Assembly: GCA_017991395.1 (NCBI GenBank)
Contig: JAGOQQ010000004.1
Location: forward strand, 32,430-96,429
DNA from: Minisyncoccota bacterium
GTDB taxonomy: Bacteria > Patescibacteriota > Minisyncoccia > Phycocordibacterales > UBA9973
DNA length: 64,000 nt
Direction: 5' to 3'
Positions 1 to 64,000 of the stretch are shown here, piece by piece. Positions within the stretch are counted from its first letter, which is position 1, and each line of letters begins with the position of its first letter. The notes beneath the pieces are model-generated. The model did not search any database. It saw nothing but the letters and a program-made list of their open reading frames with translations, and was not told the origin of the DNA. Made by a program: the position numbers and the translations under genes.

Positions 1-1044
1 AGTCAGCATGTAAACATTACAGATACATTTACCGCAAAGAGTAGCGGTGGAGATAGTGATTTGGTATTTGATGTGGTTGAAATTGATGAAGAGGTTTTTC
101 GCGAAATTGAAACTACCGAGACGAAAGAGGTTTCAAAAAAAGCTACTGGAAAAGTGACCCTCTACAACAAATCTTCATCACCTCAAGCACTCAAGATTGA
201 TACTCGCCTCGAAACCAAAGACGGAAAAATATTTAAAACAGACAAAGCACTCACTATTCCTGCTGGCAAGACCGTGAGTGGCAAAGTCACTCCAGGTCAA
301 ATAGAAGTCACAGTCACTGCAGACGCTCCAGGTGAAGAATACAACATTCCGCCATCTGACTTCGTTATTTTTGGATTCAAAGGAACAACACGAGCGAGTC
401 AATTTTCTGGAAAATCAACAACTGCAATGCAAGGCGGATTCAAAGGTATGGAAGCAAACATTGGCGAAGAAGAGAGGACGAAGCTCACTGAGGCACTTCG
501 TGAAGAACTCAAAACATCGCTTATGACAAAAGCAGTCGCACAGGTACCAGCCGAATTTGTATACTATGATGACGGAGTTTTCTTCAATCCATCATCAACA
601 CTCCTCGTCACAAAGGTGGACGGCAAGGTCAATGCATCACTCTCTGGAACACTTTCAATAATTTTGTTTGATGAAGGTGCACTCACACGATATCTCGCAA
701 AAGAAAATATTACAGACTACGACAGTTCTGACATAGTACTTCAAGGGTTAAAATCTATGAAGTTCTCTCTAAAAAGCAAAGACACCATTTCTCCAAAAGA
801 AGCCAAAGACTTTTCATTTACATTCTCGGGCGAAGGTGATTTTGTCTGGAGTGTCGATACAGATGCTCTCAAAGAGGCACTTGTAGGAAAGAAAAAGAGA
901 GAGTTTACTTCGCTCCTCTCAAGTTTCAAGTCTGTTGAAAGTGCTGAAGTGTCACTTAATCCTCTTTGGATGACTTCATTTCCAATAGACAAAAATGATA
1001 TTGTGGTGAAATTGAAACCAATAGGATCTGAAAATACCCAATAA
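1..1044 (+). CDS. Hypothetical protein, 5' partial. The reading frame is open from base 1, and the track start at 61 is a TTG.
   Basis: No stop in frame from position 1, so the gene starts upstream of the window. No recognisable motifs. Confidence 0.5.
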   Translation, partial: SQHVNITDTFTAKSSGGDSDLVFDVVEIDEEVFREIETTETKEVSKKATGKVTLYNKSSSPQALKIDTRLETKDGKIFKTDKALTIPAGKTVSGKVTPGQIEVTVTADAPGEEYNIPPSDFVIFGFKGTTRASQFSGKSTTAMQGGFKGMEANIGEEERTKLTEALREELKTSLMTKAVAQVPAEFVYYDDGVFFNPSSTLLVTKVDGKVNASLSGTLSIILFDEGALTRYLAKENITDYDSSDIVLQGLKSMKFSLKSKDTISPKEAKDFSFTFSGEGDFVWSVDTDALKEALVGKKKREFTSLLSSFKSVESAEVSLNPLWMTSFPIDKNDIVVKLKPIGSENTQ

Positions 1045-1089
1045 ATTTGACCAGAGCATGTGTTTCTGGTACTATCTTCATATATCTTA

Positions 1090-1311
1090 ATGAGTGAAAA
1101 TAAAAACGAAAAAATAGCAACAGTGGAAGGTCATGTTACAGAAGCACTCCCAAGTACACTTTTTAGAGTGGAGCTTGCGGATGGCAAGGAGATACTCGCG
1201 TATCTTTCTGGAAAGATGAGAATGAACCGAATCAAGGTTCTTATTGGCGACAGGGTTGAAATTGTCGTCGATCCATACGGGGGAAAAGGGCGCATAGTGA
1301 GACGTGGGTAG
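1090..1311 (+). CDS. infA: Translation initiation factor IF-1
   Basis: The S1-like sequence ATVEGHVTEALPSTLFRVELADGKEI...GKMRMNRIKVLIGDRVEIVVDPY..KGRIV aligns with bacterial IF-1. Start taken at the internal ATG (MSENKNEK). Confidence 0.85.
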   Translation: MSENKNEKIATVEGHVTEALPSTLFRVELADGKEILAYLSGKMRMNRIKVLIGDRVEIVVDPYGGKGRIVRRG

Positions 1312-1434
1312 GTGAAAGCTTGCATTATTTTTAATTTTAAGTTATTATCATTGGACCGATTAGGTTGTGTATAGACACACTAAATTAAGGGACTTAATCC
1401 CTTAGTTTTACGTTGTATCCACAATAGATTTGTT

Positions 1435-1545
1435 ATGAAAGTCAAAGCTTCAGTAAAAAAAATGTGCGATAAATGCAAAATGGTCAAGCGAAAAGGCCAT
1501 CTTCGTGTTATTTGTGAAAACCCTAAACATAAGCAAAAACAATAA
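1435..1545 (+). CDS. rpmJ: 50S ribosomal protein L36
   Basis: Translating 1435-1545 by hand gives a 36-aa [39 protein letters not shown], carrying the L36 Cys/His zinc-ribbon signature. It is not in the ORF track because it is shorter than 60 aa. It sits between infA and rpsM as in canonical operons. Confidence 0.85.
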
Positions 1546-1550
1546 TTATT

Positions 1551-1931
1551 ATGAGAATTCTAGGTATTACAATTCCAAACGAAAAGCGATTAGATATTGG
1601 GCTCACAGCACTCTACGGCATCGGAATCTCTCGAGCACGAAAGATTCTTGACCAAGTAAAGATTGAGCACACACGAAAGTCAAAAGACCTCACGCCAGAT
1701 GAAGAAAACCAGATTCGTAAGGTGGTTGAAGAGCTCAAAATTGAAGGAAATCTAAAGCGTGAAATCAGTGCAAACATTAAGCGTTTGCGAGATATCAAAG
1801 CATACCGTGGTGTACGACACATGAGAGGACTCCCTGTAAACGGTCAGCGAACAAAGACAAATTCACGAACAGTTCGAGGAAACGTACGAAAGACTATGGG
1901 AAGTGGACGACGAAAGGTTGAGAAGACATAA
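1551..1931 (+). CDS. rpsM: 30S ribosomal protein S13
   Basis: MRILGITIPNEKRLDIGLTALYGIGISRARKIL is a typical S13 N-terminus, and the tail is basic. Confidence 0.95.
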   Translation: MRILGITIPNEKRLDIGLTALYGIGISRARKILDQVKIEHTRKSKDLTPDEENQIRKVVEELKIEGNLKREISANIKRLRDIKAYRGVRHMRGLPVNGQRTKTNSRTVRGNVRKTMGSGRRKVEKT

Positions 1932-1968
1932 TCACACTATTTAATTTAAACTAAGATTTTTACGATCA

Positions 1969-2406
1969 ATGGGTAAGAAAAAAATCATAACTAAAGACGG
2001 AGCAGAAGAAACAGTTGCAAAAGTAGCACCTGCTGTTTCTACTAAAACTCCAAAGAAGAAGATCACAGCAGTCACTCTTCACATCGAAGCAACATTTAAC
2101 AACACAAAATCTGTTGTTGCAGACAAAGAGGGAAATACTCTTTTCTGGTGTTCAGCTGGAGCACTAGGTTTTAAGGGTGCAAAAAAGGGTACTCCTTTTG
2201 CTGCGTCAAAGGTTGGAGAAACTCTCGCCGAAAAAGCGCAAGCTATTGGAATCAAAGAATTCGACGCGATTATCAGAGGCGTTGGTTCAGGACGTGAGCC
2301 AGTTATCAGAGGATTTATGTCTCGAGGATTTGAGCTTACTGGAGTCAAAGATATGACACCTGTTCCGCACAACGGACCAAAAGCTAAAAAGCCACGACGC
2401 GTATAA
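1969..2406 (+). CDS. rpsK: 30S ribosomal protein S11
   Basis: Carries the S11 motifs NTLFWCSAGALGFKGAKKGTPFAA and GVGSGRE. Confidence 0.95.
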   Translation: MGKKKIITKDGAEETVAKVAPAVSTKTPKKKITAVTLHIEATFNNTKSVVADKEGNTLFWCSAGALGFKGAKKGTPFAASKVGETLAEKAQAIGIKEFDAIIRGVGSGREPVIRGFMSRGFELTGVKDMTPVPHNGPKAKKPRRV

Positions 2407-2430
2407 CACTATAATCACTCATCACTATTT

Positions 2431-3033
2431 ATGATACACGGACCAAAATACAAACTGTGCCGACGACTAGGATCTCATGTGTTTGAAAAATGTCAAACAC
2501 AAAAATTCGTTCAGTCAGAAGCTAAAAAAGGAATGAAAAAGGGAAAGCGCCCAAAGGCACTTTCTGATTTCGGTACACAGCTTCTCGAAAAGCAGAGAAT
2601 TCGATTTTCATATGGAGTAAGTGAGAAGCAATTTTCAAACTACGTTAAGAAGGCTACTCACGGACAAGGACAAGCGACAGAAAAGCTTTACGAATCACTC
2701 GAAACACGACTCGACAATGTTGTATACCGCCTAGGACTCGCACACACACGAGCGCTTGCTCGACAAGTTGTGTCACACGGACATATTACTGTAAACGGTG
2801 TAAAGACACGCGTTCCGTCATATCAAGTAAAGATTGGAGACAAGATCACTATCCGAGAAGGAAGTAAGAAATCAACACTTTTCAATAGTCTCGAAACAAA
2901 ATTGAAAGATTATTCATGGCCGAATTGGCTCAAGTTTGACGTTGCTAAGGGTGAAGCAGTCGTTGAAGGAAAGCCTCGAAATGCAGATGGTGTGCTTAAT
3001 TTTAACACTGTACTTGAGTACTATAGTCGTTAG
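2431..3033 (+). CDS. rpsD: 30S ribosomal protein S4
   Basis: YRLGLAHTRALARQVVSHGHITVNG is the S4 domain. Confidence 0.95.
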   Translation: MIHGPKYKLCRRLGSHVFEKCQTQKFVQSEAKKGMKKGKRPKALSDFGTQLLEKQRIRFSYGVSEKQFSNYVKKATHGQGQATEKLYESLETRLDNVVYRLGLAHTRALARQVVSHGHITVNGVKTRVPSYQVKIGDKITIREGSKKSTLFNSLETKLKDYSWPNWLKFDVAKGEAVVEGKPRNADGVLNFNTVLEYYSR

Positions 3034-3079
3034 TCTCAGGAGTGTCCGCCCACTTATTTAGCGTGTACCAACATATTAT

Positions 3080-4042
3080 ATGTCTGACTATAAAATAATT
3101 TTACCATCAAAGCCTCGAATTGTTCTTGAAGAAGGAACAAAGGGTGTATATGAAATAGACGGTCTTTACCCAGGGTATGGACATACTCTTGGTAATTCCC
3201 TACGTCGAATTATCCTCTCATCTCTTCCAGGAGCTGCAATCACACTCGTGAAGATCGATGGAGTATCACATGAATTTTCAGTAATGGATGGTGTGAAAGA
3301 AGATGTGATCACAATCTTGCTCAACCTTAAAAAGGTTCGTTTCAAGGTAAGTTCAGATGAGCCACAAATAATTTCACTTTCAATAAAAGGACCAAAGTCA
3401 GTAACTGCAGGCGACATCAAAGCAGGTGGACAAGTAGAAGTACTTAACCCTGAACTCCATATTGCAGAGATAACAGCAAAAGTATCACTCGATATCGAAA
3501 TGACAGTAGAAAAAGGTCTCGGATTTGTTCCAAAAGATACTCACCAAAAAAGTAAAGTAGATGTAGGAACAATCGCACTAGATGCAATTTTCTCACCAGT
3601 ACGACGAGTACACTACGAAGTAGAGAACATGCGCGTAGGAGACAAGACAAACCACAATCGACTTCGAATCGGCATCGAGACAGACGGCACTATTGACCCA
3701 CGAGAAGCATTGGAGCAATCAATTTCAATCATGATTGAACAGCTTCAAGCAGTAGTGGATTTCAAGCCAACTCATGTGCCAAGCGAAACAACATCATCTC
3801 CTGAAGTTTCTGACGAAAAAGATTCAAAGGAAGATATGTCTGACGCAATGAAGACACGAATCGACACACTAGACCTTTCAACGCGAACAATGAACGCACT
3901 CCAAGCAGCAAATATCCGAACAGTTGGAGGAATTGCACGCAAAAAAGTCGAAGACCTTCTTGAAGTAGAAGGAATTGGAGACAAAGGTATCGAAGAAATC
4001 AAAGACGTGCTCAAAAACTTTGGTATCTCACTAAAAGATTAA
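3080..4042 (+). CDS. rpoA: DNA-directed RNA polymerase alpha subunit
   Basis: GHTLGNSLRRIILSSLPGAAI is the alpha N-terminal-domain motif, and a C-terminal HhH domain is present. Position after rpsD is typical. Confidence 0.95.
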   Translation: MSDYKIILPSKPRIVLEEGTKGVYEIDGLYPGYGHTLGNSLRRIILSSLPGAAITLVKIDGVSHEFSVMDGVKEDVITILLNLKKVRFKVSSDEPQIISLSIKGPKSVTAGDIKAGGQVEVLNPELHIAEITAKVSLDIEMTVEKGLGFVPKDTHQKSKVDVGTIALDAIFSPVRRVHYEVENMRVGDKTNHNRLRIGIETDGTIDPREALEQSISIMIEQLQAVVDFKPTHVPSETTSSPEVSDEKDSKEDMSDAMKTRIDTLDLSTRTMNALQAANIRTVGGIARKKVEDLLEVEGIGDKGIEEIKDVLKNFGISLKD

Positions 4043-4064
4043 TTATTAAATAAGCACGAGATAT

Positions 4065-4418
4065 ATGAGACATCATAATTCAGTTAGAAAATTTGGAAGA
4101 ACATCGAATGGACGACGAGCTCTGTTGAAATCACTCGCTCTCGCGCTTATTAACCATGGGCGAATCGAGACAACAGAAGCAAAAGCAAAAGAGCTTCGTC
4201 CGTACATCGAAAAGCTTGTCACCAAGGCAAAGGATGCATCTATTGCATCAAAGCGATTGGTGGTATCACGACTCATGAATCGAAAAGAAGAGTCAGCGAA
4301 GCTTTTTGATGAAATCGCACCAAAATACAAAGATCAAAAGGGTGGCTACACACGCATTATGAAGCTTCCACAAAGACAAGGTGACGCTGCAAAGATGGCA
4401 CTTATAGAATTTGTATAA
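4065..4418 (+). CDS. rplQ: 50S ribosomal protein L17
   Basis: MRHHNSVRKFGRTSNGRRALLKSLALALINHGRIETT is an L17 hallmark. Confidence 0.95.
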   Translation: MRHHNSVRKFGRTSNGRRALLKSLALALINHGRIETTEAKAKELRPYIEKLVTKAKDASIASKRLVVSRLMNRKEESAKLFDEIAPKYKDQKGGYTRIMKLPQRQGDAAKMALIEFV

Positions 4419-4452
4419 TTTGCAAAAGTATAGTAAGGTAATACAACGAATC

Positions 4453-4797
4453 ATGAAATACACAATAGACGCAACAGAAAAGGCAATCGGACGAACCGCT
4501 AGTGAAGTGGCAATTTTGCTGATGGGTAAAAACGATACAAATTTTGTTAAAAACAAAGTTTCTGAAAACAAAGTAGAAATCGTAAACGCAAGTAAGGCAA
4601 AAATGTCTGAAAAGAAAGGGAAGACTGTATTTCATGAGACATACTCTGGATACCCAGGAGGATTTAAGGTCAAGTCAAATGAACAGATCGCAGCAAAGAA
4701 AGGATACGCAGAGCTTTTTAGACTTGCAGTATACGGAATGCTTCCAGGGAATAAACTCCGACCTATTATGATGAAAAACCTAACTATCAAAGAATAA
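4453..4797 (+). CDS. rplM: 50S ribosomal protein L13 (short form)
   Basis: YTIDATEKAIGRTASEVAILLMGK and AVYGMLPGNKL match L13. Start set at the internal MKYTIDA, since the track start at 4411 overlaps rplQ. Confidence 0.85.
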   Translation: MKYTIDATEKAIGRTASEVAILLMGKNDTNFVKNKVSENKVEIVNASKAKMSEKKGKTVFHETYSGYPGGFKVKSNEQIAAKKGYAELFRLAVYGMLPGNKLRPIMMKNLTIKE

Positions 4798-4798
4798 T

Positions 4799-5209
4799 AT
4801 GGAAGCAACAAAATCATCAAAGAAATATATTGAAAAAGTAGGACGACGAAAGACTTCAACAGCGCGGGTGCGAATACTTGAAGCTACAAAGTCATCACTT
4901 GTTGTCAATGAAAAAGAAGGAGAAAAATATTTTATGACAAAAGAACTTCTTTCTATCGTCAACGCACCGTTTGTAAACTCTGAAGTACCAAAGAAGTTTG
5001 CAGTGAGTGTCAAAGTTGTCGGTGGAGGAATTCACTCTCAAGCAGAAGCAGTACGACACGGACTTTCACGGGCACTTAGTGAATACAACGATGAACTTCG
5101 TTCACCACTTAAGAAAGCAGGATTCTTGAAGCGAGATCCACGAATGAAAGAACGACGAAAGTTCGGACTCAAGAAAGCTCGAAAATCTCCACAGTGGAGT
5201 AAGCGTTAA
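4799..5209 (+). CDS. rpsI: 30S ribosomal protein S9
   Basis: GGGIHSQAEAVRHGLSRAL is the S9 motif, and the C-terminus ends ...SKR. Confidence 0.95.
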   Translation: MEATKSSKKYIEKVGRRKTSTARVRILEATKSSLVVNEKEGEKYFMTKELLSIVNAPFVNSEVPKKFAVSVKVVGGGIHSQAEAVRHGLSRALSEYNDELRSPLKKAGFLKRDPRMKERRKFGLKKARKSPQWSKR

Positions 5210-5228
5210 TACAGATGTATACAAATAA

Positions 5229-5257
5229 AAGCACCCGAGAGGGTGTTTTTATTTTAT
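5229..5257 (+). terminator. Rho-independent terminator after rpsI
   Basis: Hairpin CACCCgagaGGGTG followed by a T-tract. Confidence 0.6.
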
Positions 5258-5294
5258 TGAAAAGAGTACAATTTTTAGTATAATAGTCATACTT

Positions 5295-5906
5295 ATGAAC
5301 AAAGATGATGAAATCAAAGACCAAGAGGAATTGGAAGTGCAAAACGTAGCTCCAGAAATCCCTGCAGAAGACGAGGATGATATTGTCGAATTTGTCTACA
5401 ACGAGGACGGAGAGGAAGACTTGAAAGCAACACTTAAAAAACTCAGAAAGGATATCAAAGAAGCTCGCAAGGAAAAAGCAGAGTATCTTGATGGATGGCA
5501 GAGAGCAAAAGCAGACTATCAAAATTATAAAAATGCAGAAGGTGAACGATTGGTATCGTATGCCGTAAATGCAAAGGAAAGATTGATTGATTCACTTTTG
5601 CCTGCACTTGATAGTTTTGATATGGCAATGTCCAACAAAGAAGCATGGGAAAAAGTTGATGCAAATTGGCGAACCGGCGTGGAATATATTTACAATCAAT
5701 TCATTACGTCACTTGGTGAAAATGGAGTGAGTACTATCGACAAGACAGATGTGCCATTTGACCCAAATCTCCATCAGTCTATCGAAACAGAAGACACAGA
5801 CGATGAATCAAAAGATCACACAATCGCACGAATCGTTCAAAAAGGTTACAAAATGGCTGACCGAATCATCCGCCCAGCGAGAGTGGTGGTGTATATAAAA
5901 AAATAA
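5295..5906 (+). CDS. grpE: Nucleotide exchange factor GrpE
   Basis: Acidic N-terminus and coiled coil (LKKLRKDIKEARKEKAEYLDGWQRAKADYQNYK). C-terminal beta domain with FDPNLHQSIE...GY.M.DRIIRPARVVV. Confidence 0.85.
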   Translation: MNKDDEIKDQEELEVQNVAPEIPAEDEDDIVEFVYNEDGEEDLKATLKKLRKDIKEARKEKAEYLDGWQRAKADYQNYKNAEGERLVSYAVNAKERLIDSLLPALDSFDMAMSNKEAWEKVDANWRTGVEYIYNQFITSLGENGVSTIDKTDVPFDPNLHQSIETEDTDDESKDHTIARIVQKGYKMADRIIRPARVVVYIKK

Positions 5907-6380
5907 ATGCTACGCATCAAGGAAGCACGAAACGGAAAAGGACTTTTTACTACCACAAAGTTGAACAAAAATGACTTTGTATTTAAAGTGGTTGGTCAAA
6001 AAGTGCATTTTGAGAAATTACTTGAAATAGAAGGTGATAGTTTAAACAACTCTTTTAGGTATTCACTCAATTATTACCTTATGCCTTCAAAAAAAGATTT
6101 GGCGTATTTTATAAATCACTCTTGTGAGCCGAATGTAAGAATAGTTCGAAAAAATAATGAGCTTGAATTTAGAGCACTACATGACATTAGTGCAAGTGAT
6201 GAAATAGTATTTGATTACTCAACCATCCTTGCAAAAGATGATATTTGGACAATGAAATGCAATTGCGGAGCATCTTGTTGTCGAAAAACAATAAAGCGAT
6301 ACGACAGACTACCAAAAAAAGTACTTTCAAAGTATCTTGATGAAAAAATGATTCCCGGATATATCCTCAAGCTCGGATAA
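5907..6380 (+). CDS. SET-domain protein (putative lysine methyltransferase)
   Basis: FINHSCEPNV is the SET signature NHSC.PN. It is followed by FDYS and a Cys cluster CNCGASCC (post-SET). The ATG directly abuts the grpE stop. Confidence 0.7.
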   Translation: MLRIKEARNGKGLFTTTKLNKNDFVFKVVGQKVHFEKLLEIEGDSLNNSFRYSLNYYLMPSKKDLAYFINHSCEPNVRIVRKNNELEFRALHDISASDEIVFDYSTILAKDDIWTMKCNCGASCCRKTIKRYDRLPKKVLSKYLDEKMIPGYILKLG

Positions 6381-6399
6381 CCTTAAATGAATCAAAAAA

Positions 6400-6433
6400 T
6401 TACGCATTTTACGCGATAGCGTAAAATGCGTAA
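6400..6433. terminator. Perfect 34-bp palindrome, likely a bidirectional terminator
   Basis: TTACGCATTTTACGCgatagcGTAAAATGCGTAA. Confidence 0.4.
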
Positions 6434-6499
6434 TTTTAAATACAAGAATATCTTCTTTATTCAATTACATTTATTTGTTTATAGTCAGAGAAAGTAATT

Positions 6500-6529
6500 G
6501 AGATCCTGAATCAAGTTCAGGATGACACA
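6500..6529. repeat. 30-bp palindromic repeat, left copy of an inverted pair flanking the PaaX-like gene
   Basis: gagatcctgaatcaagttcaggatgacaca. Its reverse complement recurs at 7241-7270 with one mismatch. Confidence 0.6.
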
Positions 6530-6633
6530 ATAAAAAAATGAGGTTGTATTGTGAGTTTGTATCTTTCCGCGTAGTTAAGGGAACACTTATGCAAAGCTCC
6601 GCGTAAAGTCCGCATTAGTAAGTCCGCGATGTG

Positions 6634-7185
6634 TTATTTCCCAAACAATTCAAACAAACTTTTCTTCGTCTCTTCGTCTACCTTGTCAGTTACAAAAATA
6701 ATCATTTCACTTGTAAATCCGAGATCTTTTTTTATATTAGTGAAGAGATGTTCATAAGGGAAAGGGGAAATCCACGCACTATTTTTTAAACATACAAATC
6801 CCGCTTTTTTGAGGAGGTAGCGCACCGCTTCGCGTTCGCTTTTTCGTTCTTCTGGAATATCGATTAGAATTATTCTCCAAAATCCATCCCATGTTGTGGA
6901 AACAAGAGCTCCTTCGGCTTCAAGTGTGATGCTGTGAAGTTTGTTTCGGCCTTCCTGTGTCATCCGGACATAGTCTTGATTGTCTGACTTGAGAATCTCT
7001 ACCATTCCAGATTCTACAAGATTCTTGATTGAGCGAGAAACAGCATATTCTTGCTTTTGGCTACTTGTATCAAAATCATTAGAAATAACCCTTCTTACCT
7101 CATTTTTGAGCTCTAGAATAGGCAATACAGTCTTTTTTGAAAGGGTTTTTAGGACTGTTTTGTTGATTTGGGGCTTTTTTTGCAT
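6634..7185 (-). CDS. PaaX-like winged-helix transcriptional regulator
   Basis: Motif block WDGFWRIILIDIPEERKSEREAVRYLLKKAGFVCLKNSAWISP is PaaX-family-like. The track start at 7248 runs into a repeat, so the start is moved to the internal MQKKPQ. Confidence 0.5.
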   Translation of the reverse strand: MQKKPQINKTVLKTLSKKTVLPILELKNEVRRVISNDFDTSSQKQEYAVSRSIKNLVESGMVEILKSDNQDYVRMTQEGRNKLHSITLEAEGALVSTTWDGFWRIILIDIPEERKSEREAVRYLLKKAGFVCLKNSAWISPFPYEHLFTNIKKDLGFTSEMIIFVTDKVDEETKKSLFELFGK

Positions 7186-7240
7186 ATGAGGTGATAGTGG
7201 AACGTAAAGCGTAGAACGTAGAACGCAAAATACAGGATTT

Positions 7241-7270
7241 TGTGTCATCCTGAACTTGTTTCAGGATCTC
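7241..7270. repeat. 30-bp palindromic repeat, right inverted copy
   Basis: tgtgtcatcctgaacttgtttcaggatctc. Confidence 0.6.
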
Positions 7271-7395
7271 AAGGTTTTTTAATCCTTCTCATTTTGAACG
7301 CGCATAAAATTCTGCTGAATTTTTGCTATGCTCGGCTCGTCAGCCTTGCGCAATGTTCAAAATGAGAAGGATTCTGGTTTGTGGAATCCAAAGCT

Positions 7396-7436
7396 TTACC
7401 CCTCCGCCCTTCGGGCACCTCCCCTCTAGGGGAGGC
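7396..7436 (+). repeat. GC-rich two-hairpin repeat element, copy A
   Basis: ttacccctccgcccttcgggcacctcccctctaggggaggc. One of six family members in the window. Confidence 0.7.
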
Positions 7437-7657
7437 TATAAACCCAATTTACCACTTTCCCACATATTTGCAAGAATTCAGCGGTCACGAAATACTTGTC
7501 AAAACCGTAAATATGAATATAATAGATGTATATCAGTTTATGAAAAGTTTTTAAATACTTTTAGCTTTAAAAAGTACAAGAGAAATTATTAGGAATTTAT
7601 AGCATTTTGTATTTAGCCAGTTGCTAGGCGCTAGATGCTAATTGCTGAAAAAAATAT

Positions 7658-9553
7658 ATGTCAAAAATAATTGGTATCGACTTGGGTACAACAAACAGTG
7701 CGGTCGCAATAATCGAAGGAGGAAATCCAAAGATTGTTGAGAATATCGAAGGATCACGCACCACACCGTCAATCGTTGGAATTGCAAAAAATGGTGATCG
7801 ACTTGCAGGACTTCTTGCAAAGCGACAAGCAGTAACAAATCCCGAAAACACAATTTACGGTATCAAAAGATTTATGGGTCATCATTTTGCTGATCCAGAA
7901 ATTCAGAAGGACCGAGGTGTAATGCCATACAAAATTCAGGAAGGAACAGATAAAGGTGTAGAAGTAAAACTCGGTGACAAGTTTATGCGACCAGAGGAAA
8001 TTTCTGCGATGATTCTTTCAAAGATCAAAGCTGATGTAGAAGCAAAACTTGGTGAAAAAGTTACCGAGGCAGTCATCACTGTGCCAGCATACTTCAATGA
8101 TGCACAACGAAAAGCAACAAAAGACGCCGGACAAATTGCAGGACTTGATGTGAAGCGTATCATCAACGAACCCACAGCAGCGGCACTTGCATACGGATTT
8201 AATTCAAAGAAAGATGAAAAGATTGTAGTGTACGACTTTGGAGGAGGAACATTTGATGTGTCTGTGCTTGAAGTATCTGGTGACGTGATCGAAGTGAAGT
8301 CGACAGATGGAGACTCGCACATGGGAGGACGAGATATTGATCGAAAAATCATAAATTGGATTGCAGACGAATTCAAAAAAGAATCTGGAATCGATGTAAC
8401 AAAAGATCCACTCGCACTTCAGCGTCTCGATGAAGCAGCTGAAAAAGCAAAACATGAACTTTCTACAACTCCTGAAACAGAAATCAATATTCCTTTCATC
8501 ACATCTGGTGCTGATGGACCAAAACACCTTCTTTTGAAGATGAGTAGAGCAACACTTGAATCACTTGCACAAGAATATGTGGATCGTTCAATCGAAATCA
8601 CGAAGCGCGCACTCGAAGCATCGCCATTTAAGATGAGTGAAATCAATGAAATCATTATGGTCGGAGGACAAACACGAATGCCGGCGATTGTGGATGCGGT
8701 CAAGAAATTCTTTGGTGGAAAAGAACCAAATCGTTCTATCAATCCAGACGAAGTAGTAGCACTTGGAGCAGCGGTGCAAGCTGGAGTGCTTCAAGGAGAT
8801 GTGAAAGATGTGCTTTTGCTCGATGTGATTCCACTTTCTCTCGGAATTGAAACACTTGGAGGAGTTGCGACAAAGCTTATCGAAAGAAACTCAACTATTC
8901 CAACTACAAAATCTCAAGTGTTTTCAACTGCAGCAGACAATCAAACATCGGTAGAAATTCACATCACACAAGGTGAACGTCCAATGGCAACAGACAACAA
9001 ATCTCTCGGACGATTTATTCTCGATGGGATTCCACCATCACCACGAGGTATTCCGCAGGTAGAAGTATCATTTGATGTTGATGCAAACGGTATCTTGCAA
9101 GTAAAAGCAAAAGACAAAGCTTCTGGAAAAGAACAGACAATTCGTATCGAAGCTTCATCAGGTCTTACAGATGAAGATATCAAAAAAATGCAATCAGATG
9201 CTGAAGCACATGCAGAAGAAGACAAGAAAAAGAAAGAAGTTGTGGATATCAAAAACACTGCAGAAATGACACTGTATACTGCTGAAAAATCTCTCAAAGA
9301 TGCTGAAGGAAAAGTGTCTGATGAAATAAAATCAGGAGTTCAATCAAAGATTGATGCAGTGAAAGCGGTAAAAGATGGAACTGATGGTAGTGCAATTATG
9401 AAAGCCACAGAAGAACTCTCAGCTGAGCTTTCAAAGATCGGCGAAGCGATGAACAAAGCACAAGAAGCACAACCTCAAGCAGAAACTCCTGCACAAGAAG
9501 AAAATGTGCGTGAAGCAGAAGTGAAAGAAGAGGGAAGTGAAGAAGCAAAATAA
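7658..9553 (+). CDS. dnaK: Chaperone DnaK (Hsp70)
   Basis: [14 protein letters not shown] and [10 protein letters not shown] motifs, with the full ATPase and substrate-binding domains. Confidence 0.97.
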
Positions 9554-9565
9554 CATAGACTAGAG

Positions 9566-9597
9566 CAAAAGAGCCTTATTTATAAGGCTCTTTTGCG
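9566..9597 (+). terminator. Terminator after dnaK
   Basis: aaagagccttatttataaggctcttt hairpin plus T-run. Confidence 0.55.
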
Positions 9598-9603
9598 TAT
9601 CTG

Positions 9604-10008
9604 TTGACTTTGTTGTTAATATATGCTACTATATATTCAAACAGAACACTAAAAACACAAAAAATGAAAACAAAAAACGTAGGCCCACATTATGCGGCAG
9701 AAAATCGCGAATGGAGAGCATTTGTGAAGTATGGACTTCCTGGGATCATCGTCTTAGTACTTTCCCTAGCTTCATTCCATGGTCTTGCGAGTAAGTATCC
9801 TGCATTGTTAGTTATATCACTTGTGGTGTTTCTCGCAGGTCTTTATTTTGATGGCAAAAAAAGTGTACACACAGTAGCAATGATAAAAATAATAAACGTT
9901 CTTATGGTGTTTATCGCAGTTACACTCCTCACAGGAAATGCACTCTTTGCAGTCGTTGGGATCTCTACAAGTTTCGTGCTTGCAATATTGATTCTCCAAA
10001 AAACTTAA
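9604..10008 (+). CDS. Small integral membrane protein, hypothetical
   Basis: Three hydrophobic helices. Start may be the internal MKTKN at 9664. A terminator hairpin follows at 10020-10046. Confidence 0.4.
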   Translation: MTLLLIYATIYSNRTLKTQKMKTKNVGPHYAAENREWRAFVKYGLPGIIVLVLSLASFHGLASKYPALLVISLVVFLAGLYFDGKKSVHTVAMIKIINVLMVFIAVTLLTGNALFAVVGISTSFVLAILILQKT

Positions 10009-10093
10009 TTGTATTTTTCAGCCCCGTATTCTCGGGGCTTTTTTCTTTACATTTTTTCTAGAAAATGGTTATATTTGTAAAAAACTGAACACT

Positions 10094-10666
10094 ATGAAAA
10101 CTATACAAGAAAGTACCATGAATGGTCGGCTCAATCACGACGCGCTTCTTTCGAGAATACAAGATTCATTGAATTTCAAAGAAATTGTCCCTCCTTTTCG
10201 ATATGTAGAGTTACCGCTGTTTTCAAACAAAGTCGAATTCGAAGTTTCTTCAAAGTATAATGAAAAATTTTTGTACGCGCTTTATCGTCGAGCAATCGAA
10301 ATATCACAGTTTAGATTCAAGACTGTGGGTGTATTTCAACTAGGCGATAATTTTTTAAGACACGTAACAGATTATTCAAAGATTTCCATTGAGTCAAATG
10401 GAATTGTTTTTTCAGATGAGAATTTCATTTCTGGAAATTGGAATGTGCATGTTTACACAAATGAAGCACAAGACGAAGATTTAAAAAATCGCGCACCAAC
10501 ACTAATTCTAAATTTTGATAAGAAGAATCCAAGACACATGAGTACATTTCATGAATTATCACCTTATTTCCCATATTCAGATAATGTAAAAATTAGGAAT
10601 GTTCCTTTCAACGAATATTCTCAACTACTTATTCCTTCAAAATTCCTCTTCTATCTTTCTTGGTGA
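10094..10666 (+). CDS. Hypothetical protein
   Basis: ORF between dnaK and dnaJ, followed by the terminator aacccgtctataaggcgggtttttt (10688-10713). Confidence 0.4.
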   Translation: MKTIQESTMNGRLNHDALLSRIQDSLNFKEIVPPFRYVELPLFSNKVEFEVSSKYNEKFLYALYRRAIEISQFRFKTVGVFQLGDNFLRHVTDYSKISIESNGIVFSDENFISGNWNVHVYTNEAQDEDLKNRAPTLILNFDKKNPRHMSTFHELSPYFPYSDNVKIRNVPFNEYSQLLIPSKFLFYLSW

Positions 10667-10849
10667 TATTGTAATTAAGTAAACATTAACCCGTCTATAA
10701 GGCGGGTTTTTTCTTTTCAATTGTCCGCGATTTTTGCGTACGCAAAAAGATTGTTGAAATCGTGTGTGATTATTGTTATAATGCTTATATTAAAAGGTGT
10801 TAATGCATTTTAAAGCTAGAAGCTAAATGCTAGTAGCTTTTTTCTCGAT

Positions 10850-11935
10850 ATGTCAAAAGATTATTACGAAATTCTTGGTGTTTCAAAATCTGCGTCAAAG
10901 GACGAGATAAAGAAAGCCTTTCATAAACAAGCTCACAAATATCACCCAGACAAAAAGGATGGTGATGAGGCAAAATTCAAGGAGGCAAACGAAGCCTACC
11001 AGACTCTTTCTGATGACAGTAAACGCGCACAGTACGATCAATTCGGAAGTGCTGGACCACAAGGGTTTGGTGGAGGTGGATTCGGTGGCGGACAAGGTGG
11101 CTTTGGAGGATTTGATTTTTCTCAAGGACAGGGTGGTTTTGATATGGGCGATCTAAACGATATTTTCTCAGATTTTTTTGGTGGTGGAATGGGCGGAGGC
11201 CGAGGTCGCGCACGACGAGGACGTGATATTTCAACCGAGATTTCAATTTCATTTGAAGAATCAGTGTTTGGTGTAACAAAAAAAATTGCCATTTCAAAAC
11301 AATCTGCATGTAAGACATGTAAAGGATCAGGTGCAAAAGATTCTGGTGTGGAAACGTGCAAAAAATGTAAGGGTGCTGGTCAGATTCGAGAAGCAAAGCG
11401 TACATTTATGGGAACGTTTGAAACAAATCGAATGTGTGATGACTGTGATGGCGCAGGAAAAGTTCCAAAAGAAAAATGTGCTACGTGTCATGGAAGTGGC
11501 GTCACCAAAGGTCAAGAAGAATTAGAAGTGAATATTCCCGCTGGAATACAAAATGGACAAATGGTACGACTCACAGGCATGGGTGAAGCAATCACACGCG
11601 GACAAGCAGGAGATTTGTTTATCAAAATAAATATTCCTCCGCACAAAACATTTACACGTGACGGATTCAACCTCCACACCGATCTTCATGTCAAACTCAC
11701 CGACGCACTCCTGGGTGCAGAACACACACTCCACACACTTGATGGAGATGTCAAAATAAAAATCCCAGAAGGAATAACTCATGGCGAAATGTTGCGTATA
11801 AAAGAACGTGGTGTTCCAAACGGTGCACGAGGAAAGCGAGGTGATATCTATGTCCGCGTTCTGATTAAAATCCCTCACAAACTCTCACGCAAAGAAAGAG
11901 AAATTGTGGAGGGACTTAAAGAAGAGGGATTGTAA
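10850..11935 (+). CDS. dnaJ: Chaperone DnaJ
   Basis: J-domain (YYEILGV...HPDK), G/F-rich linker, and four CxxCxGxG zinc-finger repeats. Confidence 0.95.
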
Positions 11936-12086
11936 TAAAAGGCAGGAGTTCAGAAGAGCGATAAGTGGAGAATAACTATAAGCGTAATATTTTTTAAAAC
12001 ACAAAGTTTATCTTGTGTCAATTTGACATTAATAATAAAAAAAGTATTATTATTAGTAATATGTTCAATCTATAAAAATAAATATC

Positions 12087-12278
12087 ATGATGAAAAGTTC
12101 TTTAAAACAAGAAACTCCTTACAAAAAGGTGCAACTTCCTGGCTTAGTCGGGGGTGGTTTAAAAAAATTGACAGGCAGAGTACCGCTCGTTTTAAAAAAA
12201 ATGGTTCGTTATCCTGGTGCTACTAGTTGGACGACTAGCGGTACTCATAACGATATTGATGGGTCTGACACAACTTGA
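12087..12278 (+). CDS. Candidate graspetide (microviridin-like) precursor peptide
   Basis: 63-aa ORF 78 nt upstream of the MdnC-like ATP-grasp and on the same strand. TTGACA at 12023 with a -10-like element near 12047. C-terminal Thr/Ser/Asp-rich stretch TSWTTSGTHNDIDGSDTT. Confidence 0.35.
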   Translation: MMKSSLKQETPYKKVQLPGLVGGGLKKLTGRVPLVLKKMVRYPGATSWTTSGTHNDIDGSDTT

Positions 12279-12355
12279 TAAAATATTTAACACACTATTA
12301 AAACACCTGCCTTTGTGGGTGTTTTGTTCATTTAAAACAGTATAAAAAAATAAAA

Positions 12356-13324
12356 ATGATATTAGCACTAGGTACATCGGCATCTCAAGATTTTGTTGCA
12401 TTTAAGGCAATAGAGAGTGAGTTAAAAAAACGAAAAAAGGAGATAATCTTATTCAAACAAGATTTATGTTTAAATAATGAAATTATTTCATATAAATTTA
12501 GCGAAAATGGTTCGTTTGTTCCATTAATTAATATTGAAGGAAAAAATTATGACATTGGCAGTTTTGAAGGCGCCATCAATCTTCACCCAATGCTTCCGAG
12601 AGAGCTCTTGGGTTTTTCAAAAATTAGCTTACGGCAATTTATCTGGAAACAATTTTATGAAATGCGTAGAGGTGTCTGGATGATTCTTAAAGATAAAAAA
12701 TGGCTAAATGATCCATTTAGTGCAGAGATGGCAGAGAATAAAGTATTTCAATTAGTTGCTGCTCAAAAAGTTGGGCTAACTATTCCGGCAACGCTAATTT
12801 CGTCATCTCCTTCAGATGTAAAAAATTTTTATTTAAAATGTGGCGGATTAATGATTAACAAAATTTTGTCTACTAGTCCAATTTTAGATAAAGTTACGTT
12901 TACTCACCTTGTTGATGAATGCGATATTGATGATAATTTGTCTATCCTCATTTCCCCAGCTATATTCCAGCCTCTTATTAAGAAAGAGTATGAATTAAGA
13001 ATAACTATAGTTGGAAATAAGTTGTTTTCAACCAAAATAAATTCACAGGAAAATTTGGCAACATCGATAGATTGGAGGGTTCATCCTGTAAAAAAGAAGT
13101 CATCTATACAAATGGAGCCGACTTTAATTCCACTAGAGCTAGAAGTTAAAATTCTTAATTTAATGAGACTATTAAACTTAAATTATGGTGCAGTTGACAT
13201 GATAGTCACACCACAAGGTGATTATGTGTTTCTCGAGATTAATCCATCAGGTCAGTGGTACTTTATACAAGAGAATACACGTTGCAATGATATTGCAAGT
13301 GCAATAGCAGATTTTTTATGCTAG
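12356..13324 (+). CDS. ATP-grasp RiPP maturase, MdnC/MvdD-like (graspetide ester/amide ligase)
   Basis: ELRITIVGNKLFSTKINSQ...DWR and LNYGAVDMIVTPQGDYVFLEINPSGQW match recalled microviridin ATP-grasp ligase MdnC segments (LRITIVG..INSQ..DWR; LNYGAIDMIVTP...FLEINP). N-terminal leader-binding region ILALGTSASQDFVAF. Confidence 0.8.
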   Translation: MILALGTSASQDFVAFKAIESELKKRKKEIILFKQDLCLNNEIISYKFSENGSFVPLINIEGKNYDIGSFEGAINLHPMLPRELLGFSKISLRQFIWKQFYEMRRGVWMILKDKKWLNDPFSAEMAENKVFQLVAAQKVGLTIPATLISSSPSDVKNFYLKCGGLMINKILSTSPILDKVTFTHLVDECDIDDNLSILISPAIFQPLIKKEYELRITIVGNKLFSTKINSQENLATSIDWRVHPVKKKSSIQMEPTLIPLELEVKILNLMRLLNLNYGAVDMIVTPQGDYVFLEINPSGQWYFIQENTRCNDIASAIADFLC

Positions 13325-13325
13325 T

Positions 13326-13811
13326 ATGGTAAACATGGTAATTCAATTACCATGTTTTTTTATGCAAAATAATATTTTACAGAACTTAATAAGTGAAATG
13401 TGTGAAATTGATCAAAAAACAAGAAAAATGGCTTTTGACCAAATTCAAAAAACAGGGGAAAGCTTCTCTATTTTTAATCTCATGATCTACTCTGTTGACG
13501 GCATTCATCAGCAGAGAATAAAACAAATTATAAAAGAATATGGTTATCCAACTAAAGAAAAAATTGGAGTAGATATTCTTAAGAAATTTTGGCTAATCGT
13601 TCAACATCAAGATATGGATGTATTTTTACAAAGAGAATGTCTGAAGAATTGTGATTTTGACATAGAAGAAAAGTCTCATCTGACGGATCGTGTCTTAATC
13701 AATGAGGGAAAAAAGCAAATGTATGGAACTCAGTTTTCGCAAGATATATCTGATGAAGACAGAATTATTTATAATAAAAACAGAGCAGAGGTCGGGTTGG
13801 TTGCTATATAG
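13326..13811 (+). CDS. Hypothetical protein, translationally coupled to the ATP-grasp
   Basis: Starts 2 nt after the ATP-grasp stop. No recognisable motifs. Confidence 0.45.
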   Translation: MVNMVIQLPCFFMQNNILQNLISEMCEIDQKTRKMAFDQIQKTGESFSIFNLMIYSVDGIHQQRIKQIIKEYGYPTKEKIGVDILKKFWLIVQHQDMDVFLQRECLKNCDFDIEEKSHLTDRVLINEGKKQMYGTQFSQDISDEDRIIYNKNRAEVGLVAI

Positions 13812-14020
13812 TTAACAGGAGGCACCAGAAATGGCGCTTTATGTATTGACAAAATAAGAAATAATGATATTATATAAACGTATGACATTTAGACATAAAA
13901 ACATTCGAAATATTGTGGCCCTCTCTGGGTACTGCAAACCAAATATTTTGGCTGGTTTTTGTGTTGTAAATTAAACTCACATTCTAAATTTTAGAACTCA
14001 AACACCAGCAAGAACTGCTG

Positions 14021-14626
14021 GTGTTTGTTCATTTAGAATTGAATATGAAAAATATCAAAACTCAATCAGTAATGTTTCTTCAAGGAAAGAGACTTTATCT
14101 GCGCCCTGTCGAGCGAAACGACATTCCTTTACTTCAAAAATGGATAAATGATCCAGAAGTAAGAAAATATCTCAATAATTCTTTTCCAATGTCATTAACA
14201 GACGAAGAAAAATATTTTGAAAGAATTTCGAATAGTTCGAAAAATGATGTTACTCTTGCGGTGGTAAGAAAGAAAGACAATGTACTACTTGGAAGTGTTG
14301 GTCTACATAAGATTGATTATATAAACGGCACTGCTTCTACGGGTTCAATGTATGGTAGAAAGTCGGAGTGGAACAAAGGGTATGCAACCGAAGCAAAAAT
14401 GATTTTGCTTGAGTATGCTTTTATGACACTTAATTTAAGGAAAATTTGCAGCGTTGCAATTTGTGGCAATATTGGGAGTATAAAACACAATATGAATTGT
14501 GGTTACAAGAAGGAAGGCATTAGGAAAAGTCATTATTTTCGTGACGGACAATATCATGACGCTGTGATGCTTGCGGTTTTCAAAAAAGATTGGGAAGAAG
14601 TTTTGAAGAAAAATTCAAAAAAATAA
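14021..14626 (+). CDS. GNAT family N-acetyltransferase (RimJ/RimL-like)
   Basis: KRLYLRPVERNDIPLLQKWINDPEV is the GNAT N-terminal pattern, and the acetyl-CoA-binding core is downstream. Terminator at 14632-14660. Confidence 0.7.
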   Translation: MFVHLELNMKNIKTQSVMFLQGKRLYLRPVERNDIPLLQKWINDPEVRKYLNNSFPMSLTDEEKYFERISNSSKNDVTLAVVRKKDNVLLGSVGLHKIDYINGTASTGSMYGRKSEWNKGYATEAKMILLEYAFMTLNLRKICSVAICGNIGSIKHNMNCGYKKEGIRKSHYFRDGQYHDAVMLAVFKKDWEEVLKKNSKK

Positions 14627-14715
14627 ACAGAAAAGGGCAGAGATGCCCTTTTTTTTATTTTTGACAAATAGAGTTTTTTGTTATATTATAATTAAAAATT
14701 AAAAACTAAATACAA

Positions 14716-15972
14716 ATGATAACACTACCTAAATTACCTGAAGTTCACATTGGAAAACTTTCCAATGGTATGAGATACGTCTTTGTTCCCGATAAAGGGA
14801 GCGGATTGATTCACGCTGAAGTGCTTGGATATGCCGGCTCAATACTGGAAACAGACCCAGGCACTTATGGAGTCTCTCATTTCCTTGAACATGTAGTTTG
14901 CAATGGTACAAAGAGTTTTCCTGATGAAGATGTACTTACTAATGAGTTTGATTTAATTGGAGCAAGTCGAAATGCAGTGACTGGTTTTACTACAAAAAGG
15001 TATCACCTTCAAACGGATTCTTCAAAAAGCAGAGAAGTAATAAAGTATATTTCTGAATGCATCCTTTGTCCAATTTTAGATAACACTATTATTGAAAGAG
15101 AAAGGTTGGTAATTCAAAGCGAGTTAAAAGATTCTCTTTCTAAGCCATTAGTGCGTGGGAGTATGAACTCTAGAAAAAAGTCGTTTGATCTTGCTCGTTT
15201 ACACGAACATAATCTTGGGACACATGAATCAATTGCAAATATCAAAAGAGATGATCTAATAAATTTTCACCAAAAATTTTATATGCCTTCAAATTTTATA
15301 TTTGGAGTTATGGGTGACATTGATCATTTGGAACTAGTGAGTATTCTAGAAGATGAAATCGGATTCGCACCAAGTGGTAATACGCAAAGTAAAATTTGGG
15401 TTGAGCACAAAAAGAATGGTAAATTTATTTCTTCTGATAAAGGCATCGAAAATTCATCAGTTGAAATCTGTTGGCCACTAACTCAAGAGCAAATATTACA
15501 CGATTACCACAACATATGTAAGCTAATTTCTGTTCTTGGGTCAATGAGAAGGTCAAGACTCTATAGGGTATTAAGAGAAAAACTCTCATCTGTGTACGGT
15601 GTGCATATGGGTTTATCCGGATACAGTAGCTTCAGTTCGTTTTGTTCGATCGATACATCGACAGACAGAGATTCTGTTGATGCTGTCATTGATGCATCTA
15701 TTGAATGTGTGAGATCTTTCTTAAATGATGGGCCTACTGAGAAGGAGATTACGCAGAGCATTAACCAAACAGTATTTTGGATGAAGAAAGAAATGGCTAA
15801 TAAAATGTCTGTACTCAAAAATACAATGGGTGACGTCCTATTTAATCCAAACTTCGTATCTGTAGAAAATGAAATAAATAAATTATTGTCATTTGAAAAA
15901 GATGAGTCGATTGAGGCATTCCGCTCGTGTATTAAGGGAGATCCAGTGATTATAGTTAGAAATCCTGTTTAA
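14716..15972 (+). CDS. M16 (pitrilysin) family zinc peptidase
   Basis: Inverted zinc motif HxxEH in GVSHFLEHVV near the N-terminus. Size fits one M16 unit. Confidence 0.65.
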   Translation: MITLPKLPEVHIGKLSNGMRYVFVPDKGSGLIHAEVLGYAGSILETDPGTYGVSHFLEHVVCNGTKSFPDEDVLTNEFDLIGASRNAVTGFTTKRYHLQTDSSKSREVIKYISECILCPILDNTIIERERLVIQSELKDSLSKPLVRGSMNSRKKSFDLARLHEHNLGTHESIANIKRDDLINFHQKFYMPSNFIFGVMGDIDHLELVSILEDEIGFAPSGNTQSKIWVEHKKNGKFISSDKGIENSSVEICWPLTQEQILHDYHNICKLISVLGSMRRSRLYRVLREKLSSVYGVHMGLSGYSSFSSFCSIDTSTDRDSVDAVIDASIECVRSFLNDGPTEKEITQSINQTVFWMKKEMANKMSVLKNTMGDVLFNPNFVSVENEINKLLSFEKDESIEAFRSCIKGDPVIIVRNPV

Positions 15973-16002
15973 AATTTACAGCACCAGAAATGGTGCTTTT
16001 TA

Positions 16003-16545
16003 TTATTTTCTTTTAATCAAATAACCCAGTACATTCCAGTGTATTTTGTCTCCATTATACAAAAATCCGTCATATTCGAGATTGTTTTTGTAGATCACAG
16101 TATAATCAGTAAATTTTTCTAAATGAGAATCAATTGTTTCCTGTGAGAGAAGTGAAAGTTTTTTTCTATCATCATTCTCTCCGAAAAATGTAACAAATAT
16201 AATTTTCCCCGCTATTAATATTTTTGAGAGATTCACAAGGGGTTCTTTTGTGAAAGGAAGTGTGTGTCTGCATACCACTAAATCGTACACGTCAGTTAAG
16301 AGAAATTCTGGTTCAGTAATATCTTGTTTAATGAATTTGAAGTCATCATTATTTCCATCAATTAAATCCTCTTTGTCTAATAGAGTTATTGATTTCAAGC
16401 CTTGCTGTTTAAAATGCCGGGCAAGGTTTGTATCTCGCGCGCCAATGTCGATTAGAGATTCTTTTATTTCTGTCTGTGTTAGCTTTAAAGCTTGAAGTAA
16501 ATCATTCATAGTAAGATTATAGCAATTTATATACATTTTCACCAC
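16003..16545 (-). CDS. Class I SAM-dependent methyltransferase
   Basis: IDIGARDTNLARHF (motif I-like), SITLLDKED (acidic end of beta-2), DLVVCRHTL (motif II). Confidence 0.55.
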   Translation of the reverse strand: MVKMYINCYNLTMNDLLQALKLTQTEIKESLIDIGARDTNLARHFKQQGLKSITLLDKEDLIDGNNDDFKFIKQDITEPEFLLTDVYDLVVCRHTLPFTKEPLVNLSKILIAGKIIFVTFFGENDDRKKLSLLSQETIDSHLEKFTDYTVIYKNNLEYDGFLYNGDKIHWNVLGYLIKRK

Positions 16546-16666
16546 TTTATTAATTTTGGAAGGACTTTGAGATCACAAATTGGTAGGCTGGCATATTGGA
16601 TAAAAATGTTTGACAAAATCAAGTAAATTTGCCATAATTTTGTTGGAAATTTAAAAATCAAATAAA

Positions 16667-17227
16667 ATGAAAAAGCTAAATTCAGAAGTGTGGGGAAAGG
16701 TTAAAAATATTGACCTCTCACAAATCCTCGTTAGACTAGTTGTAAAACAAAAATGGTCAATAGAGCGAGCAACGGAAGCAATTGAACAGTATAGGCAGTT
16801 CTTGTATTGCTGTGTAGTATTCCCAGGATCATCTTTAGAGCCAACAAGTGAAGTAGATGTTGTGTGGCATGATCATATACTTCATATGAAAAAGTACAAT
16901 GAGGACTGTATCAAATTATGTGGACGGTTGATATTACATGAGCCTTATCCTGTCAATGAAGATGTTGCGAGTGAAATTTTTAAAGCATGCAAGAAGACAG
17001 GTGGTGATTGTCGACTTGAATCTGCTGATCGAGGTGAAGAAACAAACCCTATTCTGATTATTGATGATAAAATCAAAACAGAAATTATCGCAACTAGAAC
17101 AGCTGAATGCACAGGAGATTGCCAGGCAACTACTGGTTGTCAAGAACCACCACCTGCCGACTGCGCATTAAATCGCAATTCTAAAAAAATGGATTTTAAA
17201 AAAATTAGAGCTGAAATTTTTGCTTAA
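16667..17227 (+). CDS. Hypothetical protein; N-terminal region resembles DUF1399 (EVDVVWHDHILH), C-terminus Cys-rich
   Basis: Motif recollection only. C-terminal CTGDCQATTGCQ cluster. Confidence 0.4.
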   Translation: MKKLNSEVWGKVKNIDLSQILVRLVVKQKWSIERATEAIEQYRQFLYCCVVFPGSSLEPTSEVDVVWHDHILHMKKYNEDCIKLCGRLILHEPYPVNEDVASEIFKACKKTGGDCRLESADRGEETNPILIIDDKIKTEIIATRTAECTGDCQATTGCQEPPPADCALNRNSKKMDFKKIRAEIFA

Positions 17228-17346
17228 GTTAATCCTTATATCCCCATAGTACATATACTATGGGGATATTTAATATTGAAAACACATAAAACGATTAAGT
17301 ATACAAGCTTATCAACAATTGAAACATTTTGATATAATAAAATCAT

Positions 17347-18261
17347 ATGACATGGTTTTTATACGCACTCGGGGCGCCAATATTGTGGGCACTTGTAAAT
17401 ATCGCCGATCAATATCTTGTGAATAAACACGCAAAAGGCGAACATCCAGTTGGTGCACTCGTGTTGTTTTCAAGTCTCGTGGGAATTGTGGTGTCTTTCA
17501 TAATCGCACTTTTTACCAAAGGTATTTTTGATATAAGTTTACACGATAAGATAATTTTGATTATTTCAGGGTTCTTCTCACTTGGATGGATAATTCTTTA
17601 TCTCAAAGCATTGGAAATCGAGGATGTGTCGTCTGTTGTGCCATGGTTTTTGACTATTCCAGTATTTGGATATATTTTTGCGTATTTTTTTCTTGGTGAG
17701 ACTCTTACACAAACACAAATGATTGGAAGTGCAATAGTGTTGTTTGGAGGGCTAATACTTTCACTTGAATTTAGTGAAGAAAACAGAGTCAAATTTAAAG
17801 GCAAAATCGCATTGATGATGATTGTCTCATGTATATTTGCAGCATTGTGGGGCGTTTTGTTTAAATTTGTCACCGTGGAGGAACAATTTTGGGTATCCTC
17901 ATTTTGGGAATATATTGGACTCGGACTCGCAGGATTGATTATATGGATATTTGTTCGATCATACAGAAATGCGTTTTCTCATATGATTAAAGTTGGAGGT
18001 AAAAACATATTTGCACTCAATGTCACCAGTGAGAGCGTAACGATGGGAGGGAATTTCATGAACAATTTTGCACTTCTTTTGGCTCCTGTAACGCTCGTTT
18101 TTCTAGTAGCAACATTTCAGCCAATTATTGTACTCGTGCTAACTTTTCTTTGTACTAAATTTTTTCCTTGGATTGTTGAGGAAAAATTTCACTTTCGACA
18201 CATTGCACCAAAACTCGTTGCAATAGGTGTGATGGTAGTGGGGAGCATGTTGTTTTTTTAG
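17347..18261 (+). CDS. EamA/DMT-family membrane transporter
   Basis: About ten hydrophobic helices in two repeated halves, typical of DMT permeases. Confidence 0.55.
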   Translation: MTWFLYALGAPILWALVNIADQYLVNKHAKGEHPVGALVLFSSLVGIVVSFIIALFTKGIFDISLHDKIILIISGFFSLGWIILYLKALEIEDVSSVVPWFLTIPVFGYIFAYFFLGETLTQTQMIGSAIVLFGGLILSLEFSEENRVKFKGKIALMMIVSCIFAALWGVLFKFVTVEEQFWVSSFWEYIGLGLAGLIIWIFVRSYRNAFSHMIKVGGKNIFALNVTSESVTMGGNFMNNFALLLAPVTLVFLVATFQPIIVLVLTFLCTKFFPWIVEEKFHFRHIAPKLVAIGVMVVGSMLFF

Positions 18262-18382
18262 GATACAAAAGTACATTATTGTCAACTAGATGTTTTGGAA
18301 ATAAGTAGTAAAATAGAGTTCAAACAAGGTTTTGTGCAACTAAGCACAAAATAATACATAGTTCATAAAGGAGGATAAGGAA

Positions 18383-18631
18383 ATGTCGAAAAATTCGTCG
18401 TCTGATAATGGAGATGGTACATCATCGTTTATAAGCGGACCAACAAACCACAACAGTAACTCAAGTCAAGGATCTTCAATACAAAGTGATAAATACACTA
18501 TAAACAATGAGGATAAGGGCAAGCCGGACACTCCAAAAGTTCATGAATATTCTGGAAGAAGTCATGATAAAGGAGTTTCTTATGAAGGAGGTCGTGGTGA
18601 AAATTATAACACTAACGATAGTGGAAAATAA
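18383..18631 (+). CDS. Small Ser/Asn/Gly-rich hydrophilic protein
   Basis: Strong Shine-Dalgarno sequence aaggaggataaggaaATG. Low-complexity composition. Confidence 0.4.
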   Translation: MSKNSSSDNGDGTSSFISGPTNHNSNSSQGSSIQSDKYTINNEDKGKPDTPKVHEYSGRSHDKGVSYEGGRGENYNTNDSGK

Positions 18632-18693
18632 ACTTAAAAGGCAACCTTAGGGTGCCTTTTTTATTTTATGCTAAATGATATACTAAATACTAT

Positions 18694-19137
18694 ATGATAT
18701 ATATTAATCATAATTTAATAAATACTTCTACTTTAGTCTCCTTTAAAAAGCATATTGAAGATGGTGAATTTAAAAAAATTGAGCAAGAATGTTTTGCAAA
18801 TAAAGGCATGGAAATTGAGTTTGATTGGTTGATACCTACAATACTTGAGCTTGTTTCCAATGAAGATACAAATAAAGATACCTTGGTGTTTAGAATTAAA
18901 AGACTTTTTGTATTATTAGTCTCTCTTTCAGAGAACAAGAATAATATATATATAAATAGAGATATATATAATCAAAACATTTCTTATCCCCTTGAAAATA
19001 AATTACTCATAGATATTGATGATTTTTTATTTGGTGTTACTGAAAAAATTGATACAAATAAAATAATTGAACATAATTTTTCAGAGGATGAGCAAAAGGA
19101 AATTGGTAAACTATTCTTTAAATCTTTATCTGCATAA
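18694..19137 (+). CDS. Hypothetical protein
   Basis: ORF only; low GC. Confidence 0.35.
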   Translation: MIYINHNLINTSTLVSFKKHIEDGEFKKIEQECFANKGMEIEFDWLIPTILELVSNEDTNKDTLVFRIKRLFVLLVSLSENKNNIYINRDIYNQNISYPLENKLLIDIDDFLFGVTEKIDTNKIIEHNFSEDEQKEIGKLFFKSLSA

Positions 19138-19157
19138 AACCCCTTAATTATAAATAA

Positions 19158-19727
19158 TTAAGGGGTTAGCATTCTTTTAACAAAAGTATTTTTATAAAAA
19201 TTATCCTTATATACTGCAAATACTAATAAATCTACATACACATTTTCTCCTGCACTTGTATGATTTTTAAATCTAGCTTCAATGGGCAGGCCAAGTTTCT
19301 CGAAAATCTCCATAGATTCATTATTGTTTTCGTGAACCTCGCAATAAACTTTCCTACATTTAAGTGTTTCGAATAAAAAATTACATCCAAGTATAAACAT
19401 TTCAGCTCCATAGTAATGCGACTTTCTGTATTTTTCAGAAACAAAGGTTGTTGTATATCCAGTTAAATTTTGCTTATTGAATCGATAAATCCAGCTTGTA
19501 CCTATCGCGCTGTTTCTGGTGTTCCGTGCAATAAAATGTACATATCTATCATTTTTATATGCTTTTGAGATTTCGTCATCAAGCTCGTTTAGTGTGCATT
19601 TTTTAGAATAGGACATGCAATTACTTTGAAACGTTTCCGTGTTTCTCCATTCAAGCAGAACAGGGAGATCATCTCTGTTGATTTCAGTCAGGATGAGTCT
19701 TTTTCCATTGATATTCAAATTTTCCAT
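19158..19727 (-). CDS. GNAT family N-acetyltransferase
   Basis: KRLILTEINRDDLPVLLEWRN N-terminal pattern, and GNAT core YGAEMFILGCNFLFETLKCRKVYCEV. Confidence 0.6.
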   Translation of the reverse strand: MENLNINGKRLILTEINRDDLPVLLEWRNTETFQSNCMSYSKKCTLNELDDEISKAYKNDRYVHFIARNTRNSAIGTSWIYRFNKQNLTGYTTTFVSEKYRKSHYYGAEMFILGCNFLFETLKCRKVYCEVHENNNESMEIFEKLGLPIEARFKNHTSAGENVYVDLLVFAVYKDNFYKNTFVKRMLTP

Positions 19728-19912
19728 AGTGTTACGTTTTAATATTTATATGACATAATTGACATAATGTCAAGTAATTATAATCGTATACTTTATTGAT
19801 CCAGTAGTTTTTTAATCGATAAACTTTTCACCCTTTTAGTTTTAATACCTTGTTGGTATACTGAATAGATATAATATTTAATAAAATATTTGGATTAAAT
19901 GCTTTATAAACA

Positions 19913-20263
19913 ATGGAAAGTATTGAAGAAAAAACATATAAGCTAAGTAGCACCGACAAATTTTTGATGGTTGTTTTTATTGTCTTAATTGGAAGTGCTT
20001 TTATCTCTAATTTTTACCATTTCTATATAAACAAGAATTACACATATATTATTGAAACAGAATGTGATTCAGAGTTTGAAACTTGCTATATAGGAGAGGA
20101 TGATGGAGGGCAATTTTTTTATAATGTCAAGACCATTAATGCATACGATTTTTCAGCGTGTAGTGATAATTCTTGCACAAATGAATGTACAAGTGGCTTT
20201 TTAGAATGCATCACCATTCCATGCGGGACAGATCCTGCTGATGTTTGTTCAAAGAATGAATAA
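19913..20263 (+). CDS. Small Cys-rich protein with N-terminal membrane anchor
   Basis: One transmembrane helix (FLMVVFIVLIGSAFI), then 10 Cys in 70 residues (ECDSEFETCY...CSDNSCTNECTSGFLECITIPCG). Confidence 0.4.
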   Translation: MESIEEKTYKLSSTDKFLMVVFIVLIGSAFISNFYHFYINKNYTYIIETECDSEFETCYIGEDDGGQFFYNVKTINAYDFSACSDNSCTNECTSGFLECITIPCGTDPADVCSKNE

Positions 20264-21107
20264 TAAAATGATTAAAGAAAATTTAGATTTTCATACTGAC
20301 ATCGTATATAGTGACGAAATTAAAGAACAGGTTGAATATCTGATGAAAAATCGTGATGCATTTGATTCGTATGTATATACCTCCGTTGATGAAATTCTTA
20401 ATACTAATAAGTCAGTGCAAATCGAATGCAAAAAAAAGGTTGATTATATACTCAATCCTAATATTAAAAGCAAGTTAAATGGTATTTTATTTAGACAAAT
20501 AAATACACCAAATTACGAAACTCGACGATTTCATCAAATTTGTGAGGGGTATGGAATCAAGCCTTTTTTTGTTCAGTATAAAGAGGATAAATTTACTTCA
20601 AATAACTCACTTAAACGAAGTTACGGAAAAATACCCTGTGTGGTTGGTACTGATAAAAATGGGCAGTACATTATAAACTATGTCAATGTAATAGATTTTA
20701 ATCAAAGTAACGGTAAGAAAATTTCTGATATAAAGACATTACAAGGTGAAAATTTAGTTGAACTACACAATAAACTCTTGTTAGATCAAATACCTTCAAT
20801 CCATGAAAGTTCACTTGTGGAGGCCTCACGATGGTTCAAGAACAATGGTGATTGTGCAGGAAAGTATTATCTCAATTTATTGCTAAATTTTCAGACAGAC
20901 ACTTTTCTATTTGATAATTTTTCATTAAATGGAGAAGAGGAAGTATTTACCAGGAACGTTTTTTTGCCAACATTGATTCACATTAGAAATACGTATGGAA
21001 TAAAACCTATCATTATTGCTTTGGAGCCAACGGAGATTGAGAATAATTTGTTTTGGATTGCTCAGACTCCGGAAGTTTATAGTATAATTAAAAAATACAA
21101 TGATTGA
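20241..21107 (+). CDS. Hypothetical protein
   Basis: Overlaps the upstream gene by 23 nt and the downstream kinase by 8 nt, so they form an operon. Confidence 0.4.
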   Translation: MFVQRMNNKMIKENLDFHTDIVYSDEIKEQVEYLMKNRDAFDSYVYTSVDEILNTNKSVQIECKKKVDYILNPNIKSKLNGILFRQINTPNYETRRFHQICEGYGIKPFFVQYKEDKFTSNNSLKRSYGKIPCVVGTDKNGQYIINYVNVIDFNQSNGKKISDIKTLQGENLVELHNKLLLDQIPSIHESSLVEASRWFKNNGDCAGKYYLNLLLNFQTDTFLFDNFSLNGEEEVFTRNVFLPTLIHIRNTYGIKPIIIALEPTEIENNLFWIAQTPEVYSIIKKYND

Positions 21108-22725
21108 AAATACCTGCACTTTATACGGGAGTGCATATCACACAATTGCATATTATTCTCATCTCGTGCCGGCATTTCTTATAGGAACTCTGGCTGTTTT
21201 GATTTTAATGAAAAACAGAAGTTCATTAATAATCACATTTTGTTTATTTACCGCAACATTTATCTTGTGGTTGCTTGGAGATCTTATAGCCTGGACATCG
21301 CCAAATTACAATCTGATTTCTGCCGTGTGGTCATCACTTGATTTACTCAACATACTTTTTTATATTTTTGGTGCATATTTTTTTACGACACTAGTCAGCG
21401 GAAAAGATGTCAGTTTGTGGATAAAGGTTGCTATTGTGCTGGTGACATTGCCTGCTTGGTATATTACAGTTTCAAATATTAGTATTTCTTCATTCTACTT
21501 GCCTCAGTGTGAAGCAATCAATAATACCTTTCTTACAAATTACAAGATATTAATTGAAGCACTTGTAGTCTTGTTCATTGTTATATATGGTTACATTAAA
21601 TCACGAAAACTGGAGCCAGTTAGAAGAAAAAAAGTTGCACTTGTTGCAGCTGGGCTTATTTTATTCTTTGCAACATTTTCTGTAACTGAATTTATAGCTA
21701 GTCAAACAGGTATATATGAAATAAACTTGTATAGCCTTTTCGTCCTACCTGTTTTCCTTGGAATGATTATTTATGCAACAGTTTCTATGAATATATTCCA
21801 ACTCAAAATTATTGGCGAGCAGGCAATGATTTATGTACTTTTGATTATGGTCGGCTCTCAAATGTTCATACTTGAGAATAGGGACAACAGAATACTTTCG
21901 GTTATTACATTCCTGTTATCATTATTCTTTGCATATGTGTTACTTCAGAGTTCACGAAGAGAAGCAATGGCAAAGCGACACATTGAAGAACTCGTATTCC
22001 AACTCGAAGAAGCAAACTCAAAATTGCATGATCTCGACAAGATGAAAACAGAATTCCTCTCACTCGCATCTCATCAGCTTCGTAGTCCACTTACCGCAAT
22101 CAAGGGTTATGCATCGATGCTTCTTGAAGGTTCGTATGGGCAAATCGTCCCAGAACAAAAAGTACCAGTAGATCGAATCTTTCAATCAAGTGTAAACTTG
22201 GCGCAAATCGTGGAAGACTTGCTTGATGTGTCAAAAATGGAACAAGGTGGAATGAAATTCGAAATGGCAGACGTGGACCTAGTGGGAATCTTGAAAGGTC
22301 TGACAAATGAGCTTCAGGTTTCTGCAAAAAGTCGAAATCTTGATCTTGTGTTCGAAACAAATCTTACAGAAGCAATTGTGGAAGTAGACTCAGTAAAAAT
22401 TCGTCAAGTGTTTGCAAACTATGTAGACAATGCACTCAAGTATACAGAAAAAGGAACAGTCAAAATCTCAATTGCAAAATCAGATGACGGAAAAAAGATT
22501 GTGGTTGGAGTCAAGGATTCAGGAATGGGTATTCCTCCAGAGATTATGAAAACACTCTTCAAAAAGTTTGAACGTGGAGAGGGCGGAAAGGTCAACGCGG
22601 GAGGTTCAGGACTTGGGCTATATCTCGCAAAAGAAATCGTCAACGCACACAAAGGACGCACTTGGGCTGAATCAGAAGGACGAGGCAAGGGAAGTACATT
22701 TTTTGTGGAGCTTAGTTTGAAATAA
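21100..22725 (+). CDS. Membrane-bound sensor histidine kinase (orphan; no response regulator nearby)
   Basis: N-terminal multi-transmembrane sensor region. HisKA H-box LSLASHQLRSPLTAIKGY. HATPase_c region with GGSGLGLYLAKEIVNAHKG. Confidence 0.8.
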   Translation: MIENTCTLYGSAYHTIAYYSHLVPAFLIGTLAVLILMKNRSSLIITFCLFTATFILWLLGDLIAWTSPNYNLISAVWSSLDLLNILFYIFGAYFFTTLVSGKDVSLWIKVAIVLVTLPAWYITVSNISISSFYLPQCEAINNTFLTNYKILIEALVVLFIVIYGYIKSRKLEPVRRKKVALVAAGLILFFATFSVTEFIASQTGIYEINLYSLFVLPVFLGMIIYATVSMNIFQLKIIGEQAMIYVLLIMVGSQMFILENRDNRILSVITFLLSLFFAYVLLQSSRREAMAKRHIEELVFQLEEANSKLHDLDKMKTEFLSLASHQLRSPLTAIKGYASMLLEGSYGQIVPEQKVPVDRIFQSSVNLAQIVEDLLDVSKMEQGGMKFEMADVDLVGILKGLTNELQVSAKSRNLDLVFETNLTEAIVEVDSVKIRQVFANYVDNALKYTEKGTVKISIAKSDDGKKIVVGVKDSGMGIPPEIMKTLFKKFERGEGGKVNAGGSGLGLYLAKEIVNAHKGRTWAESEGRGKGSTFFVELSLK

Positions 22726-22737
22726 TATAAAGTAAAT

Positions 22738-22778
22738 TAAAAATCACATCGCGCAAATTTACGCGGTGTGATTTTTAA
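22738..22778 (+). terminator. Terminator after the histidine kinase
   Basis: atcacatcgcgcaaatttacgcggtgtgat hairpin plus T-run. Confidence 0.55.
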
Positions 22779-22838
22779 TAAAAATTGACAAACTGTCAAA
22801 GAGTGATATTATGACGTAAAATCTAAAAAACAAATAAA

Positions 22839-23843
22839 ATGGAGAAAAAACTTTTAATAATTAGCAATTCTGATGAATTGTATTATTACAAACCCGTTAT
22901 TAAGGTTATTAATGAGATTTACAATCACGATGTGTATGTATTTGATTTCAATCAATATCCACGCACTGCGACAATGTCGGTGTCATTAAGTAATAGCAGG
23001 AAAGTGTGTGGGTCACTCAAAACGACACAGTGGAGTAAAGGGCAATCAAGAAAAGGTGTCATGCTTGAAATTAATGATGTATTTAAAGTGTGGCCGATAC
23101 GCATTGGTAATACCAATATAAGCCCTGAACTAGATCCTGTCTCTGCTTTTTTTGCAAAAAAGCAGGCGCACTATGCGATTGAGTCTTTGCTTGCACTTTT
23201 TGAGTGTGAGGTAATAAATCCTCCACGTATCGCTAGATTTGTACAGCACAATAAGTTATATCAATTAGAAATTGCAAAATGGGCAGGATTATCGATTCCC
23301 GATACACTAGTATCATCCAATTATTCTGATGTGTGTGAGTTTGCAGAAAAATGTGGTGGTAGTATGTTAGTAAAATCAATATACACAATGCCGTTCTTAA
23401 ACGAAGACACCAAGGAAATGTTTGGTATATATTCAAGTATTATTACAAAAAGAGAACTTACTTCCTTTTCAGTAAAAGCTTGTCCAAATATCTATCAAGC
23501 ATATATTGAAAAGAAAGTGGAACTACGGATTTCGTACGCCAATGGGAAAATTATGACTTGTTCCATTGATTCGCAATTAAGCGAAAAAACCAAGATTGAT
23601 TGGCGTAATTATGACTTTGGTAATGTTAAACATACTACTTACAAATTACCTAAAGACATTCAGAGAACACTTGTAAAATATATGACACGCATAGGGTTAA
23701 AGTATGGGCAAATAGACATGATACTTACCCCTAATGACGAGTATGTATTTTTGGAAGTAAATCCGTCTGGGCAATGGGGATGGATTCAAGGATTGACTGG
23801 CCTTGAGATTGATCATTCAATTGCTAAGATGCTCATTGAATAG
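22839..23843 (+). CDS. Second ATP-grasp RiPP maturase, MdnB/MdnC-like
   Basis: VELRISYANGKIMTCSIDSQ...DWRNY and LKYGQIDMILTPNDEYVFLEVNPSGQW. N-terminus LLIISNSDELYYYKPVIKVINEI. Paralogous to the 12356 ATP-grasp gene. Confidence 0.8.
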   Translation: MEKKLLIISNSDELYYYKPVIKVINEIYNHDVYVFDFNQYPRTATMSVSLSNSRKVCGSLKTTQWSKGQSRKGVMLEINDVFKVWPIRIGNTNISPELDPVSAFFAKKQAHYAIESLLALFECEVINPPRIARFVQHNKLYQLEIAKWAGLSIPDTLVSSNYSDVCEFAEKCGGSMLVKSIYTMPFLNEDTKEMFGIYSSIITKRELTSFSVKACPNIYQAYIEKKVELRISYANGKIMTCSIDSQLSEKTKIDWRNYDFGNVKHTTYKLPKDIQRTLVKYMTRIGLKYGQIDMILTPNDEYVFLEVNPSGQWGWIQGLTGLEIDHSIAKMLIE

Positions 23844-23860
23844 TAAAAACCCTTTGGAAT

Positions 23861-24700
23861 TTAATTTCCAGGGGGTTTTCTTAATCCTAATTCAATTAAA
23901 TATGGCATTGTCATTTCTTCAAATGTCGGTTCGTATTTAATTAACTTTTCAAATACAGTTACGAACTTTTTTTTAATCGTACTCAACATTTCTTTATTAT
24001 TCTTTTTTAGCTTTTCGTACATGTACAGTCTCGCAAGATAATTTTGATACGCTGAGTACAAACTCATGACTGAACTTTTTTCTGACAATTTATTTTCATA
24101 CGATAGGAGTTTTTTAAACCCGACAGTAGTTTCAAGATTGATTTTCTTTTTGTCCAAGACTAAACTAGCAATATGATTTAAAACTTTACCTGCTTTTTTA
24201 TAAGAAAGTATCAACATTGAAACATCTTTTGCACTCAGTGAATTTTTGCCGTTTGAATAAAAATAATTAGAAATTCTTTTGTATGTTTCAAAGTCATTTG
24301 ACAAAGTATGGTTATATATATCAAATACCGCACTTGCGACATGTCGTGAGGTAGGGAAAACACTCAACATTTTATCTGCAATCGCTTCGTTCGTAGTTTG
24401 TGTAAAAAATTGGTATCCTGAAAGAATCAATGTTTTGTTTTTGGTAGTAGAAATTTGGTCAATCAAACTCAAATACAAGCTCGCCCAATCTTCAGTAAGA
24501 ATTTGTTCATTGTAGTTGGTCTCAAGCTCGAGTAGTAAATTGGTTAACTTTTTATTATGAATGTCGGTATGTGTGGCAATTTCCTCCTCTGATAACTCAA
24601 TAGAATAAAGAATTTTCGAAAAATCTTCAATAATTTTGTAGTATTTTCTTTTGAAGACTAGTAATGAGTTCATACTGGACATTATTGCATAAAAAAACAA
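23861..24700 (-). CDS. Hypothetical protein
   Basis: ORF downstream of the small peptide gene on the minus strand. Convergent on the ATP-grasp, with the bidirectional hairpin 23848-23880 between them. Confidence 0.4.
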   Translation of the reverse strand: MFFYAIMSSMNSLLVFKRKYYKIIEDFSKILYSIELSEEEIATHTDIHNKKLTNLLLELETNYNEQILTEDWASLYLSLIDQISTTKNKTLILSGYQFFTQTTNEAIADKMLSVFPTSRHVASAVFDIYNHTLSNDFETYKRISNYFYSNGKNSLSAKDVSMLILSYKKAGKVLNHIASLVLDKKKINLETTVGFKKLLSYENKLSEKSSVMSLYSAYQNYLARLYMYEKLKKNNKEMLSTIKKKFVTVFEKLIKYEPTFEEMTMPYLIELGLRKPPGN

Positions 24701-24737
24701 AAGTAGGCAATAAGTGAATATTGCCTACTGAATTGAA

Positions 24738-24947
24738 TTAGTCTCCTTCGTCAAACTTATAATCGCTCTTTACTCCTGTTGCGTAATGAGTGTGGCAACC
24801 TGCAGCTGCGCATACTCCGGGAGATGTTTGAGTTGGAATTGGTTTAAGTTGACCAATAAGTAGTGGTTTTCGCTTGTTTCTCAACAAGGATTCATTAAAG
24901 ACAGTAATTTTTGATTCACGTACTGCTTGCTTTGATGATGTTTTCAT
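24738..24947 (-). CDS. Small 69-aa protein, candidate RiPP precursor
   Basis: C-terminal TGVKSDYKFDEGD contains the Thr/Lys/Ser/Asp/Glu set of microviridin cores (TxKxPSDxEE). Consensus promoter immediately upstream. Confidence 0.3.
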   Translation of the reverse strand: MKTSSKQAVRESKITVFNESLLRNKRKPLLIGQLKPIPTQTSPGVCAAAGCHTHYATGVKSDYKFDEGD

Positions 24948-24979
24948 GACTTCGGTTTTTGAAAGATTAAATTAGCTAT

Positions 24980-25007
24980 ATTATAGATTGTAGTTTTCAA
25001 TTGTCAA
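24980..25007 (-). promoter_or_regulatory. Near-consensus sigma70 promoter (TTGACA-N16-TATAAT) for the small ORF
   Basis: Minus-strand reading is ttgacaattgaaaactacaatctataat. Confidence 0.6.
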
Positions 25008-25038
25008 TACTGTCTTTTTACATCTGTAGAATATCAAT

Positions 25039-26415
25039 TTATTTCACTTCAATATCCGGACCGTCGGGTGTGTCGTTGATTTCAAAACCAAGCGTACTGA
25101 TTTGATTACGAAGCATATCTGAAGTTGCCCAATCTTTTTCTTTTCGTGCATCTTCACGTTGATTCACCAATTCACGAATATTTTCCGGTACTACTACGTT
25201 AGAAATTGCTCCTAGTCCGAGCCCGAGAACTTTGTCGAAATAAAGTGCAGTCGCATATTTGTCTTCTTTTGATACTTCAGTATCTTTCAAGAGTTCCCAG
25301 AGTGTTGCAACAGCATCAGCGGTGTTCAAATCATTTGATAACGCCGTCTCAAAGCGTTCCTTGTACAAAGAGTGTACATTTCCTATTCCAGCATTCTTTA
25401 GTGTGCGTACGTGAGAATAGAGACGTTTGAGGGCTTGTGAGGGTCCTTCTAGGGATTCCCATTTGAAGTTCATTACTGTTTTATAGTGCGCACCAAGAAC
25501 CCAAAGTCTGTATGCGACAGGATTGAATCCTTTGTCGATAAGTGTTCGAAGTGTAATGAAATTTTCACCAGACTTTGCCATTTTGTCTTCACCAATATTT
25601 ACAAAGTCAGAGTGGAGCCAATACTTTACATACTGCACGCCTGTTACTGATTCTGATTGTGCGATCTCATTGTTGTGATGAACTGGAATATGGTCAATTC
25701 CGCCTGTGTGAATATCAAAAGTATCACCAAGATATTTTCGTGACATTGCTGAACATTCAATGTGCCAGCCGGGAAATCCTTTTCCAAACGGGGCGTCATA
25801 ACCGAGTTCTTCGTTCCATTTCCAAATTGCAAAGTCGCGGGGATTTTTCTTTTCGTCATTTAGTCCGATTCGTGAATGTTCGCCATCAAGTGAGACAACA
25901 CCACCAAGTGCACCATATGACGGAAATGTCGCTGTATCAAAATATATTCCATCACTTGTTTTGTAGGCGTGATTCTTTTCAAGAAGAGTATTTACCATTT
26001 CGACATCCTCGGCAATATGATCTGAGGCAAAAGGGAAATGAGTTGCGGGTGTGATGTTGAGTGAGTTTAAATCTTCTTTGAATTTTTCAAAATAAAAATC
26101 TGCGACTTCTCGCATAGCTTGAAGTGTCATTGGTTTTCCTTCGCGCTTGAGTGCTTTGGACATTTTGTCCTCACCGTCGTCGCCGTCACTTGAAAGATGA
26201 CCAATGTCAGTCACGTTGATCACTTGAGTTACTTCGTATGAAGCGAGCTCGAGAGTCTTTCTTAAAACATCAGCAAAAATATACGCACGGAGATTTCCGA
26301 TGTGCGCATAGTTGTAGACTGTTGGACCACAGTTGTACATTCCGACTTTGTTGTCGGAAATGGGTGAAAACTGTTCTATTTTCTTGGTCAGAGTGTTGTA
26401 AAATTTTAGATCCAT
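25039..26415 (-). CDS. cysS: Cysteinyl-tRNA synthetase
   Basis: MYNCGPTVYNYAHIGNLRAY (HIGN motif), DKMAKSGENF (KMSKS variant), and Cys/His zinc ligands. Confidence 0.9.
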   Translation of the reverse strand: MDLKFYNTLTKKIEQFSPISDNKVGMYNCGPTVYNYAHIGNLRAYIFADVLRKTLELASYEVTQVINVTDIGHLSSDGDDGEDKMSKALKREGKPMTLQAMREVADFYFEKFKEDLNSLNITPATHFPFASDHIAEDVEMVNTLLEKNHAYKTSDGIYFDTATFPSYGALGGVVSLDGEHSRIGLNDEKKNPRDFAIWKWNEELGYDAPFGKGFPGWHIECSAMSRKYLGDTFDIHTGGIDHIPVHHNNEIAQSESVTGVQYVKYWLHSDFVNIGEDKMAKSGENFITLRTLIDKGFNPVAYRLWVLGAHYKTVMNFKWESLEGPSQALKRLYSHVRTLKNAGIGNVHSLYKERFETALSNDLNTADAVATLWELLKDTEVSKEDKYATALYFDKVLGLGLGAISNVVVPENIRELVNQREDARKEKDWATSDMLRNQISTLGFEINDTPDGPDIEVK

Positions 26416-27317
26416 TTTTTGCCTTTGAAGAATATGAACATCACTAAACCAAGGAAAAGCATAGCCAAAATTACATACATGAATTCAGCTGAGCTATTGA
26501 TAAAGACGATTTCACTATTCATACCGAATATACCTGCAATTAGCGAAAGAGGCAACATGATGAATGAAAGTGCAGTGAGCACTTTTACGGTCTGGTTTGT
26601 CTTTGCAGAGAGTAATGTGTCGTTTGTTTCGCGTAGGTCACGAAGGATTTCTTTGTGTCCCTCGAGGAGATTGTTGACCTTGTTGTATTCTCCGGTGATT
26701 GCTGAAAGATAATACGAGAAATTGTCTCCATAAAAGTTTTTACCTGCACCTTCAAATGATTCAAGTACATTTCCATGAAAACGAATCGCTTGTTTGAAAT
26801 CGAGCAACTTTCTGTTGGTTTCCGATATTGTGTGCACCATTTTTCCTTCCTTTCCATCAAAAATATTTTTTTCAATATCTTTGAGGTTGTCGTTGATGCC
26901 TTCGAGTGCTTCCATTGAGTCTTTGTAGAGTTCTTTTATGAGGTAGTAAAAAAGAAAACCGGCGTGATCACCAATTGCATGTTTATTTTCAACTGTATGA
27001 CTTTCAAATGAGTGTGCACAGTGTGAAAGTGCACGAATTTTTTCATAGTGAACAGTGATCACATAGTCTTTGCCGAGCAAAAAGTCGATTTCTTGTTCTG
27101 TAGTTTGATCACCTTTTGAGTGAATTTTTGGAAAATGCAAAATAAGATAAATCGTGTTGTGATGGAGATCTACTTTCGAACGGACAGTTTTTGAGAGAAG
27201 CTCTTTTGCGGCAATTTCCGGAATACCGTATTCTTCAATGAGATGTGTGATCTCATTTTGAGTCGGCGATTCAACGTCAATCCACGTAAGATTGCGATAC
27301 TTGTTTGTACAAATCAT
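26406..27317 (-). CDS. corA: CorA-family Mg2+/Co2+ transporter
   Basis: GMN motif (IFGMNSE) between two C-terminal transmembrane helices, and a basic tail KGKKWI. Confidence 0.75.
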   Translation of the reverse strand: MICTNKYRNLTWIDVESPTQNEITHLIEEYGIPEIAAKELLSKTVRSKVDLHHNTIYLILHFPKIHSKGDQTTEQEIDFLLGKDYVITVHYEKIRALSHCAHSFESHTVENKHAIGDHAGFLFYYLIKELYKDSMEALEGINDNLKDIEKNIFDGKEGKMVHTISETNRKLLDFKQAIRFHGNVLESFEGAGKNFYGDNFSYYLSAITGEYNKVNNLLEGHKEILRDLRETNDTLLSAKTNQTVKVLTALSFIMLPLSLIAGIFGMNSEIVFINSSAEFMYVILAMLFLGLVMFIFFKGKKWI

Positions 27318-27523
27318 ATTAATAAGTATAAAGCTAAAAGTTGAAAGCTGAAAGGGGATTTCAGAAGAAGTTCAGAAAGCGCTGAAAATTAGTTTGCAAT
27401 ATATGCTTAGTTTGTCAAATTTTTCCCTCATATTCTCATATATATTCCTTATGCTTTGGGCTTTTAGCTTTGAGGTTGCTTTTTCTTGCATTTTTCTGCA
27501 AATAATATATAATCTTCCTACAT

Positions 27524-27862
27524 ATGGCAAAAGTGGCTAAAAAAGATGAATTTGCAGTTTTCTTTACTGGAGGCAAACAATACAAGGTCTCAGTTGGAGA
27601 CGTGCTCAAAATTGAGAAGCTCGACGGCGAACACAAAGCTGGCGATGTGCTTTCTTTTGACAAAGTTCTCCTTGTAGACAACGGAACTGATACAAGTATT
27701 GGTACACCGTATATTGCAGGAGCACAAGTTACCGCAACTTTGAAGAAAATCGACCGATATCCAACAGTTCGAGTAGTACGATACAAGCAAAAGAGTCGTT
27801 ACCACAAGGAAAATGGCCACCGCCAACCTTACGCAGAAATCGAAATCACAGGAATCAAATAA
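27524..27862 (+). CDS. rplU: 50S ribosomal protein L21
   Basis: FAVFFTGGKQYKVSVGDVLKIEKLDG is an L21 hallmark. Terminator at 27868-27898. Confidence 0.95.
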   Translation: MAKVAKKDEFAVFFTGGKQYKVSVGDVLKIEKLDGEHKAGDVLSFDKVLLVDNGTDTSIGTPYIAGAQVTATLKKIDRYPTVRVVRYKQKSRYHKENGHRQPYAEIEITGIK

Positions 27863-27917
27863 CTCAATTAAAACCCACCCGAAAGGGTGGTTTTTTGAAA
27901 CCGATTCGTATGGAATA

Positions 27918-27962
27918 AGCCTGACCTAGAGGGGAGGTGTCACGAAGTGACGGAGGGGTAAG
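27918..27962 (-). repeat. GC-rich two-hairpin repeat element, copy B (reverse orientation, variant stem GTCAC/GTGAC)
   Basis: Reverse complement reads cttacccctccgtcacttcgtgacacctcccctctaggtcaggc. Confidence 0.65.
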
Positions 27963-28317
27963 AATTAACAACCTCAGTTATCTTTTCACAACACGAATCA
28001 AAACTTTCTATAATTTCATTGTTTGTAAAACGAATTACTTGAACTCCAAGATTTTTCAAATCTTTACTTCTGTGTTCATCATAATTTTTTGATTTATCTG
28101 AATCAAAGTGTGAATCTCCATCAATCTCGATTGCGAGCATGATTTTAGGAATATAAAAATCCAAAATATAGTTTCCGACGGGTCGCTGTCGAATACATTT
28201 TGGTTCTAGGTTTCGCAAAAAATCGTACCAAATTTTTTTCTCACAAAATGTCATATTCTTTCTCAAATCTTTTGCGCGACTTTTGAGGTTTGAATTGTAG
28301 TTTTTGTAGGATTTCAT
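27940..28317 (-). CDS. DUF559-type endonuclease-like protein (restriction-endonuclease fold)
   Basis: LAIEIDGDSHFD is the hallmark EIDG..H of DUF559/Vsr-like domains. Confidence 0.55.
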   Translation of the reverse strand: MKSYKNYNSNLKSRAKDLRKNMTFCEKKIWYDFLRNLEPKCIRQRPVGNYILDFYIPKIMLAIEIDGDSHFDSDKSKNYDEHRSKDLKNLGVQVIRFTNNEIIESFDSCCEKITEVVNSYPSVTS

Positions 28318-28323
28318 AAATAC

Positions 28324-28366
28324 TTTTACCCCTCCGCCCTACGGGCACCTCCCCTCAAGGGGAGGC
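28324..28366 (+). repeat. GC-rich two-hairpin repeat element, copy C (stem GCCCtacgGGC)
   Basis: ttttacccctccgccctacgggcacctcccctcaaggggaggc. Confidence 0.7.
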
Positions 28367-28451
28367 TTGGGCTCACTAAAGTCTAAAGACTAGCGACTAA
28401 AGACTGCATTTTTCTTCTTTCAGCTTTAGACTTTTGGCTTTTAGCTATGCC

Positions 28452-29066
28452 TTATCCTCGATTCTTAAGTGCATTCATTATTGTATCTCTATCCGAATAC
28501 TCAAGCTCGGTGCCTGTCGAAAGTCCTCGTCCGAGGCTCGATAATTCGATTCCACTGTTTTCAAACAAAGAATTCAAGCTTTCTCGTACATATGTATCTG
28601 TGTGATCACCTTGAGGACTCAATGAAAATGCTAAAATTACTTCTTTTAAGACACCTGAATCTTTGTCTTTTTGAATTCGTGTTTTGAGTTCATTTATTCG
28701 TACACGTCTCGGTGTAGACTTTTCAACGATAGGCACAAGTCCGCCGAGAACAAAATATCTGCCATTGTACGAACCACTTTTTTTAATACTTTCCAAGTCT
28801 GCATCTTTTTCTACCACAAGAAGAAGTGAATCATCACGCTTTATTTCTGCACACTCATTGCAAATAACTTTTCCGTTAATCTGAAAATATCTATAACACT
28901 TTGAACATTGCCCAATCGATTTCTTTATTTCGGTGAGCGTCTGCGCGAGACTATTGAGATACCCTTGATCTTGAAGGAGCAAGAAATAGACAAAACGCTT
29001 GGCTTGTCTCTCGCCAATTCCAGGGAAGTGTGAAAATAATTCTGCAAGTCGATCGATTGGGTTCAT
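28452..29066 (-). CDS. recR: Recombination protein RecR
   Basis: HhH N-terminus FPGIGERQAKRFVYFLL, C4 zinc finger CSKCYRYFQINGKVICNEC, and Toprim domain. Confidence 0.9.
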   Translation of the reverse strand: MNPIDRLAELFSHFPGIGERQAKRFVYFLLLQDQGYLNSLAQTLTEIKKSIGQCSKCYRYFQINGKVICNECAEIKRDDSLLLVVEKDADLESIKKSGSYNGRYFVLGGLVPIVEKSTPRRVRINELKTRIQKDKDSGVLKEVILAFSLSPQGDHTDTYVRESLNSLFENSGIELSSLGRGLSTGTELEYSDRDTIMNALKNRG

Positions 29067-29167
29067 TGAAAGTTGTCAGTTGTTAGATTTTAGTTGTTAG
29101 TAGATACTTTAGATATAATAATATATTTTTTTCACTTTTTTTAAGAAAAAAATTCTTATAATTCATT

Positions 29168-29209
29168 CTTACCCCTCCGCCCTTCGGGCACCTCCCCTCA
29201 AGGGGAGGC
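29168..29209 (+). repeat. GC-rich two-hairpin repeat element, copy D
   Basis: cttacccctccgcccttcgggcacctcccctcaaggggaggc, followed by a degenerate word array (atccgcg/atccgtg/tctagt). Confidence 0.7.
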
Positions 29210-29294
29210 TTCATACATCCGCGACCATCCGTGGCTCATATCCGTGTAAAATCCGCGTCTAGTCAGCGTTAAATCTGCGTCTAGTTCGCGACTG

Positions 29295-30695
29295 CTAGAA
29301 TTCATCCAATGCACTCTTTGGTGTCGCGGTTGAGGCATAATCTCCGAGATTGCTTTTTTCAAGTGAAAGGAAGCTTGTAGTATTTCCGTCGAAGTAAAGT
29401 TGTACAGAACCAGTTGGACCATTTCTGTGTTTTTCAATGAGAATTTCCGCAATGTTTGTGCGTTCTGATTCGTCTTTGTATTTGTCCTCGCGGTGAATAA
29501 ACATCACTACGTCGGCGTCCTGTTCGATAGATCCAGAGTCTCGAAGGTCAGAGAGTCTCGGCTTTCCACCACGTTGTTCCACTGCACGAGAAAGCTGAGA
29601 AAGTGCAATCACTGGCACATCAAGTTCACGAGCGAGCTGTTTGAGTGAGCGAGAAATTTCTGTTACCTGATTCACCATTGAGTCATGATTTTTTGCAGTT
29701 GTCATGAGCTGGAGATAGTCGACAATAATCATATCGAGACCATACTGACTTTTGAGGCGACGTGCAGCGGCACGCATTTGGTTGATTGAGTTCCCGGCTT
29801 GGTCGTCGATGTATATTGGTGCTTTCGAAAGTTTGTCGAGTGATTCACGAATTTGAAGAAAGTCTTGGTCTTTCAAATTTTGACCTGTTCGAATACTCCA
29901 TGCACTTACGCGTGATTCAGAAGAAAGAAGACGCGAAGCGAGTTGCTGAGAACTCATTTCAAGAGAAAATATTCCCACCTTTGAACCGTACTCTGTAGCT
30001 GATCGTCGTGCAATATCTAGTGCGAGTGTCGTTTTCCCCACAGAAGGACGCGCAGCGAGTATGATTAGGTCAGAACGTTGAAATCCTGCAAGAAATCCAT
30101 CAAGTTCCAAATATCCAGATGGTATTCCACGTACTTCTCCTTTGTTTTCGATGAGCTTGTTGAGCTGTTCAAATGTTTGCGTGAGAGATTCTTTGATGCC
30201 TACGAAATTGTGCTTTTTATTTACAGATTGAGTAACGCCGAAAATAGTTTTCTCCGCAGTGTCGAGCACATCAGACACAGGAACATCTGTTTCTTTGAAT
30301 CCAAGCTCGGCCACAGTGTCACCCGCAACAATTAGATTTCGAAGTGTTGCTTTTTTGTGAACAATTTCGGCATAGTACACGACGTTTGTTGAAGAAGGAA
30401 CACTTGAGGTGAGTTCCGTCAGGTATGCATTTCCACCTGTTTGTTCAAGTACGCCTTTGTCTTTGAGTCTTGTTGAAAGTGAAAGCAGGTCAATCGGCTC
30501 GTTTCTTTGTGAAAGCTCAGCCATTGTGCGGTATATGATTTGATTTCGTTCACTATAAAAATCTTCGGGCACTAGAAGCTCATTGATCTCGTGCATTGAG
30601 CCAGCACGCATCATAACAGAGCCAAGAACAGCCTTTTCTGAATCAAGACTTTGAGGAGGTATTCGCAAGTGCGGGTCACGACGTTCTTTTGACAT
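29295..30695 (-). CDS. dnaB: Replicative DNA helicase DnaB
   Basis: N-terminal domain (PPQSLDSEKAVLGSVMM), Walker A ARPSVGKTTLALDIA, and the RecA-like core. Confidence 0.95.
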   Translation of the reverse strand: MSKERRDPHLRIPPQSLDSEKAVLGSVMMRAGSMHEINELLVPEDFYSERNQIIYRTMAELSQRNEPIDLLSLSTRLKDKGVLEQTGGNAYLTELTSSVPSSTNVVYYAEIVHKKATLRNLIVAGDTVAELGFKETDVPVSDVLDTAEKTIFGVTQSVNKKHNFVGIKESLTQTFEQLNKLIENKGEVRGIPSGYLELDGFLAGFQRSDLIILAARPSVGKTTLALDIARRSATEYGSKVGIFSLEMSSQQLASRLLSSESRVSAWSIRTGQNLKDQDFLQIRESLDKLSKAPIYIDDQAGNSINQMRAAARRLKSQYGLDMIIVDYLQLMTTAKNHDSMVNQVTEISRSLKQLARELDVPVIALSQLSRAVEQRGGKPRLSDLRDSGSIEQDADVVMFIHREDKYKDESERTNIAEILIEKHRNGPTGSVQLYFDGNTTSFLSLEKSNLGDYASTATPKSALDEF

Positions 30696-30888
30696 GGGTG
30701 TATTGTACCACCCAGGGTTCGAGCAAGAGAACTTGTCAAAGAGGAAAAGTGTGTGCGTATACTGTGGACAAACATATTGGCGTGATTTGTCCTTATAAAT
30801 CGTTTGATCTTTGCTTGATTTAGAGCAAAGTTTGACTTAACCGAGCTCAAGAGGCATAATTGTGTAAACGATCCTAACACAAAATCAT

Positions 30889-31428
30889 ATGAAAGATTCC
30901 GGACTCACTACGGAAGTACAAACCAGCACACGGTTCACAATTGTTCCACTGATCTCGATCTCTGATCAAGTATCTGTCGGCAACACCACACTTGTGGTGC
31001 GACTTACAGACATTGGCATGTTTGAAAAAAATCATCGCGACTCGATTGGTATGCTCGATCTCCATCGGGGAAGTCCATCACATTCAATCCACATTGGACT
31101 TGGTCATCACTTGCACAATTCGCATTCTGAAGCAGTACTGCTTCTTCAAAAATTGCGAAGTTCGGATTTTAAAATCAAAAGTGTCACTGGATTGTGCGTA
31201 GGGAAAACTCCTGAAAACATTTCAGAAATCGCACATCTAAAAAATTCGGATGCTCATGTATTGATAAAGGAGGCTAGTCTTCCAAGAGATCAACACGCAA
31301 ATTTTTTGCTTGGAATTGTTACGCAAGACAGTACGGGCAAAAGTATTTCAAACAAAGAGTTTTGGAATTTGTCAGACATGGTTTCAAAGACATTACAAAA
31401 TTGTTTTCCCGAAGTCATCATTTGTTAA
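30889..31428 (+). CDS. Hypothetical protein (atypical His/Ser-rich composition) in a self-contained transcription unit
   Basis: Promoter TTGACT-N17-CATAAT at 30832-30860 and terminator hairpin ccgcagagtattatgggactctgcgg plus T-run at 31455-31500. No Shine-Dalgarno sequence, and coding status is uncertain. Confidence 0.3.
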   Translation: MKDSGLTTEVQTSTRFTIVPLISISDQVSVGNTTLVVRLTDIGMFEKNHRDSIGMLDLHRGSPSHSIHIGLGHHLHNSHSEAVLLLQKLRSSDFKIKSVTGLCVGKTPENISEIAHLKNSDAHVLIKEASLPRDQHANFLLGIVTQDSTGKSISNKEFWNLSDMVSKTLQNCFPEVIIC

Positions 31429-31523
31429 GGTTGGTCAAGTATTGACTAAGAGAAAACACACCGCAGAGTATTATGGGACTCTGCGGCTTTTTTATTTTTT
31501 ATAAAATTTGATACTATATATGT

Positions 31524-32528
31524 ATGTCAAAACAATCTATTGTACTCACAGGTGATCGCCCTACTGGAAAACTCCATTTGGGGCATTTTGTCGGTTCTAT
31601 CCAAAATCGCATCGAGCTTCAAGCCAAACACGATACAGTCTTTTATATGATTGCCGATGTGCAAGCGCTCACCGACAACGCCGAAAATCCAGACAAAGTG
31701 CGCAACAACGTACTCGAAGTCGCCCTCGACAATATTGCGTGTGGAGTGGATCCATCAAAAACTATTTTCTTTATTCAATCTCAAGTTCCTGAAATCGCCG
31801 AACTCACAATATTTTTTATGAATCTTGTAACTCTCGCTCGGCTCAAAAGAAATCCTACGGTCAAAAATGAAATGAAGCAAAAAGGATACGATGAAGACGT
31901 GCCTGCAGGTTTTTTGTGCTATCCAATTTCTCAAACAGCCGATATTCTCGCATTCAAAGCAAATATTATTCCTGTAGGAGAAGACCAGCTTCCAGTGATT
32001 GAGCAAGCAAATGAAATTGGCCACAAGTTCAACACACTCTACCAAGATATTTTCCCAAAGATTGAACCAGTAGTTAGTAAAACTTCACGACTGATGGGGC
32101 TTGACGGCAATGCAAAAATGTCAAAATCTCTCAACAACGCAATTTATCTTTCTGATTCTCCAGAAGAAATTGAGGCGAAGGTCAATCAAATGTATACGGA
32201 CCCAAATCATATCCGAGTGGAAGATCCAGGAAAAGTAGAAGGGAATGTAGTCTTTCAATACCTCGATATTTTTGACACTAACAAGGAAGAAGTTGCCGAA
32301 CTCAAATCACAATACGAAAAGGGTGGACTTGGTGATGTGGTTCTCAAGCGACGTCTCACTGCAATTCTCCAAGACATCATCAACCCAATTCGTGAACAAC
32401 GTGAATATCTCGCAAAGAATCCAAAGGAAATAATGGAAATTTTGGAAAAGGGAACTCAAAAAGCGCGTGAATACGCAAAAGAAACTCTTGCCGAAGCAAA
32501 AAGAGCAATGAAAATTGAGTATTTTTAG
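31524..32528 (+). CDS. trpS: Tryptophanyl-tRNA synthetase
   Basis: TGDRPTGKLHLGHFVG (HIGH region) and KMSKSLNN (KMSKS). Confidence 0.95.
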   Translation: MSKQSIVLTGDRPTGKLHLGHFVGSIQNRIELQAKHDTVFYMIADVQALTDNAENPDKVRNNVLEVALDNIACGVDPSKTIFFIQSQVPEIAELTIFFMNLVTLARLKRNPTVKNEMKQKGYDEDVPAGFLCYPISQTADILAFKANIIPVGEDQLPVIEQANEIGHKFNTLYQDIFPKIEPVVSKTSRLMGLDGNAKMSKSLNNAIYLSDSPEEIEAKVNQMYTDPNHIRVEDPGKVEGNVVFQYLDIFDTNKEEVAELKSQYEKGGLGDVVLKRRLTAILQDIINPIREQREYLAKNPKEIMEILEKGTQKAREYAKETLAEAKRAMKIEYF

Positions 32529-32595
32529 CATATTTCACCTTTGACAAAATGGTATTTCTGTGCTATTATGTACTTAGACAAAAACACCTCGACAT

Positions 32596-34431
32596 ATGAA
32601 TAACAAAGAAAAAGAAACAAAGAAGCTCGACTTCAATGATTACAAAGTCGGTACAAAAATTATTTGGAATGAGATAGTATCTCGTTACAAAAAAGGTACT
32701 TATGTACTTATTTTTGCAGCTGTATTGATTGCAATTGGAGATGGTGTTGTGCCACTTATATCTGGAAGGTTTTTTGATTCACTCAATTTACTTTCAGGTC
32801 AAGCTGGTACTCCACTTACACTAAACAATTCGGTATGGATTTCACTTCTAACACTTTTGGCATTTACTGCACTGTCAGCATTTGGTCAAAGGTGGAGTGG
32901 TGTTGCGCGCGAAAAAGCGTGGTATAAGATTTTTACCTCATACCTTGCAGATGGCGCACGAAAATTGACTAGACTTCCGATGTCTTTTCACAACAACAAC
33001 CCAATATCCGAAGTTGATCAAAAAATGATTCGTTCAGGAAATAATCTCTCACAGATGTTTGGAGATGTCATTTTGGAGTTGTTGCCCGCGTTTCTCAGTA
33101 TTATTGTTGCAACAATAGCTATCTTTAGTATCAATTTGCATTTGGCTCTAATTATTATTATTGGAGTCACAATCTATGTATTGATTCTTATAAGAACAGT
33201 TGGGCAAGGTGCTGAATTACAGCGCGAAAATCACAAAGCATGGATTCATGCATGGAGACAACAATCAGATGGTATTTCAAACATCTCAACAGTCAAGCAA
33301 TTTAGTGCGGAAGAGTATGAAGACAAGAAGAATCGAAAGAACTTTATTGATGGAGCATACGGTACACAACTCAAGCTGATTAATCTTTGGAAAAAGATTT
33401 CACTTTGGCAACGTATCATCGTGCTTTTCTCTCAATTTCTTGTACTGACACTATCGGTAGTTTTTATTCAAAAAGGACTACTTAGTGTGGGAAAAGTAAT
33501 TGCACTCAATGCCTATATTGGAATGATGTTTGGACCGTTTATGCGACTTGGAAACATGTGGCGAACTATCCAAAATTCAATCATTTCGGTAACAGATGCT
33601 CACAAATTGCTTACGACAGAAGAGGAAGATTATGACAACAAAGATGCGATATCAAAAGAAATAAATGGAGATATTGAAATCAAAGACGTTGTATTCTTCC
33701 ATGACGAGCGAAAAATTATTCTTGACCAGCTAACTACAAGTGTTAAAAGTGGACAAAAGATAGCACTTGTGGGAGAAACTGGTTCCGGTAAAACTTCACT
33801 AATAGAACTGATCTATAGATTCTACTCACCCAACAGTGGTTCAATCATTATTGATGGTGTACCTATCGAGAAGTACAATTTGCAAAACCTTCGTTCACAA
33901 ATCGGCGTAGTGCCTCAAGAGCCTGTATTGTTTGATACATCAATCCTTCACAACATTACCTATCCACACAATAATGTGCCAATGGAAAAAGTAATTGAAG
34001 CAGCGAAAAAAGCGGAGTTGTTTAACTTTATTGATGAACAACCGGACAAATGGGAAACGATAGTGGGTGATCGAGGCGTCAAACTCTCTGGAGGTCAGAA
34101 GCAACGTGTTGCGATTGCTCGTGCAATTATTGGCAACCCGCGAATCTTGATTCTCGACGAATCAACTTCTGCGCTTGATGCAAAGACTCAACACAGTATC
34201 GAAAAGGCACTTGATGAGCTGATGGAAGGTCGTACGACATTCATCGTAGCTCACCGACTAAGTGCAGTGCGAAATGCGGATGTGATTTGCGTACTTCACA
34301 AAGGACGCATTATCGAACAGGGAACGCATAAAGAACTTATGCAAATTCCTGATGGTAAATACCGAACTTTGTACGATCTTCAGTTTCAAGAGACAAAACT
34401 TGTTGAAGAAGAGGACAAAGTACTGGAATAA
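32596..34431 (+). CDS. ABC exporter, fused permease/ATPase
   Basis: Six-helix transmembrane domain. Walker A GETGSGKTS, signature LSGGQKQRVAIARA, Walker B ILILDE. Promoter TTGACA-N17-TATTAT upstream, and terminator at 34449-34478. Confidence 0.85.
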   Translation: MNNKEKETKKLDFNDYKVGTKIIWNEIVSRYKKGTYVLIFAAVLIAIGDGVVPLISGRFFDSLNLLSGQAGTPLTLNNSVWISLLTLLAFTALSAFGQRWSGVAREKAWYKIFTSYLADGARKLTRLPMSFHNNNPISEVDQKMIRSGNNLSQMFGDVILELLPAFLSIIVATIAIFSINLHLALIIIIGVTIYVLILIRTVGQGAELQRENHKAWIHAWRQQSDGISNISTVKQFSAEEYEDKKNRKNFIDGAYGTQLKLINLWKKISLWQRIIVLFSQFLVLTLSVVFIQKGLLSVGKVIALNAYIGMMFGPFMRLGNMWRTIQNSIISVTDAHKLLTTEEEDYDNKDAISKEINGDIEIKDVVFFHDERKIILDQLTTSVKSGQKIALVGETGSGKTSLIELIYRFYSPNSGSIIIDGVPIEKYNLQNLRSQIGVVPQEPVLFDTSILHNITYPHNNVPMEKVIEAAKKAELFNFIDEQPDKWETIVGDRGVKLSGGQKQRVAIARAIIGNPRILILDESTSALDAKTQHSIEKALDELMEGRTTFIVAHRLSAVRNADVICVLHKGRIIEQGTHKELMQIPDGKYRTLYDLQFQETKLVEEEDKVLE

Positions 34432-34478
34432 TCCTTGTATCAAAAAAAATAAAGCCACTCAATTTGAGTGGCTTTTTC

Positions 34479-35081
34479 TTACTTTTTCTTCAAAATTATA
34501 TCTCTCAACGACCGACAAACTTTATTTGCATCACCAACTGGAATCTTGTTATATGAGTAACGAGCATCGGTTCTGAGTGTGTCCAGCACAGAATCAATCC
34601 AAAAAAATTTATCAGATTGTTCATAATAATATGGGTTCGTACCTTTCCATGCAAACTGCGGATTTGTATCATAATCTCTCGCAATAAGCCCTACGGGTAT
34701 TCCATATCGTACAGCCCAGGCAATCACACCAATTCCATGAATATCTAATTCTTTCGCAAACTCATCTCGTCGTAAAAATAAATCAGTAATTATTCCATCA
34801 GGAAGTTTTTTTACTTTTGGTCTTGTTTCGGGAATTGGTATTTTCTTTGAAGCATCTTGCGGGTCAGTTTCATTTCTAGGTATTAATCTGTCTAAAAAAA
34901 CATTATGGTTCAGTGGAGTCTTCATGTGATTTTCAAAATCTTGGATTGTTTCAATTACAACCGGATTGGCTTCTGTATGAGTACCCAATAAGAAGAAACT
35001 CATTCTTTCCAATGTTTCCTCCAATAACTCACCTTTTCTGCTCGAAACTAGAATTACATTTAGTTTTTTACTTGATTCCAT
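34479..35081 (-). CDS. Hypothetical protein
   Basis: ORF with no confident family assignment. Confidence 0.4.
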   Translation of the reverse strand: MESSKKLNVILVSSRKGELLEETLERMSFFLLGTHTEANPVVIETIQDFENHMKTPLNHNVFLDRLIPRNETDPQDASKKIPIPETRPKVKKLPDGIITDLFLRRDEFAKELDIHGIGVIAWAVRYGIPVGLIARDYDTNPQFAWKGTNPYYYEQSDKFFWIDSVLDTLRTDARYSYNKIPVGDANKVCRSLRDIILKKK

Positions 35082-35218
35082 TTGTATATGTTTTTATGGT
35101 TTTCAATATTTTATCAATGTATTTATGTTTTGTCAATAGCAGTCAAAATTTAAGATTGTAAAAATTTATTCTTTGACAAATATGGACATTTTATGTAGTA
35201 TGGGCAAAAACATAGCAC

Positions 35219-35758
35219 ATGATAGAGATACTAACCACATTTGCTTTCTTTGCCCTATTCGTAATATTGGCAATAAAGCTATTGAACGGCAGAGTTCAAA
35301 TTCAAACAGCACAATCACTCGAAGTAATTGATGAATTGCATAAACCACTTCAGATTCTATGGCTTAAATCAAATTTTTTCAGCGAATTTCAACAATCAGC
35401 ACTTCGTAGAATTGCGAAAAAAGATTCTGTGCAAATTGAACGCATGATAACTCTTGATCAAAAACTTGAAATGTTCTTCAAGTACAAAAATTCAAAGGCG
35501 GTCAATCAAAACAAAGCGATTTATATGGAGACCATTGGATTGATTAGCAAATCAGTACTTGCAGGAATTATCGACAGCATGTCGAAAGAAAACTTTACTG
35601 AAACAGTTGAATTGTACAACCGAATTGAACAGTCAGGCAAAGTCTATCCACCAACAAAGGAAATGTACAACAAAATTCAAAATTTCTTTGAATTGACGCA
35701 TCATGATTTCAATTCGCAAACAATCTACAAACAGTTTCGGTTAAAGTATCGAAACTGA
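35219..35758 (+). CDS. Hypothetical protein with N-terminal membrane helix
   Basis: Hydrophobic N-terminus FAFFALFVILAIKLL. Terminator hairpin ggcaatgattattaaatcattgcc at 35760-35792. Confidence 0.4.
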   Translation: MIEILTTFAFFALFVILAIKLLNGRVQIQTAQSLEVIDELHKPLQILWLKSNFFSEFQQSALRRIAKKDSVQIERMITLDQKLEMFFKYKNSKAVNQNKAIYMETIGLISKSVLAGIIDSMSKENFTETVELYNRIEQSGKVYPPTKEMYNKIQNFFELTHHDFNSQTIYKQFRLKYRN

Positions 35759-35932
35759 CGGCAATGATTATTAAATCATTGCCGTTTTATTTTTCCGAAA
35801 TAATATTGTATACTTGTAGTACCAATGAACCGGCTGACACCGGGGAGGACAGAGGAAGAAAGTCATATCGTGATGAGTAGAACCTCTCGTACCTGCAACG
35901 TTATGCAGAGAAATTAGCCCCTCACAACTTTT

Positions 35933-36190
35933 ATGTATTATGTGTATGTTTTAAAAAGTACTGTTGATGAAAAATTGTACATCGGGTTTACAGGTGATCT
36001 AAGAAGACGGTTTCAAGAGCACAACTCGGGTAAATCAACTTCAACATCATACAGAAGACCTTTAGTCCTTGTATACTACGAAGCATACACTTCTCGTGCT
36101 GACGCTTTCGAACGGGAAAGAAAGCTTAAGCATTTCCAAAATTCTTATAAGCAACTCAAGAAAAGAATTGGAAGAAGTATAGAATTATAA
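35933..36190 (+). CDS. GIY-YIG nuclease-family small protein
   Basis: YYVYVL...KLYIGFTGDLRRRFQEHN is the GIY-YIG motif. Confidence 0.7.
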   Translation: MYYVYVLKSTVDEKLYIGFTGDLRRRFQEHNSGKSTSTSYRRPLVLVYYEAYTSRADAFERERKLKHFQNSYKQLKKRIGRSIEL

Positions 36191-36309
36191 AAGTTGTGGG
36201 GGGAGAAAGTAGGGTGGCACCGCGACCAAAAATCGCCCCTGCGAATTTATTATTATTTGATAAGTTCGAAGAGGCGATTTTTTGTATCTCTTCGCAAAAA
36301 AAAAAATAT

Positions 36310-37665
36310 ATGAGTAAAAGAATTTATATCAAAGACCTTTCAACACACAAAGGTGAAGAAGTTCTAATCAAGGGATGGGTTCATGTTCGTCGTGATCAAG
36401 GAAAAATGATCTTTTTTGATTTTCGTGATATGACAGGGATAATTCAAGGTGTAATACTTTCACAAAATATCGAAACACTCGAGATTGGAAAACAATTGCG
36501 ACAAGAATGTGTAGTTGAGGTTACAGGAAAAGTGAACGAACGTCCACCGAAGAATATTAATCCCGAAGTAGTAAATGGTGAAATAGAATTGGAAATTCTA
36601 ACTATCAAAATATTGGCAATGGCTGAGACGTTACCATTTGATATGTCATTGGATGGATTTAATCTTGACCTGACAACAGAGCTCAACAACCGAGCACTCA
36701 CACTTCGTCATCCAAAAATTCAGGCAATCTTCAAGATAAAAGAAACAATAATTGATTCGTTTAGAACATGCATGAAAAATAATATGTTCTTTGAATTTCA
36801 AGCACCAAGTATTGTACCGGCTACCGCAGAAGGTGGTGCTGAAGTTTTTAAAATTAACTATTTCAACAAAGAAGCCTATCTATCGCAGTCTCCTCAACTT
36901 TATAAACAAATAGTAATGACAGCGTTTGAGAGATGTTTTTCAGTAAACAAGGTCTTTCGGGCTGAACCAAGTTCGACTACTCGCCATATTACAGAAATTG
37001 TTTCGCTTGATGCTGAGATGGCATTTATAGAAAGCTGGACTGATGTCAAAGATATGGCAGAGGAGACAATTCGCTTCATTATCGATGAGATAAAAAGAAA
37101 AAATAGTGCGGAGCTAAAAATGCTCGACGTTGAACTTCCTACAATGATTGACTCAACTCCTACACTTTCACTCAGAGAAGCCCACCAAAAGATTTTTGAT
37201 GTGTATGGAAGAGACAACAGAGGAGACAAAGATCTTTCATCTCAAGATGAAGTAGAAATTTCTGAAATCATCAAAAAGGAAACTGGATCTGACTTCGTGT
37301 TTGTTTATGGGTATCCCACAAAACAAAAGCCATTTTATGTGTATCCAAACGAAGCCGAGCCGGAATACAATGAAGGAGTTGATTTGATCTGCCGAGGCCG
37401 TGAGCTTCTGTCTGGTGGACGACGTATCAACGACTACAATCAACTTACAAAGCATGTCACAGAATGGGGACTGGATCCAAAATCGATTTCTATGTTTCTG
37501 CAATCTTTCAAGTATGGAGTACCACCTGAAGGAGGTTTTGCTTTTGGGGCTGAAAGAATTACAATGCAGTTTCTAAATCTTGTAAATATTAGACAGGCAT
37601 GTATGTTCCCAAGAGATATGAACAGAATTGATGAGAGGTTGAATGACGACGAAAACGCATTCTAA
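36310..37665 (+). CDS. aspS: Class IIb aspartyl/asparaginyl-tRNA synthetase (archaeal/eukaryal-type AspRS-like)
   Basis: OB-fold N-terminus, QSPQLYKQ, FRAEPSSTTRHITE (motif 2), and GFAFGAERI (motif 3). Start moved to MSKRIY at 36310, which is preceded by a hairpin. Confidence 0.85.
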   Translation: MSKRIYIKDLSTHKGEEVLIKGWVHVRRDQGKMIFFDFRDMTGIIQGVILSQNIETLEIGKQLRQECVVEVTGKVNERPPKNINPEVVNGEIELEILTIKILAMAETLPFDMSLDGFNLDLTTELNNRALTLRHPKIQAIFKIKETIIDSFRTCMKNNMFFEFQAPSIVPATAEGGAEVFKINYFNKEAYLSQSPQLYKQIVMTAFERCFSVNKVFRAEPSSTTRHITEIVSLDAEMAFIESWTDVKDMAEETIRFIIDEIKRKNSAELKMLDVELPTMIDSTPTLSLREAHQKIFDVYGRDNRGDKDLSSQDEVEISEIIKKETGSDFVFVYGYPTKQKPFYVYPNEAEPEYNEGVDLICRGRELLSGGRRINDYNQLTKHVTEWGLDPKSISMFLQSFKYGVPPEGGFAFGAERITMQFLNLVNIRQACMFPRDMNRIDERLNDDENAF

Positions 37666-37738
37666 TACTTTGTATCATAGGAATAAAGCATAAAGAAAAG
37701 CCCCATTACGGGGCTTTTTTATTGCAACAATCATGAAA

Positions 37739-38047
37739 TTACATACCAGGAATGCTTATAGAATTAAAAATGTTTTTTGCATCAATGCTTGCATGTTTTG
37801 AATATCTTTGGATATCATGCCGGGTCAAATTAGTCTCTGATACAATTTTATCTATTTCATTTGAATCAGTATTTAGAAGATCACCGAGTTCAATTTTGGT
37901 TTCAAGGATTTTGTCTCGATTTTGATTTCGCCTAAACAACCACATTGTGAGTGTATAGTGGGTTTCCAAAACACGAATGTCTGGATTTGAAATAATTAAT
38001 TCATTGAGATTCTTTGATCGCTCGTTCGAAGTTCCTACAGTCATCAT
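37739..38047 (-). CDS. Hypothetical protein
   Basis: ORF only. Confidence 0.3.
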   Translation of the reverse strand: MMTVGTSNERSKNLNELIISNPDIRVLETHYTLTMWLFRRNQNRDKILETKIELGDLLNTDSNEIDKIVSETNLTRHDIQRYSKHASIDAKNIFNSISIPGM

Positions 38048-38097
38048 TTTTTTGTGTTTTTTAAGGTTTCAACTATTTATACAGTATTTCTATATGT

Positions 38098-38952
38098 GTG
38101 TCAATAATCGCAATTTGTCACTTACGCGATAGAATAGAGACAATGGAAACAACGGAAACGCTTTCATACAAAGTGAAGACGGCGGTCTTTGAAGGTCCTT
38201 TGGAGCTTCTTCTTTCACTTATCGAATCACGAAAGCTTTTCATCAACGAAATTTCTCTCGCTCAAGTCACCGAGGATTATATCTCGTATATTCGCACACT
38301 CAACGAACGTTCAATTAGTGATATCACAGGATTTATCGGTATCGCTGCGACACTCATACTCATCAAATCTCGCTCGCTTCTGCCGGGAATTGCTCTCACG
38401 CAGGATGAAGAAAAAAGTATTGTCGATCTCGAATCACGACTTCGCATGTACCAAGTTATCAAAGAGGTCAGTGAGGACATGAGAAGAGTGTATGGAAAAA
38501 ATATTATATTTACCGCACCGGATAAACGCACCATGTCATTTGAGGATTTATTTGTTCCTGATGAACGAATATCCACTCAGACAATGCTCACGTGTGCATA
38601 TGATGTCATTCATGCATTGCCCAAAAAGGAGGCTCCGCTCCCAAGTGTTGAAATAAAAAAGGTGTTTAGTATCGAAGAAATGATAGACTCGCTGACGTCC
38701 CGCATCACCAGTGCGATGAAAATGTCGTTCAAGGATTTTGCAGAAAGTCACTCTGGTGACGCTGAAACTCACAAAGAAAAAAAGGTGTATGTCATCGTGA
38801 GTTTTCTTGCTATGCTAGAACTTGTACGCCAAGGTCTCGTTGATGTAGTTCAACACAGCGCATTTGATGATATGGAAATTGTAAAATACGAAGAAATTAC
38901 AATTGAGAGAGTGGATGATTCAGAGGATGAACTCACCGACAGGCCTTCATAG
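38098..38952 (+). CDS. scpA: Segregation and condensation protein A
   Basis: FEGPLELLLSLIESRKLFINEISLAQVTEDYISYI is the ScpA N-terminus. Start may be the internal METTE at 38143. Confidence 0.8.
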   Translation: MSIIAICHLRDRIETMETTETLSYKVKTAVFEGPLELLLSLIESRKLFINEISLAQVTEDYISYIRTLNERSISDITGFIGIAATLILIKSRSLLPGIALTQDEEKSIVDLESRLRMYQVIKEVSEDMRRVYGKNIIFTAPDKRTMSFEDLFVPDERISTQTMLTCAYDVIHALPKKEAPLPSVEIKKVFSIEEMIDSLTSRITSAMKMSFKDFAESHSGDAETHKEKKVYVIVSFLAMLELVRQGLVDVVQHSAFDDMEIVKYEEITIERVDDSEDELTDRPS

Positions 38953-38957
38953 TGTGC

Positions 38958-39075
38958 TTTACCCCTCCGTCCTTCGGACACCTCCCCTCATAGGGGAGGC
39001 AAGAATCCAGGATTCTCGTGCTCAATGTTCTAGTGTCCCGTGATTTTACGCTCTACGCTCCACGTTCTACGTATT
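38958..39075 (+). repeat. GC-rich repeat element, copy E, with a 75-bp extension shared with copy F
   Basis: tttacccctccgtccttcggacacctcccctcataggggaggcaagaatccaggattctcgtgctcaatgttctagtg...cgctctacgctccacgttctacg. Confidence 0.7.
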
Positions 39076-39121
39076 ACGAATCTTCCTACTTCCTACTTAT
39101 TACTTACTACCAACTAACTTC

Positions 39122-39688
39122 ATGACTTTATCCGCACAAATCGAAGCACTGCTTTTTTATAAAGGTGAATCACTTACTTGCCAAGAAATGGCAAAGATTT
39201 TGAAAGTTACTGAAAGTGATATTGAAGAAGGATTGCGATTGCTCACACAGTCGCTTGAGGACCGTGGTTTGACATTACTCCAGATTCACAATCAATACAC
39301 ACTCGGCACACGAAAAGAAGCGTCACAAATTCTCGAAGAACTTCGCAAAGAAGAGCTCAATAAAGAACTTTCAAAAGCGTCTCTCGAAACACTCGCAGTG
39401 ATACTGTACAAAGGTTTTGCCACTCGTGGTGACATCGACTATATTCGCGGAGTAAACACAAGCTTCATTTTGAGAAATTTGCTTATGCGTGGACTGATTG
39501 AAAAAGCTGTAGATAAAGATGATTCAAGAAAGCTCGTCTACGCACCCACAATCAAGACTCTACAGTATATGGGTATCACAAGTCTCGACGAACTCACCGA
39601 CCGTGACAAAGTGATTCGTGCACTCGAAGGAGTAATCGAAGATACAAAAGATGATTTACAGGAAATAGGTGAGTCAGCCGAACAATAA
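39122..39688 (+). CDS. scpB: Segregation and condensation protein B
   Basis: IEALLFYKGESLTCQEMAKIL, with two winged-helix repeats. Confidence 0.85.
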   Translation: MTLSAQIEALLFYKGESLTCQEMAKILKVTESDIEEGLRLLTQSLEDRGLTLLQIHNQYTLGTRKEASQILEELRKEELNKELSKASLETLAVILYKGFATRGDIDYIRGVNTSFILRNLLMRGLIEKAVDKDDSRKLVYAPTIKTLQYMGITSLDELTDRDKVIRALEGVIEDTKDDLQEIGESAEQ

Positions 39689-40658
39689 TCAAATGGATAA
39701 AGAATGGAAAGTTGAACTAAAATTTTTGTTTGCATTTTTTGCCGTGCTTGTGCTCGGTGTGATGTACTTTTATGGATTTGGGCAAATTCGTATTCAACAA
39801 CAACTCATCGCGTCAAAAATCGCCCAAGTACCACAAGTGTTTGAAGGGTACACTCCAAATGCCCGCTCAGTCTTTGTCTACGCACCCAAAAGCGACTATA
39901 TTCTTTATGCGCATCACGAACTCACACCGCTTCCACTTGCGTCTCTTGCAAAGATTATGACGGCGACTGTGGCGCTTGATGTTATGGATACTGGAGGACG
40001 TGTGCTCGTTGACGAAGAAGCACTCAAAACATACGGCGAAAACGGTCTCATGATCAATGAATCATGGGTACTTAGGGATCTCATTAAGTTTATGATGTTT
40101 ATTTCATCAAATGACGGAGCAGAAGCTATTGCTCGACATCATGATTCGTATTTGATATCAAATGATCCACTCAACAGCACAACATTTGTTTCAAAAATGA
40201 ATTCAACCGCACAAACACTCGGACTTTCTTCACTTTCATTTCAAAATTCGTCTGGACTTGATGAAGGGAACACAGCGACAGCATTTGGTACTGCAAAAGA
40301 TATTGCTCAGTTGTTCTACAAATTGCATTTTGAACACAGTGATATTGTAGAAAATAGCGCCATTTTCAAACAAACATTTACAAGCATAGACGGCATACCT
40401 CATGCAGTCACAAACACAAATGTCTTGCTTGAGTACGATTACGATAGAATTATAGGCTCAAAAACAGGATACACAACCACTGCCGGTGGAAATCTAATAG
40501 TTCTCCTTGATACACCACTCGAAGAACCCGTGGTACTTGTGGTACTCGGAAGCACCATCGACGGCAGGTTTGGCGAAATGCAAACAATCCTGGCTGAAGC
40601 TCGAGAGCTGACCGACGCCCTGTATTCACTTGGTCTTTCATTCACAAATCTAAAATAA
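39669..40658 (+). CDS. D-alanyl-D-alanine carboxypeptidase (PBP5/6-like, S11)
   Basis: SxxK motif in LASLAKIMTATVAL, SSNDGAEA (SxN), and KTGYT (KTG). Confidence 0.8.
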   Translation: MSQPNNNQMDKEWKVELKFLFAFFAVLVLGVMYFYGFGQIRIQQQLIASKIAQVPQVFEGYTPNARSVFVYAPKSDYILYAHHELTPLPLASLAKIMTATVALDVMDTGGRVLVDEEALKTYGENGLMINESWVLRDLIKFMMFISSNDGAEAIARHHDSYLISNDPLNSTTFVSKMNSTAQTLGLSSLSFQNSSGLDEGNTATAFGTAKDIAQLFYKLHFEHSDIVENSAIFKQTFTSIDGIPHAVTNTNVLLEYDYDRIIGSKTGYTTTAGGNLIVLLDTPLEEPVVLVVLGSTIDGRFGEMQTILAEARELTDALYSLGLSFTNLK

Positions 40659-40685
40659 AGGTAATATAGTATAATAAAAAGCACT

Positions 40686-41738
40686 ATGAGTATAATCAAA
40701 GTAATCTTTCCCACAATATTGAGTTTCGTCATTGGTATGGCAATCACGCCATTTTTTGCACACTATTTTTACAAATATAAACTTTGGAAATCTGTCAGTC
40801 GCAAAGAAAACAATCCACACGAAATGTCACAAGCATTTCAACAAATTCACAACGGTCATGATGAAGTCAAAACTCCACGTGTGGGAGGAATAATTATTTG
40901 GGCATCTGTCGGACTGACATCTCTTTTACTTTTTATACTTTCTCGAGTATTTCCAAATGACATTAGCACAAAGCTCGAATTCGTAAGTCGAAATCAAACA
41001 TGGTTGCCATTTCTTGGACTTTTCATTGGAGCACTCATTGGACTCTTCGAAGACTTCTTGGAAATATACGCAAACTCAAAAAAGTTTATTCACGGACTTT
41101 CAAGTCGGTATCTCATTTCTATCGTGGTCTTGATTGCCGCACTTTGTGGCTGGTGGTTTTATTCAAAGCTTGGCATGACTTCAATTGCGATTCCGTTTAG
41201 TTATTTTCGACTCGAGCTCGGATACGCATTTATTCCATTTTTTGTTCTTGTGATGCTTGGAACATTTTCAAGTCGAGTTATCGACGGCATAGATGGACTC
41301 GCAGCAGGTGTAATGGCAAGTATTTTTGGCGCATTCACCGTGATCGCCTATTCGCAAAATCAAATCGACATCTCGGCACTTTGTGGAGTCATTACTGGAA
41401 GTATCCTTGTCTTTCTATGGTTCAATATTCCACCAGCGCGATTTTATATGGGAGAAACAGGAATGCTCGCGCTCACAGTGACGCTCGCGATTGTGGCATT
41501 CCTCACCGACTCAGTGCTCTTGCTCCCAATCATTGGATTTCCGCTTGTAGCTACTTCTATTTCGTCTGCACTTCAAATTTTTTGGAAGAAAAACTTTGGC
41601 AAAAAAGTATTCAAGATCGCACCACTCCATCATCATTTTGAAGCATCAGGATGGTCTAGGCCCAAAATTACTATGCGGTATTGGGTTGTGTCTGTAATAT
41701 GTGCGATTCTCGGAATTCTCATTTCACTATTTAGTTAA
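40686..41738 (+). CDS. mraY: Phospho-N-acetylmuramoyl-pentapeptide transferase
   Basis: DGIDGLAAG and NIPPARFYMGETG, with the multi-transmembrane topology. Lies between the dac and ftsW genes. Confidence 0.8.
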   Translation: MSIIKVIFPTILSFVIGMAITPFFAHYFYKYKLWKSVSRKENNPHEMSQAFQQIHNGHDEVKTPRVGGIIIWASVGLTSLLLFILSRVFPNDISTKLEFVSRNQTWLPFLGLFIGALIGLFEDFLEIYANSKKFIHGLSSRYLISIVVLIAALCGWWFYSKLGMTSIAIPFSYFRLELGYAFIPFFVLVMLGTFSSRVIDGIDGLAAGVMASIFGAFTVIAYSQNQIDISALCGVITGSILVFLWFNIPPARFYMGETGMLALTVTLAIVAFLTDSVLLLPIIGFPLVATSISSALQIFWKKNFGKKVFKIAPLHHHFEASGWSRPKITMRYWVVSVICAILGILISLFS

Positions 41739-41746
41739 TATCTTTT

Positions 41747-42868
41747 ATGCTCAGAAAACTCTTTCAAAAAAGCGATAAAGTCTTTTTGGGAATTACTCTC
41801 TCGCTTGTCGTGATTGGAGTTGTTGTTTTTGTATCTGCGTCACTCGGTATTCTGGCACGAAGTGAACAAAAATTTTACGGCGTAGTATTCAATCAAATTT
41901 TGTTTGGAGTCATTTTCGGAATGAGTGCTCTTGTGATAATGATGAATTTTGATTACCAAAATTTAAGAAAGTACGCATTTCATATTCTTGTTGGCACACT
42001 CATACTCACCGCACTTGTATTTGTACCAGGACTTTCATATGAACACGGAGGAGCGAGACGATGGATTTCGATTGGTTCTATCCAATTTCAACCTGCAGAA
42101 TTTTTGAAAATTGGATTCGTGATTTATTTTGCAGCATGGCTCACATGGATGAAAAATAAGGTGCATGATTTCAAAAAAACACTTTTACCATTTAGTATTT
42201 TGCTATTGGTTATCGCAGGAATACTTCTCAGACAGCCAGATACCAAAAGCTTGATTTTGATTGTAGTGGCAGGAGTTGCGATGTGTATTGTCGCGGGAGT
42301 TCCGTGGAAATATGTACTTGGTTTTACAGCCGTGGCAGCGGTTGCATTTGTGGGTTTTGCATTTGTAAAAGGAGATTATCTAAAAGATCGAATCAGTACT
42401 TTTATACGCCCATCAGATGACACACTCGGAAAAAGTTGGCAGATCACTCAGTCACTAAATGCGATTGGGTCCGGAGAAATGTTTGGTAGAGGACTCGGTC
42501 AGAGCGTTCAAAAATTTGGAAATCTCCCCGAACCACAAGGTGACTCTATTTTTGCAGTACTCGGAGAAGAGTTTGGATTTATTGGTACAACCATCGTGGT
42601 CATCTTGTATTTATTTTTTGCACTTCGTGGACTTCGCATTGCATCTCATGCACCGGATCAATTTGGAAAACTTCTCGCCACAGGACTGATTGTGTTGATT
42701 CTCGGTCAATCATATCTCAACATCGCATCACTTGTAGGACTTTTCCCACTCACGGGAGTACCACTTGTGTTTATGAGTCATGGAGGTACATCGATGATGA
42801 TTGCACTTGCCGCGACGGGAATTGTGCTCAATATTTCAAAAGCGAAGCGTGCACAGAGCCAAAAATAA
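41747..42868 (+). CDS. ftsW: SEDS-family peptidoglycan glycosyltransferase FtsW/RodA
   Basis: Ten transmembrane helices and conserved PEPQGDSIFAVLGEEFGFIG. Confidence 0.85.
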   Translation: MLRKLFQKSDKVFLGITLSLVVIGVVVFVSASLGILARSEQKFYGVVFNQILFGVIFGMSALVIMMNFDYQNLRKYAFHILVGTLILTALVFVPGLSYEHGGARRWISIGSIQFQPAEFLKIGFVIYFAAWLTWMKNKVHDFKKTLLPFSILLLVIAGILLRQPDTKSLILIVVAGVAMCIVAGVPWKYVLGFTAVAAVAFVGFAFVKGDYLKDRISTFIRPSDDTLGKSWQITQSLNAIGSGEMFGRGLGQSVQKFGNLPEPQGDSIFAVLGEEFGFIGTTIVVILYLFFALRGLRIASHAPDQFGKLLATGLIVLILGQSYLNIASLVGLFPLTGVPLVFMSHGGTSMMIALAATGIVLNISKAKRAQSQK

Positions 42869-42918
42869 CTGTATAGTGAAGGTACTTATTAGTCACATCT
42901 AGCAATTTATCAAATCAT

Positions 42919-44064
42919 ATGAAAATCGTATTCACTGGTGGAGGGACCGCAGGACATTTTTATCCAAACATTGCGATCGCTGAAAATTTCTACAATCTAG
43001 TTGAAGCTGAGAACATTGTTTCAGTTGAACTTTTTTATTTTTCTGATACTGAGTACGACAAGTCAGCACTATATGAAAACAAAATGAAATTTGTGAAAAT
43101 TCCTGCAGGAAAGCTTCGAGTAGGTGGAGGCGGGATTCAAAACTTTTTTGATATGTTTGTCACTGCATACGGAATACTCATTGCTATCATGAAGCTCTAT
43201 TCAGTGTATCCCGATGTGGTAATGGCAAAAGGTGGATACGCGAGTTTTCCTACGCTTTTTGCAGCACGCTTGCTCAAAATTCCAGTGGTCATTCACGAAT
43301 CAGATTCTACACCAGGACGCGTGAGTCAATGGGCAGGGAAGTTTGCACAACGAGTCGCAGTCTCATACGAAGACGCAGCAAAATTTTTTAATCCTGCAAA
43401 AGTTGCACTCACAGGACAACCTATTCGCGAAGAATTGAAGAGTCCTGCAAGTGAAGGCGTGTTCGATTTCTACAAACTCGACCCAACAGTTCCCGTAGTT
43501 CTTGTGCTTGGAGGTTCACAAGGTGCAGAAATCATCAACAACGCTCTTTTGGACGCACTTCCAACTCTTTTGCCAAAGTATCAAATCATTCATCAAACAG
43601 GCATGAACAATCTTGAGTCAGTCAAAGGACAAGCCGATATTACAATGGCAGACAGCAAAGATCTTCTTAGAGATCGATACCGAGCAATCGGATTTCTCAA
43701 CGTGCTTGGAATGCGGATGGCGGGCGGATCATCATCTGTGGTCATCACTCGTGCGGGTTCAACACTTTTTGAAATCGCATCATGGAATACTCCATGCATC
43801 GTGATTCCAATCACCACATCACAAGGTGATCATCAACGCAAAAATGCATACTCATATGCTCGTAGTGGTGGATGTGTCGTGATTGAAGAAGCCAATTTGA
43901 GTCCGGCGATTCTCGCACAAGAAGTAGAAAAAATTCTTGATGAAGAACCACGACGACTCAAAATGATTGAAGGTGCGAAAAGTTTTATTGGTGCAAACAA
44001 CGCAGGCCTTGTCATTGCACAAGAATTGCTCTCGATTGCACTGTCGCATGAGACGAAGGAATAA
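42919..44064 (+). CDS. murG: UDP-GlcNAc:MurNAc-pentapeptide-undecaprenol GlcNAc transferase
   Basis: MKIVFTGGGTAGHFYPNIAIAE is the MurG G-loop, and the C-terminal GT-B domain is present. Confidence 0.9.
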   Translation: MKIVFTGGGTAGHFYPNIAIAENFYNLVEAENIVSVELFYFSDTEYDKSALYENKMKFVKIPAGKLRVGGGGIQNFFDMFVTAYGILIAIMKLYSVYPDVVMAKGGYASFPTLFAARLLKIPVVIHESDSTPGRVSQWAGKFAQRVAVSYEDAAKFFNPAKVALTGQPIREELKSPASEGVFDFYKLDPTVPVVLVLGGSQGAEIINNALLDALPTLLPKYQIIHQTGMNNLESVKGQADITMADSKDLLRDRYRAIGFLNVLGMRMAGGSSSVVITRAGSTLFEIASWNTPCIVIPITTSQGDHQRKNAYSYARSGGCVVIEEANLSPAILAQEVEKILDEEPRRLKMIEGAKSFIGANNAGLVIAQELLSIALSHETKE

Positions 44065-44065
44065 G

Positions 44066-44195
44066 GGACGTTGTTCATAGAACATGGAGCGTAGAGCGTA
44101 AACATAAAACACTAGAACGTTGAGCACAAGAACCCTGGATTCAAGCCTCCCCTAGAGGGGAGGTGCCCGCAGGACGGAGGGGTAAAAAGTAATAA
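44066..44195 (-). repeat. GC-rich repeat element, copy F (reverse orientation), with shared extension
   Basis: Reverse complement reads ttttacccctccgtcctgcgggcacctcccctctaggggaggcttgaatccagggttcttgtgctcaacgttctagtg... Confidence 0.7.
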
Positions 44196-44204
44196 TGAGC
44201 GGCG

Positions 44205-44400
44205 GCCAAGGCCGCCGCTCATTTGCATCTCATCCCCTCCTTGTTGAGGAGGGGTGCCTGGAAGGCGGGGTGGTGTATTTCCCACCTCTCCTAGACAGGA
44301 GAGGAAGACACGAAGTGACTGGTGAGGTGGATTGAATACTCTATACAAATACACCGCCCCGTCGCTTCGCGCCACCCCTCCTTGAAAAGTAGGGGAAAAA
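44205..44400. ncRNA. Cluster of GC-rich nested hairpins (candidate structured RNA or repeat hotspot)
   Basis: GAGCGGCGGCCaaGGCCGCCGCTC; CCCCTCCttgttgaGGAGGGG; nested GGTGTATTT/CCCACCTC/CTCTCC...GGAGAG/GAGGTGG/AAATACACC; CCCCTCCttgaaaagtaGGGG. Confidence 0.35.
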
Positions 44401-44537
44401 ATACAACTAAATACTGAACCCATCTTCTTTCAGCTTTCAACTTTTAACTTTCAGCTCTCCCCATGTTCGCGTAAGTCAGCGTCTAGTCTGCGTTCAGTTA
44501 GCGTTTAATCTTTTTTGCGTTATAATTGAAAACACAG

Positions 44538-45857
44538 ATGAACAAACGCGTTTTTATCTACACCTTCAAGCTTCTTTCAATCATTGCACTTATTTCTATG
44601 AGTGCATTCTCTGTCATAGACAAAACTCCACGCACTCTCTTTGCCCAATCAGCAGACGAACTTCGCGACAAGATTGATCAACAAAACAAAGAAATCGAGC
44701 GTCTCGAAGCAGAGATCAAACTCTATTCGGCTCAGCTCGTTGAGACAGGCAAGCAGGCAAACTCTCTTCAAAACGAAGTCAAAGCACTCGACCTTTCTCG
44801 AAAAAAACTTCTGACCGACATCAAGGTCACCGAAAACAAAATAAACGGAAAGAATTTGCTTATCAAAAAACTCGAACTCGAAATTGGAAAGAAAAGTAAT
44901 TCTATCGATACCAACACGACCGCAATCCACGAAGGTATTCGCCGTGTCAACGAACGCGATCAAACAACTCTCATTGAAGCATTACTCAACAATGGCGACT
45001 TTTCTGATATATGGCGTGAAGTAGACGAAACACTTATGGTTCAAGAAAAAGTTCGCGGGCATATTGTCGTACTTCATGAGGTCAAAGGCGAACTCGAAGG
45101 AGACAAAGATGAAGAAACAAAAGCAAAACGCGAACTCGAAGGATTGAAAAGTGAACTTGGTGCACAGAAAAAAATTGTCGATCAGAACACTGCCGAAAAA
45201 AATCGCTTGTTGAAAGAAACAAAAAACCAAGAATCAGCATACAAAGCACTCGTTGCTCAAAAGCAAGCACTCAAAGCACAATTTCAAAAAGAAATCGACG
45301 AATTTGAATCAAAGCTTCAATACATTCTCGATCCAAGCAAGCTTCCAGATGGTGTAGTGTTTTCATGGCCACTCGACAATGTCTTTGTCACACAACGATT
45401 CGGTATCACATCTTCTTCAGGCCGTCTATACGCTTCTGGTTCGCACTCTGGTATCGACTTTAGAGCATCAGTCGGAACTCCGGTCCGCGCAATGGCAGAC
45501 GGTGTTGTGGAGGGAATTGGAGACACAGATCTATCGTGTCGTGGAGCATCATTTGGAAAATGGGTATTTATCCGATACAACAATGGACTTGCGAGTACAT
45601 ACGGACATCTTTCACTCGCAACAGCCCAAGAAGGTCAAAAGGTTCGTCGTGGCGACATTGTGGCGTATTCTGGAAACACTGGATACTCTACTGGTCCACA
45701 TCTTCACGTGTCAGTGTACGCAAGTGAAGCGGTGAAGGTGGATTCAAAGCCATCAATAAGCTGTAAGGGAAAAATTTTCCGTCAGCCTCTCGCAGCCCGC
45801 ACTGCATACCTCGACGCACTCCAATATCTTCCACGAAACTTCGCTTCGAAAGAATAA
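44538..45857 (+). CDS. M23 (LytM) metallopeptidase with N-terminal coiled coil (EnvC-like)
   Basis: HSGIDFRASVGTPVRAMADGVV, YGHLS, and GNTGYSTGPHLHVSVY (HxH). Long heptad-rich N-terminus, and the track start at 44526 is a TTG. Confidence 0.85.
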   Translation: MNKRVFIYTFKLLSIIALISMSAFSVIDKTPRTLFAQSADELRDKIDQQNKEIERLEAEIKLYSAQLVETGKQANSLQNEVKALDLSRKKLLTDIKVTENKINGKNLLIKKLELEIGKKSNSIDTNTTAIHEGIRRVNERDQTTLIEALLNNGDFSDIWREVDETLMVQEKVRGHIVVLHEVKGELEGDKDEETKAKRELEGLKSELGAQKKIVDQNTAEKNRLLKETKNQESAYKALVAQKQALKAQFQKEIDEFESKLQYILDPSKLPDGVVFSWPLDNVFVTQRFGITSSSGRLYASGSHSGIDFRASVGTPVRAMADGVVEGIGDTDLSCRGASFGKWVFIRYNNGLASTYGHLSLATAQEGQKVRRGDIVAYSGNTGYSTGPHLHVSVYASEAVKVDSKPSISCKGKIFRQPLAARTAYLDALQYLPRNFASKE

Positions 45858-45890
45858 TATTTTTATACACAATATTAATATAAAAAATAT

Positions 45891-46475
45891 ATGAAAAAAG
45901 ATTTTTCAATAAGAAATTTTTGGAGTTTGAACACTGATGAGACAGTGACAATTGGACTTCTTCAAAGAAATACTAATAGGGATATTGAAGTTTTCATGCC
46001 AATGAATTCACAGATGAAGGACATTGATTTGATTATTGCTAATACGAGAAATCAAAAAATGTTAACATTACAAGTTAAAGCAAGTAAAGCATATATACCT
46101 TCACCAGCTCAAAATAAACGTTTTGGTAATGGCTCAGGAACTTTTGTCTCAATCAAAGCAAATTCGCTAGAAAAATCTAATGCTGATTATTTTGTTTTTA
46201 CTTTGTATGGAATGTCTTCATCTGACAAAAACTTCAAAGGTAAAATAAGTGTCCAACCATATATTTTGATCATTTCTACTCGCGAATTGATAAAAAAAAT
46301 TAATTCATATAAAAGAAAATCGAATTCAGGTTCATACATATTTCATTTCTGGATAAACGCGGATAAAAACGAGATTTTCGACTGGCGAGATCTTAAAGAC
46401 AAGAATTCATATGGATATTACAGTGAATTCCTTGATGATTTGGGATTAAAGAATTTGATAAGACATTTATCTTAA
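45891..46475 (+). CDS. Hypothetical protein, possible PD-(D/E)xK nuclease fold
   Basis: DIDLIIANTRNQKMLTLQVK resembles a D...(E/Q)xK core. Weak, inference only. Confidence 0.3.
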   Translation: MKKDFSIRNFWSLNTDETVTIGLLQRNTNRDIEVFMPMNSQMKDIDLIIANTRNQKMLTLQVKASKAYIPSPAQNKRFGNGSGTFVSIKANSLEKSNADYFVFTLYGMSSSDKNFKGKISVQPYILIISTRELIKKINSYKRKSNSGSYIFHFWINADKNEIFDWRDLKDKNSYGYYSEFLDDLGLKNLIRHLS

Positions 46476-46539
46476 CTTCTCTTATATTTGACCACGCAAC
46501 TATCCGTATTTTACGGATAGTTCAATTTGTTCTTAATAT

Positions 46540-46860
46540 ATGACACAATACTACACAGTCATGTCATACTACGCTGGAATCGGTGCCAAACACAACAAAT
46601 ATCCGCAAATACCGGAACTCATTTTGGATTTTCATGGATACACCACGCTCGAATGCAAAGACGAACTCGACGCGCTCATCTCTGAAGGGAAGTTTGGGCA
46701 TATTCGCATAATTGTAGGGAAAGGAAAGAATAGCCAAGAAGGTCCAATCCTGCCGAATTTTGTACGAAATTACCTCACAGACCATCGTATCCGCTTCAAC
46801 CAATCAAAGCTCCAAGACGGCGGCGAAGGGGCATTGGAGGTGTATCTGGAGATTAGTTAA
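46540..46860 (+). CDS. Smr-domain protein
   Basis: LDFHGYTTLEC...GHIRIIVGKGKNSQEGPILPNFVRNYL is the Smr pattern. Confidence 0.7.
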   Translation: MTQYYTVMSYYAGIGAKHNKYPQIPELILDFHGYTTLECKDELDALISEGKFGHIRIIVGKGKNSQEGPILPNFVRNYLTDHRIRFNQSKLQDGGEGALEVYLEIS

Positions 46861-46910
46861 GTATCATAATTATGATTGATTTTTAGACCACTAGATGGGA
46901 TGATAGTAAT

Positions 46911-47561
46911 GTGAGACTTAAAGATACCAATATTAAAGACAGACCACGAGAAAAACTCGAAAAATATGGTACCAGCAAGCTTACTGATGCTGAACTTTTA
47001 GCGATTTTACTACGAACAGGTACCAAAGATTTAAATGTATTAAAATTATCTCAAAAAATTTTACAGAAATTTGGAAATGAAAAGTTTATAGATATAAGCA
47101 TAGATGAATTAAAAACTATTCATGGATTAGGTACAGCTAAGGCTTGTGAGATTATTGCTTGTTTTGAGCTTGGGAAACGCATGTTGAAAGGTAAAAAAAC
47201 ATCAATTATACTTACTCCTAAAGATGTTTGGGAGCGAATGGAAGATATTAGAGGAAGTAAAAAGGAACATTTTGTTGTTTTTTACTTAGATAGTAGGAAT
47301 CAAGAAATAAATAGAGAAATTATATCGGTTGGAACTCTAAATGAGAGCTTAGTTCATCCACGAGAAGTTTTTGAAGGTGCAATAAAGCATAATGCTGCAG
47401 GAATAATATTGGCACACAATCACCCATCTGGTGACACAGAGCCATCGGAAGCAGATATTGAAATTACAAAAAAATTAATCCATGCTGGAAAAATTTTAGA
47501 TATTAAAATTATTAGTCATATTGTTGTAACAAATAATTCTTTTTTACAACTAGAATTTTAA
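46911..47561 (+). CDS. radC: RadC-like JAB/MPN-domain protein
   Basis: HhH N-terminus LTDAELLAILLRTGTKD. JAMM motif HNHPSGDTEPSEAD. GTG start. Confidence 0.85.
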   Translation: MRLKDTNIKDRPREKLEKYGTSKLTDAELLAILLRTGTKDLNVLKLSQKILQKFGNEKFIDISIDELKTIHGLGTAKACEIIACFELGKRMLKGKKTSIILTPKDVWERMEDIRGSKKEHFVVFYLDSRNQEINREIISVGTLNESLVHPREVFEGAIKHNAAGIILAHNHPSGDTEPSEADIEITKKLIHAGKILDIKIISHIVVTNNSFLQLEF

Positions 47562-47574
47562 CAAAAATTATATT

Positions 47575-48960
47575 ATGAATAAAGAAACCCGTATAAAAAA
47601 TATAGCTGAAATTATTAAGAGAGATAAGGAGCATGGCAGACAGGATATCCCATGGAAAGATAAGCTGGAGCCGATGTCAGTTTATTTAATTCCTTTAGAG
47701 TACCTAGTTTACAATAAATACAATGGGCGTATTTTAAGTAGAACTAAGTCATTAGAAATGCAGGGTTACGAAATTGATGCTGCTTCTAAGGAAGGCAAGG
47801 TTTTAATAGAAAAGCTTCTCATGGATTCAAATCCATCTAGAAATAGACAGACACTTGAAAGCATTAATAAAATTGGGCAGGAAAAAGTTGGTATAATTAC
47901 TCGAGATGGAATCATAATTGATGGTAATAGACGCGCGATGTTATTAAATAAATCAGGTAAATATGATTATTTTAAAACCGTTGTTTTAGATGTTACTTTA
48001 GAAGAAAATCCATTAGAAATTGAGAAACTTGAAACTACTTACCAAATGGGAGAAGATGAAAAATTAGGTTACAAAGCAATAGAGAAATATTTAAAATCAA
48101 AACTACTACACAAAAGAAACATATCTGTTGATAAAATTGCCGATTGGATGGGAGAGGATAATTCTAAAATAAAAGAGTACTTGGACGTTATGAATGTTAT
48201 GGACGAGTACCTAGAATATCTTGGATGCAAGGGAATATATACTCAATTAGATGAGAGAGAGGATCAATTCATAAGTCTTACAAGATGGCTTGATACTTTT
48301 TATGGAGAGAGTAGCTCGAAAGGATTCGATGGATATACAGATAGTGATGTTGATGACCTTAAAATTATATCATTTGATTACATAAGAGCTATCTATGAAG
48401 GTAAGGAATTTCGTAATATTGGGTATGGTTTAAGAGATAATCATTTTTTTGGGGATAGAAAAATTTGGGAAAGTTTTAGAGACTTTCATTTTAAAAAAGT
48501 TGATTTAATAAAAGACAAAGAATCGAAAATTGATTTTAAATCTGATAATCTTGAAGCTTATCTAAAAGACAGAGATTCTAGGTACTATCAAAATACAAAA
48601 AATAATGAAGGCGAAAGTTTTTTAGAAGAAAATATTAGAATTCATAAACAGCAACTTCAGAACAAAAAATCAGCCAACGAACCTTCTAAGCTTGTAAGTA
48701 CGGCAAGTGATGCGTTAAATGCAATCAATCAAAAGAATTCTTCATTTTCAAGTAGTGATGTTTCTAACGGTCTTGAGAGGATAAGCGAAAAGGTTATAAA
48801 CATGATTGCGGTAAATTCTCCCGACAAGATTATATTTCAAGTCGTTAAAATGCTAAAATCAATTCCTTTAGGTAAGGATAGTACTCTTAAAAAGCATATG
48901 TTAGTAAAAATAAAAGAGATTGAAAAGATTGTTGATCTTATTAAAAAAGATATTGAGTAA
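47575..48960 (+). CDS. ParB/Sulfiredoxin-fold (ParB-like nuclease/NTPase) domain protein
   Basis: NPSRNRQTLESINKIGQEKVGIITRDGIIIDGNRRAMLL matches the ParB N-terminal domain pattern, and a long C-terminal extension is present. Confidence 0.6.
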   Translation: MNKETRIKNIAEIIKRDKEHGRQDIPWKDKLEPMSVYLIPLEYLVYNKYNGRILSRTKSLEMQGYEIDAASKEGKVLIEKLLMDSNPSRNRQTLESINKIGQEKVGIITRDGIIIDGNRRAMLLNKSGKYDYFKTVVLDVTLEENPLEIEKLETTYQMGEDEKLGYKAIEKYLKSKLLHKRNISVDKIADWMGEDNSKIKEYLDVMNVMDEYLEYLGCKGIYTQLDEREDQFISLTRWLDTFYGESSSKGFDGYTDSDVDDLKIISFDYIRAIYEGKEFRNIGYGLRDNHFFGDRKIWESFRDFHFKKVDLIKDKESKIDFKSDNLEAYLKDRDSRYYQNTKNNEGESFLEENIRIHKQQLQNKKSANEPSKLVSTASDALNAINQKNSSFSSSDVSNGLERISEKVINMIAVNSPDKIIFQVVKMLKSIPLGKDSTLKKHMLVKIKEIEKIVDLIKKDIE

Positions 48961-48965
48961 AAGGA

Positions 48966-50939
48966 ATGAATAATATTATATATATCGATATAGATAACTC
49001 AACATCTTGTTTCAAATTAACTGGTGATATAATAAATATTACCATAAATACAAGATTAGTTTTTTCACTTAAGAGATTCGGTTATAGTTCCATTGATGAT
49101 TGCATATTAATACCTTTTAACCAGAAAACAAAAATTAAAATATTACAAGACTTAATTTCTTTGCTCGAAAAATTTAATTTTAATGCAAAGCTAACTAACG
49201 AAACAAGTAGTGAAGTATTTAGTTTTGAGCAGGAAAAAAAGTTATTTACTATTTTTTCGAAAAATGCTAAAAATATTCGCAATAATAAATTTGAAGATAA
49301 TCCCGAACTTGTAGAGAATTTTAATAAATTTCAAAGTGTTTTGAAGGAAAAATTGGTACGTCCGCTTTATCCACTGCAATTACTGTCAGCTTTTCATATG
49401 GCTTTTTCACAAAATTCATGTAATTTTGCTGTACCTGGTGCTGGAAAAACTTCAATTGTATATGGAGCGTATGCGTATCTAAATAGCCTGCCTGTAGACG
49501 ACCCAAAGCACGTCAATAAAATACTAGTAATTGGACCTTTGTCATCTTTTTCACCATGGGAAAAAGAGTTCAAAGAATGTTTTGGCAATAAACCATCATC
49601 CCAGAGATTATCTGGTGATAATACAATTTTAAGGTCTCATAAGGAGCAGCATCTTTTTTCTGGTAACCCCGCGGAACTGACACTAATAAATCACGGGGGT
49701 GTTGATAATTTACAATATGAAATTATTTCTTTCTTAAAGAAAAATAAAACTATGGTTGTGGTTGATGAAGCACATAGAATAAAAAATCCTGAAGGTGTTT
49801 GGGGGAAGAGTGTTGTCGAAATATCAAAAGAAGCGCAGGCTAGAGTAGTTTTAACTGGAACACCAGTTCCCAATGGTTATGAAGATTTATTTAATTTATT
49901 TCAATTTCTATATCCATATAAATATAAGGATATATTAAAATTACATTTCTTAAATCTTGTAGATATGACTATGAACTCATCTACTGACAGTGATAGAGTT
50001 AAGGAATTTATAGAAAACATCTCACCATATTTTATTCGAATTAAGAAAAAAGATTTAAAGTTACCTCCAGTTAATGAAATATCAATTAGTGTTACTATGG
50101 ATTTATTACAAAGAGAAATTTATGATTTCGTAGAAAACAAATATATCAAACAGTTTAAAAATAATAGTTCTGCTGCTGTTAAAGATTTATTAAACAAGGC
50201 TAAATTAATACGTTTAAGACAGGCTTCTACGAATCCATCTCTTCTTCTTAAGCCAATCTCAGAAAATCTAGATCCAGATGATTATGGGCAAGGAATTGAT
50301 TTTAATAAAGATATGCCAGACGAGTTTCAAGATGATTCACATATTATTTCTAAAATAATGAAGTACGCAAATAATGAAACCCCTATGAAATTTATTGCGA
50401 TTAAAAAATTGCTAGAAGAAAAAATTTTTGTTGGTAACGGTAAAGTTATTATTTGGACTATTTTCATTCAAAATGCCAAAGAGCTTCAAAATTTTCTTTT
50501 GAAGAGTAATATAAAATCTAAATTATTAATAGGCGAAATCGTACAAAGCGACCGTGAGGTTATTATCGATATGTTTAATAATCCTCTGAATACAGAATTT
50601 CAGGTTATTATAGCTAATCCATTTTCTGTATCTGAATCAATCTCCCTTCATAAAGGTTGTCATAATGCTATTTACATGGAACGCGATTATAATTGTTCTA
50701 ATTTTTTACAATCTAAAGATAGAATACACCGATATGGTTTATCTCAGAATCAAGAAACTAATTATTATTATTTAATATCTTCTGATTCTATTGATGAAAT
50801 TATTAACGAAAAACTAGATTTAAAAGTTAAAAGAATGGAAAAAATAATTGATGATGATATCCCACTTTTTTCGCGTATAAACGATTCTGATGAGACTGAC
50901 CTAATTAAAGCTTTGTTAGAAAGTTATTCTAAAAATTAA
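48966..50939 (+). CDS. SNF2-like SF2 helicase
   Basis: Walker A FAVPGAGKTS, motif II VVVDEAHRIKN, motif III LTGTPVPN. C-terminal helicase lobe present. Confidence 0.8.
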   Translation: MNNIIYIDIDNSTSCFKLTGDIINITINTRLVFSLKRFGYSSIDDCILIPFNQKTKIKILQDLISLLEKFNFNAKLTNETSSEVFSFEQEKKLFTIFSKNAKNIRNNKFEDNPELVENFNKFQSVLKEKLVRPLYPLQLLSAFHMAFSQNSCNFAVPGAGKTSIVYGAYAYLNSLPVDDPKHVNKILVIGPLSSFSPWEKEFKECFGNKPSSQRLSGDNTILRSHKEQHLFSGNPAELTLINHGGVDNLQYEIISFLKKNKTMVVVDEAHRIKNPEGVWGKSVVEISKEAQARVVLTGTPVPNGYEDLFNLFQFLYPYKYKDILKLHFLNLVDMTMNSSTDSDRVKEFIENISPYFIRIKKKDLKLPPVNEISISVTMDLLQREIYDFVENKYIKQFKNNSSAAVKDLLNKAKLIRLRQASTNPSLLLKPISENLDPDDYGQGIDFNKDMPDEFQDDSHIISKIMKYANNETPMKFIAIKKLLEEKIFVGNGKVIIWTIFIQNAKELQNFLLKSNIKSKLLIGEIVQSDREVIIDMFNNPLNTEFQVIIANPFSVSESISLHKGCHNAIYMERDYNCSNFLQSKDRIHRYGLSQNQETNYYYLISSDSIDEIINEKLDLKVKRMEKIIDDDIPLFSRINDSDETDLIKALLESYSKN

Positions 50940-50942
50940 TTC

Positions 50943-52337
50943 ATGAAAGCATACCAAACAAAAATAGAAGTTTTAGAACAATCAAGAATTATACTAGATA
51001 AATCTTTGCGTGAAGTAATACCATCTAATGAAATAGAAGAAATTGAGAGAAAAATTTACGAATATAAAAACAAAAGAAAAGGATATTTAGGAGAATTAAT
51101 TGAATGGTATGTGTTTGATAAAAAACCAGACGGCTTAAGTCAGGCTGATTTTAATGTTGCTGGAGTAGAGTTAAAAGCCACACCTCTTAAAAAACACGCA
51201 AAAAGCATTTATTCGTCTAAAGAAAGATTGGTTTTTTCAATGATTAATTATGATGAGATTGTAAACGAGGAATGGAATTCAAGCTCATTTCTTAAAAAGA
51301 ATAAAGTCGTACTTCTGATGTTTTATCTTTGGATACAAAGTCAAAGTATTATAGATTATGAATTTAAGTTTGTTCATTTGCTTGATTTGCTCAACGATTT
51401 GTCTGAGGAAGATGTTTTTCAGATTCAGAAAGATTGGGAATATATAGTAGCAAAAATTAGAAGAGGAGAAGCGCATTTACTTTCAGAAGGAGATACCTAT
51501 TACCTTGGCGCTTGTACTAAGGCCGCGAATAGTCAGGTGGTACGAGATCAACCAATGAGTCGTAGACCAGCAAAACCAAGAGCTTTTTCTTTTAAACAGC
51601 AGTATATAAATTATTTAATTCAGACAAAACTTCTTGGAAAGAAAGCGAGTACAGATTCGATTTTTAATAAACAAAGAAGACTAGAAACAATAGAAGATGT
51701 GGTTAAGGAAAAGTTTGCGCCTTTTATCGGAAAAACAGATAGAGAGATACTTTTTAAGTTAAACTCGGATTTAGGGAAGAAATCAAAGAGTTACAAAAGA
51801 CTTATAGTTAATCGTATTCTTGGTGTTAAATCAAGTCACATTGAAGAATTAGAAAAAGCAAACATAACACTTAAAGTTATTACATTAGAGTACACAGGAA
51901 ATTTAAAAGAATCTATTTCATTTCCAGCTTTTGACTATAAAGATTTGTTAAATGATTTATGGTATGACGAAGAAGAAGAGATAATGACAGATTTTCATTT
52001 GCAACTTGAAACAAAAAAGTTTTTATTCGCGGTCTTCCAAAAACAAAAAGATAATGATGATATTGTTTTAAAGAAAACAATGTTTTGGAATTTCCCCATG
52101 AAAGATATAGGTGAAGCTGAAAAAGTTTGGCAAAAAACTGTTGATTGTATAAAAGAAGGGAATTATGATGAGTTGCCCAAAATTAAGGATAGCTTTGTTG
52201 CTCATGTTCGCCCACACGGAAAAGACTCAACAGATACAATAGAGACCCCTCAAAAAACCCAGGAAATGAAACGCTGTTTTTGGATTAACGCTAAATATAT
52301 ACAGCATGCCATAGAAAACGATAAAGATCAAGATTGA
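50943..52337 (+). CDS. Sau3AI/MutH-family restriction endonuclease (probable GATC specificity)
   Basis: KGYLGELIEWYVF and DFNVAGVELKATP align to the MutH catalytic segments KGWIGVLLEIWLG and DFAALGVELKTIP. Two-domain size as in Sau3AI. Confidence 0.7.
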   Translation: MKAYQTKIEVLEQSRIILDKSLREVIPSNEIEEIERKIYEYKNKRKGYLGELIEWYVFDKKPDGLSQADFNVAGVELKATPLKKHAKSIYSSKERLVFSMINYDEIVNEEWNSSSFLKKNKVVLLMFYLWIQSQSIIDYEFKFVHLLDLLNDLSEEDVFQIQKDWEYIVAKIRRGEAHLLSEGDTYYLGACTKAANSQVVRDQPMSRRPAKPRAFSFKQQYINYLIQTKLLGKKASTDSIFNKQRRLETIEDVVKEKFAPFIGKTDREILFKLNSDLGKKSKSYKRLIVNRILGVKSSHIEELEKANITLKVITLEYTGNLKESISFPAFDYKDLLNDLWYDEEEEIMTDFHLQLETKKFLFAVFQKQKDNDDIVLKKTMFWNFPMKDIGEAEKVWQKTVDCIKEGNYDELPKIKDSFVAHVRPHGKDSTDTIETPQKTQEMKRCFWINAKYIQHAIENDKDQD

Positions 52338-52368
52338 TCAATTACATTGAATCTGATAGAATCTTAAT

Positions 52369-53640
52369 ATGAAAAAGATTAAGGTCGTTGAACTATTTGC
52401 AGGAGTTGGTGGTTTTCGTATTGGACTCGATAGGGCTAGTAAAAAGGACATGCAATTTGAAACTGTATGGAGTAGTCAATGGGAGCCTGGGGCAATTACT
52501 CAACATGCTTCCGAAATCTACAAAGCACGATTTGGAACTGAGAATCATTCCTGTGAAGACATCCAAGAAGTTATTGAGAAGAATTTTAAAGAAATTCCAA
52601 ATCATGATTTACTAGTTGGTGGTTTTCCATGTCAGGATTATTCAGTTGCAAGGACTGCAAATCAGGCAAAGGGTATTTTCGGAAAAAAGGGTGTATTGTG
52701 GTGGTCAATTCACAAAATTTTAGAAAAGAAGGGAAAAGATTCTCCTAATTTTTTAATGCTTGAAAATGTTGATCGATTATTAAAGTCTCCATCTGCACAA
52801 AGAGGACGGGATTTTGCTGTTATGCTTGCATCACTTTCGGATTTGGGATATGCGGTTGAATGGAGAGTTGTAAATGCTGCTGATTATGGATTTCCTCAAC
52901 GAAGGAGACGGGTATTTATATTGGGCTACAAGAAAGGAAGCAAAATTTATAATGAAATTAAAATTGAAAACGACAAAAAAAATTGGATTTTCAAGAAGGG
53001 GGTATTAGTAAAAGCTTTTCCTCTTACTAAAGAAATAGGCATACTTAAAGACTTTGACCTAAAAGGAGAGCTCCAAGAAATATCAGTAGAATTTTCTAAA
53101 TCAGGACCTTCAAAAAGCCCCTTTGAGGTTTCAGGAATAATGTTCGATAGACATGTATATACAGTGAAAACAACCCCCGAACACCATGACAAAAAAGTTG
53201 TACTAAATGATTTAATCATATCCAGCGAAAAAGAAATACCACGAGAATATTATATAGATCCCGGAGATTTAAAACGTTGGCACTATCTTAAAGGAGGGAA
53301 GAAAGAGGGGCGTAAATCAAAGGATGGTTTTGAGTATGAATATGCAGAAGGACCAATGGTGTTTCCAGATCCTCTAGATAAGCCCTCACGTACAATTGTT
53401 ACAGGAGAAGGTGGAACTTCTCCCTCGCGTTTTAAGCATGTCATAAAAACAAAATCTGGGAAACTTCGAAGGTTAACACCCGTTGAACTTGAACGCTTAA
53501 ATATGTTTCCTGATAATCACACAAAGTTTATGCATAATGGTAAAATTACACCAGACAACAAAAGAGCTTTCATAATGGGTAACGCTTTAGTGGTTGGTGT
53601 GATTGAGCGTATAGGCAAGGCATTATTAAAGCAAATCTAA
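52369..53640 (+). CDS. DNA (cytosine-5)-methyltransferase
   Basis: Motif I ELFAGVGGF, motif IV GGFPCQDYS, motif VI LMLENV, motif VIII FPQRRRRVFILG. Confidence 0.9.
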   Translation: MKKIKVVELFAGVGGFRIGLDRASKKDMQFETVWSSQWEPGAITQHASEIYKARFGTENHSCEDIQEVIEKNFKEIPNHDLLVGGFPCQDYSVARTANQAKGIFGKKGVLWWSIHKILEKKGKDSPNFLMLENVDRLLKSPSAQRGRDFAVMLASLSDLGYAVEWRVVNAADYGFPQRRRRVFILGYKKGSKIYNEIKIENDKKNWIFKKGVLVKAFPLTKEIGILKDFDLKGELQEISVEFSKSGPSKSPFEVSGIMFDRHVYTVKTTPEHHDKKVVLNDLIISSEKEIPREYYIDPGDLKRWHYLKGGKKEGRKSKDGFEYEYAEGPMVFPDPLDKPSRTIVTGEGGTSPSRFKHVIKTKSGKLRRLTPVELERLNMFPDNHTKFMHNGKITPDNKRAFIMGNALVVGVIERIGKALLKQI

Positions 53641-53692
53641 TTGGAAAATAAACAGCTAATTAACATCGCTCAACTAACATCTCATCCATCCC

Positions 53693-53739
53693 ATTTCCAT
53701 GTATAATAAAACCATATCAGTTAATATTTTTATATGGAT
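53693..53739 (+). promoter_or_regulatory. 45-bp direct repeat, copy 1; extended -10 promoter (TGTATAAT) plus 5' UTR
   Basis: atttccatgtataataaaaccatatcagttaatatttttatATGga is identical to 54283-54327 apart from one extra T. Confidence 0.55.
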
Positions 53740-54237
53740 TCAAAAGAATATTACTATAAAAGATTTCGAGAACAGTTTGACGAATGGGTAAAAAAGACTC
53801 AAGCACACGAGCATCAAGGAGAGGGTATTTATATTTCTATTCAGAATTTAAAGCCCGAATATTTATCTCATATTTCAAAAGAAGATTACATGTTATTTCA
53901 TTGCGCATTAGCATGTACAGTGTTAATTGATCAAGTTATGTATACTCATTTCAAGCAAGATTATTTGAAATTCCAACAAATGACACTATATCCCAAAATT
54001 GAATATGGCATCACTAATATAAATGTTAATCCATGGGTAATTACACATAGCGGAATAGGTTTAACTACACTAGAGCATTTTTTAGAGTTTTTTGTTTCTG
54101 ATTTGAAAGAGTTTTACAATAAGTGCAAATTTGAGGTTGCAAATTGGGACAACTTAAAAGATTCCATACTAAATGATAAAGATTGTATTAGTGGATCTCA
54201 TGGAGAAATCTTGAAGACTATTTTATCAAAATACTAA
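53734..54237 (+). CDS. Hypothetical protein
   Basis: ORF flanked by the two direct-repeat promoter copies. Confidence 0.4.
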   Translation: MDSKEYYYKRFREQFDEWVKKTQAHEHQGEGIYISIQNLKPEYLSHISKEDYMLFHCALACTVLIDQVMYTHFKQDYLKFQQMTLYPKIEYGITNINVNPWVITHSGIGLTTLEHFLEFFVSDLKEFYNKCKFEVANWDNLKDSILNDKDCISGSHGEILKTILSKY

Positions 54238-54282
54238 AGCTAAAAATAAAATAAAATGGGAATCCTCATCTCGTATCTTAAT

Positions 54283-54327
54283 TTCCATGTATAATAAAAC
54301 CATATCAGTTAATATTTTTTTATGGAA
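54283..54327 (+). promoter_or_regulatory. 45-bp direct repeat, copy 2 (promoter plus 5' UTR of the DoxX gene)
   Basis: atttccatgtataataaaaccatatcagttaatatttttttATGga. Confidence 0.55.
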
Positions 54328-54687
54328 ACACTTCTCATTGTTTTGCAACTTGTAGCGGGGCTTGGAATTTATAATGTGTGGCTTCTTCGTCCTCAAATGG
54401 CAACAGAATATCGCGGAAAAGGAGCACGTACTCTCAAAGATGAATTTCGCGCGTATGGACTGCCGGATGGAGCACTTTATGTTGTGGGAACTATCAAACT
54501 CGTATCTGCTACCGCACTTTTGGCTGGAATATGGTACCCATCATTCATCATTCCTTCTGCTGCTGTTTTGACGATTATGATGATCGGCGCAATTTCTATG
54601 CATGTCAAAATAAATGATCCGATAGAGAGATCTCTTCCGGCATTCATTATGCTCTCAGCTGTGCTCGGAATTTTGTATTTAGTTTAA
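54322..54687 (+). CDS. DoxX-family small membrane protein
   Basis: Four transmembrane helices; DoxX-like LQLVAGLGIYNVWLL...VVGTIKLVSATALLAG. Confidence 0.55.
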   Translation: METLLIVLQLVAGLGIYNVWLLRPQMATEYRGKGARTLKDEFRAYGLPDGALYVVGTIKLVSATALLAGIWYPSFIIPSAAVLTIMMIGAISMHVKINDPIERSLPAFIMLSAVLGILYLV

Positions 54688-54760
54688 ACACATCAAATAC
54701 AATCGTCCTTAATCCAGAGGAGGGGGGTTTTCTTAAAGAACTATTGATTGCCATAATTTT

Positions 54761-55489
54761 TTGTATAACATACATGATATTATTTTAAGTATGAATGATG
54801 ATGAACTAAAAATTTCTGAACAAGCTTTTTTGTGGGTTAAAAATAATGAGAAATACATTATTGAAAAATTTACAAGTGGAGTAGAGTATGTTCCAGATAT
54901 TCAACCAACAACACTTTTCATGGCTGGCTCACCAGGTGCAGGAAAAACAGAAATCTCTAAGCGATTTATGGAAAGGTGGAAACAAAAACCAATACGAATT
55001 GATGCTGATGAAATCAGAGTTTTGTGTCCTGGCTATTCAGGAGTGAATGCACATCTTTTTCAAAAAGCTGCAAATAAAGGTGTAAATATTTTGTACGATT
55101 ATGCACTTGGGAAAGATTTAAATATTATTCTTGATGGTACTTTTGCATACGGAGGAGCGGAGGTGAATATTCAACGATCTATTAAGCACAAGCGAAAAGT
55201 TGAAATATTCTTTGTATACCAAAATCCACTACAAGCTTGGGAGTTTACTAAAAAGCGTGAAATAGAAGAATCAAGAAGGGTTTCGAAAGATATATTTATT
55301 AATGCATATTTAAAATCCCAAGAGAATGTCAATCAAGCAAAGATAAATTTTAATACTCAAATTGAGTTACATCTGATTATTAAAGATTTTGAAAAGGACT
55401 TGGAACAAATTGAATTTAACATACAATCAGTTGACCCATACCTTAAAAAAGAGTACACTGAGGAAACATTGAGGGAAATACTTATATGA
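54761..55489 (+). CDS. Zeta-toxin-like P-loop kinase
   Basis: Walker A FMAGSPGAGKTEISKRF and a zeta/AAA-kinase-like core, about 240 aa. Confidence 0.55.
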   Translation: MYNIHDIILSMNDDELKISEQAFLWVKNNEKYIIEKFTSGVEYVPDIQPTTLFMAGSPGAGKTEISKRFMERWKQKPIRIDADEIRVLCPGYSGVNAHLFQKAANKGVNILYDYALGKDLNIILDGTFAYGGAEVNIQRSIKHKRKVEIFFVYQNPLQAWEFTKKREIEESRRVSKDIFINAYLKSQENVNQAKINFNTQIELHLIIKDFEKDLEQIEFNIQSVDPYLKKEYTEETLREILI

Positions 55490-55671
55490 TACAAAAGATT
55501 AAAAAATTTATTGGTTTGTCTGAGGGTAAAAAGCCGACAACTGACTTTTCTGCCTTTTTTCACAATGCGACTTCTTCGGAAAAAAAGAAACTGCTTGAGC
55601 AAGTAGTCAGGGAAGCAAATAAAGACCAAAGAGACTTAGTTGAAAAGTACAACAGAACAAAAACCGCATAA
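55486..55671 (+). CDS. Small basic protein overlapping the kinase stop (ATGA)
   Basis: 61-aa ORF; terminator aaaaccgcataatgcggttttt at 55658-55688. Confidence 0.3.
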   Translation: MIQKIKKFIGLSEGKKPTTDFSAFFHNATSSEKKKLLEQVVREANKDQRDLVEKYNRTKTA

Positions 55672-55812
55672 TGCGGTTTTTGTTTATGTGATTTTTGGTA
55701 TCAAATGCTCGCCCTACATACCCAGAAAATGAATCCGAAATAACCAATGAAAAGTAAAACCACACAGTCTTTTTCTGTACACAATTTCTCATACACCATC
55801 CGTCGGACAAAG

Positions 55813-56322
55813 ATGTCGAAGCGGATCAAGCTCAGTGTACATAACGATGGGCGATGTGTCGTGAGCGCGCCGAGATATGTTCCGCAATATCTCATCAAGC
55901 AATTCGTCATTTCAAAATCAGATTGGATTATGGAGCGTTTGGATAAAATCGAGAAGGCAAAAGCAAGTAGACCAAAACCTCCCACAAAAGCCGAGATTGA
56001 AAATTTGAAGAAAACTGCACTCGCACTCATCAAAGCAAGACTTGAGTATTTCAACATATCATATGGATACGAGTGGAAAGATATTCGTATCAAAAATCAA
56101 AAGACACGATGGGGAAGCTGTTCAAAAAGAGGCAGCCTCAATTTTAATTACAAAATCGCACTTCTACCACCACACATGGCGGACTATATTATCGTGCATG
56201 AGCTTTGTCATCTGGGAGAATTCAATCATTCAAGAAATTTTTGGAAGTTGGTTGAAAAAACTATTCCAGACTACAAAGCAATTCGTGACGCACTCAAAAA
56301 AGAAGGGATTCAATTTGGCTAG
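55813..56322 (+). CDS. YgjP/DUF45-family metal-dependent hydrolase
   Basis: TRWGSCS..GSLNFNYKIALLPPHMADYIIVHELCHLGEFNHS (HExxH). Start moved to the internal MSKRIK. Confidence 0.7.
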   Translation: MSKRIKLSVHNDGRCVVSAPRYVPQYLIKQFVISKSDWIMERLDKIEKAKASRPKPPTKAEIENLKKTALALIKARLEYFNISYGYEWKDIRIKNQKTRWGSCSKRGSLNFNYKIALLPPHMADYIIVHELCHLGEFNHSRNFWKLVEKTIPDYKAIRDALKKEGIQFG

Positions 56323-56358
56323 AATATTTGAATCTTTCGACTGTGATACACTTGTACT

Positions 56359-56883
56359 ATGAACAAGAAAAATATCATTCCATTTATTTTTGCAATTGGC
56401 GCCATGGTGGCATTTTTGATTATCACAAACAAAAGCGCTCCCAAAAATCCTGAACAAAATGTGATTGAAAATCCGACACCAGTACAAGTAGCCAAAATTC
56501 CTGATGGGAAGTATTGCTATCAATATTCTCAAAAAGCGACTTTCGAAGCTCCATATGCCGTGGAGGAGTATGTGCAACTTTCGATCACTCAAGGAGTAGT
56601 TTCTGGTCTAAAAATCGGCTCACAATCCGGTCCAGATCTTTCTGGAGGATATGACGGGACTATCTCTGGCACTATTGGAGATGACAACAATATAGTGGCA
56701 ATATTTGCACACACAGTGGAGGGCTCAAAAGGACAGGAACAAGAAGAATACACTATTTCTCCCGAATTACTCGTCAAACATCGATATACACTCAAAGAAG
56801 ACGGTCCTTTGCTCGTACCAAACAAAGATACGTTTTTACGAGATATGATGTATCCAAAAGTGGAGTGCAGGGAAGCACTTTAG
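56359..56883 (+). CDS. Hypothetical exported protein
   Basis: N-terminal signal/anchor IIPFIFAIGAMVAFLII. Confidence 0.4.
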   Translation: MNKKNIIPFIFAIGAMVAFLIITNKSAPKNPEQNVIENPTPVQVAKIPDGKYCYQYSQKATFEAPYAVEEYVQLSITQGVVSGLKIGSQSGPDLSGGYDGTISGTIGDDNNIVAIFAHTVEGSKGQEQEEYTISPELLVKHRYTLKEDGPLLVPNKDTFLRDMMYPKVECREAL

Positions 56884-56905
56884 TATGTGTGTTAGAATAT
56901 AAAAT

Positions 56906-57658
56906 ATGACCAAAAAAATTATTTCATGGATTCTGGTTCTTGCTGTCATCGGATTTGCAGTTTTTGCGCTTTCAAATTCAAAAAATGACACTACAAAGAA
57001 GACCGAGGAGGAGCTTCCAAAAATACTTAGCACTGCAGTGTACATGGACGAAGCCGGCTACACTATACCAGTGCTCTACTATGAAGATGCGGTAGTCTTT
57101 ACCACCAAAGAAACAGGCGACCTCGTACTTCCACTCGCTATTTCAGCATCAGGTGCTCGATATACAAACGAAGACGAGAGTGTAGTGTTTTGGAACAAAG
57201 GTGATTCGATCACTATCACTTACAAAGGTGAAGAAATATTTTCTGGTGCAACATACGACAGCTCAGAGATTGACGGTGAAGGGAAGAGTGTCGTGGATCC
57301 AATAAAAGTTTCTTCATCTCTCACCGACTCTCCATGGAATTGGGTTTCAACAGGACTCAGTAGCAACGACACAATCGCTCCAAAAAAAGCTGGCTCATTT
57401 TCTCTCACATTTACAAAAGACGGAAAAGTTTCTGGTACGACAGATTGCAACAGCTTCGGCGGAACGTACACGATTGATAAGGAAAACAAAATTTCATTTG
57501 GAGAACTCGCAAGTACTCAAATGTTTTGTGAAGGCTCACAAGAAAGCGCATTTATAGATATGATTTCAAAGACTGACCGATATACTTTCACAAATGAGGG
57601 CAATCTCGTACTCTTACTCATGCAAGATGCTGGATCGGTGATGTTTCGAAAAAAGTAA
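56906..57658 (+). CDS. MliC-like lysozyme-inhibitor domain fused to META (HslJ-like) domain, membrane-anchored
   Basis: SASGARYTNEDESVVFWNKGD is the MliC SxSGAxY motif. CNSFGGTYTIDKENKISFGELASTQMFCEG is the META domain pattern. Confidence 0.6.
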   Translation: MTKKIISWILVLAVIGFAVFALSNSKNDTTKKTEEELPKILSTAVYMDEAGYTIPVLYYEDAVVFTTKETGDLVLPLAISASGARYTNEDESVVFWNKGDSITITYKGEEIFSGATYDSSEIDGEGKSVVDPIKVSSSLTDSPWNWVSTGLSSNDTIAPKKAGSFSLTFTKDGKVSGTTDCNSFGGTYTIDKENKISFGELASTQMFCEGSQESAFIDMISKTDRYTFTNEGNLVLLLMQDAGSVMFRKK

Positions 57659-57759
57659 GTAAAATATAGCTAAAAACACCACAGCAATGTGGTGTTTTTA
57701 GCTATATTGACAAATATCTATACTGTGCTACAATACGAACAAACAAACATATTAGAACC

Positions 57760-58008
57760 ATGAAAAACATAAAGTATCTACTTATTGGATTCTACTTGGT
57801 ATCTTCAACCTGTTACGTCAGTATCACCGCATTGTTATTGATGTTTGGGCATGACAAGTACTTTATTTTAAACGAAATTGATTTCACCGGGGCATTAGTA
57901 TACTTCGGTGTAGCGATTGTTGCGTTTATTTTAGCAGTATTCAGCTTAACAACACTTTTAAGTGTTATGAATTTCAAAAGGGATCAGGAGATCGCACAAC
58001 TTGGGTAG
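57760..58008 (+). CDS. Small two-helix membrane protein
   Basis: Two hydrophobic helices. Terminator gccgcctcgcaagaggcggctttttt at 58043-58070. Confidence 0.35.
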   Translation: MKNIKYLLIGFYLVSSTCYVSITALLLMFGHDKYFILNEIDFTGALVYFGVAIVAFILAVFSLTTLLSVMNFKRDQEIAQLG

Positions 58009-58083
58009 TTCATGCGGAACACGAGCGCCCAGTGTGCAGTATGCCGCCTCGCAAGAGGCGGCTTTTTTGTATCCACTTGCACA

Positions 58084-58097
58084 AGAACGTACGTTCG
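58084..58097 (+). promoter_or_regulatory. Cheo-type SOS (LexA) box upstream of lexA
   Basis: aGAACgtacGTTCg is a perfect GAAC-N4-GTTC palindrome, 15 nt before the lexA ATG. Confidence 0.55.
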
Positions 58098-58111
58098 GTA
58101 TACTTATAAAT

Positions 58112-58744
58112 ATGGAAAAGAAAAATGACTTTGGTGTATACCAAACATACAGAGACAAACTCTATAGATTTTATGAATCACACAAGCGTATGCCTTCATA
58201 CAGCGAAACGGCAAAGCTCTTTGGATTCAAATCAAAAGACTCAGCATATAGAGCAATCCAAAAGCTCATCACGCTTGGCTACGCCGAAAAAGATCACGCA
58301 GGTAAAATAATTCCCAAAATTTCTAGCGCAAAGCAATCCCACTTGCAACCAGTCAAAAGTCCTATTCCGCTTCGAATGCTCGGACTTGTTGAAGCAGGAT
58401 TTCCTACACCAGCAGAAGAAAATCTTCTCGACACTGTATCTCTCGACGAATGGATCATCCGCAAAAGAGATTCGAGCTTTATGCTTCGAGTCAAAGGTGA
58501 TTCTATGAAAGATGCCGGTATCAACAACGGAGATATGGTCGTGGTCGAAAGACAAGACAATGCACGACTCGGAGACATCGTGATTGCAGAAGTAGACGGC
58601 GCGTGGACAATGAAATATCTACGCAAAGATGCTCAAAAAAGATTTTATCTAGAGCCCGCAAATGAATCGTTTGAAAACATTTATCCAAAAGAAGATTTGC
58701 GGATCCAGGCAGTGGTCCGCGCAGTAATAAGAAAATATGACTAA
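58112..58744 (+). CDS. lexA: LexA repressor (S24 peptidase)
   Basis: N-terminal wHTH, cleavage region VEAGFPTPAEE, Ser/Lys dyad in VKGDSMKDAGI...TMKYLRK. Start moved to MEKKND. Confidence 0.8.
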   Translation: MEKKNDFGVYQTYRDKLYRFYESHKRMPSYSETAKLFGFKSKDSAYRAIQKLITLGYAEKDHAGKIIPKISSAKQSHLQPVKSPIPLRMLGLVEAGFPTPAEENLLDTVSLDEWIIRKRDSSFMLRVKGDSMKDAGINNGDMVVVERQDNARLGDIVIAEVDGAWTMKYLRKDAQKRFYLEPANESFENIYPKEDLRIQAVVRAVIRKYD

Positions 58745-60020
58745 ACACACATACATCATGCACATAGACGGAGACAACTTTTTTGTCGCGTGCGAAGTCG
58801 CCCGACTTCCACATCTTGTCGGAAAGCCGGTAATAGTCGGCGAAGAACGTGGCATCGCCTCAGCCATGAGCAAGGAAGCAAAGAAGCTTGGTGTCACTCG
58901 CGGTATGCCAATTTTTAAAATCAAAAAAGAATTCCCACAAGTCACAATACTTCCTGCACACTTTGATCTATACCAACACTACTCAATTCGCATGGCATCA
59001 ATCGTCGAAGAATATTCTGACAGTGTTGAGCACTATGGTATTGATGAATGTTTCGGATCTGTCAGACTTGAAATAGACAAAAACGAAGAATCATTTCTAG
59101 AAGACTATATTCGCACACTCCAAGATGAGCTCACAAAAACACTTGGCATTAGCTTCTCTGTTGGTATTGCTCGTACAAAAACTCTCGCAAAGGTAGCTTC
59201 AAAAAGAAACAAACCTCATGGACTATGTGTCATCACAGAAAAAAATCGCCAGGATATTCTTGCCGAAACTCCTATCGAATCAATCTGGGGAATTGGACGC
59301 GCACTATCAAAAAGACTTCTGACCTCACGAGTAGGGGAGGCGGGCACATTTGTAGCACTTCCTGAAAGCGTAGTCCGTACGCGATTCACCAAGCCCACAG
59401 TCGATACCTATAATGAACTCAAAGGAATACAGAGCATACCACTTGAACATTCATCATCTCATCGAAAGTCACTTCAGACGACGAGAATGATGAGTCCTTA
59501 TTCTTCCGAACGTTCGTTTGTCTTTTCTGAAATTTCTCGAAATGTCGAAATCGTCTGTTCTCGTATGCGCGCAATGAATCTCAAATCAAAGAAGATAACA
59601 TTTTTTATCAAACAAGTTTCGTACCACAATGACAAAAGAAGCATAGTTACGGATGGTCGAGAAGTTGAACTTGAGCTTTATACATACAATCCAAGCGACA
59701 TAGTCAAATCTATAGAAAGTATCTTTAATCAAATATTTGATTCTTCAAAAAAATATCGTGGTACAGGCATCACAGTCCATGACTTGAAACAGACAAATGA
59801 AATACCGCTCGATCTCTACAACAATCAGGAAAACAAAAACAAAAAAGAATTGTACACACAAGTGTTTGATCACTTAAGAAAAAAGTTTGGCTCGTACGCA
59901 CTCTTTATTGGATCAAGTATGAAGTCCATACACTCTCGCAACAAAGAAAATGATGTACGGACCAAAAATCATCCGTATGAATACAATCTACCACTACCAT
60001 ATCTTGGTGAAGTATTTTGA
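58737..60020 (+). CDS. Y-family DNA polymerase (DinB/UmuC-like)
   Basis: IMHIDGDNFFVACEVARLPHLVGKPVIVG and SIDECFGSV (catalytic D/E). Overlaps the lexA stop by 8 nt. Confidence 0.85.
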   Translation: MTKHTYIMHIDGDNFFVACEVARLPHLVGKPVIVGEERGIASAMSKEAKKLGVTRGMPIFKIKKEFPQVTILPAHFDLYQHYSIRMASIVEEYSDSVEHYGIDECFGSVRLEIDKNEESFLEDYIRTLQDELTKTLGISFSVGIARTKTLAKVASKRNKPHGLCVITEKNRQDILAETPIESIWGIGRALSKRLLTSRVGEAGTFVALPESVVRTRFTKPTVDTYNELKGIQSIPLEHSSSHRKSLQTTRMMSPYSSERSFVFSEISRNVEIVCSRMRAMNLKSKKITFFIKQVSYHNDKRSIVTDGREVELELYTYNPSDIVKSIESIFNQIFDSSKKYRGTGITVHDLKQTNEIPLDLYNNQENKNKKELYTQVFDHLRKKFGSYALFIGSSMKSIHSRNKENDVRTKNHPYEYNLPLPYLGEVF

Positions 60021-60466
60021 CCCGCTCAACACCAATAGTTCAATGACTGATATATCCTCTCCAAAAACTCTCTGGGCCTTAAAAGCGATTTAAAACGGTC
60101 GATATGGTGACAAATGAGGGATACGACATGAACGACAGTATTTGGGTAATAAAATTAAAAAATTTAAAAAAATAAATTTCAGACGGGAATAATAGTAGGA
60201 AAAATAACTTTGAGAAATATTTTTTAAAAAATAAAAAGTGATAAAAAACTGAGGGGATACAAAGGGAAATTAAGTGAGACATATGAGCACGTAAACACAT
60301 GAGCACAGACACACAGAGGAATACAGGGAGATATATAAAGAGCCGGCTTACGCCGGCCTTTATTTATCAAGCTATATTTTATTTGTACATGTCGCAAAAG
60401 ATATATTGTGCGACACGCTAATAGTTATCCACAGTCACCTTATTAGACCACATATCTGTCAAATGG

Positions 60467-61381
60467 CTAGATTCCCTTTGTACAGTCGTTGAACTTTTTT
60501 ACTTGAGAATTATATTGAGATATTTTCTTCTTGAGATCTTGTAAAAGAGTATTGTATTCTTCCGCGAGAAGGTTGTACTCGTCTACCCTGTCGTTGTACT
60601 CAGGTGAGAGGGTGCTTGTTGAATCAACCTCGGCCTTTTTTGCATCCAACTCCCCTGCTTTGGCGTCGATGATTTTTTCTTCAGCACTAATTGCATTTTT
60701 TAATTCTGAATCAACTTTGTCACACAAAGAAAGTGGCGCACCAAAATGTTGTACAGCAATCCATACACGACGACCATCATACATGCCTTCACGTACTGCT
60801 ATTCCAATTTCAGTGAACTGAGTATTCAATATATTTGCACGATGACCTGGGCTCTTCATCCACTCATCCACAATTTCGCTTCCTTTATCAAAATTTCCCA
60901 TTGCAAGATTTTCACCGATAATAATGTACTCATATTCAGCATCGTTGATCACGTCCGAGAGAACAGTTCCGCGAGGTGATGTGTGTTCAAAATAATTGAG
61001 TGAGAACATATCTTCAAGTTTTGTGCTCGCTGATGCATTGAGCTTTTGATTGAGTGTGAGTGCATTCATTCCACCATTTTGTAAACGACCAAGATTTGTT
61101 GCGTCAAGAATTTCTTTTTGTGTAATTGAAACAAATGATACTGGAGCATCATTTTCCATCGTCACTTTTTTTAGTGGGCCAGGAAGTGAGACTTGAAGTT
61201 CTTTTATGTTCTCAATTTGAATTACCTGAGACACACCACTTGCTGTCTTGTCTAAAATAGTTTTAAGCGAATTGTTTACAGTTGTCGGAACATTTCCCAA
61301 AAGATTAAAATACGCGCCATACACAAGTGCAAATGCACCGGCAAGTATTAATGCTATTTTGATTTTTCTTGATGGAGACAT
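60467..61381 (-). CDS. CAP/SCP-domain (YkwD-like) membrane-anchored protein with coiled-coil tail
   Basis: YFEHTSPRG...GENLAMG...VDEWMKSPGHRANILNTQFTEIGIAV. Start trimmed to MSPSRK, because the track extension translates a tandem repeat. Confidence 0.7.
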   Translation of the reverse strand: MSPSRKIKIALILAGAFALVYGAYFNLLGNVPTTVNNSLKTILDKTASGVSQVIQIENIKELQVSLPGPLKKVTMENDAPVSFVSITQKEILDATNLGRLQNGGMNALTLNQKLNASASTKLEDMFSLNYFEHTSPRGTVLSDVINDAEYEYIIIGENLAMGNFDKGSEIVDEWMKSPGHRANILNTQFTEIGIAVREGMYDGRRVWIAVQHFGAPLSLCDKVDSELKNAISAEEKIIDAKAGELDAKKAEVDSTSTLSPEYNDRVDEYNLLAEEYNTLLQDLKKKISQYNSQVKKFNDCTKGI

Positions 61382-61555
61382 TTTAGATAGAAGTAAGTAT
61401 GAGAAGTTAGTATGAGTATGGATACAGAAGAAGTAAATAATGCAGTATGAGTATAAGAAGATAGTATGAGTAGAGATGCAGGATACAAGAGATACAAGAT
61501 GCGGAAGACAAAATGCGGAAAACCAATACATCTATAAGTATACCTCAACAATTAG

Positions 61556-62059
61556 CTATTTCTTTGAACAGGATGTGGAGAGCGTATATCCATTTGCCTC
61601 AGCTTCTTCTTCAGACGAAAAGTATACTTTGTTTGCCTCGCTTAGCGTCTTTGCCCCGCTACAGTAGGTATAGTAGTATTTACTTCCCCGAGATGAGGCC
61701 ACAATATCACTTTTTGGATCGGGAATGCTTTCCTCACTATTTTCCTCCACAGCTGATTCACCAGCCACTTCTTGCTCACCAGGAGTGCTATTTTGTTCAC
61801 TTTTTGACAGGGTAGGAGACTCCGATGTCGCACCAGAGAGGGTCTCCCTGCCCTCGCCTTCCTTGTAAAAATAGTCGGTCACAGATGGGTCAAATTTGAC
61901 CACCATTGGCTTTGTCGCATCTTTTTGGGTAATTGACAGTCTTCCCAGTGTAAACGACGAAATAGCCACACAGACCATGACCACCAGAACCAGGACATCC
62001 TTCCCTTTCTCGCTCTCGGCAAAGGACTTGATTTTTTCTATATAGTTAGGTATACTCAT
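61556..62059 (-). CDS. Hypothetical membrane-anchored protein, Ser/Glu-rich
   Basis: One transmembrane helix (VLVLVVMVCVAISSF), then a low-complexity region. Confidence 0.4.
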   Translation of the reverse strand: MSIPNYIEKIKSFAESEKGKDVLVLVVMVCVAISSFTLGRLSITQKDATKPMVVKFDPSVTDYFYKEGEGRETLSGATSESPTLSKSEQNSTPGEQEVAGESAVEENSEESIPDPKSDIVASSRGSKYYYTYCSGAKTLSEANKVYFSSEEEAEANGYTLSTSCSKK

Positions 62060-62133
62060 CTGACAGTTTAATTATAGTTTAAATAAGAAAAAAGCGCCAA
62101 ATATCCTGTATATTTAGGCCACATTAAAACACT

Positions 62134-62406
62134 ATGGCACATAGAAAATCCGGCGGAACAGCCTCAAACCTAAGAGATTCAAATCCAAAGTACCTCGGTA
62201 CGAAGCTTTATGATGGCGAAGTAGCACAAGCAGGATCAGTAATCGTACGACAACGTGGAACTCGAATCCTTCCAGGGAAAAACGTTGGACTCGGCAAAGA
62301 TCACACTCTTTTCGCACTCAAACCAGGAAAAGTAAAATTTGGAAGTACACGAAAAATCCACTTCAATGGTAAAACAATGGTGAAGAAAAACGTTCACGTT
62401 GAATAA
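62134..62406 (+). CDS. rpmA: 50S ribosomal protein L27
   Basis: [29 protein letters not shown]...[26 protein letters not shown] bidirectional terminator follows at 62407-62446. Confidence 0.95.
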
Positions 62407-62442
62407 TACAAAAAAAACCGACACACATGTGTGTCGGTTTTT

Positions 62443-62886
62443 TTATTGCTTTTCAATTACGAGTGTAAATGTAGATTTGTGTCCTTCGATTGATACAGTG
62501 ATCTCATGTGACCCAAGATCTTTTATTGGTGACGCCAAAACGAGTGATTCAGGCAACAGTGTGATGTGGTGAATCTTTTTGAGCTGATCCACAATATCCT
62601 TTTCATGAATCGCTTTAAACAAATTGCCTTTGTCGTTTGAAAGTGCCTTGAGTGTGACAATTTTGCCCGCAATATCTTCAAGATTTTTCTTCAACAAACT
62701 CATATGAATCTCTTGTTGCATTCGAGCTGTTTCCTTTATCAAATTTATCTTTGATACTTGCTTGTCAGTTGCTGGTTCTGCAAGCTTTTTTGGAATAAGA
62801 AAGTTTGCTGCATATCCATCATTCACTTCTTTGATATCGTATTTCTTTCCTATTTTTGGAACGTCTTTGAGTAGTATTACTTTCAT
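62443..62886 (-). CDS. rplI: 50S ribosomal protein L9
   Basis: MKVILLKDVPKIGKKYDIKEVNDGYAANFLIPKKLA. Confidence 0.9.
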   Translation of the reverse strand: MKVILLKDVPKIGKKYDIKEVNDGYAANFLIPKKLAEPATDKQVSKINLIKETARMQQEIHMSLLKKNLEDIAGKIVTLKALSNDKGNLFKAIHEKDIVDQLKKIHHITLLPESLVLASPIKDLGSHEITVSIEGHKSTFTLVIEKQ

Positions 62887-62897
62887 ATCTGCCGTTG

Positions 62898-64000
62898 TTA
62901 CTTTTTTAATATTTCGAGCGCTTTTTCGTATTGTGCGTCTTTTTCATTTTCAGGATCTTCACTCACTTCCATTTCGACTACAACATCCGGAGTCAGGCCT
63001 TGTTCTGATATAGAGTGTCGCTTTGGAGTGAGCCATTTTGCTACAGTCACCTTGAGAGCTGAATCATCACCAAATGGTACTACTTCTTGCACTGATCCTT
63101 TTCCATATGTCTTTTCTCCCACAAGTGTCGCAAGATTGTATTCACTAAGTGCTCCGGCGAGAATTTCTGATGCCGACGCCGAACCTCCATCCACCAACAC
63201 AACAATCTTTGATGGCTTTTTTGGAATAGTGAATCCTTTACTTCGATATATTGTTTCAGATTTGTTGTTGCCAAATTCTTCAATCACAACTGGCTCACCG
63301 CCATCCACAAACCAACTTGCGATTGTGATTGCTGAATCCAAATATCCTCCAGGATTTCCGCGCAAATCAATAATCATTTTGTCTGTGTTACTTTTTGCAA
63401 ACTCTTTCAATGCTTTTGCAAACTCATCTTCAGAATTTTCTGAGAAACTATAAAAATTTATCAAAAATACTCCATCTTTTATTTCTGTTTCAAGTGGTGG
63501 CACCACAATAGTGTCACGCACAAGACTTACGTCGATAAGGTCTGCATTATCTTCACGAAAAATTGTGAGTCGAACAGTTGTTCCTTTTTCTCCACGAATC
63601 AATCCAATAGCTTTTTCGGTACTCATGCCTTCGGTTGAAGTATCATCAATTTTGAGAATAACATCACCTGCCAATATTCCTGCCTTAAATGCTGGTGTGT
63701 TTTTGAGTGGTGAGATCACGGTGAGTACTTTGTCTCGAAGACCAATCTCCATTCCAACTCCAGAAAATTCTCCTTTGATTGATGTTGCAAATTCTTCTGC
63801 TTCTGGTGGAGTGAAGTATACAGTGTATGGATCCTTTACAGAGTCTACCAATCCTGAAATTGCTCCCCATACTCGGTCTTCGGTAGAAACATTTTTTGCG
63901 TCAGGATATTTTTCATCAAGAGTTTCCCATACTTCCCAAAATGTCGACAAATTGACATCAGAAAAATCAGCCTCTTTTGTAGATCGAGCTTCAGATTGAG
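62898..64000 (-). CDS. ctpA: S41 C-terminal processing peptidase (Ctp/Prc), 5' partial
   Basis: IIDLRGNPGGYLDSAI and a PDZ region. The frame stays open to the window end, so the gene starts beyond 64000. Confidence 0.85.
   Translation of the reverse strand, partial: QSEARSTKEADFSDVNLSTFWEVWETLDEKYPDAKNVSTEDRVWGAISGLVDSVKDPYTVYFTPPEAEEFATSIKGEFSGVGMEIGLRDKVLTVISPLKNTPAFKAGILAGDVILKIDDTSTEGMSTEKAIGLIRGEKGTTVRLTIFREDNADLIDVSLVRDTIVVPPLETEIKDGVFLINFYSFSENSEDEFAKALKEFAKSNTDKMIIDLRGNPGGYLDSAITIASWFVDGGEPVVIEEFGNNKSETIYRSKGFTIPKKPSKIVVLVDGGSASASEILAGALSEYNLATLVGEKTYGKGSVQEVVPFGDDSALKVTVAKWLTPKRHSISEQGLTPDVVVEMEVSEDPENEKDAQYEKALEILKK

Follow-up and report, generated by a model that had tools for sequence, protein, structure and literature searches.

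The window, a 64,000-nt stretch of a contig from a Minisyncoccota bacterium, contains nine copies of a GC-rich repeat and a gene for a small DUF559 endonuclease that is bracketed by two of them. The strand of each repeat listed below is that of its G-rich, folding form, which is opposite to the sign used in the earlier, sequence-only reading of this DNA; base triples are described in the section on architecture.

7394..7438, minus strand: solo S1 element; R1 64.0 bits, E 7e-14
27917..27963, plus strand: decayed S1 element, inverted repeat on the downstream side of the DUF559 gene; R1 50.5 bits, E 1e-10
27940..28317, minus strand: gene for a DUF559 (Vsr-like PD-(D/E)XK) endonuclease, 125 aa; Pfam PF04480, E 8e-24
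28324..28368, minus strand: S1 element, upstream inverted repeat of the DUF559 gene; R1 64.7 bits; 7 triples
29167..29211, minus strand: solo S1 element in the interval between the dnaB stop and the recR start; R1 65.4 bits; 7 triples
38957..39002, minus strand: S1 element 6 nt past the scpA stop codon; R1 55.3 bits
39003..39092, plus strand: extra shared sequence of ~85 nt, inverted match to 44055-44142
44143..44187, plus strand: S1 element ~80 nt past the murG stop codon; R1 60.4 bits; 7 triples
44231..44278, plus strand: diverged S2 element; R1 26.3 bits, E 9e-5
44282..44332, plus strand: diverged S3 element; R1 14.3 bits, E 0.07; also found independently by the strict detector
44349..44398, minus strand: decayed S2-like element; R1 18.6 bits, E 0.006

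Copies and composition of the repeats

The sequence-only reading had reported six copies, and these are found at the positions and in the orientations it gave, with the shared layout of TTACCCCTCCG, hairpin 1, ACCTCCCCTC, loop and GGGGAGGC. The hairpin-1 variants that it listed are correct, the G+C content of the elements is indeed high (57-67% versus 29-44% for the window), and one frame of the elements translates as TPPPFGHLPSRGG. The number of copies has to be raised from six to nine, as the covariance model R1 adds three diverged copies at 44231-44398; no further exact copy of the core words is present within the 64 kb. All nine lie at gene boundaries, as had been noted for the original six, with the G-rich strand split 5 versus 4 between the two DNA strands. 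The strict detector yields 0 matches in shuffled DNA, which excludes chance, and the copies are not fragments of an IS or of rRNA, an origin that the earlier reading had considered. The six GC-rich repeats belong to a known yet unexplained class of bacterial repeats.

Architecture of the elements

The unit, described earlier as a two-hairpin element, consists of three interacting parts rather than of two hairpins and a spacer. The conserved 5' segment CCCCTCC is the mirror of the hairpin-2 arm CCTCCCC, and TTACCCCTCCG, instead of being a spacer, is complementary to a third strand, itself the mirror image of the purine arm. The GNA triloops of hairpin 1 (see below) and the A.AT / T.AT / G.GC rule, which is canonical on the G-rich strand only, identify this strand as the informative one, rather than the strand chosen before. 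The G-rich strand runs from a pyrimidine arm through a loop, the purine arm and a mini-hairpin to a G-rich tail, which matches the purine arm antiparallel by G.GC, A.AT and T.AT triples. As predicted from its sequence, this strand can form a DNA triple helix. A perfect stem of 7-8 bp, which is recovered by ssDNA folding, is found in 7/9 window copies, and 7-8 contiguous canonical triples likewise in 7/9. Loop 2 is 12-16 nt long and holds a covarying hairpin of its own; this mini-hairpin measures 11-16 nt where 2-5 nt would be usual.

In an unbiased scan blind to the third segment, the mirror rule was found to be kept in at least 10 distinct hairpin-2 words, and 16 of 50 non-S1 candidates had p <= 0.05 against composition-preserving shuffles, versus 2.5 expected. 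Runs of at least 8 number 206 in the antiparallel register versus 64 in the parallel one and 7 in shuffles; for distinct purine arms the corresponding figures are 44 antiparallel versus 8 parallel (Wilcoxon p 2e-18). Matches in the parallel register are not rare, since nearly symmetric words are frequent. One three-way change, from C-G.G to T-A.A, was observed (L094 versus L005).

The proposal that hairpin 1 is preserved by compensatory changes was borne out in an alignment of 76 distinct copies from other genomes of many phyla: 93% of the cells are paired, 86 cells are altered on both sides, 0/500 shuffles reach as high a covariation score, and slid controls are 30-50% paired. Covariation rose with the added copies; limited to the six window copies it is thin. 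The hairpin-1 loops on the G-rich strand are GNA triloops (or wobble-closed GAA) in 48/76 copies as against 0 on the opposite strand, and the closing pair is C-G in 68/76. GNA loops closed by C-G are a signature of DNA mini-hairpins. Of the two folded forms guessed at earlier, the DNA cruciform is nearer the truth and RNA further off. The interpretation of the repeats as a dispersed family under selection for a folded single strand is supported.

Individual copies differ in how fully they display this design. The element at 7394..7438, situated between a PaaX-like gene (-) and dnaK (+), reads CCTCCCC.taga.GGGGAGG.t-GCCCGAAGGGC.GGAGGGG on its G-rich strand, with an unbroken series of 7 canonical triples, of which 6 are G.GC and 1 is A.AT; as ssDNA its predicted fold consists of two hairpins with the tail unpaired. 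Two mismatches break hairpin 2 in the copy at 27917..27963, whose 3' arm is degenerate (GGTCAGG). The element at 38957..39002, CCTCCCCT.atg.AGGGGAGG.t-GTCCGAAGGAC.GGAGGGGT, has 8 triples, one of them T.AT, and that at 44143..44187 is its inverted partner. The ~85 nt of extra shared sequence place these two S1 copies in a longer inverted pair around scpB-murG (5.1 kb), which the repeat search recovers as its pairs I4 and I5 (~85-90% identity through column 130 of a pairwise alignment). In the S2 element at 44231..44278 (CCCCTCCT.tgttg.AGGAGGGG.t-GCCTGGAAGGC.GGGGTGGT) the arm, partner arm and tail have changed in concert, giving 8 canonical triples (6 G.GC and 2 T.AT), and the S3 element at 44282..44332 (CCTCTCCT.agac.AGGAGAGG, a 16-nt linker with a hairpin, and GGTGAGGT) also has 8 canonical triples. 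The copy at 44349..44398 is inverted relative to that at 44231-44278 and is left with 4 contiguous triples and one stem mismatch.

Linkage of the elements to DUF559 genes

The product of the DUF559 gene matches PF04480 with 84 bits (cut-off 20.6) over profile positions 2-108 of 109; among solved structures the closest is 3HRL, labelled 'endonuclease-like protein' (E 2e-10), and residues D53, E64, D66, H70, D80 and R83 are common to its relatives. The elements at 27917-27963 and 28324-28368 form inverted repeats around this ORF with their tails pointing inward, making a unit of ~450 bp. The presence of two copies bracketing the endonuclease gene had been overlooked in the sequence-only reading. 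On the DUF559 sense strand the downstream element reads TTACCCCTCCGTCACTTCGTGACACCTCCCCTCTAGGTCAGGC; it overlaps the ORF by 23 nt, with the stop codon TGA lying inside hairpin 1. The G-rich form of the upstream element is on the DUF559 sense strand and its tail, GGAGGGGT, stops 11 nt short of the ATG, a position that suggests a role as the Shine-Dalgarno sequence of the gene.

The geometry of the upstream element recurs at metagenome DUF559 loci. In a sample of 65 independent metagenome clusters, all relatives of one protein with 38-51% identity, perfect elements occur upstream in the G-form in 32/61 clusters, downstream in the C-form in 26/64 and on both flanks in 20/60, against a chance background of ~0.01 per flank (0.009 per window). 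Of the element pairs that span the gene, 25 have both tails facing inward, 4 are in tandem and 0 have them facing outward. In the majority of loci with both locatable, the tail finishes 1-16 nt upstream of the start codon, so placed that it would usually provide a putative ribosome-binding site, and the stop codon often falls between -22 and +7 nt relative to the downstream element. The linkage between DUF559 genes and the elements is tight and orientation-specific across many lineages, and we found no description of it in the literature.

Loop lengths near DUF559 genes are bimodal (2-5 nt or 14-29 nt), and DUF559 proteins are more similar where the loop type is the same (104.7 bits) than where it is different (89.8 bits; permutation p 0.0005), a signal that common host ancestry could inflate. 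In E. coli the DUF559 ORF ycjD terminates in CACCCTCTCCCTGA, and a TMECO element lies ~170 nt downstream. Among 116 loci selected for an S1 copy, a DUF559 gene is found within <=8 kb in only 2-3. DUF559 coding sequences have been reported to be 14-fold enriched among predicted inversion targets (PMC9881135).

Relationship to known repeats and nucleases

The elements had been regarded as belonging to no familiar repeat class, but they share the design of the intrastrand triplex repeats published as BoxC, PIT and TMECO (Hoyne & Maher 2000; Holder et al. 2015, PMC4666352), of which they represent a variant whose loop 2 holds a hairpin. Both have the same order of pyrimidine arm, purine arm and reverse-Hoogsteen G-rich strand on one strand (class II purine motif), and both are G/C-rich, dispersed, intergenic, strand-unbiased, frequently in inverted pairs and spread over many phyla. 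The TMECO triplex was demonstrated in vitro by CD and NMR, with purine-motif triplexes being absent in RNA, while in vivo DMS footprinting of TMECO gave no protection (PMC4666352). Loop 2 of TMECO is only 3 nt (TTA or CCG), whereas that of the window elements contains a covarying hairpin and exceeds the 6 or 10 nt at which the published searches capped loops. Nor is the TMECO consensus, CCCTCNCCC N3-6 GGGNGAGGG N3 GGGNGAGGG, matched by the window words, which are CCTCCCC/GGGGAGG/GGAGGGG, CCCCTCCT/AGGAGGGG/GGGGTGGT and CCTCTCCT/AGGAGAGG/GGTGAGGT. The BoxC, PIT and TMECO papers report no associated gene or mobility function; the window elements, in contrast, bracket a DUF559 gene.

The G-rich repeats with a C-tract of the archaeal Methanomicrobiaceae similarly combine an intergenic GC hairpin with an antiparallel G-rich third strand, for which CD and S1 probing support a triplex (PMC8044849). 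Their third strand lies 5' of the hairpin (class I), opposite to the order in the window elements, and neither a hairpin linker nor a nuclease gene has been reported for them. On the G strand, the elements also resemble Whalefall-1 (RF01762), an entry listed as a small RNA without assigned function and reported solely from a whale-fall metagenome: both have two hairpins and, 3' of these, a conserved G-rich segment. Its consensus words UCUCUCC, GGAGAGA and GUGAGG are similar to those of S3, with six positions obeying the mirror rule. No Rfam family reaches threshold, the top match being Whalefall-1 with 19.0 and 18.1 bits against a gathering score of 37; membership in this family was rejected at the 19 bits obtained.

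With regard to organization, the closest likeness is to the REP/BIME repeats and their RAYT transposases (REPtrons), which likewise are short, GC-rich and extragenic, fold in single-stranded form, lie at gene ends and flank, as an inverted pair, a small gene for a DNA-cutting enzyme. Unlike the Y1 HUH transposase of REPtrons, the enzyme here is a PD-(D/E)XK Vsr-like DUF559 protein (Pfam matches are to DUF559, MTES_1575 and PvuRts1I-like only); where REP is a plain palindrome accompanied by a GTAG-type guide, the present repeat has three parts, a predicted ability to form a triplex and a putative mobility. DUF559 is related to the EDxHD homing endonucleases (PMC9403480, PMC3239194), Vsr-like nucleases encoded by selfish genes, in part free-standing ones; one example of the group is I-Bth0305I. 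The latter is located within a phage group I intron and possesses additional DNA-binding regions (PMC3239194), whereas the window protein is a bare 125-aa domain, free-standing between inverted repeats, with a putative nuclease activity.

Proposed explanation and alternatives

We propose, with a probability of roughly 65%, that the repeats are DNA-level intrastrand triplex repeats and that the DUF559 nuclease acts on their folded ends. The two arms would form a Watson-Crick hairpin on the G-rich strand, and the tail, mirroring the purine arm, would fold back antiparallel into its major groove by G.GC, A.AT and T.AT triples, a process requiring a transient single strand or supercoiled duplex. 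The DUF559 nuclease may then recognize or cut the folded ends and so spread or maintain the unit, as RAYT does for REP. Solo copies at gene ends would be non-autonomous relatives, rendering these sites prone to rearrangement.

An action of the two hairpins in transcripts, as a small RNA, a REP-like 3' stabilizer or terminator, or a translational control of DUF559, is unlikely. It could draw on the strong hairpin covariation, a stable predicted RNA fold (-18 to -20 kcal/mol), the weak resemblance of the G strand over its full length to Whalefall-1 (19 bits, E 0.006), and the preference of copies for gene 3' ends (21 convergent versus 6 divergent settings). Moreover, the upstream copy apparently gives DUF559 its Shine-Dalgarno sequence and is hence partly read as RNA. 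However, orientation relative to co-directional neighbours is random in other genomes (17 co-oriented, 18 opposed), which speaks against a dedicated RNA; hairpin 2 is not followed by a T-run; and no Rfam family is reached at threshold for the window and 18 further loci. The C-G-closed GNA loops, moreover, are of the DNA type. A two-hairpin RNA also leaves the mirror rule of the third segment unexplained; with its A.AT and T.AT triples this rule is canonical for no motif but the purine one, reportedly not formed in RNA (PMC4666352).

It is less probable still that the elements are sites for host proteins (nucleoid proteins, gyrase, or replication and termination factors) in which linkage to DUF559 reflects incidental insertion. 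The similarly placed REP/BIME elements do bind gyrase, IHF and Pol I. The present elements are intergenic without strand bias, as was also found for the published repeats (PMC4666352). Against this, the linkage to DUF559 is orientation-specific and closely spaced, the repeats usually containing or adjoining the ribosome-binding site and stop codon, and it co-varies with the clade of the DUF559 protein; further, copy number varies widely among closely related strains, and rearrangements are concentrated at TMECO sites, which are hot spots for them (PMC4666352). A quadruplex of the G-rich strand competing with the hairpin, as suggested for E. coli and archaeal repeats, is the least probable alternative: the S1, S2 and S3 words contain at least four GG runs, and archaeal repeats of similar design toggle between triplex and quadruplex in potassium (PMC8044849), but a quadruplex needs neither mirrored A/T positions nor a conserved complementary pyrimidine arm, and the AGGGGAG...GAGGGGT and AAGGGAG...GAGGGAT subfamilies follow the mirror rule despite having only two G-runs, which makes an intramolecular quadruplex impossible.

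For the triplex repeats with a DUF559 nuclease, mobilization by the latter is what we infer; if this holds, the relation of DUF559 to triplex repeats parallels that of RAYT to REP. A MITE or IS-type transposon would carry terminal inverted repeats, a target-site duplication and, in its autonomous copy, a transposase. Inverted ends are present around the window DUF559 unit. No known transposase domain was detected by Pfam in the window DUF559 ORF, no visible target-site duplication accompanies the six window copies, and a search for a transposition or homing event, a target-site duplication or a clean empty site found none. Repeat arrays confounded cases of the same unit in a different context. 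Close element pairs without a gene between them have no preferred orientation, 34 facing inward, 34 facing outward and 31 being in tandem; the solo copies can thus not be explained simply by deletion from the DUF559 unit.

Copies of the element and covariation of hairpin 1

The sequence-only reading had reported six GC-rich two-hairpin repeats, and all six are present in the window, with their positions and orientations confirmed. On the C-rich strand, on which they had been described, they share TTACCCCTCCG, hairpin 1, ACCTCCCCTC, a loop and GGGGAGGC, the 3' arm being decayed in the 27918(-) copy only. They contain 57-67% G+C as against 29-44% for the window, lie without exception at gene boundaries, and produce spurious proline/glycine-rich ORFs, being read as TPPPFGHLPSRGG in one frame; on all these points the earlier description was accurate. 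The count of six, however, was too low: R1, a covariance model built from 18 copies and applied unfiltered to the window, scores these six at 50-65 bits and adds three diverged copies.

Diverged copies found by R1 in the window
44231-44278, minus strand, diverged copy
44282-44332, minus strand, diverged copy
44349-44398, plus strand, diverged copy

As the lengths of the hairpin and the loop vary, rigid patterns missed copies, and regular expressions together with the covariance model were used instead. A scan of one genome per species with the pattern ACCCCTCCG N9-15 ACCTCCCCTC, which demands neither hairpin-1 pairing nor the 3' arm, gave at least 116 matching loci. The whole architecture occurs in about 100 of the 116 matches listed, which include Deinococcus, Bacteroidota, Bacillota, Synergistota and Alphaproteobacteria, as well as the candidate-phyla bacteria SR1, Nomurabacteria, Saccharibacteria and Uhrbacteria. 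Across 76 distinct copies 93% of the hairpin-1 cells are paired, 86 cells are altered on both sides, and five of the six pairs covary, with a covariation score matched by none of 500 shuffles; slid controls show 30-50% pairing. The claim of covariation was therefore right and has become stronger with more copies, and both the repeat family and its covariation are real.

Copies of S1, the subfamily scanned for here, also occur in more elaborate settings. Three of them stand in tandem with a 61-nt period in a Selenomonadaceae MAG (L006, 3347-3499), where a CRISPR was considered and rejected, its would-be spacers being themselves repeated. In Bacteroidales MAGs (L029, 3280-3760; L095, 6380-6700) the S1 unit lies inside a longer dispersed repeat of 145-277 nt. 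At loci mostly from Reyranella, plus other Alphaproteobacteria/Proteobacteria (L007, L018, L037, L044, L086, L100, L113), every S1 copy is directly preceded by ATG (catgACCCCTCCG) and followed by GAGGGGAGGAAAA; a leader peptide rich in proline (in Reyranella, ATG ACC CCT CCG) was discarded, its reading frame being broken by the variable hairpin length. Logan contigs that encode window proteins exactly (L118-L122, L204) stop within elements, the distance to the gene downstream being 161 nt for scpB and 250 nt for dnaK; thus, the repeats break short-read assemblies in practice.

A third strand conserved with hairpin 2

Read on the G-rich strand, the element comprises a pyrimidine arm, a loop and a purine arm (together hairpin 2), then hairpin 1 within the second loop, and finally a G-rich tail, the complement of which is the 5' segment of the C-rich strand. 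In the three diverged window copies this 5' segment changes with the hairpin-2 arms as their mirror image, and is therefore not a mere conserved spacer.

Words of the element subfamilies
S1: 5' segment CCCCTCC; hairpin-2 pyrimidine arm CCTCCCC; purine arm GGGGAGG
S2: 5' segment CACCACCCC; hairpin-2 pyrimidine arm CCCCTCCTC; purine arm GAGGAGGGG
S3: 5' segment CCTCACC; hairpin-2 pyrimidine arm CCTCTCC; purine arm GGAGAGG

The retrieved loci were scanned for a hairpin accompanied by a homopyrimidine/homopurine hairpin, with the 5' segment ignored, and at least 10 distinct words were found to obey the mirror rule; 16 of 50 non-S1 candidates scored above composition-preserving shuffles at p <= 0.05, against an expectation of 2.5. 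The tail of the G-rich strand fits the purine arm in antiparallel register, G facing G and either A or T facing A, and the base triples predicted from this are exactly those of the purine (reverse-Hoogsteen) motif. Contiguous canonical triples number 7-8 in seven of the nine window copies, and a three-way change from C-G.G to T-A.A distinguishes locus L094 from L005. Runs of at least eight number 206 in the antiparallel register, 64 in the parallel one and 7 in shuffles, and by distinct purine arms the antiparallel register prevails by 44 to 8 (Wilcoxon p 2e-18) in the longest-run version of the test, the 7-mer version being confounded by near-symmetric words. These sequence comparisons show all three strands of a three-part, potentially triplex-forming DNA element to be conserved by covariation. 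The third strand of the hairpin-in-loop form is thereby backed by three-way covariation in natural sequences.

DNA or RNA, and alternative structures

Selection for structure in RNA or in a DNA cruciform had been proposed earlier. The covarying hairpin stands, but our best reading is a DNA-level structure on the opposite, G-rich strand, with the triplex itself predicted for the hairpin-loop variant. On the G strand hairpin 1 has a GNA triloop or a wobble-closed GAA in 48 of 76 copies and a closing C-G pair in 68, C(GNA)G being a classic stable DNA mini-hairpin; none of the C-strand loops in these 76 copies belongs to a known stable class. The computed single-stranded DNA fold of the G strand contains two hairpins and leaves the tail free. 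A structured RNA, with which the hairpin covariation would also be compatible, is not preferred because orientation relative to co-directional neighbor genes is random (17 versus 18), an Rfam search of the window and of 18 loci finds no family at threshold, and purine-motif triplexes are stated not to form in RNA (PMC4666352). The best Rfam match, sub-threshold, is Whalefall-1 on the G strand (19 bits versus 37 needed), and elements of this kind may underlie some motifs filed as RNAs, such as this one. Convergent gaps are favored over divergent ones (21 versus 6, by crude ORF calls).

Other folds fare less well than a purine-motif DNA triplex. A pyrimidine-motif triplex on the C-rich strand suits S1 and was rejected since in S2, S3 and SX the third-strand base opposite A-T is A; S2 does not preserve the complementarity of 5' segment and 3' arm that a Watson-Crick switch would need. 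A G-quadruplex cannot be the general explanation, because some subfamilies carry just two G-runs, and for i-motif and G4 alike the tract numbers do not suit all subfamilies.

Relationship to known triplex-forming repeats

Triplex-forming repeats are abundant in bacteria, fold in vitro and mark unstable genome sites. To our knowledge, repeats of the BoxC, PIT and TMECO type have gone for over 25 years without a function or a gene being assigned to them, and we know of no published work on triplex-forming repeats that offers a function, an associated enzyme or a route of spread. The design of the window elements is that published for the BoxC repeats of E. coli and the 'potential intrastrand triplex' (PIT) elements of Hoyne and Maher (PMC4666352). 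TMECO, described as a class II purine-motif intrastrand triplex of the form CCCTCNCCC N3-6 GGGNGAGGG N3 GGGNGAGGG, folds in vitro by CD and NMR and is intergenic, without strand bias, at rearrangement-prone sites, with negative in vivo footprinting; transposase or integrase remnants were never found near such motifs (Holder et al. 2015, PMC4666352). Archaeal relatives that have also been probed (PMC8044849) have the opposite order of parts to the window elements.

It is very probable (about 0.85) that the window elements belong to this kind of repeat, so that a family first taken to be of no recognized class is a new hairpin-loop variant of a known one. Whereas the second loop of TMECO has 3 nt (N3), that of the window elements has 12-16 nt and holds a covarying hairpin. 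Earlier searches limited loops to <=6 or <=10 nt (PMC4666352), which by inference places the window form outside them, and the variant widens the triplex-repeat class well past the reach of such searches.

A DUF559 nuclease gene between inverted elements

One window ORF, 27940-28317(-), encodes a DUF559 protein (Pfam E 8e-24; nearest structure 3HRL; no match in an exact-sequence look-up) and sits between two inverted elements. The upstream element is in the G-form on the sense strand, with 11 nt between the end of its tail GGAGGGGT and the ATG, and the downstream one is in the C-form, with the stop codon inside hairpin 1. We sampled 80 metagenome loci with relatives of this protein (38-51% identity; 65 clusters at 80% identity), chosen without any repeat information, and elements are visible by eye at nearly all of them. 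A strict detector, calling seven perfect pairs plus seven perfect triples and counted per cluster, gave the following.

Perfect elements at DUF559 loci, strict detector
G-form upstream of DUF559: 32/61 clusters
C-form downstream of DUF559: 26/64 clusters
Both sides of DUF559: 20/60 clusters

The background is 0.009 per window of the same size, and shuffled DNA gave zero matches. Pairs spanning the gene have their tails inward in 25 cases, outward in none and in tandem in four. At most of the loci where both were locatable, 1-16 nt separate the end of the tail from the start codon, and the stop codon often lies -22 to +7 nt from the downstream element. The gene and its two elements thus make up a unit, compact at about 450 bp, that recurs in many lineages: [hairpin 2, linker, tail/RBS] - DUF559 - [tail', linker', hairpin 2'].

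Loop 2 at these loci is bimodal in length, with a classical type of 2-5 nt and a hairpin type of 14-29 nt, and similarity among DUF559 proteins is higher where the flanking loop type is shared than where it differs (104.7 versus 89.8 bits; permutation p 0.0005). Left and right, a pair often carries one word and sometimes elements of two different classes. Among the 116 S1 matches listed, a DUF559 gene is nearby in only 2-3.

We consider it very likely that the linkage is real. Our limited search found no paper linking DUF559 or YcjD to triplex repeats, and this strong endonuclease-repeat association is apparently undescribed so far, though an earlier description elsewhere is possible. Being tight and oriented, it supplies a concrete candidate protein partner for the repeats and a first functional setting for DUF559, a very large domain family of unknown function. 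DUF559 has been grouped with the EDxHD homing endonucleases (PMC9403480, PMC3239194). Predicted inversion targets show a 14-fold enrichment of its coding sequences (PMC9881135), an expected result if inverted repeats overlap these genes. The DUF559 gene of E. coli K-12, ycjD, terminates in CACCCTCTCCCTGA, with TMECO about 170 nt downstream (L203, 1351040-1351827). The fabI-sapF interval holds both in 3375 of 5426 complete E. coli genomes; that of O157:H7 (L205) has a 7.5-kb RND efflux operon instead.

A possible route of spread

We infer that the G strand folds when single-stranded or supercoiled, and that the DUF559 nuclease, being small and without an extra DNA-binding domain, would recognize or cut the folded structure rather than a long sequence. 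Its action could then propagate or maintain the unit, as the RAYT transposase does with REP repeats, and solo copies would be non-autonomous relatives. That DUF559 actually mobilizes the repeats is possible, with the odds somewhat against it. With the same caution, BoxC/PIT/TMECO-type repeats might be the terminal repeats and non-autonomous copies of very widespread miniature selfish elements, whose sole gene encodes a Vsr-like DUF559 nuclease of about 120 aa recognizing a folded DNA triple helix. If so, they would be a structure-guided counterpart of REP-RAYT, ranging from E. coli to Deinococcus, Bacteroidota, Bacillota and candidate-phyla bacteria. The association with DUF559 opens the old question of the nature of triplex repeats to direct test, for which a single oligonucleotide and the 125-aa protein would serve.

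Some results do not favor this scheme, among them the few DUF559 genes near the listed S1 matches and the negative footprinting of TMECO in vivo. Mobility events, target-site duplications and clean empty sites were not seen in a search of the loci for one unit in different contexts, which yielded repeat-array artefacts and, apart from these, a single indel of 815 nt at the tail of an element. In this last case two closely related contigs (L129, 3408-3449; L130, 3415-4230) differ by a segment with two small ORFs, the junction of which is the last base of a triplex-element tail beside a DUF559 gene; in L130 a disruption of about 60 nt also affects the neighboring element. Gene-less close element pairs have no preferred orientation, and these counts lend no support to gene-less inverted pairs as deletion derivatives of the DUF559 unit.

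Other repeats in the window

The window contains several further repeats.

6498-6530 and 7240-7272: 33-nt inverted repeat, 97% complementary
6634-7248, minus strand: ORF between its arms, PaaX_M Cas2-like domain (Pfam E 2e-20)
38957-39092 and 44055-44187: S1 copies sharing about 85 further nt at 85-90% identity
44195-44224: perfect GC-rich palindrome AATGAGCGGCGGCCAAGGCCGCCGCTCATT
53693-53738 and 54281-54326: 46-nt direct repeat, 98% identical

Each arm of the 33-nt repeat holds its own palindrome (ATCCTGAA n5 TTCAGGAT), and the enclosed ORF is a second inverted-repeat-flanked gene, with a repeat type different from the triplex elements. The two extended S1 copies form an inverted pair of about 135 nt bracketing scpB to murG (5.1 kb), a possible inversion substrate. 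The palindrome, which downstream of murG separates an S1 copy from the S2/S3 cluster, looks like a terminator and has a weak sub-threshold Xoo2 match. One copy of the direct repeat lies just upstream of each of two adjacent ORF starts (53734 and 54322), and the repeat may be a duplicated promoter or leader. Short-period (7-11 nt) tracts, such as ACGCTCT/ACGCTCC/ACGTTCT, CGCGTCTAGTCAGCGTTAAATCTGCGTCTA and AGCTTTAGACTTTTGGCTTTTAGC, recur in several intergenic regions near gene starts (repeat families D3, D6, I5 and I13: 39045-39075, 44070-44100, 7195-7225, 29249-29283, 44473-44507, 28396-28451, 44406-44461 and 27330-27359).

Follow-up and report, generated by a model that had tools for sequence, protein, structure and literature searches.

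A predicted minimal three-gene graspetide locus with a DUF6624 partner in a Candidatus Pacebacteria genome

A 64,000-nucleotide stretch (the window) of a Candidatus Pacebacteria (CPR/Patescibacteria) genome was analysed, and its positions 12087–13811 very probably constitute a minimal three-gene operon for a putative graspetide, operating by the mechanism proposed below. The module was composed of a precursor gene, an ATP-grasp macrocyclase gene and a DUF6624 (PF20329) gene, spanned 1.8 kb, and contained no protease or exporter gene. As judged by sequence comparison, these three genes are the conserved unit; a precursor-sized ORF, the ligase and DUF6624 lay side by side in the same direction in the related loci L001–L027. 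All of the ORFs named in a preliminary description of this DNA, which had proposed a microviridin/graspetide-like RiPP locus, were present at the positions it gave. The graspetide part of that proposal was upheld by a genuine precursor and an MdnC-like ligase, whereas the microviridin part was abandoned, as the locus had no KYPSD-type core, no core Lys, and only one ligase in the module. The low GC content described for the region was also seen, with values of 0.29–0.36 across 12–21 kb compared with 0.43 in dnaJ and ~0.40 in cysS. Low-GC stretches occurred elsewhere in the window as well, at 47–52 kb. The same low-GC island contained a second graspetide ATP-grasp (22839–23843), which was absent from the preliminary description and was located 9.5 kb from the module. 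It shared 36% identity over 212 aa with the ligase of the module and represented a different lineage with its own candidate precursor.

The ATP-grasp gene (12356–13324, + strand) encoded a predicted graspetide-type macrocyclase of 322 residues with an N-terminal pre-ATP-grasp (leader-binding) domain. The motifs on which its first assignment had been based, ELRITIVG, DWR, LNYGAVDMIVTP and FLEINPSGQW, were all found. Among the NCBIfam models, MvdC (3e-53), MvdD (3.7e-52) and SAV_5884 (6.8e-48) were far ahead of RimK (1.6e-8), all four scores being under the equivalog cut-offs, and the MvdC alignment placed residues 9–321 on model positions 6–316 of 318. No Pfam match was obtained at E 0.01. The sub-cut-off scores and the missing Pfam match indicate that the ligase belongs to a divergent lineage of the MvdC/MvdD-like type. 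The best sequence matches in the PDB were CdnC, MdnB, AMdnB and MdnC (E ~1e-33 to 1e-34). The AF2 model (pLDDT 93, pTM 0.90) was matched over its full length to AMdnB, CdnC and MdnC with TM values of 0.80–0.84 by Foldseek, and the comparison with MdnC suggested in the preliminary description gave 0.84. Full-length alignments were obtained with AMdnB, CdnC, MdnC, MdnB, PruB and PsnB, and all six outranked RimK (1.9e-28 for AMdnB compared with 3.6e-15 for RimK). Residues Lys169, Lys210, Glu213, Arg215, Asp239-Trp240-Arg241, Asp281, Glu294 and Asn296, which are invariant in the family, were retained.

The precursor gene (12087–12278, + strand) encoded 63 residues ending in ...GATSWTTSGTHNDIDGSDTT, and was called as a 62-aa gene by one pipeline. 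The peptide comprised a leader with the sequence VPLVLKKMV, which is a recognition motif of the Phhx(1,2)h type, followed by a conserved Gly-Ala and the core TTSGTHNDIDGSDTT, in which Thr/Ser donors and Asp acceptors were present. The core sequence occurred only once in the window. Small-ORF homologues were located directly 5' of homologous ATP-grasps in ~20 independent loci, where the VPLVL motif and a TTSGTxxDIDxxD core recurred and the stop codon always lay 15–17 residues past the first core Thr/Ser. The window precursor and that of L010 shared 66% identity over 38 aa, and the peptide was conserved among loci whose ligases share only 35–50% identity. Called relatives numbered only 3 in an exhaustive search. 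This conservation makes the ORF far more than a chance reading frame, and its earlier nomination as a candidate precursor was borne out.

The DUF6624 gene (13362–13811, + strand) encoded 149 residues from the ATG at 13362, in an ORF open from 13326, and matched PF20329 at 3e-11 (43.5 bits, compared with a gathering score of 27). The gene at 13326–13811 had been correctly noticed as coupled to the ligase and set aside as unknown; it is in fact the true conserved partner. In a Pfam census of 124 neighbouring ORFs from 22 non-redundant related loci, DUF6624 accounted for 19 matches and was the only enriched neighbour, followed by the generic methyltransferase family Methyltransf_31 with 4. In the close loci L008 and L011, a different small protein occupied its place. 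In an alignment of 105 sequences, 12 columns were invariant, all of them by construction also present in the window protein, and the His, Asp, Arg and Gln among them formed an enzyme-like pattern. Its model was confident and all-alpha, and no solved structural relative of the model was found. Signal peptides were present on non-CPR members of the family, and none was detected in the window protein or in other CPR DUF6624 proteins. An ATP-grasp was nearby in only 13 of the 50 evaluable DUF6624 loci and absent in 74%, and in the sampled loci no partner family was enriched beside the DUF6624 genes lacking it. At L089, a graspetide-like precursor adjoined DUF6624, and the surrounding 5 kb contained no ATP-grasp.

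Other readings of the locus were weighed against these observations. It is extremely improbable that the ATP-grasp is a non-RiPP ligase of the RimK/glutathione-synthetase type preceded by a chance reading frame, although it has no Pfam match at E 0.01 and its homologues are named 'glutathione synthase/RimK-type ligase-like' in some database sources. The RiPP-maturase models exceeded RimK by 45 orders of magnitude, and together the profile scores, the structural ranking of six graspetide ligases over RimK, and the retention of the small peptide beside diverged ligases effectively refute this reading. RimK-type best matches and the lack of an N-terminal leader-binding domain, which the preliminary description had named as counter-evidence, appeared in none of the profile, PDB or Foldseek results. 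That description had also drawn the downstream genes into the pathway. Their families were largely recovered, namely GNAT (Acetyltransf_3, 7e-25 in Pfam) and M16 (HFLEH motif; M16 1e-15, M16_C 2e-24), while the methyltransferase gave a weak class I match under the Pfam cut-off (Methyltransf_23, 1.7e-5). They were not conserved partners among the related loci. It is quite unlikely that they act here in the same pathway, by N-acetylation as in MdnD, leader cleavage by M16, and methylation. All three lay within 3.2 kb downstream, the GNAT and M16 genes were on the same strand, the HxxEH motif of M16 was intact, and M16 weakly matched NCBIfam PqqF (1.3e-7). M16 peptidases such as PqqF process some other RiPPs. 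In addition, an M16 follows the ligase in L018, the precursor-like ORF and DUF6624 of L089 are flanked by an Acetyltransf_3 GNAT and a methyltransferase, and metallopeptidases and UbiE-like methyltransferases occur in some CPR loci (Makarova 2022, PMC8939145). However, 87 ATP-grasp loci contained no homologue of the window methyltransferase, an M16 homologue in L018 only, and a GNAT homologue only in the distant L061, and both the GNAT and M16 families were outside the top 25 (≤1 match each) in the census of 22 loci. A transposase interrupted L018, the M16 of which was only distantly related (phmmer score 57), whereas at L089 the GNAT was 28% identical, a resemblance at family level only, and the methyltransferase was unrelated (E 0.32). 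A separate promoter-like site and terminator-like hairpin accompanied each of the three window genes, of which the methyltransferase lay on the opposite strand. Another Acetyltransf_3 GNAT was located 5 kb off, so the family is simply common in the window. The three genes therefore do not appear to belong to the module and are better regarded as unconnected genes that share a low-GC accessory island with it, although the M16 near the L018 module and the GNAT at L089 may point to an optional role for such genes.

The role of DUF6624 admits two further readings. With the module itself real, it is possible, though not probable, that DUF6624 is not biosynthetic, serving instead in self-protection or peptide degradation (e.g. 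as an esterase or binder) and also circulating as an orphan among non-producers. The 74% of sampled genes without an ATP-grasp nearby weaken the idea of a dedicated biosynthetic enzyme, and those genes had no enriched neighbour family. The signal peptides of non-CPR members and the lipoprotein signals of the 'cluster 23' proteins (Makarova 2022, PMC8939145) would place such proteins outside the cytoplasm, where the mature peptide would be, and the conserved His, Asp and Arg look enzyme-like. On the other hand, signal peptides are missing from the CPR versions, which lie immediately 3' of the ligase in the same direction, the fold has no structural relative hinting at a hydrolase, and MirC is a precedent for a partner protein needed by a graspetide ligase. 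More speculative, and rather unlikely, is that DUF6624, with an all-alpha fold not seen before, represents a new peptide-processing enzyme class or an obligatory partner of the ligase and acts directly on TTxGT...DxD-type peptides, and that the two graspetide modules of the island together with a recurrent 7TM histidine kinase form a peptide-signalling or conflict circuit of an episymbiotic CPR bacterium. The near-obligate adjacency to the ligase clade, the enzyme-like invariants, and L089 hint at such a role for DUF6624.

Candidate regulatory elements of the three-gene operon were identified as consensus matches. A promoter-like site (TTGACA, 16 nt, TATTAT; 11/12 matches) was found by consensus scan at 12023–12050 (+ strand), 37 nt 5' of the precursor start. 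Because it is a pattern match and the total of promoter-like sites in the region was not above the shuffled expectation, it is regarded as a putative promoter only. A 12-bp stem-loop of −13 kcal/mol was located at 12299–12326 (+ strand), in the interval separating the precursor gene from the ligase gene, and is proposed to be a leaky terminator or attenuator. The case for it rests on its conserved position, as a stem-loop was present there in 17 of 18 related loci with differing stem sequences and frequently a T-run, and not on the modest z-score of the hairpin itself (−1.27). A second stem-loop, with a 12-bp stem followed by the T-run TTTTTTAT, lay at 13331–13357 (+ strand), past the ligase stop and ahead of the probable true start of DUF6624, and is a putative regulatory element. 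A perfect 12-bp stem-loop after DUF6624 (13999–14027, + strand) possibly marks the operon end. The motif AACACC...GGTGTTT(T)GTTCATTTA, of which this was the second copy, had exactly two occurrences in the 64 kb (12302–12334 and 14001–14035), with 0 expected.

In the proposed mechanism, the sigma-70-like promoter would transcribe the precursor, and the conserved stem-loop 3' of its stop codon would pass only some transcripts into the enzyme genes, leaving the precursor in excess. The VPLVL leader would dock on the N-terminal pre-ATP-grasp domain of the ligase, by homology to MdnA–MdnC (5IG9). With ATP, the ligase would then convert the Asp side-chain carboxylates of the core into acyl-phosphates, as expected from the family chemistry, and Thr hydroxyls would attack these to close two or three omega-ester (macrolactone) rings, the number and topology of which are guesses. 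Since the core has no Lys, no lactams are expected. Conservation suggests Thr1, Thr2 and Thr5 as likely ring partners of Asp8, Asp10 and Asp13, possibly in a nested hairpin. DUF6624 would act in the cytoplasm, together with the ligase or upon the peptide itself, and could be a partner or scaffold, a leader peptidase, a tailoring enzyme, or a self-protection protein. The leader would be removed near the conserved Gly-Ala, five residues ahead of the core.

Graspetides are macrocyclic peptides that inhibit proteases or are otherwise bioactive. The CPR/Patescibacteria have very small genomes with few recognisable secondary-metabolite pathways, so any peptide pathway that they have kept is probably important to their life as symbionts or parasites. 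The locus is a clean, minimal and experimentally tractable example of its cluster type, and could serve to learn the role of DUF6624, which is among the most frequent unexplained graspetide-associated proteins. The cluster type is already catalogued in two surveys, both bioinformatic only, and the locus overturns nothing known. The earlier remark that such a pathway would be unusual in a reduced genome went too far, since graspetide clusters of CPR bacteria had been published in 2022 (PMC8939145) and again in 2026 (PMC13097080).

When the module was compared with the microviridin system (MdnA–MdnE; 5IG8, 5IG9), both showed the same ligase fold, also in the leader-binding domain at the N-terminus. 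The alpha-helical P-h-h-x-x-h leader motif was also alike (PFFARFL in microviridin, PLVLKKM in the window), as was the omega-ester chemistry of Thr/Ser with Asp/Glu, which is predicted for the window. Assignment to the microviridins (graspetide group 1) was nevertheless rejected. Neither their TxKxPSDx(E/D)(E/D) pattern nor a TxKYPSDWEE core was present in the window precursor, the core of which has neither Lys nor PSD. In place of the two dedicated ligases acting on one precursor (MdnC-type for esters and MdnB-type for amides), the module had one ligase and DUF6624, and the conserved GNAT (MdnD) and ABC transporter (MdnE) had no counterparts beyond the unconserved window GNAT. In rosaritide biosynthesis (graspetide group 21), the synthetase depends on the partner MirC and the product has three macrolactones (PMC13097080). 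By analogy, a small, strictly co-occurring, non-enzymatic-looking protein beside the ligase may be a precedent for the role of DUF6624, although MirC is a divergent PPIase of the PpiC type and bears no relation to DUF6624.

The CPR graspetide loci of branches 1 and 2 of the ATP-grasp tree (Makarova et al., Biol Direct 2022, PMC8939145) share a Phhx(1,2)h leader signature and cores of the Thr...Asp type, and a protein found throughout them, the uncharacterised 'cluster 23', has conserved His and Arg residues; precursors were not identifiable for many branch 2 loci. The window shared the CPR host, the leader signature, and the Thr...Asp type of core. Its own core sequence was not among the 174 precursor clusters of that study. 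The 'cluster 23' protein fits DUF6624, a likeness by description only, and is often a predicted lipoprotein, unlike the CPR DUF6624 proteins. Group 42 (Carter, Ramesh, Saad, Mubarik, Mitchell, ACS Chem Biol 2026, PMC13097080) comprises 22 predicted BGCs, many from candidate phyla, in which the synthetase occurs with PF20329 in 82% of BGCs and with no other co-occurring family. The same minimal architecture, with PF20329 as the sole linked family, and a Patescibacteria host were found here. The leader and core are KPLIL and FTTHGTPNDPDSGGTD in the group 42 representative, and VPLVL and WTTSGTHNDIDGSDTT in the window. This single published representative (...KPLIL...GFTTHGTPNDPDSGGTD) and the window precursor had the leader motif in common and agreed at 8 of 15 core positions (TTxGTxND.D...T). 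The cores differed in that the window subfamily has TT[ST]GTxx[DN][IV]DxxDxx with the third acid at position 13, whereas the group-42-type core has ...D.DSxGxD with a C-terminal Asp, and no TTSGT-type precursor occurred in the searched part of the Carter et al. dataset. Precursors of L023–L027 resembled the group 42 representative, and their ligases formed a sister clade of the window's; ligases with group-42-like precursors were only ~35% identical to it (phmmer ~170–185 bits). The module has an architecture that probably either matches or is sister to graspetide group 42 and the CPR branches in the 2022 study of Makarova et al.

The precursor gene (12087-12278), the ATP-grasp ligase gene (12356-13324), and a gene encoding a DUF6624 (PF20329) protein (13362-13811) formed a genuine compact graspetide operon. 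The ORFs of the preliminary description were all found in place, and the gene order of the locus was reproduced in independent assemblies from several sequencing runs. The host was a metagenome-assembled genome of Candidatus Pacebacteria (CPR/Patescibacteria).

The ligase (322 aa), which was 100% identical to NCBI KBC42_00745, matched RiPP-maturase models over its full length. The MvdC model gave an E-value of 3e-53 (residues 9-321 against model positions 6-316 of 318), and the MvdD, SAV_5884-type, and grasp-with-spasm models gave 3.7e-52, 6.8e-48, and 7.8e-33, respectively, whereas the RimK family reached only 1.6e-8. All model scores were under the equivalog cut-offs and the Pfam search returned nothing at E 0.01, so the ligase represents a divergent lineage. 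The best sequence matches among solved structures were CdnC (7MGV), MdnB (5IG8), AMdnB (7M4S), and MdnC (5IG9), with E-values of ~1e-33 to 1e-34. An AlphaFold2 model built with 25 homologues (pLDDT 93, pTM 0.90) was aligned over ~325 columns to AMdnB (E 1.9e-28), CdnC, and MdnC (TM 0.84); MdnB, PruB, and PsnB ranked next, and RimK did not appear until 3.6e-15. The N-terminal pre-ATP-grasp domain was present, and the family invariants were kept, among them the DWR motif and the E-x-N of FLEINP. The MdnB/MdnC-like ligase proposed in the preliminary description was thus upheld by profiles and structure comparison; since the graspetide ligases outranked RimK, the enzyme was not the RimK-type protein without a leader-binding N-terminal domain that had been named as the alternative.

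The 63-aa ORF suggested earlier as the precursor proved to be a real gene. In ~20 independent loci, both genomic and metagenomic, small co-directional ORFs homologous to it were located upstream of ligases 35-50% identical to that of the window. These ORFs shared the leader motif [VLMK]-P-[LF]-[IV]-L and a C-terminal core, and always ended 15-17 residues past the first core Thr/Ser. The core consensus was G-A-x-x-x-T-T-[ST]-G-T-x-x-[DN]-[IV]-D-x-x-D-x-x in the subfamily of the window and ...G-G-T-[ST]-x-G-T-x-[DS]-E-[PC]-D-S-x-G-x-D in a sister subfamily (loci L023-L027). Counted from the first core Thr, T1, [TS]2, G4, and D10 were universal in both subfamilies, T5 was replaced by Ala in a single locus (L008), one acid occupied position 7 or 8, and position 3 was variable. 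The third acid was D13 in the subfamily of the window, whereas it was the C-terminal Asp in the sister subfamily. As the core had no Lys, only ester rings are expected. The product would contain a predicted two or three rings, and a nested arrangement of T5-D8, T2-D10, and T1-D13 is offered as a guess. No further copies of the core were found within the window.

Precursor genes of this type were mostly unannotated; on one homologous contig, the gene was missing from the NCBI annotation and was called by JGI. When 1.84 billion representative proteins were searched exhaustively by phmmer with the 63-aa precursor, only its own sequence and two true relatives were recovered. Two large proteins that also matched were rejected as false positives, being repeat proteins with an acidic PGAxE...DGIDxDCDGSD repeat. 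One protein of the metal-binding repeat type, P0243 (591 aa), contained the acidic repeat PGATE...DNGIDEDCDGSD, which resembled the YPGAT...DIDGSD segment of the precursor. This likeness calls for caution in motif-based mining of the precursor family.

A near-consensus promoter-like site was located 5' of the precursor by pattern match (12023-12050). In 17 of 18 loci, the gap from the precursor stop to the ligase start contained a stem-loop (12299-12326 in the window). The stem sequences varied by locus, and a T-run followed many of them. Conservation of position and structure, and not of sequence, is as expected for a leaky terminator controlling how much precursor is made relative to enzyme. 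Leaky terminators between precursor and enzyme genes are well known in other RiPP operons. An Rfam search of the hairpins gave nothing close to gathering scores. The hairpin motif AACACC...GGTGTTT(T)GTTCATTTA had exactly two copies in the 64 kb (0 expected), both on the plus strand, one after the precursor (12302-12334) and the other after DUF6624, just before the GNAT start (14001-14035). The attenuator of the closest relative, L010, had the same basal stem. Downstream of DUF6624, a second near-consensus promoter-like site (13846-13873, plus strand; TTGACA, 16 nt with TG, TATTAT) was followed after ~10 nt by a 30-aa ORF on the same strand (13882-13974; MTFRHKNIRNIVALSGYCKPNILAGFCVVN) and then by a hairpin (13999-14027). 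The segment 13846-13976 could be a leaderless small gene, the 5' UTR of the GNAT gene, or a chance occurrence.

DUF6624 was encoded directly 3' of the homologous ligases in nearly every locus. A Pfam census in 22 non-redundant close loci covered 124 ORFs lying up to 3 kb from the ligase. DUF6624 was counted 19 times, ahead of generic methyltransferases (4), transposases (3), and histidine-kinase domains (3). The reading frame in the window was open from 13326; the homologues began at the position of Met13, which was preceded by a hairpin with a T-run (13331-13357), and the true start is therefore probably the ATG at 13362. In an alignment of 105 sequences, Q30, P75, G81, Q93, H94, Q102, L119, D121, R122, G134, T135, and Q136 were invariant, and D29, R33, D58, D96, D98, C105, and R153 were nearly so, a pattern that looks enzyme-like. 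The CPR versions had no signal peptide; signal peptides occurred in Planctomycetota and other non-CPR versions. Beyond these, the only domain fusions were TPR-like and weak alpha/beta-hydrolase-like N-terminal extensions, such as that of the non-CPR protein P0190 with weak, sub-cut-off TPR matches. An apparent 822-aa fusion in L020 was rejected as a read-through into BipA. In L008 (2625-3053) and L011 (6009-6431), the slot 3' of the ligase contained a different protein of 141-142 aa with no Pfam match, and its N-terminus, LLKxFHxxDQxxR, echoed the DQxxR motif of DUF6624. The protein could be DUF6624 in a very divergent form, or it could have taken its place.

The association of DUF6624 with the ligase was one-way. 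In a DUF6624-centred sample, a graspetide-type ATP-grasp was found near DUF6624 in only 13 of 50 evaluable loci, although in six of the eight closest relatives, and the neighbours of standalone DUF6624 genes contained no enriched family (maximum 2 of 125 ORFs). On a Curtissbacteria contig (L089, 2562-8505), genes for a radical SAM/SPASM-like protein, a GNAT, and a 37-aa ORF were followed, in this order, by those for DUF6624, a methyltransferase, a 7TM histidine kinase, and a response regulator, and no ATP-grasp gene lay closer than 5 kb. The 37-aa ORF (MEPEIFAALCAVELVDQSHQVGGSWTTGSGTGSDPDD) was graspetide-precursor-like, with the segment ...VGGSWTTGSGTGSDPDD, and DUF6624 may here belong to another kind of RiPP locus. 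The lack of an ATP-grasp in this single lineage suggests that it is the peptide, and not the ligase, to which DUF6624 is linked. DUF6624 may serve as a partner or scaffold, act as a peptidase or another tailoring enzyme, or provide self-protection.

The preliminary description had extended the cluster to a GNAT, an M16 peptidase, and a methyltransferase; its biosynthetic core stood, and its boundaries did not. When the three proteins were compared with 87 ATP-grasp loci by phmmer, the GNAT matched one distant locus, the M16 peptidase matched one locus (L018), and the methyltransferase matched none. L018 (1-4059) contained a precursor (66-212), a ligase (1314-2318), and an M16 peptidase downstream (2821-4059); a DDE transposase was inserted between precursor and ligase (321-1226, minus strand), and DUF6624 was absent. 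The GNAT and M16 families were outside the top 25 of the Pfam census of the 22 close loci, and pairwise comparison showed that the GNAT and methyltransferase of L089 were not orthologues of those of the window. All three were rejected as conserved members on these grounds. Moreover, the GNAT and M16 genes of the window each had their own promoter-like site and a terminator-like hairpin after them, and the methyltransferase gene was convergent with M16, lying on the other strand. The three genes are therefore best regarded as neighbours in an accessory island. It would be surprising if any of them acted on the peptide in this genome, given their absence as enriched partners in related loci and the separate transcription signals.

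The low GC content described previously was confirmed (0.29-0.36 at 12-21 kb, against 0.43 in dnaJ and ~0.40 in cysS). The low-GC island was delimited by dnaJ and cysS and carried two graspetide-type ATP-grasp genes. The second, missing from the preliminary description, encoded 334 aa (22839-23843, plus strand; MvdC 4.5e-55, MvdD 4.2e-53, RimK 1.8e-10), shared 36% identity with the first over 212 aa, and was not adjoined by DUF6624. Convergent to it was a 69-aa ORF (24738-24947, minus strand; MKTSSKQAVRESKITVFNESLLRNKRKPLLIGQLKPIPTQTSPGVCAAAGCHTHYATGVKSDYKFDEGD) with a graspetide-type leader (KPLLIGQLKPIP) and the acidic tail SDYKFDEGD. Relatives of the second ligase had nearby small ORFs (L076, 3570-3794; L098, 1867-2109) with P-h-h-x-x-h-x-[EK]-K-P leaders and acidic DY...D tails, and a comparably convergent small ORF was present in L027 (370-573). 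These features are suggestive of a candidate second precursor. Directly 5' of the second ligase, a multi-pass-membrane histidine kinase was encoded (21100-22725, plus strand). Its HisKA_7TM-type homologues were encoded a few kb or less from an ATP-grasp or DUF6624 gene in ~12 of the loci compared (L017, L023, L025, L037, L038, L069, L080, L083, L089, L091, L099, and L155), a recurrence that may reflect peptide-linked two-component regulation.

The island also encoded a GRDP-like/UCP032817-like protein whose tail was Cys-rich (16667-17227), an EamA transporter (17347-18261) sharing 43% identity with one encoded directly 3' of DUF6624 in L069, an ORF of 82 aa rich in Ser, Asn, Gly, and Asp (18383-18631), a second GNAT of the Acetyltransf_3 family (19158-19727, minus strand), a Cys-rich 116-aa protein with a TM segment (19913-20263), a 288-aa protein (20241-21107), and a 279-aa protein (23861-24700, minus strand). 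The 82-, 116-, 147-, 186-, 279-, and 288-aa proteins had no homologue in any locus compared. For DUF6624 and the unknown ORFs of the island, the PADLOC defence-system library gave zero matches and the phage library gave a single weak PHROG of unknown function.

The rarity of the locus had been overstated, as graspetide clusters of CPR bacteria were already described by Makarova et al. 2022 (PMC8939145) as branches 1 and 2 of the ATP-grasp tree. The leader signature reported there was Phhx(1,2)h, and an uncharacterised protein in which His and Arg were conserved, 'cluster 23', was ubiquitous. The precursors of many branch 2 loci were not found in that study, and the core of the window was absent from its 174 precursor clusters (PMC8939145). 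The module belongs to a cluster type known from bioinformatics alone, within which its precursor may form a new subfamily. RODEO was recently expanded to 43 graspetide groups (Carter et al. 2026, PMC13097080), and the precursor of the window was not found in the portion searched of the accompanying tables. DUF6624 was reported there to be frequent in groups 18, 20, 23, and 42 and was described as a possible 'undiscovered class of biosynthetic enzyme'; this was the only study naming it in the literature search (PMC13097080). Group 42 comprised 22 BGCs, many from candidate phyla, with PF20329 accompanying the synthetase in 82% and no other family co-occurring (PMC13097080). The representative precursor of this group, MKKNSTPKPLILDRLRQPIEDIYKGGEKAMEGFTTHGTPNDPDSGGTD, agreed with the peptide of the window in the leader motif and at 8 of 15 core positions. 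The common synthetase-DUF6624 make-up and the likeness of the precursors suggest that the module is either a member of group 42 or its sister.

What the first reader, a model, noticed from the sequence alone, without database searches (positions are those of the whole stretch)
12023..12280. Candidate precursor gene with a frame-shifted internal DNA repeat and overlapping alternative ORF
Two overlapping ORFs occupy this stretch. Frame 12087 ends ...PGATSWTTSGTHNDIDGSDTT. Frame 12023 (TTG start) contains GATSWLSRGWFKK. At DNA level the segment ggtgcaacttcctggcttagtcggg (about 12128) and ggtgctactagttggacgactagcgg (about 12226) are imperfect copies read in different frames. This suggests a duplicated core cassette, with one copy frame-disrupted, or programmed alternative products. 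TTGACA at 12023 plus a -10-like element near 12047 favour transcription starting just before the 12087 ATG.
Basis: seen in the sequence. Interest (0 to 1): 0.55.

Follow-up and report, generated by a model that had tools for sequence, protein, structure and literature searches.

The report
Graspetide precursor gene in a CPR bacterium
The 63-codon reading frame starting at 12087 is a real gene for the precursor of a ring-forming modified peptide (a graspetide) made by the enzyme encoded next to it in a tiny uncultured "candidate phyla" bacterium; the overlapping second frame and its "frame-shifted repeat" are most likely coincidence, so this is an uncharacterised member of an already predicted kind.

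Summary
The sequence facts hold. Frame A (12087-12278, 63 aa) ends in ...PGATSWTTSGTHNDIDGSDTT. Frame B (12023-12226, TTG start) contains GATSWLSRGWFKK. TTGACA-16-TATTAT sits at 12023-12050. The second copy starts at 12216, not 12226.

Frame A is the precursor of a graspetide (omega-ester RiPP). An MvdC/MvdD-type ATP-grasp ligase (12356-13324) and a DUF6624 protein (13326-13811) follow it directly. In relatives from Patescibacteria MAGs, a small ORF upstream of the ligase keeps the same frame, with a P(F/L)(I/V)L leader motif and a C-terminal TT(S/T)GT-x-x-D-x-D-x-x-D core. Substitutions between strains and relatives are mainly synonymous in frame A. A hairpin after the gene is conserved, with compensatory changes.

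Frame B is not a gene. It starts inside the promoter, a 94.6%-identical strain lacks its start codon, and the nearest relative has stops throughout that frame. Its resemblance to the core is locally improbable (P about 0.001) but absent from 14 orthologues and not significant as DNA. An equal score occurs once more in this window, in meaningless antisense sequence.

The family is homologous to published graspetide "group 42" (CPR, DUF6624-associated), which has no characterised member. Verdict: new member of a known kind; modest interest.

The parts
12023..12050 (+). Sigma-70-like promoter: -35 TTGACA (12023-12028), 16-nt spacer, -10 TATTAT (12045-12050). It would start transcription about 30 nt before the 12087 ATG.
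   Evidence: 11 of 12 consensus matches. A consensus match only. Strain L085 has TTAACA at the -35 box.
12087..12278 (+). Graspetide precursor gene (frame A), 63 aa (62 if started at 12090). Deposited as hypothetical protein MBP6856509.1.
   Evidence: Conserved in frame and position upstream of the ligase. Substitutions are mostly synonymous. Gene callers call it in 4 independent assemblies.
12087..12176 (+). N-terminal leader extension (aa 1-30). It is long only in the window and L003 branch, and it is the most variable part of the peptide.
   Evidence: In the L003 lineage all amino-acid changes fall in the first 16 residues.
12180..12206 (+). Leader recognition motif VPLVLKKMV (aa 32-40). 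It corresponds to the family's P(F/L)(I/V)L-x-F-L-E motif. P33 and L36 are invariant.
   Evidence: Natural variant L34I at 12186.
12219..12275 (+). Predicted core peptide ATSWTTSGTHNDIDGSDTT (aa 45-63), following invariant G44. Conserved block TTSGTHNDIDGSD is at 12231-12269. T49, T50, G52, D58 and D61 are invariant in the subtype.
   Evidence: The leader/core boundary and the ester pairs are inferred, not shown.
12128..12184 (+). Stretch of the leader that, read in frame B (-1), gives GATSWLSRGWFKKIDRQST, resembling the core encoded at 12216-12272.
   Evidence: Locally improbable, not conserved, and not significant as DNA.
12023..12226 (+). ORF B (TTG start, 67 aa): a spurious overlapping ORF, not a gene.
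12299..12326 (+). Terminator/attenuator-like hairpin (AAAACACCTGCC / GGGTGTTTT + U-tract) between the precursor and ligase genes.
   Evidence: Conserved in L003 and L087, with AU-to-GC compensatory changes at two pairs.
12356..13324 (+). ATP-grasp peptide maturase (graspetide synthetase), 322 aa.
   Evidence: MvdC 3e-53, MvdD 4e-52, SAV_5884 type 7e-48. (CdnC 7mgv 4e-34, MdnB 5ig8, MdnC 5ig9). (CPR homologues at 40-50% identity).
13326..13811 (+). DUF6624 protein (161 aa; gene callers start it at 13335). It is the conserved third gene of the cluster, and its role is unknown.
   Evidence: PF20329, 3e-11. (next to the ligase in 15 of the 18 closest loci). (all-helical model, no fold match to solved structures). 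PMC13097080 reports DUF6624 enrichment in graspetide groups 18, 20, 23 and 42.

Best explanation
The stretch holds one real gene, frame A (12087-12278). It encodes the 63-aa precursor of a graspetide, a ribosomal peptide whose Thr/Ser and Asp side chains are joined into lactone rings by an ATP-grasp ligase. The cluster core is promoter, precursor, leaky terminator hairpin, ATP-grasp ligase and DUF6624.

Proposed mechanism:
1. (Inferred) The precursor is transcribed from its own promoter. The hairpin at 12299-12326 lets only part of the transcripts read into the ligase and DUF6624 genes, giving excess precursor.
2. (Inferred by analogy with MdnC/CdnC) The ligase binds the leader motif VPLVLKKMV.
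3. (Inferred from invariance) The ligase activates Asp carboxylates of the core with ATP and esterifies them with the hydroxyls of T49 and T50. The acceptors are D58 and D61, with T53 and D56 as a possible third pair.
4. (Not shown) The leader is removed, possibly after the invariant G44, and DUF6624 acts as a partner or tailoring protein. Neither step is established.

Frame B is a by-product of A/T-rich sequence with no stop codons in that frame. Its GATSW match to the core is coincidence, or at most a functionless relic.
For: - Ligase identity.
- A small ORF of the same family sits directly upstream of the ligase in L001-L008, L010, L013-L016 and L018. All have the leader P(F/L)(I/V)L motif and a C-terminal TTxGTxxDxDxxD core.
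- Purifying selection on frame A. Window versus L003 over the last 33 codons: 9/6/15 differences by codon position, with 10 synonymous codon changes. L087 versus L003 (93% identical DNA): three amino-acid changes, all in the first 16 residues, and three synonymous changes.
- Four other assemblies are base-identical and call the same ORF.
- The hairpin is conserved with compensatory changes.
- DUF6624 is syntenic in 15 of the 18 closest loci.
- Profile-profile homology to the published group 42 precursor type: probability 91%, E = 1e-6 (representative sequence from PMC13097080, SI Fig. S19).
- Against frame B: its start codon is lost in L085, L003 and L087 have stops throughout both alternative frames, no orthologue shows alternative-frame similarity, and the DNA repeat is not significant.
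- The genome shows no Shine-Dalgarno-like sequence upstream of any of 17 genes checked, so the lack of one before 12087 is uninformative.
Against: - No member of this family or of group 42 has been characterised, so cross-links, leader cleavage and activity are all inferred.
- The window's leader (PLVLKK) departs from the family consensus (PFILxFLE) and from the strict Phhx(1,2)h signature.
- The frame-B/core similarity is locally improbable (P about 0.001), and pure chance is not proven.
- The role of DUF6624 is unknown.
- No leader peptidase or exporter is conserved in the cluster.
Confidence: 0.82

Rival explanations
1. Evolutionary relic. The long N-terminal leader extension of the window and L003 branch arose by duplication of the core-encoding segment. 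The upstream copy decayed, staying in frame in L003 and becoming frame-shifted in the window. It now serves only as leader sequence. This concerns origin only and is compatible with the best explanation for present function.
For: The frame-B reading of 12128-12184 matches the window's own core with score 44, P about 0.001 or less under local nulls. The L003 N-extension resembles its own core in frame (GVMSLVT-GKKSD versus GAVSLTTSGTHSD, P = 0.019). Both core-like stretches lie just upstream of the VP(L/I)VLKK motif. P0143 may carry a second, in-frame leader-like motif (TPFLVENAE before KPFILNFLE), but the in-frame similarity test on it is not significant (P = 0.31).
Against: DNA similarity is not significant (P = 0.045-0.8). 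The Ser codons differ at all three bases. The frame-A reading of the same nucleotides is alignable in frame with L003 (PG, LV.G, KK), so L003 should share a frame-B relic, but its score is not significant (P = 0.07) and that frame is full of stops. A meaningless antisense segment of this window reaches an equal score. A scan of JGI metagenome contigs found no intermediate relatives of the precursor.
Confidence: 0.15
2. Programmed alternative product. A -1 ribosomal frameshift at C_AAA_AAG (12122-12128) moves ribosomes from frame A into frame B, producing MMKSSLKQETPYKK-GATSWLSRGWFKKIDRQSTARFKKNGSLSWCY alongside the normal precursor.
For: Read directly from the sequence: AAA AAG in frame A lies exactly before the GGT GCA ACT TCC TGG codons of frame B, and frame B equals frame A shifted by -1. 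Frame B stays open to 12226. The GATSW identity is at the protein level although the Ser codons differ.
Against: The heptamer is not a full X_XXY_YYZ site. The downstream RNA is no more stable than shuffles (z = +0.75). The product would lack the leader motif and nearly all acceptor residues. L003 has no such site and its -1 frame is closed. No orthologue shows the pattern.
Confidence: 0.02
3. ORF A is not the ligase's substrate. The ligase acts on a peptide encoded elsewhere (for example the small ORF at 24738-24947) or on a non-peptide substrate, and 12023-12280 is only promoter and leader DNA for the ligase operon.
For: The window holds a second ATP-grasp and a second candidate precursor. 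In L007, L009 and L011 either no precursor or no DUF6624 was found near the ligase by my filters.
Against: The peptide is conserved in frame and position next to this ligase clade across 14 loci, with coding-type substitution patterns. It has leader and core features typical of graspetide precursors.
Confidence: 0.03

Closest known systems
Graspetide 'group 42' of Carter, Ramesh, Saad, Mubarik & Mitchell 2026 (PMC13097080): 22 predicted clusters, many from candidate phyla, 82% with DUF6624. Representative precursor from Ca. Komeilibacteria: MKKNSTPKPLILDRLRQPIEDIYKGGEKAMEGFTTHGTPNDPDSGGTD.
   Same: ATP-grasp ligase plus DUF6624 with an upstream short precursor, in a Patescibacteria host. Same leader P-h-I/V-L motif. 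Same core skeleton T(T/S)xGTxx(D/E)xD. The profiles are homologous (hhalign probability 91%, E = 1e-6).
   Different: The window belongs to a short-spacer subtype that lacks the ~9-residue IVYEGE-type insertion between leader and core. Its third acidic residue is D at core position 13, not 15. Its ligase is only about 35% identical to ligases next to group-42-type precursors (L014-L018). Within the short-spacer subtype, the window and L003 have a basic leader (VLKK) and a 30-37-residue N-terminal extension. I could not test whether the published similarity network places this ligase inside group 42.
CPR graspetide clusters, branches 1 and 2, of Makarova et al. 2022 (PMC8939145).
   Same: Graspetide clusters in candidate-phyla-radiation bacteria. 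They share the leader signature Phhx(1,2)h and an associated uncharacterised protein ('cluster 23', with conserved His and Arg), which may correspond to DUF6624. That correspondence is my inference and was not tested.
   Different: Strings typical of this family's core (TTSGT, TSGTY, TSGTW, SIGTH, DEPDS and others) are absent from that paper's stored precursor files. This precursor family is therefore apparently not among their clusters.
Microviridins (graspetide group 1; MdnA/MdnB/MdnC, structures 5ig8 and 5ig9) and chryseoviridin (CdnC, 7mgv).
   Same: These are the closest solved ligases (E about 1e-34; NCBIfam MvdC/MvdD are the best models). The short hydrophobic leader motif after a Pro recalls PFFARFL (from my knowledge of microviridin leaders). 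A GNAT acetyltransferase lies nearby in the window, as MdnD does in microviridin clusters.
   Different: The core lacks TxKxPSDx(E/D)(D/E) and has no Lys, so no lactam is expected. There is one ligase next to the precursor, not two. Scores are far below the MvdC/MvdD equivalog cut-offs (181 versus 425 bits). There is no match to the microviridin precursor Pfam. The GNAT is not syntenic in relatives.
Plesiocin-type graspetides (group 2; PsnB, 7drm).
   Same: The leader motif KP(L/F)IL(D/N)(Y/F) also occurs in plesiocin-like multi-core precursors in the Makarova set. Two adjacent Thr donors (TT) recall the TTxxxxEE hairpin core (from my knowledge of plesiocin).
   Different: The ligase is only marginally similar to PsnB (E = 1e-3). 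This family has a single core rather than repeats, and Asp rather than Glu acceptors.

Membership tests
Graspetides (omega-ester-containing RiPPs) | A dedicated ATP-grasp ligase of the MvdC/MvdD/RimK-like type encoded next to the precursor. | tested here: met
   (TIGR04185 3e-53, TIGR04184 4e-52, TIGR04187 7e-48). (CdnC, MdnB, MdnC at about 1e-34). The gene starts 78 nt after the precursor stop codon.
Graspetides (omega-ester-containing RiPPs) | A short precursor with an N-terminal leader and a core carrying conserved Thr/Ser donors and Asp/Glu acceptors. | tested here: met
   T49, T50, D58 and D61 are invariant in 15 short-spacer members. The core is C-terminal.
Graspetides (omega-ester-containing RiPPs) | Leader signature Phhx(1,2)h (Makarova 2022). 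| tested here: inconclusive
   Most family members fit (PFILNF, PLILDF). The window (PLVLKKM) and L003 (PIVLKKL) have Lys where the final hydrophobic residue is expected.
Graspetides (omega-ester-containing RiPPs) | Side-chain ester or amide macrocycles in the mature product (loss of 18 Da per link). | not testable with these tools
   Needs co-expression and mass spectrometry.
Graspetide group 42 (PMC13097080) | Co-occurrence of the ligase with DUF6624. | tested here: met
   (PF20329, 3e-11). (15 of the 18 closest loci).
Graspetide group 42 (PMC13097080) | Precursor related to the group's representative/logo. | tested here: met
   (hhalign probability 91%, E = 1e-6). However, the window is a distinct short-spacer subtype.
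Graspetide group 42 (PMC13097080) | Ligase falls in the same similarity-network cluster (alignment score 70). | not testable with these tools
   The published network and member list are not held as text. The window ligase matches ligases next to group-42-type precursors only at E about 1e-50 to 1e-55, so a direct link at that threshold is doubtful.
Microviridins (group 1) | Core motif TxKxPSDx(E/D)(D/E) with a Lys for the lactam. | tested here: not met
   The core ATSWTTSGTHNDIDGSDTT has no Lys and no PSD. No Pfam or NCBIfam precursor model matches at E <= 1.
Microviridins (group 1) | Two ATP-grasp ligases (ester-forming and amide-forming) in one cluster. | tested here: not met
   Only one ligase lies next to the precursor. 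The second ligase of the window is 9.5 kb away, after unrelated genes, and appears to have its own candidate precursor.

The most novel reading that the evidence does not exclude
The leader's N-terminal extension is a frame-shifted ('overprinted') remnant of a duplicated core cassette. New leader sequence would then have been created from old core DNA, with L003 keeping the in-frame version. In the extreme version, the slippery-like C_AAA_AAG at 12122-12128 still lets a fraction of ribosomes read the old frame. Separately, the cluster may make a graspetide of unknown ring topology that needs the fold-orphan DUF6624 as a partner protein.
Probability: 0.15. Interest if true: 0.5.

Novelty: new member of a known kind. 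Interest (0 to 1): 0.3.

Why it matters
Graspetides from candidate-phyla-radiation bacteria have been predicted in two published censuses, but none has been made or tested. These organisms have very small genomes and live on other microbes, so a peptide they spend genes on probably matters for that interaction. This locus offers a compact, well-delimited construct for heterologous expression: precursor, one ligase and DUF6624. It also offers a refined family motif, with invariant residues P33, L36, G44, T49, T50, G52, D58 and D61. A direct test of whether DUF6624 is a required partner is possible. As a genome-scan result, the value lies in correct annotation of a 'hypothetical protein', not in a new principle.

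Tried and rejected
- DNA-level repeat: the repeat finder and local alignments did not recover the 12128/12216 pair as significant.
- In-frame leader duplication in the window (KKVQLPG versus KMVRYPG, 75-nt offset): not significant (P = 0.16).
- Strain variants to resolve the frames: four assemblies were 100% identical. The ENA variants differ at one site in the gene, which is non-synonymous in both frames.
- Intermediate relatives: a scan of JGI metagenome contigs with the window/L003 precursor alignment found none. The 5.8-billion-protein search shows no ligase hit between 50% and 100% identity.
- Known RNA families in 11850-12450: none.
- Frameshift-stimulating structure after 12128: none beyond shuffles.
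- GNAT, M16 peptidase, methyltransferase and EamA transporter as cluster members: rejected as conserved parts because they are not syntenic in relatives.
- Link between the two candidate precursors of the window: no significant similarity.
- Published censuses: the core and leader strings of this family were not found among the Makarova 2022 precursors. In Carter 2026, only the group 42 representative was found.

Full report
**1. What is in the sequence**

- Frame A is 12087..12278 (ATG, 63 aa): MMKSSLKQETPYKKVQLPGLVGGGLKKLTGRVPLVLKKMVRYPGATSWTTSGTHNDIDGSDTT.
- Frame B is 12023..12226 (TTG, 67 aa) and contains GATSWLSRGWFKK.
- The two GATSW-coding segments start at 12128 and 12216. They are 88 nt apart, so they lie in different frames, and frame B equals frame A shifted by -1.
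- TTGACA-16 nt-TATTAT lies at 12023-12050, matching 11 of 12 consensus positions. A terminator-like hairpin lies at 12299-12326.

**2. Surroundings**

Genes near the small ORF:
- Upstream is a dnaK-dnaJ region, with dnaJ at 10850..11935.
- Seventy-eight nucleotides after the frame-A stop begins a 322-aa ATP-grasp protein (12356..13324). Its best NCBIfam models are the ribosomal-peptide maturases MvdC (3e-53), MvdD (4e-52) and the SAV_5884 type (7e-48), all below their equivalog cut-offs.
- Its closest solved relatives are the graspetide ligases CdnC (7mgv), MdnB (5ig8), AMdnB (7m4s) and MdnC (5ig9), at about 1e-34.
- Two bases after the ligase stop begins a DUF6624 protein, 13326..13811.
- Further on come a GNAT acetyltransferase (14021..14626), an M16 peptidase (14716..15972), a weakly matching methyltransferase on the other strand, and an EamA transporter.

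The ligase is 100% identical to a protein of a 'Candidatus Pacebacteria' MAG. Its relatives, at 40-50% identity, are nearly all from Patescibacteria.

**3. Which frame is conserved**

I fetched 80 loci encoding ligase relatives.
- In L001-L008, L010, L013-L016 and L018 a small ORF lies directly upstream of the ligase. It shares with frame A a leader motif P(F/L)(I/V)L and a C-terminal core TT(S/T)GT-aromatic-x-D-x-D-x-x-D.
- A profile search of 5.8 billion proteins found 22 clusters of such peptides. All are unnamed and have no Pfam domain.
- In the short-spacer subtype, P33, L36, G44, T49, T50, G52, D58 and D61 (window numbering) are invariant.
- The nearest relative is L003 (ligase 50% identical). 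Its peptide ends ...VPIVLKKLVYYYGAVSLTTSGTHSDIDGADYT. Over the last 33 codons, the window and L003 differ at 9/6/15 first/second/third codon positions, and ten identical residues use different synonymous codons.
- Within the L003 lineage (L087, 93% DNA identity), the three amino-acid changes all lie in the first 16 residues, and the other three changes are synonymous.
- Both alternative frames of the L003 and L087 genes contain many stop codons.
- Gene callers called frame A (62-63 aa) in four further assemblies that are base-identical to the window. This also rules out homopolymer assembly errors in the A7 and A8 runs.
- The peptide is already deposited as hypothetical protein MBP6856509.1.
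- A natural variant (L085/L086) carries L34I, which gives the VPIVLKK seen in L003. It also has 12025 G>A, which turns frame B's TTG start into TTA.

Frame A is therefore the gene and frame B is not.

**4. The 'frame-shifted repeat'**

At DNA level the similarity is weak.
- 16 of 28 bases are identical ungapped.
- Gapped tests give P = 0.045-0.8.
- The two Ser codons, TCC and AGT, share no base.

At protein level the result was unexpected.
- The leader DNA read in frame B aligns with the peptide's own core as GATSWLSRGWFKKIDRQST / GATSWTTSGTHNDIDGSDT, with score 44.
- The nulls average 16-20. P < 1/3000 for shuffles and P = 0.0013 when the leader protein is held and codons are redrawn.

Three results temper this.
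- None of 14 orthologues shows any alternative-frame similarity to its own core. L003 gives P = 0.07 and the rest P > 0.1.
- The frame-A reading of the same nucleotides aligns in frame with L003: KKVQLPG...LVGGGLKK versus KNLAFPG...LVTG-KK. The CCTGG that gives 'SW' in frame B is thus explained by a conserved Pro-Gly in frame A.
- The same test applied to all about 50,000 open 192-nt segments of the window reaches 44 at one other locus, 62659-62847(+). That locus is antisense to a ribosomal-protein-like gene and is meaningless.

One point favours a relic. L003's N-terminal extension resembles its own core in frame (GVMSLVT-GKKSD versus GAVSLTTSGTHSD, P = 0.019).

I put about 15% on an ancient core duplication that decayed into leader sequence, and about 2% on programmed frameshifting. 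For the latter, read directly from the sequence, a slippery-like C_AAA_AAG sits at 12122-12128, just before the frame-B GATSW. However, no stabilising RNA structure follows it (z = +0.75), the site is absent from L003, and the product would lack the leader motif and the acceptor residues.

**5. Other conserved elements**

- The hairpin after the precursor gene is conserved in L003 and L087. Two pairs change from AU to GC on both sides, and a U-tract follows. This fits a leaky terminator that keeps precursor mRNA in excess over ligase mRNA, as is common in RiPP operons. That function is inferred.
- DUF6624 lies next to the ligase in 15 of the 18 closest loci. GNAT, M16, the methyltransferase and EamA are not syntenic. 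The conserved cluster is therefore precursor, ligase and DUF6624.
- A DUF6624 model built on 3 sequences has mean pLDDT 69.5, with residues 13-128 mostly at 75-92. It is all-helical and has no match among solved structures better than E = 1.5.
- The genome shows no Shine-Dalgarno-like sequence upstream of any of 17 genes checked, so the lack of one before 12087 is uninformative.
- No Rfam family lies in the region.

**6. Mechanism**

Shown:
- A conserved short ORF with leader and core features sits next to a graspetide-type ligase and is under purifying selection.

Inferred:
- The ligase binds the leader motif (aa 32-40), as microviridin and chryseoviridin ligases bind theirs.
- It phosphorylates the side-chain carboxylates of D58 and D61, and perhaps D56.
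- It forms omega-esters with T49 and T50, and perhaps T53, giving a bi- or tricyclic C-terminal peptide of about 19 residues.
- Invariant G52 would sit in the turn.
- Invariant G44 (xGA) may mark the leader/core junction.
- A conserved aromatic residue (H/W/Y) after T53 might be a protease-recognition residue if, like microviridins and plesiocin, the product inhibits proteases. This is a guess.

**7. Comparison with what is known**

- Makarova et al. 2022 (PMC8939145) described graspetide clusters in CPR bacteria. They report the leader signature Phhx(1,2)h and an associated uncharacterised protein, cluster 23. This family's core strings are absent from their stored precursor files.
- Carter et al. 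2026 (PMC13097080) expanded the RODEO census to 43 groups. [quoted passage not shown]
- Their group 42 has 22 clusters, 82% with DUF6624, many from candidate phyla. Its representative precursor is KPLILD...GFTTHGTPNDPDSGGTD.
- That precursor type equals the long-spacer subtype at L014-L018. It is homologous to the window's short-spacer subtype (hhalign probability 91%, E = 1e-6).
- The window is not a microviridin. Its core has no Lys or PSD motif, only one ligase is adjacent, and it matches no precursor model.
- No member of group 42 or of this subtype has been characterised.

**8. Verdict**

The finding is a correctly spotted RiPP precursor gene. Its alternative frame and frame-shifted repeat are most likely coincidental. 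It is a new, divergent member (basic leader, long N-terminal extension) of a bioinformatically known, experimentally untouched CPR graspetide family. Interest is modest, at 0.3. The parts most worth an experiment are the ring topology and the role of DUF6624.

Noticed in passing
window 22839-24947: A second MvdC/MvdD-type ATP-grasp ligase lies at 22839..23843(+) (NCBIfam 4.5e-55; 36% identical to the first over 212 aa). Beside it are a family-less 279-aa ORF (23861..24700, -) and a 69-aa ORF (24738..24947, -): MKTSSKQAVRESKITVFNESLLRNKRKPLLIGQLKPIPTQTSPGVCAAAGCHTHYATGVKSDYKFDEGD. The 69-aa ORF has a Phh-type motif and a T/S/K/D/E-rich C-terminus, so it may be a second graspetide precursor. It is not significantly similar to the first precursor (E = 0.37) and has no homologues in the 80 fetched loci.
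   Followed up: partly
L085 (ENA ERZ2226721, 773 nt) versus window 11526-12298: In this strain variant the dnaJ 3' end is about 9% divergent (38 differences, 36 at third codon positions). From 11936 to 12298 there are only 4 differences. This could be a recombination boundary, a recent sweep or transfer of the graspetide locus between strains, or a chimeric low-coverage contig.
   Followed up: partly
window, gene starts at 5295, 17347, 18694, 21100 and others: None of 17 gene starts has a Shine-Dalgarno-like sequence. Several have a TATAAT-like box only 7-12 nt before the ATG, which suggests leaderless or near-leaderless mRNAs in this genome.
   Followed up: no
L003 2749-2773: A perfect 11-bp palindrome (TCTTGCATTTC-CAG-GAAATGCAAGA) lies inside the leader-coding part of the L003 precursor gene (residues LAFPGNAR). 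The L087 variant breaks one pair (2753 G>A) without compensation. The window forms a weaker hairpin at the equivalent Pro-Gly region (12134-12155).
   Followed up: no
window 13326-13811: DUF6624 is the conserved third gene of the cluster. Its model is all-helical with a confident core, and it has no structural match among solved structures (best Foldseek E = 1.5). Residues invariant across the 3 aligned sequences include the motifs WxxxQHQDMD, LQRECL, LTDR and YGTQF. Its function is unknown.
   Followed up: partly
window 14021-15972: A GNAT acetyltransferase and an M16 (insulinase-type) peptidase follow the cluster. In microviridin clusters a GNAT acetylates the product, and an M16 peptidase could remove a leader. 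Neither gene is syntenic in related loci, so a role here is doubtful.
   Followed up: partly
P0143 (67-aa family member from metagenomes): This precursor appears to carry two leader-like motifs in frame (TPFLVENAE... then KPFILNFLE) before a single core. That would suggest leader segments can duplicate in this family, but the in-frame similarity test is not significant (P = 0.31).
   Followed up: no
window 62659-62847 (+): This is the only other place in the window where one frame resembles a neighbouring frame as strongly (score 44). It lies antisense to a ribosomal-protein-like gene (62443..62886, -) and the match is gapped and low-complexity, so it is a chance match. I used it as a calibration point.
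   Followed up: yes
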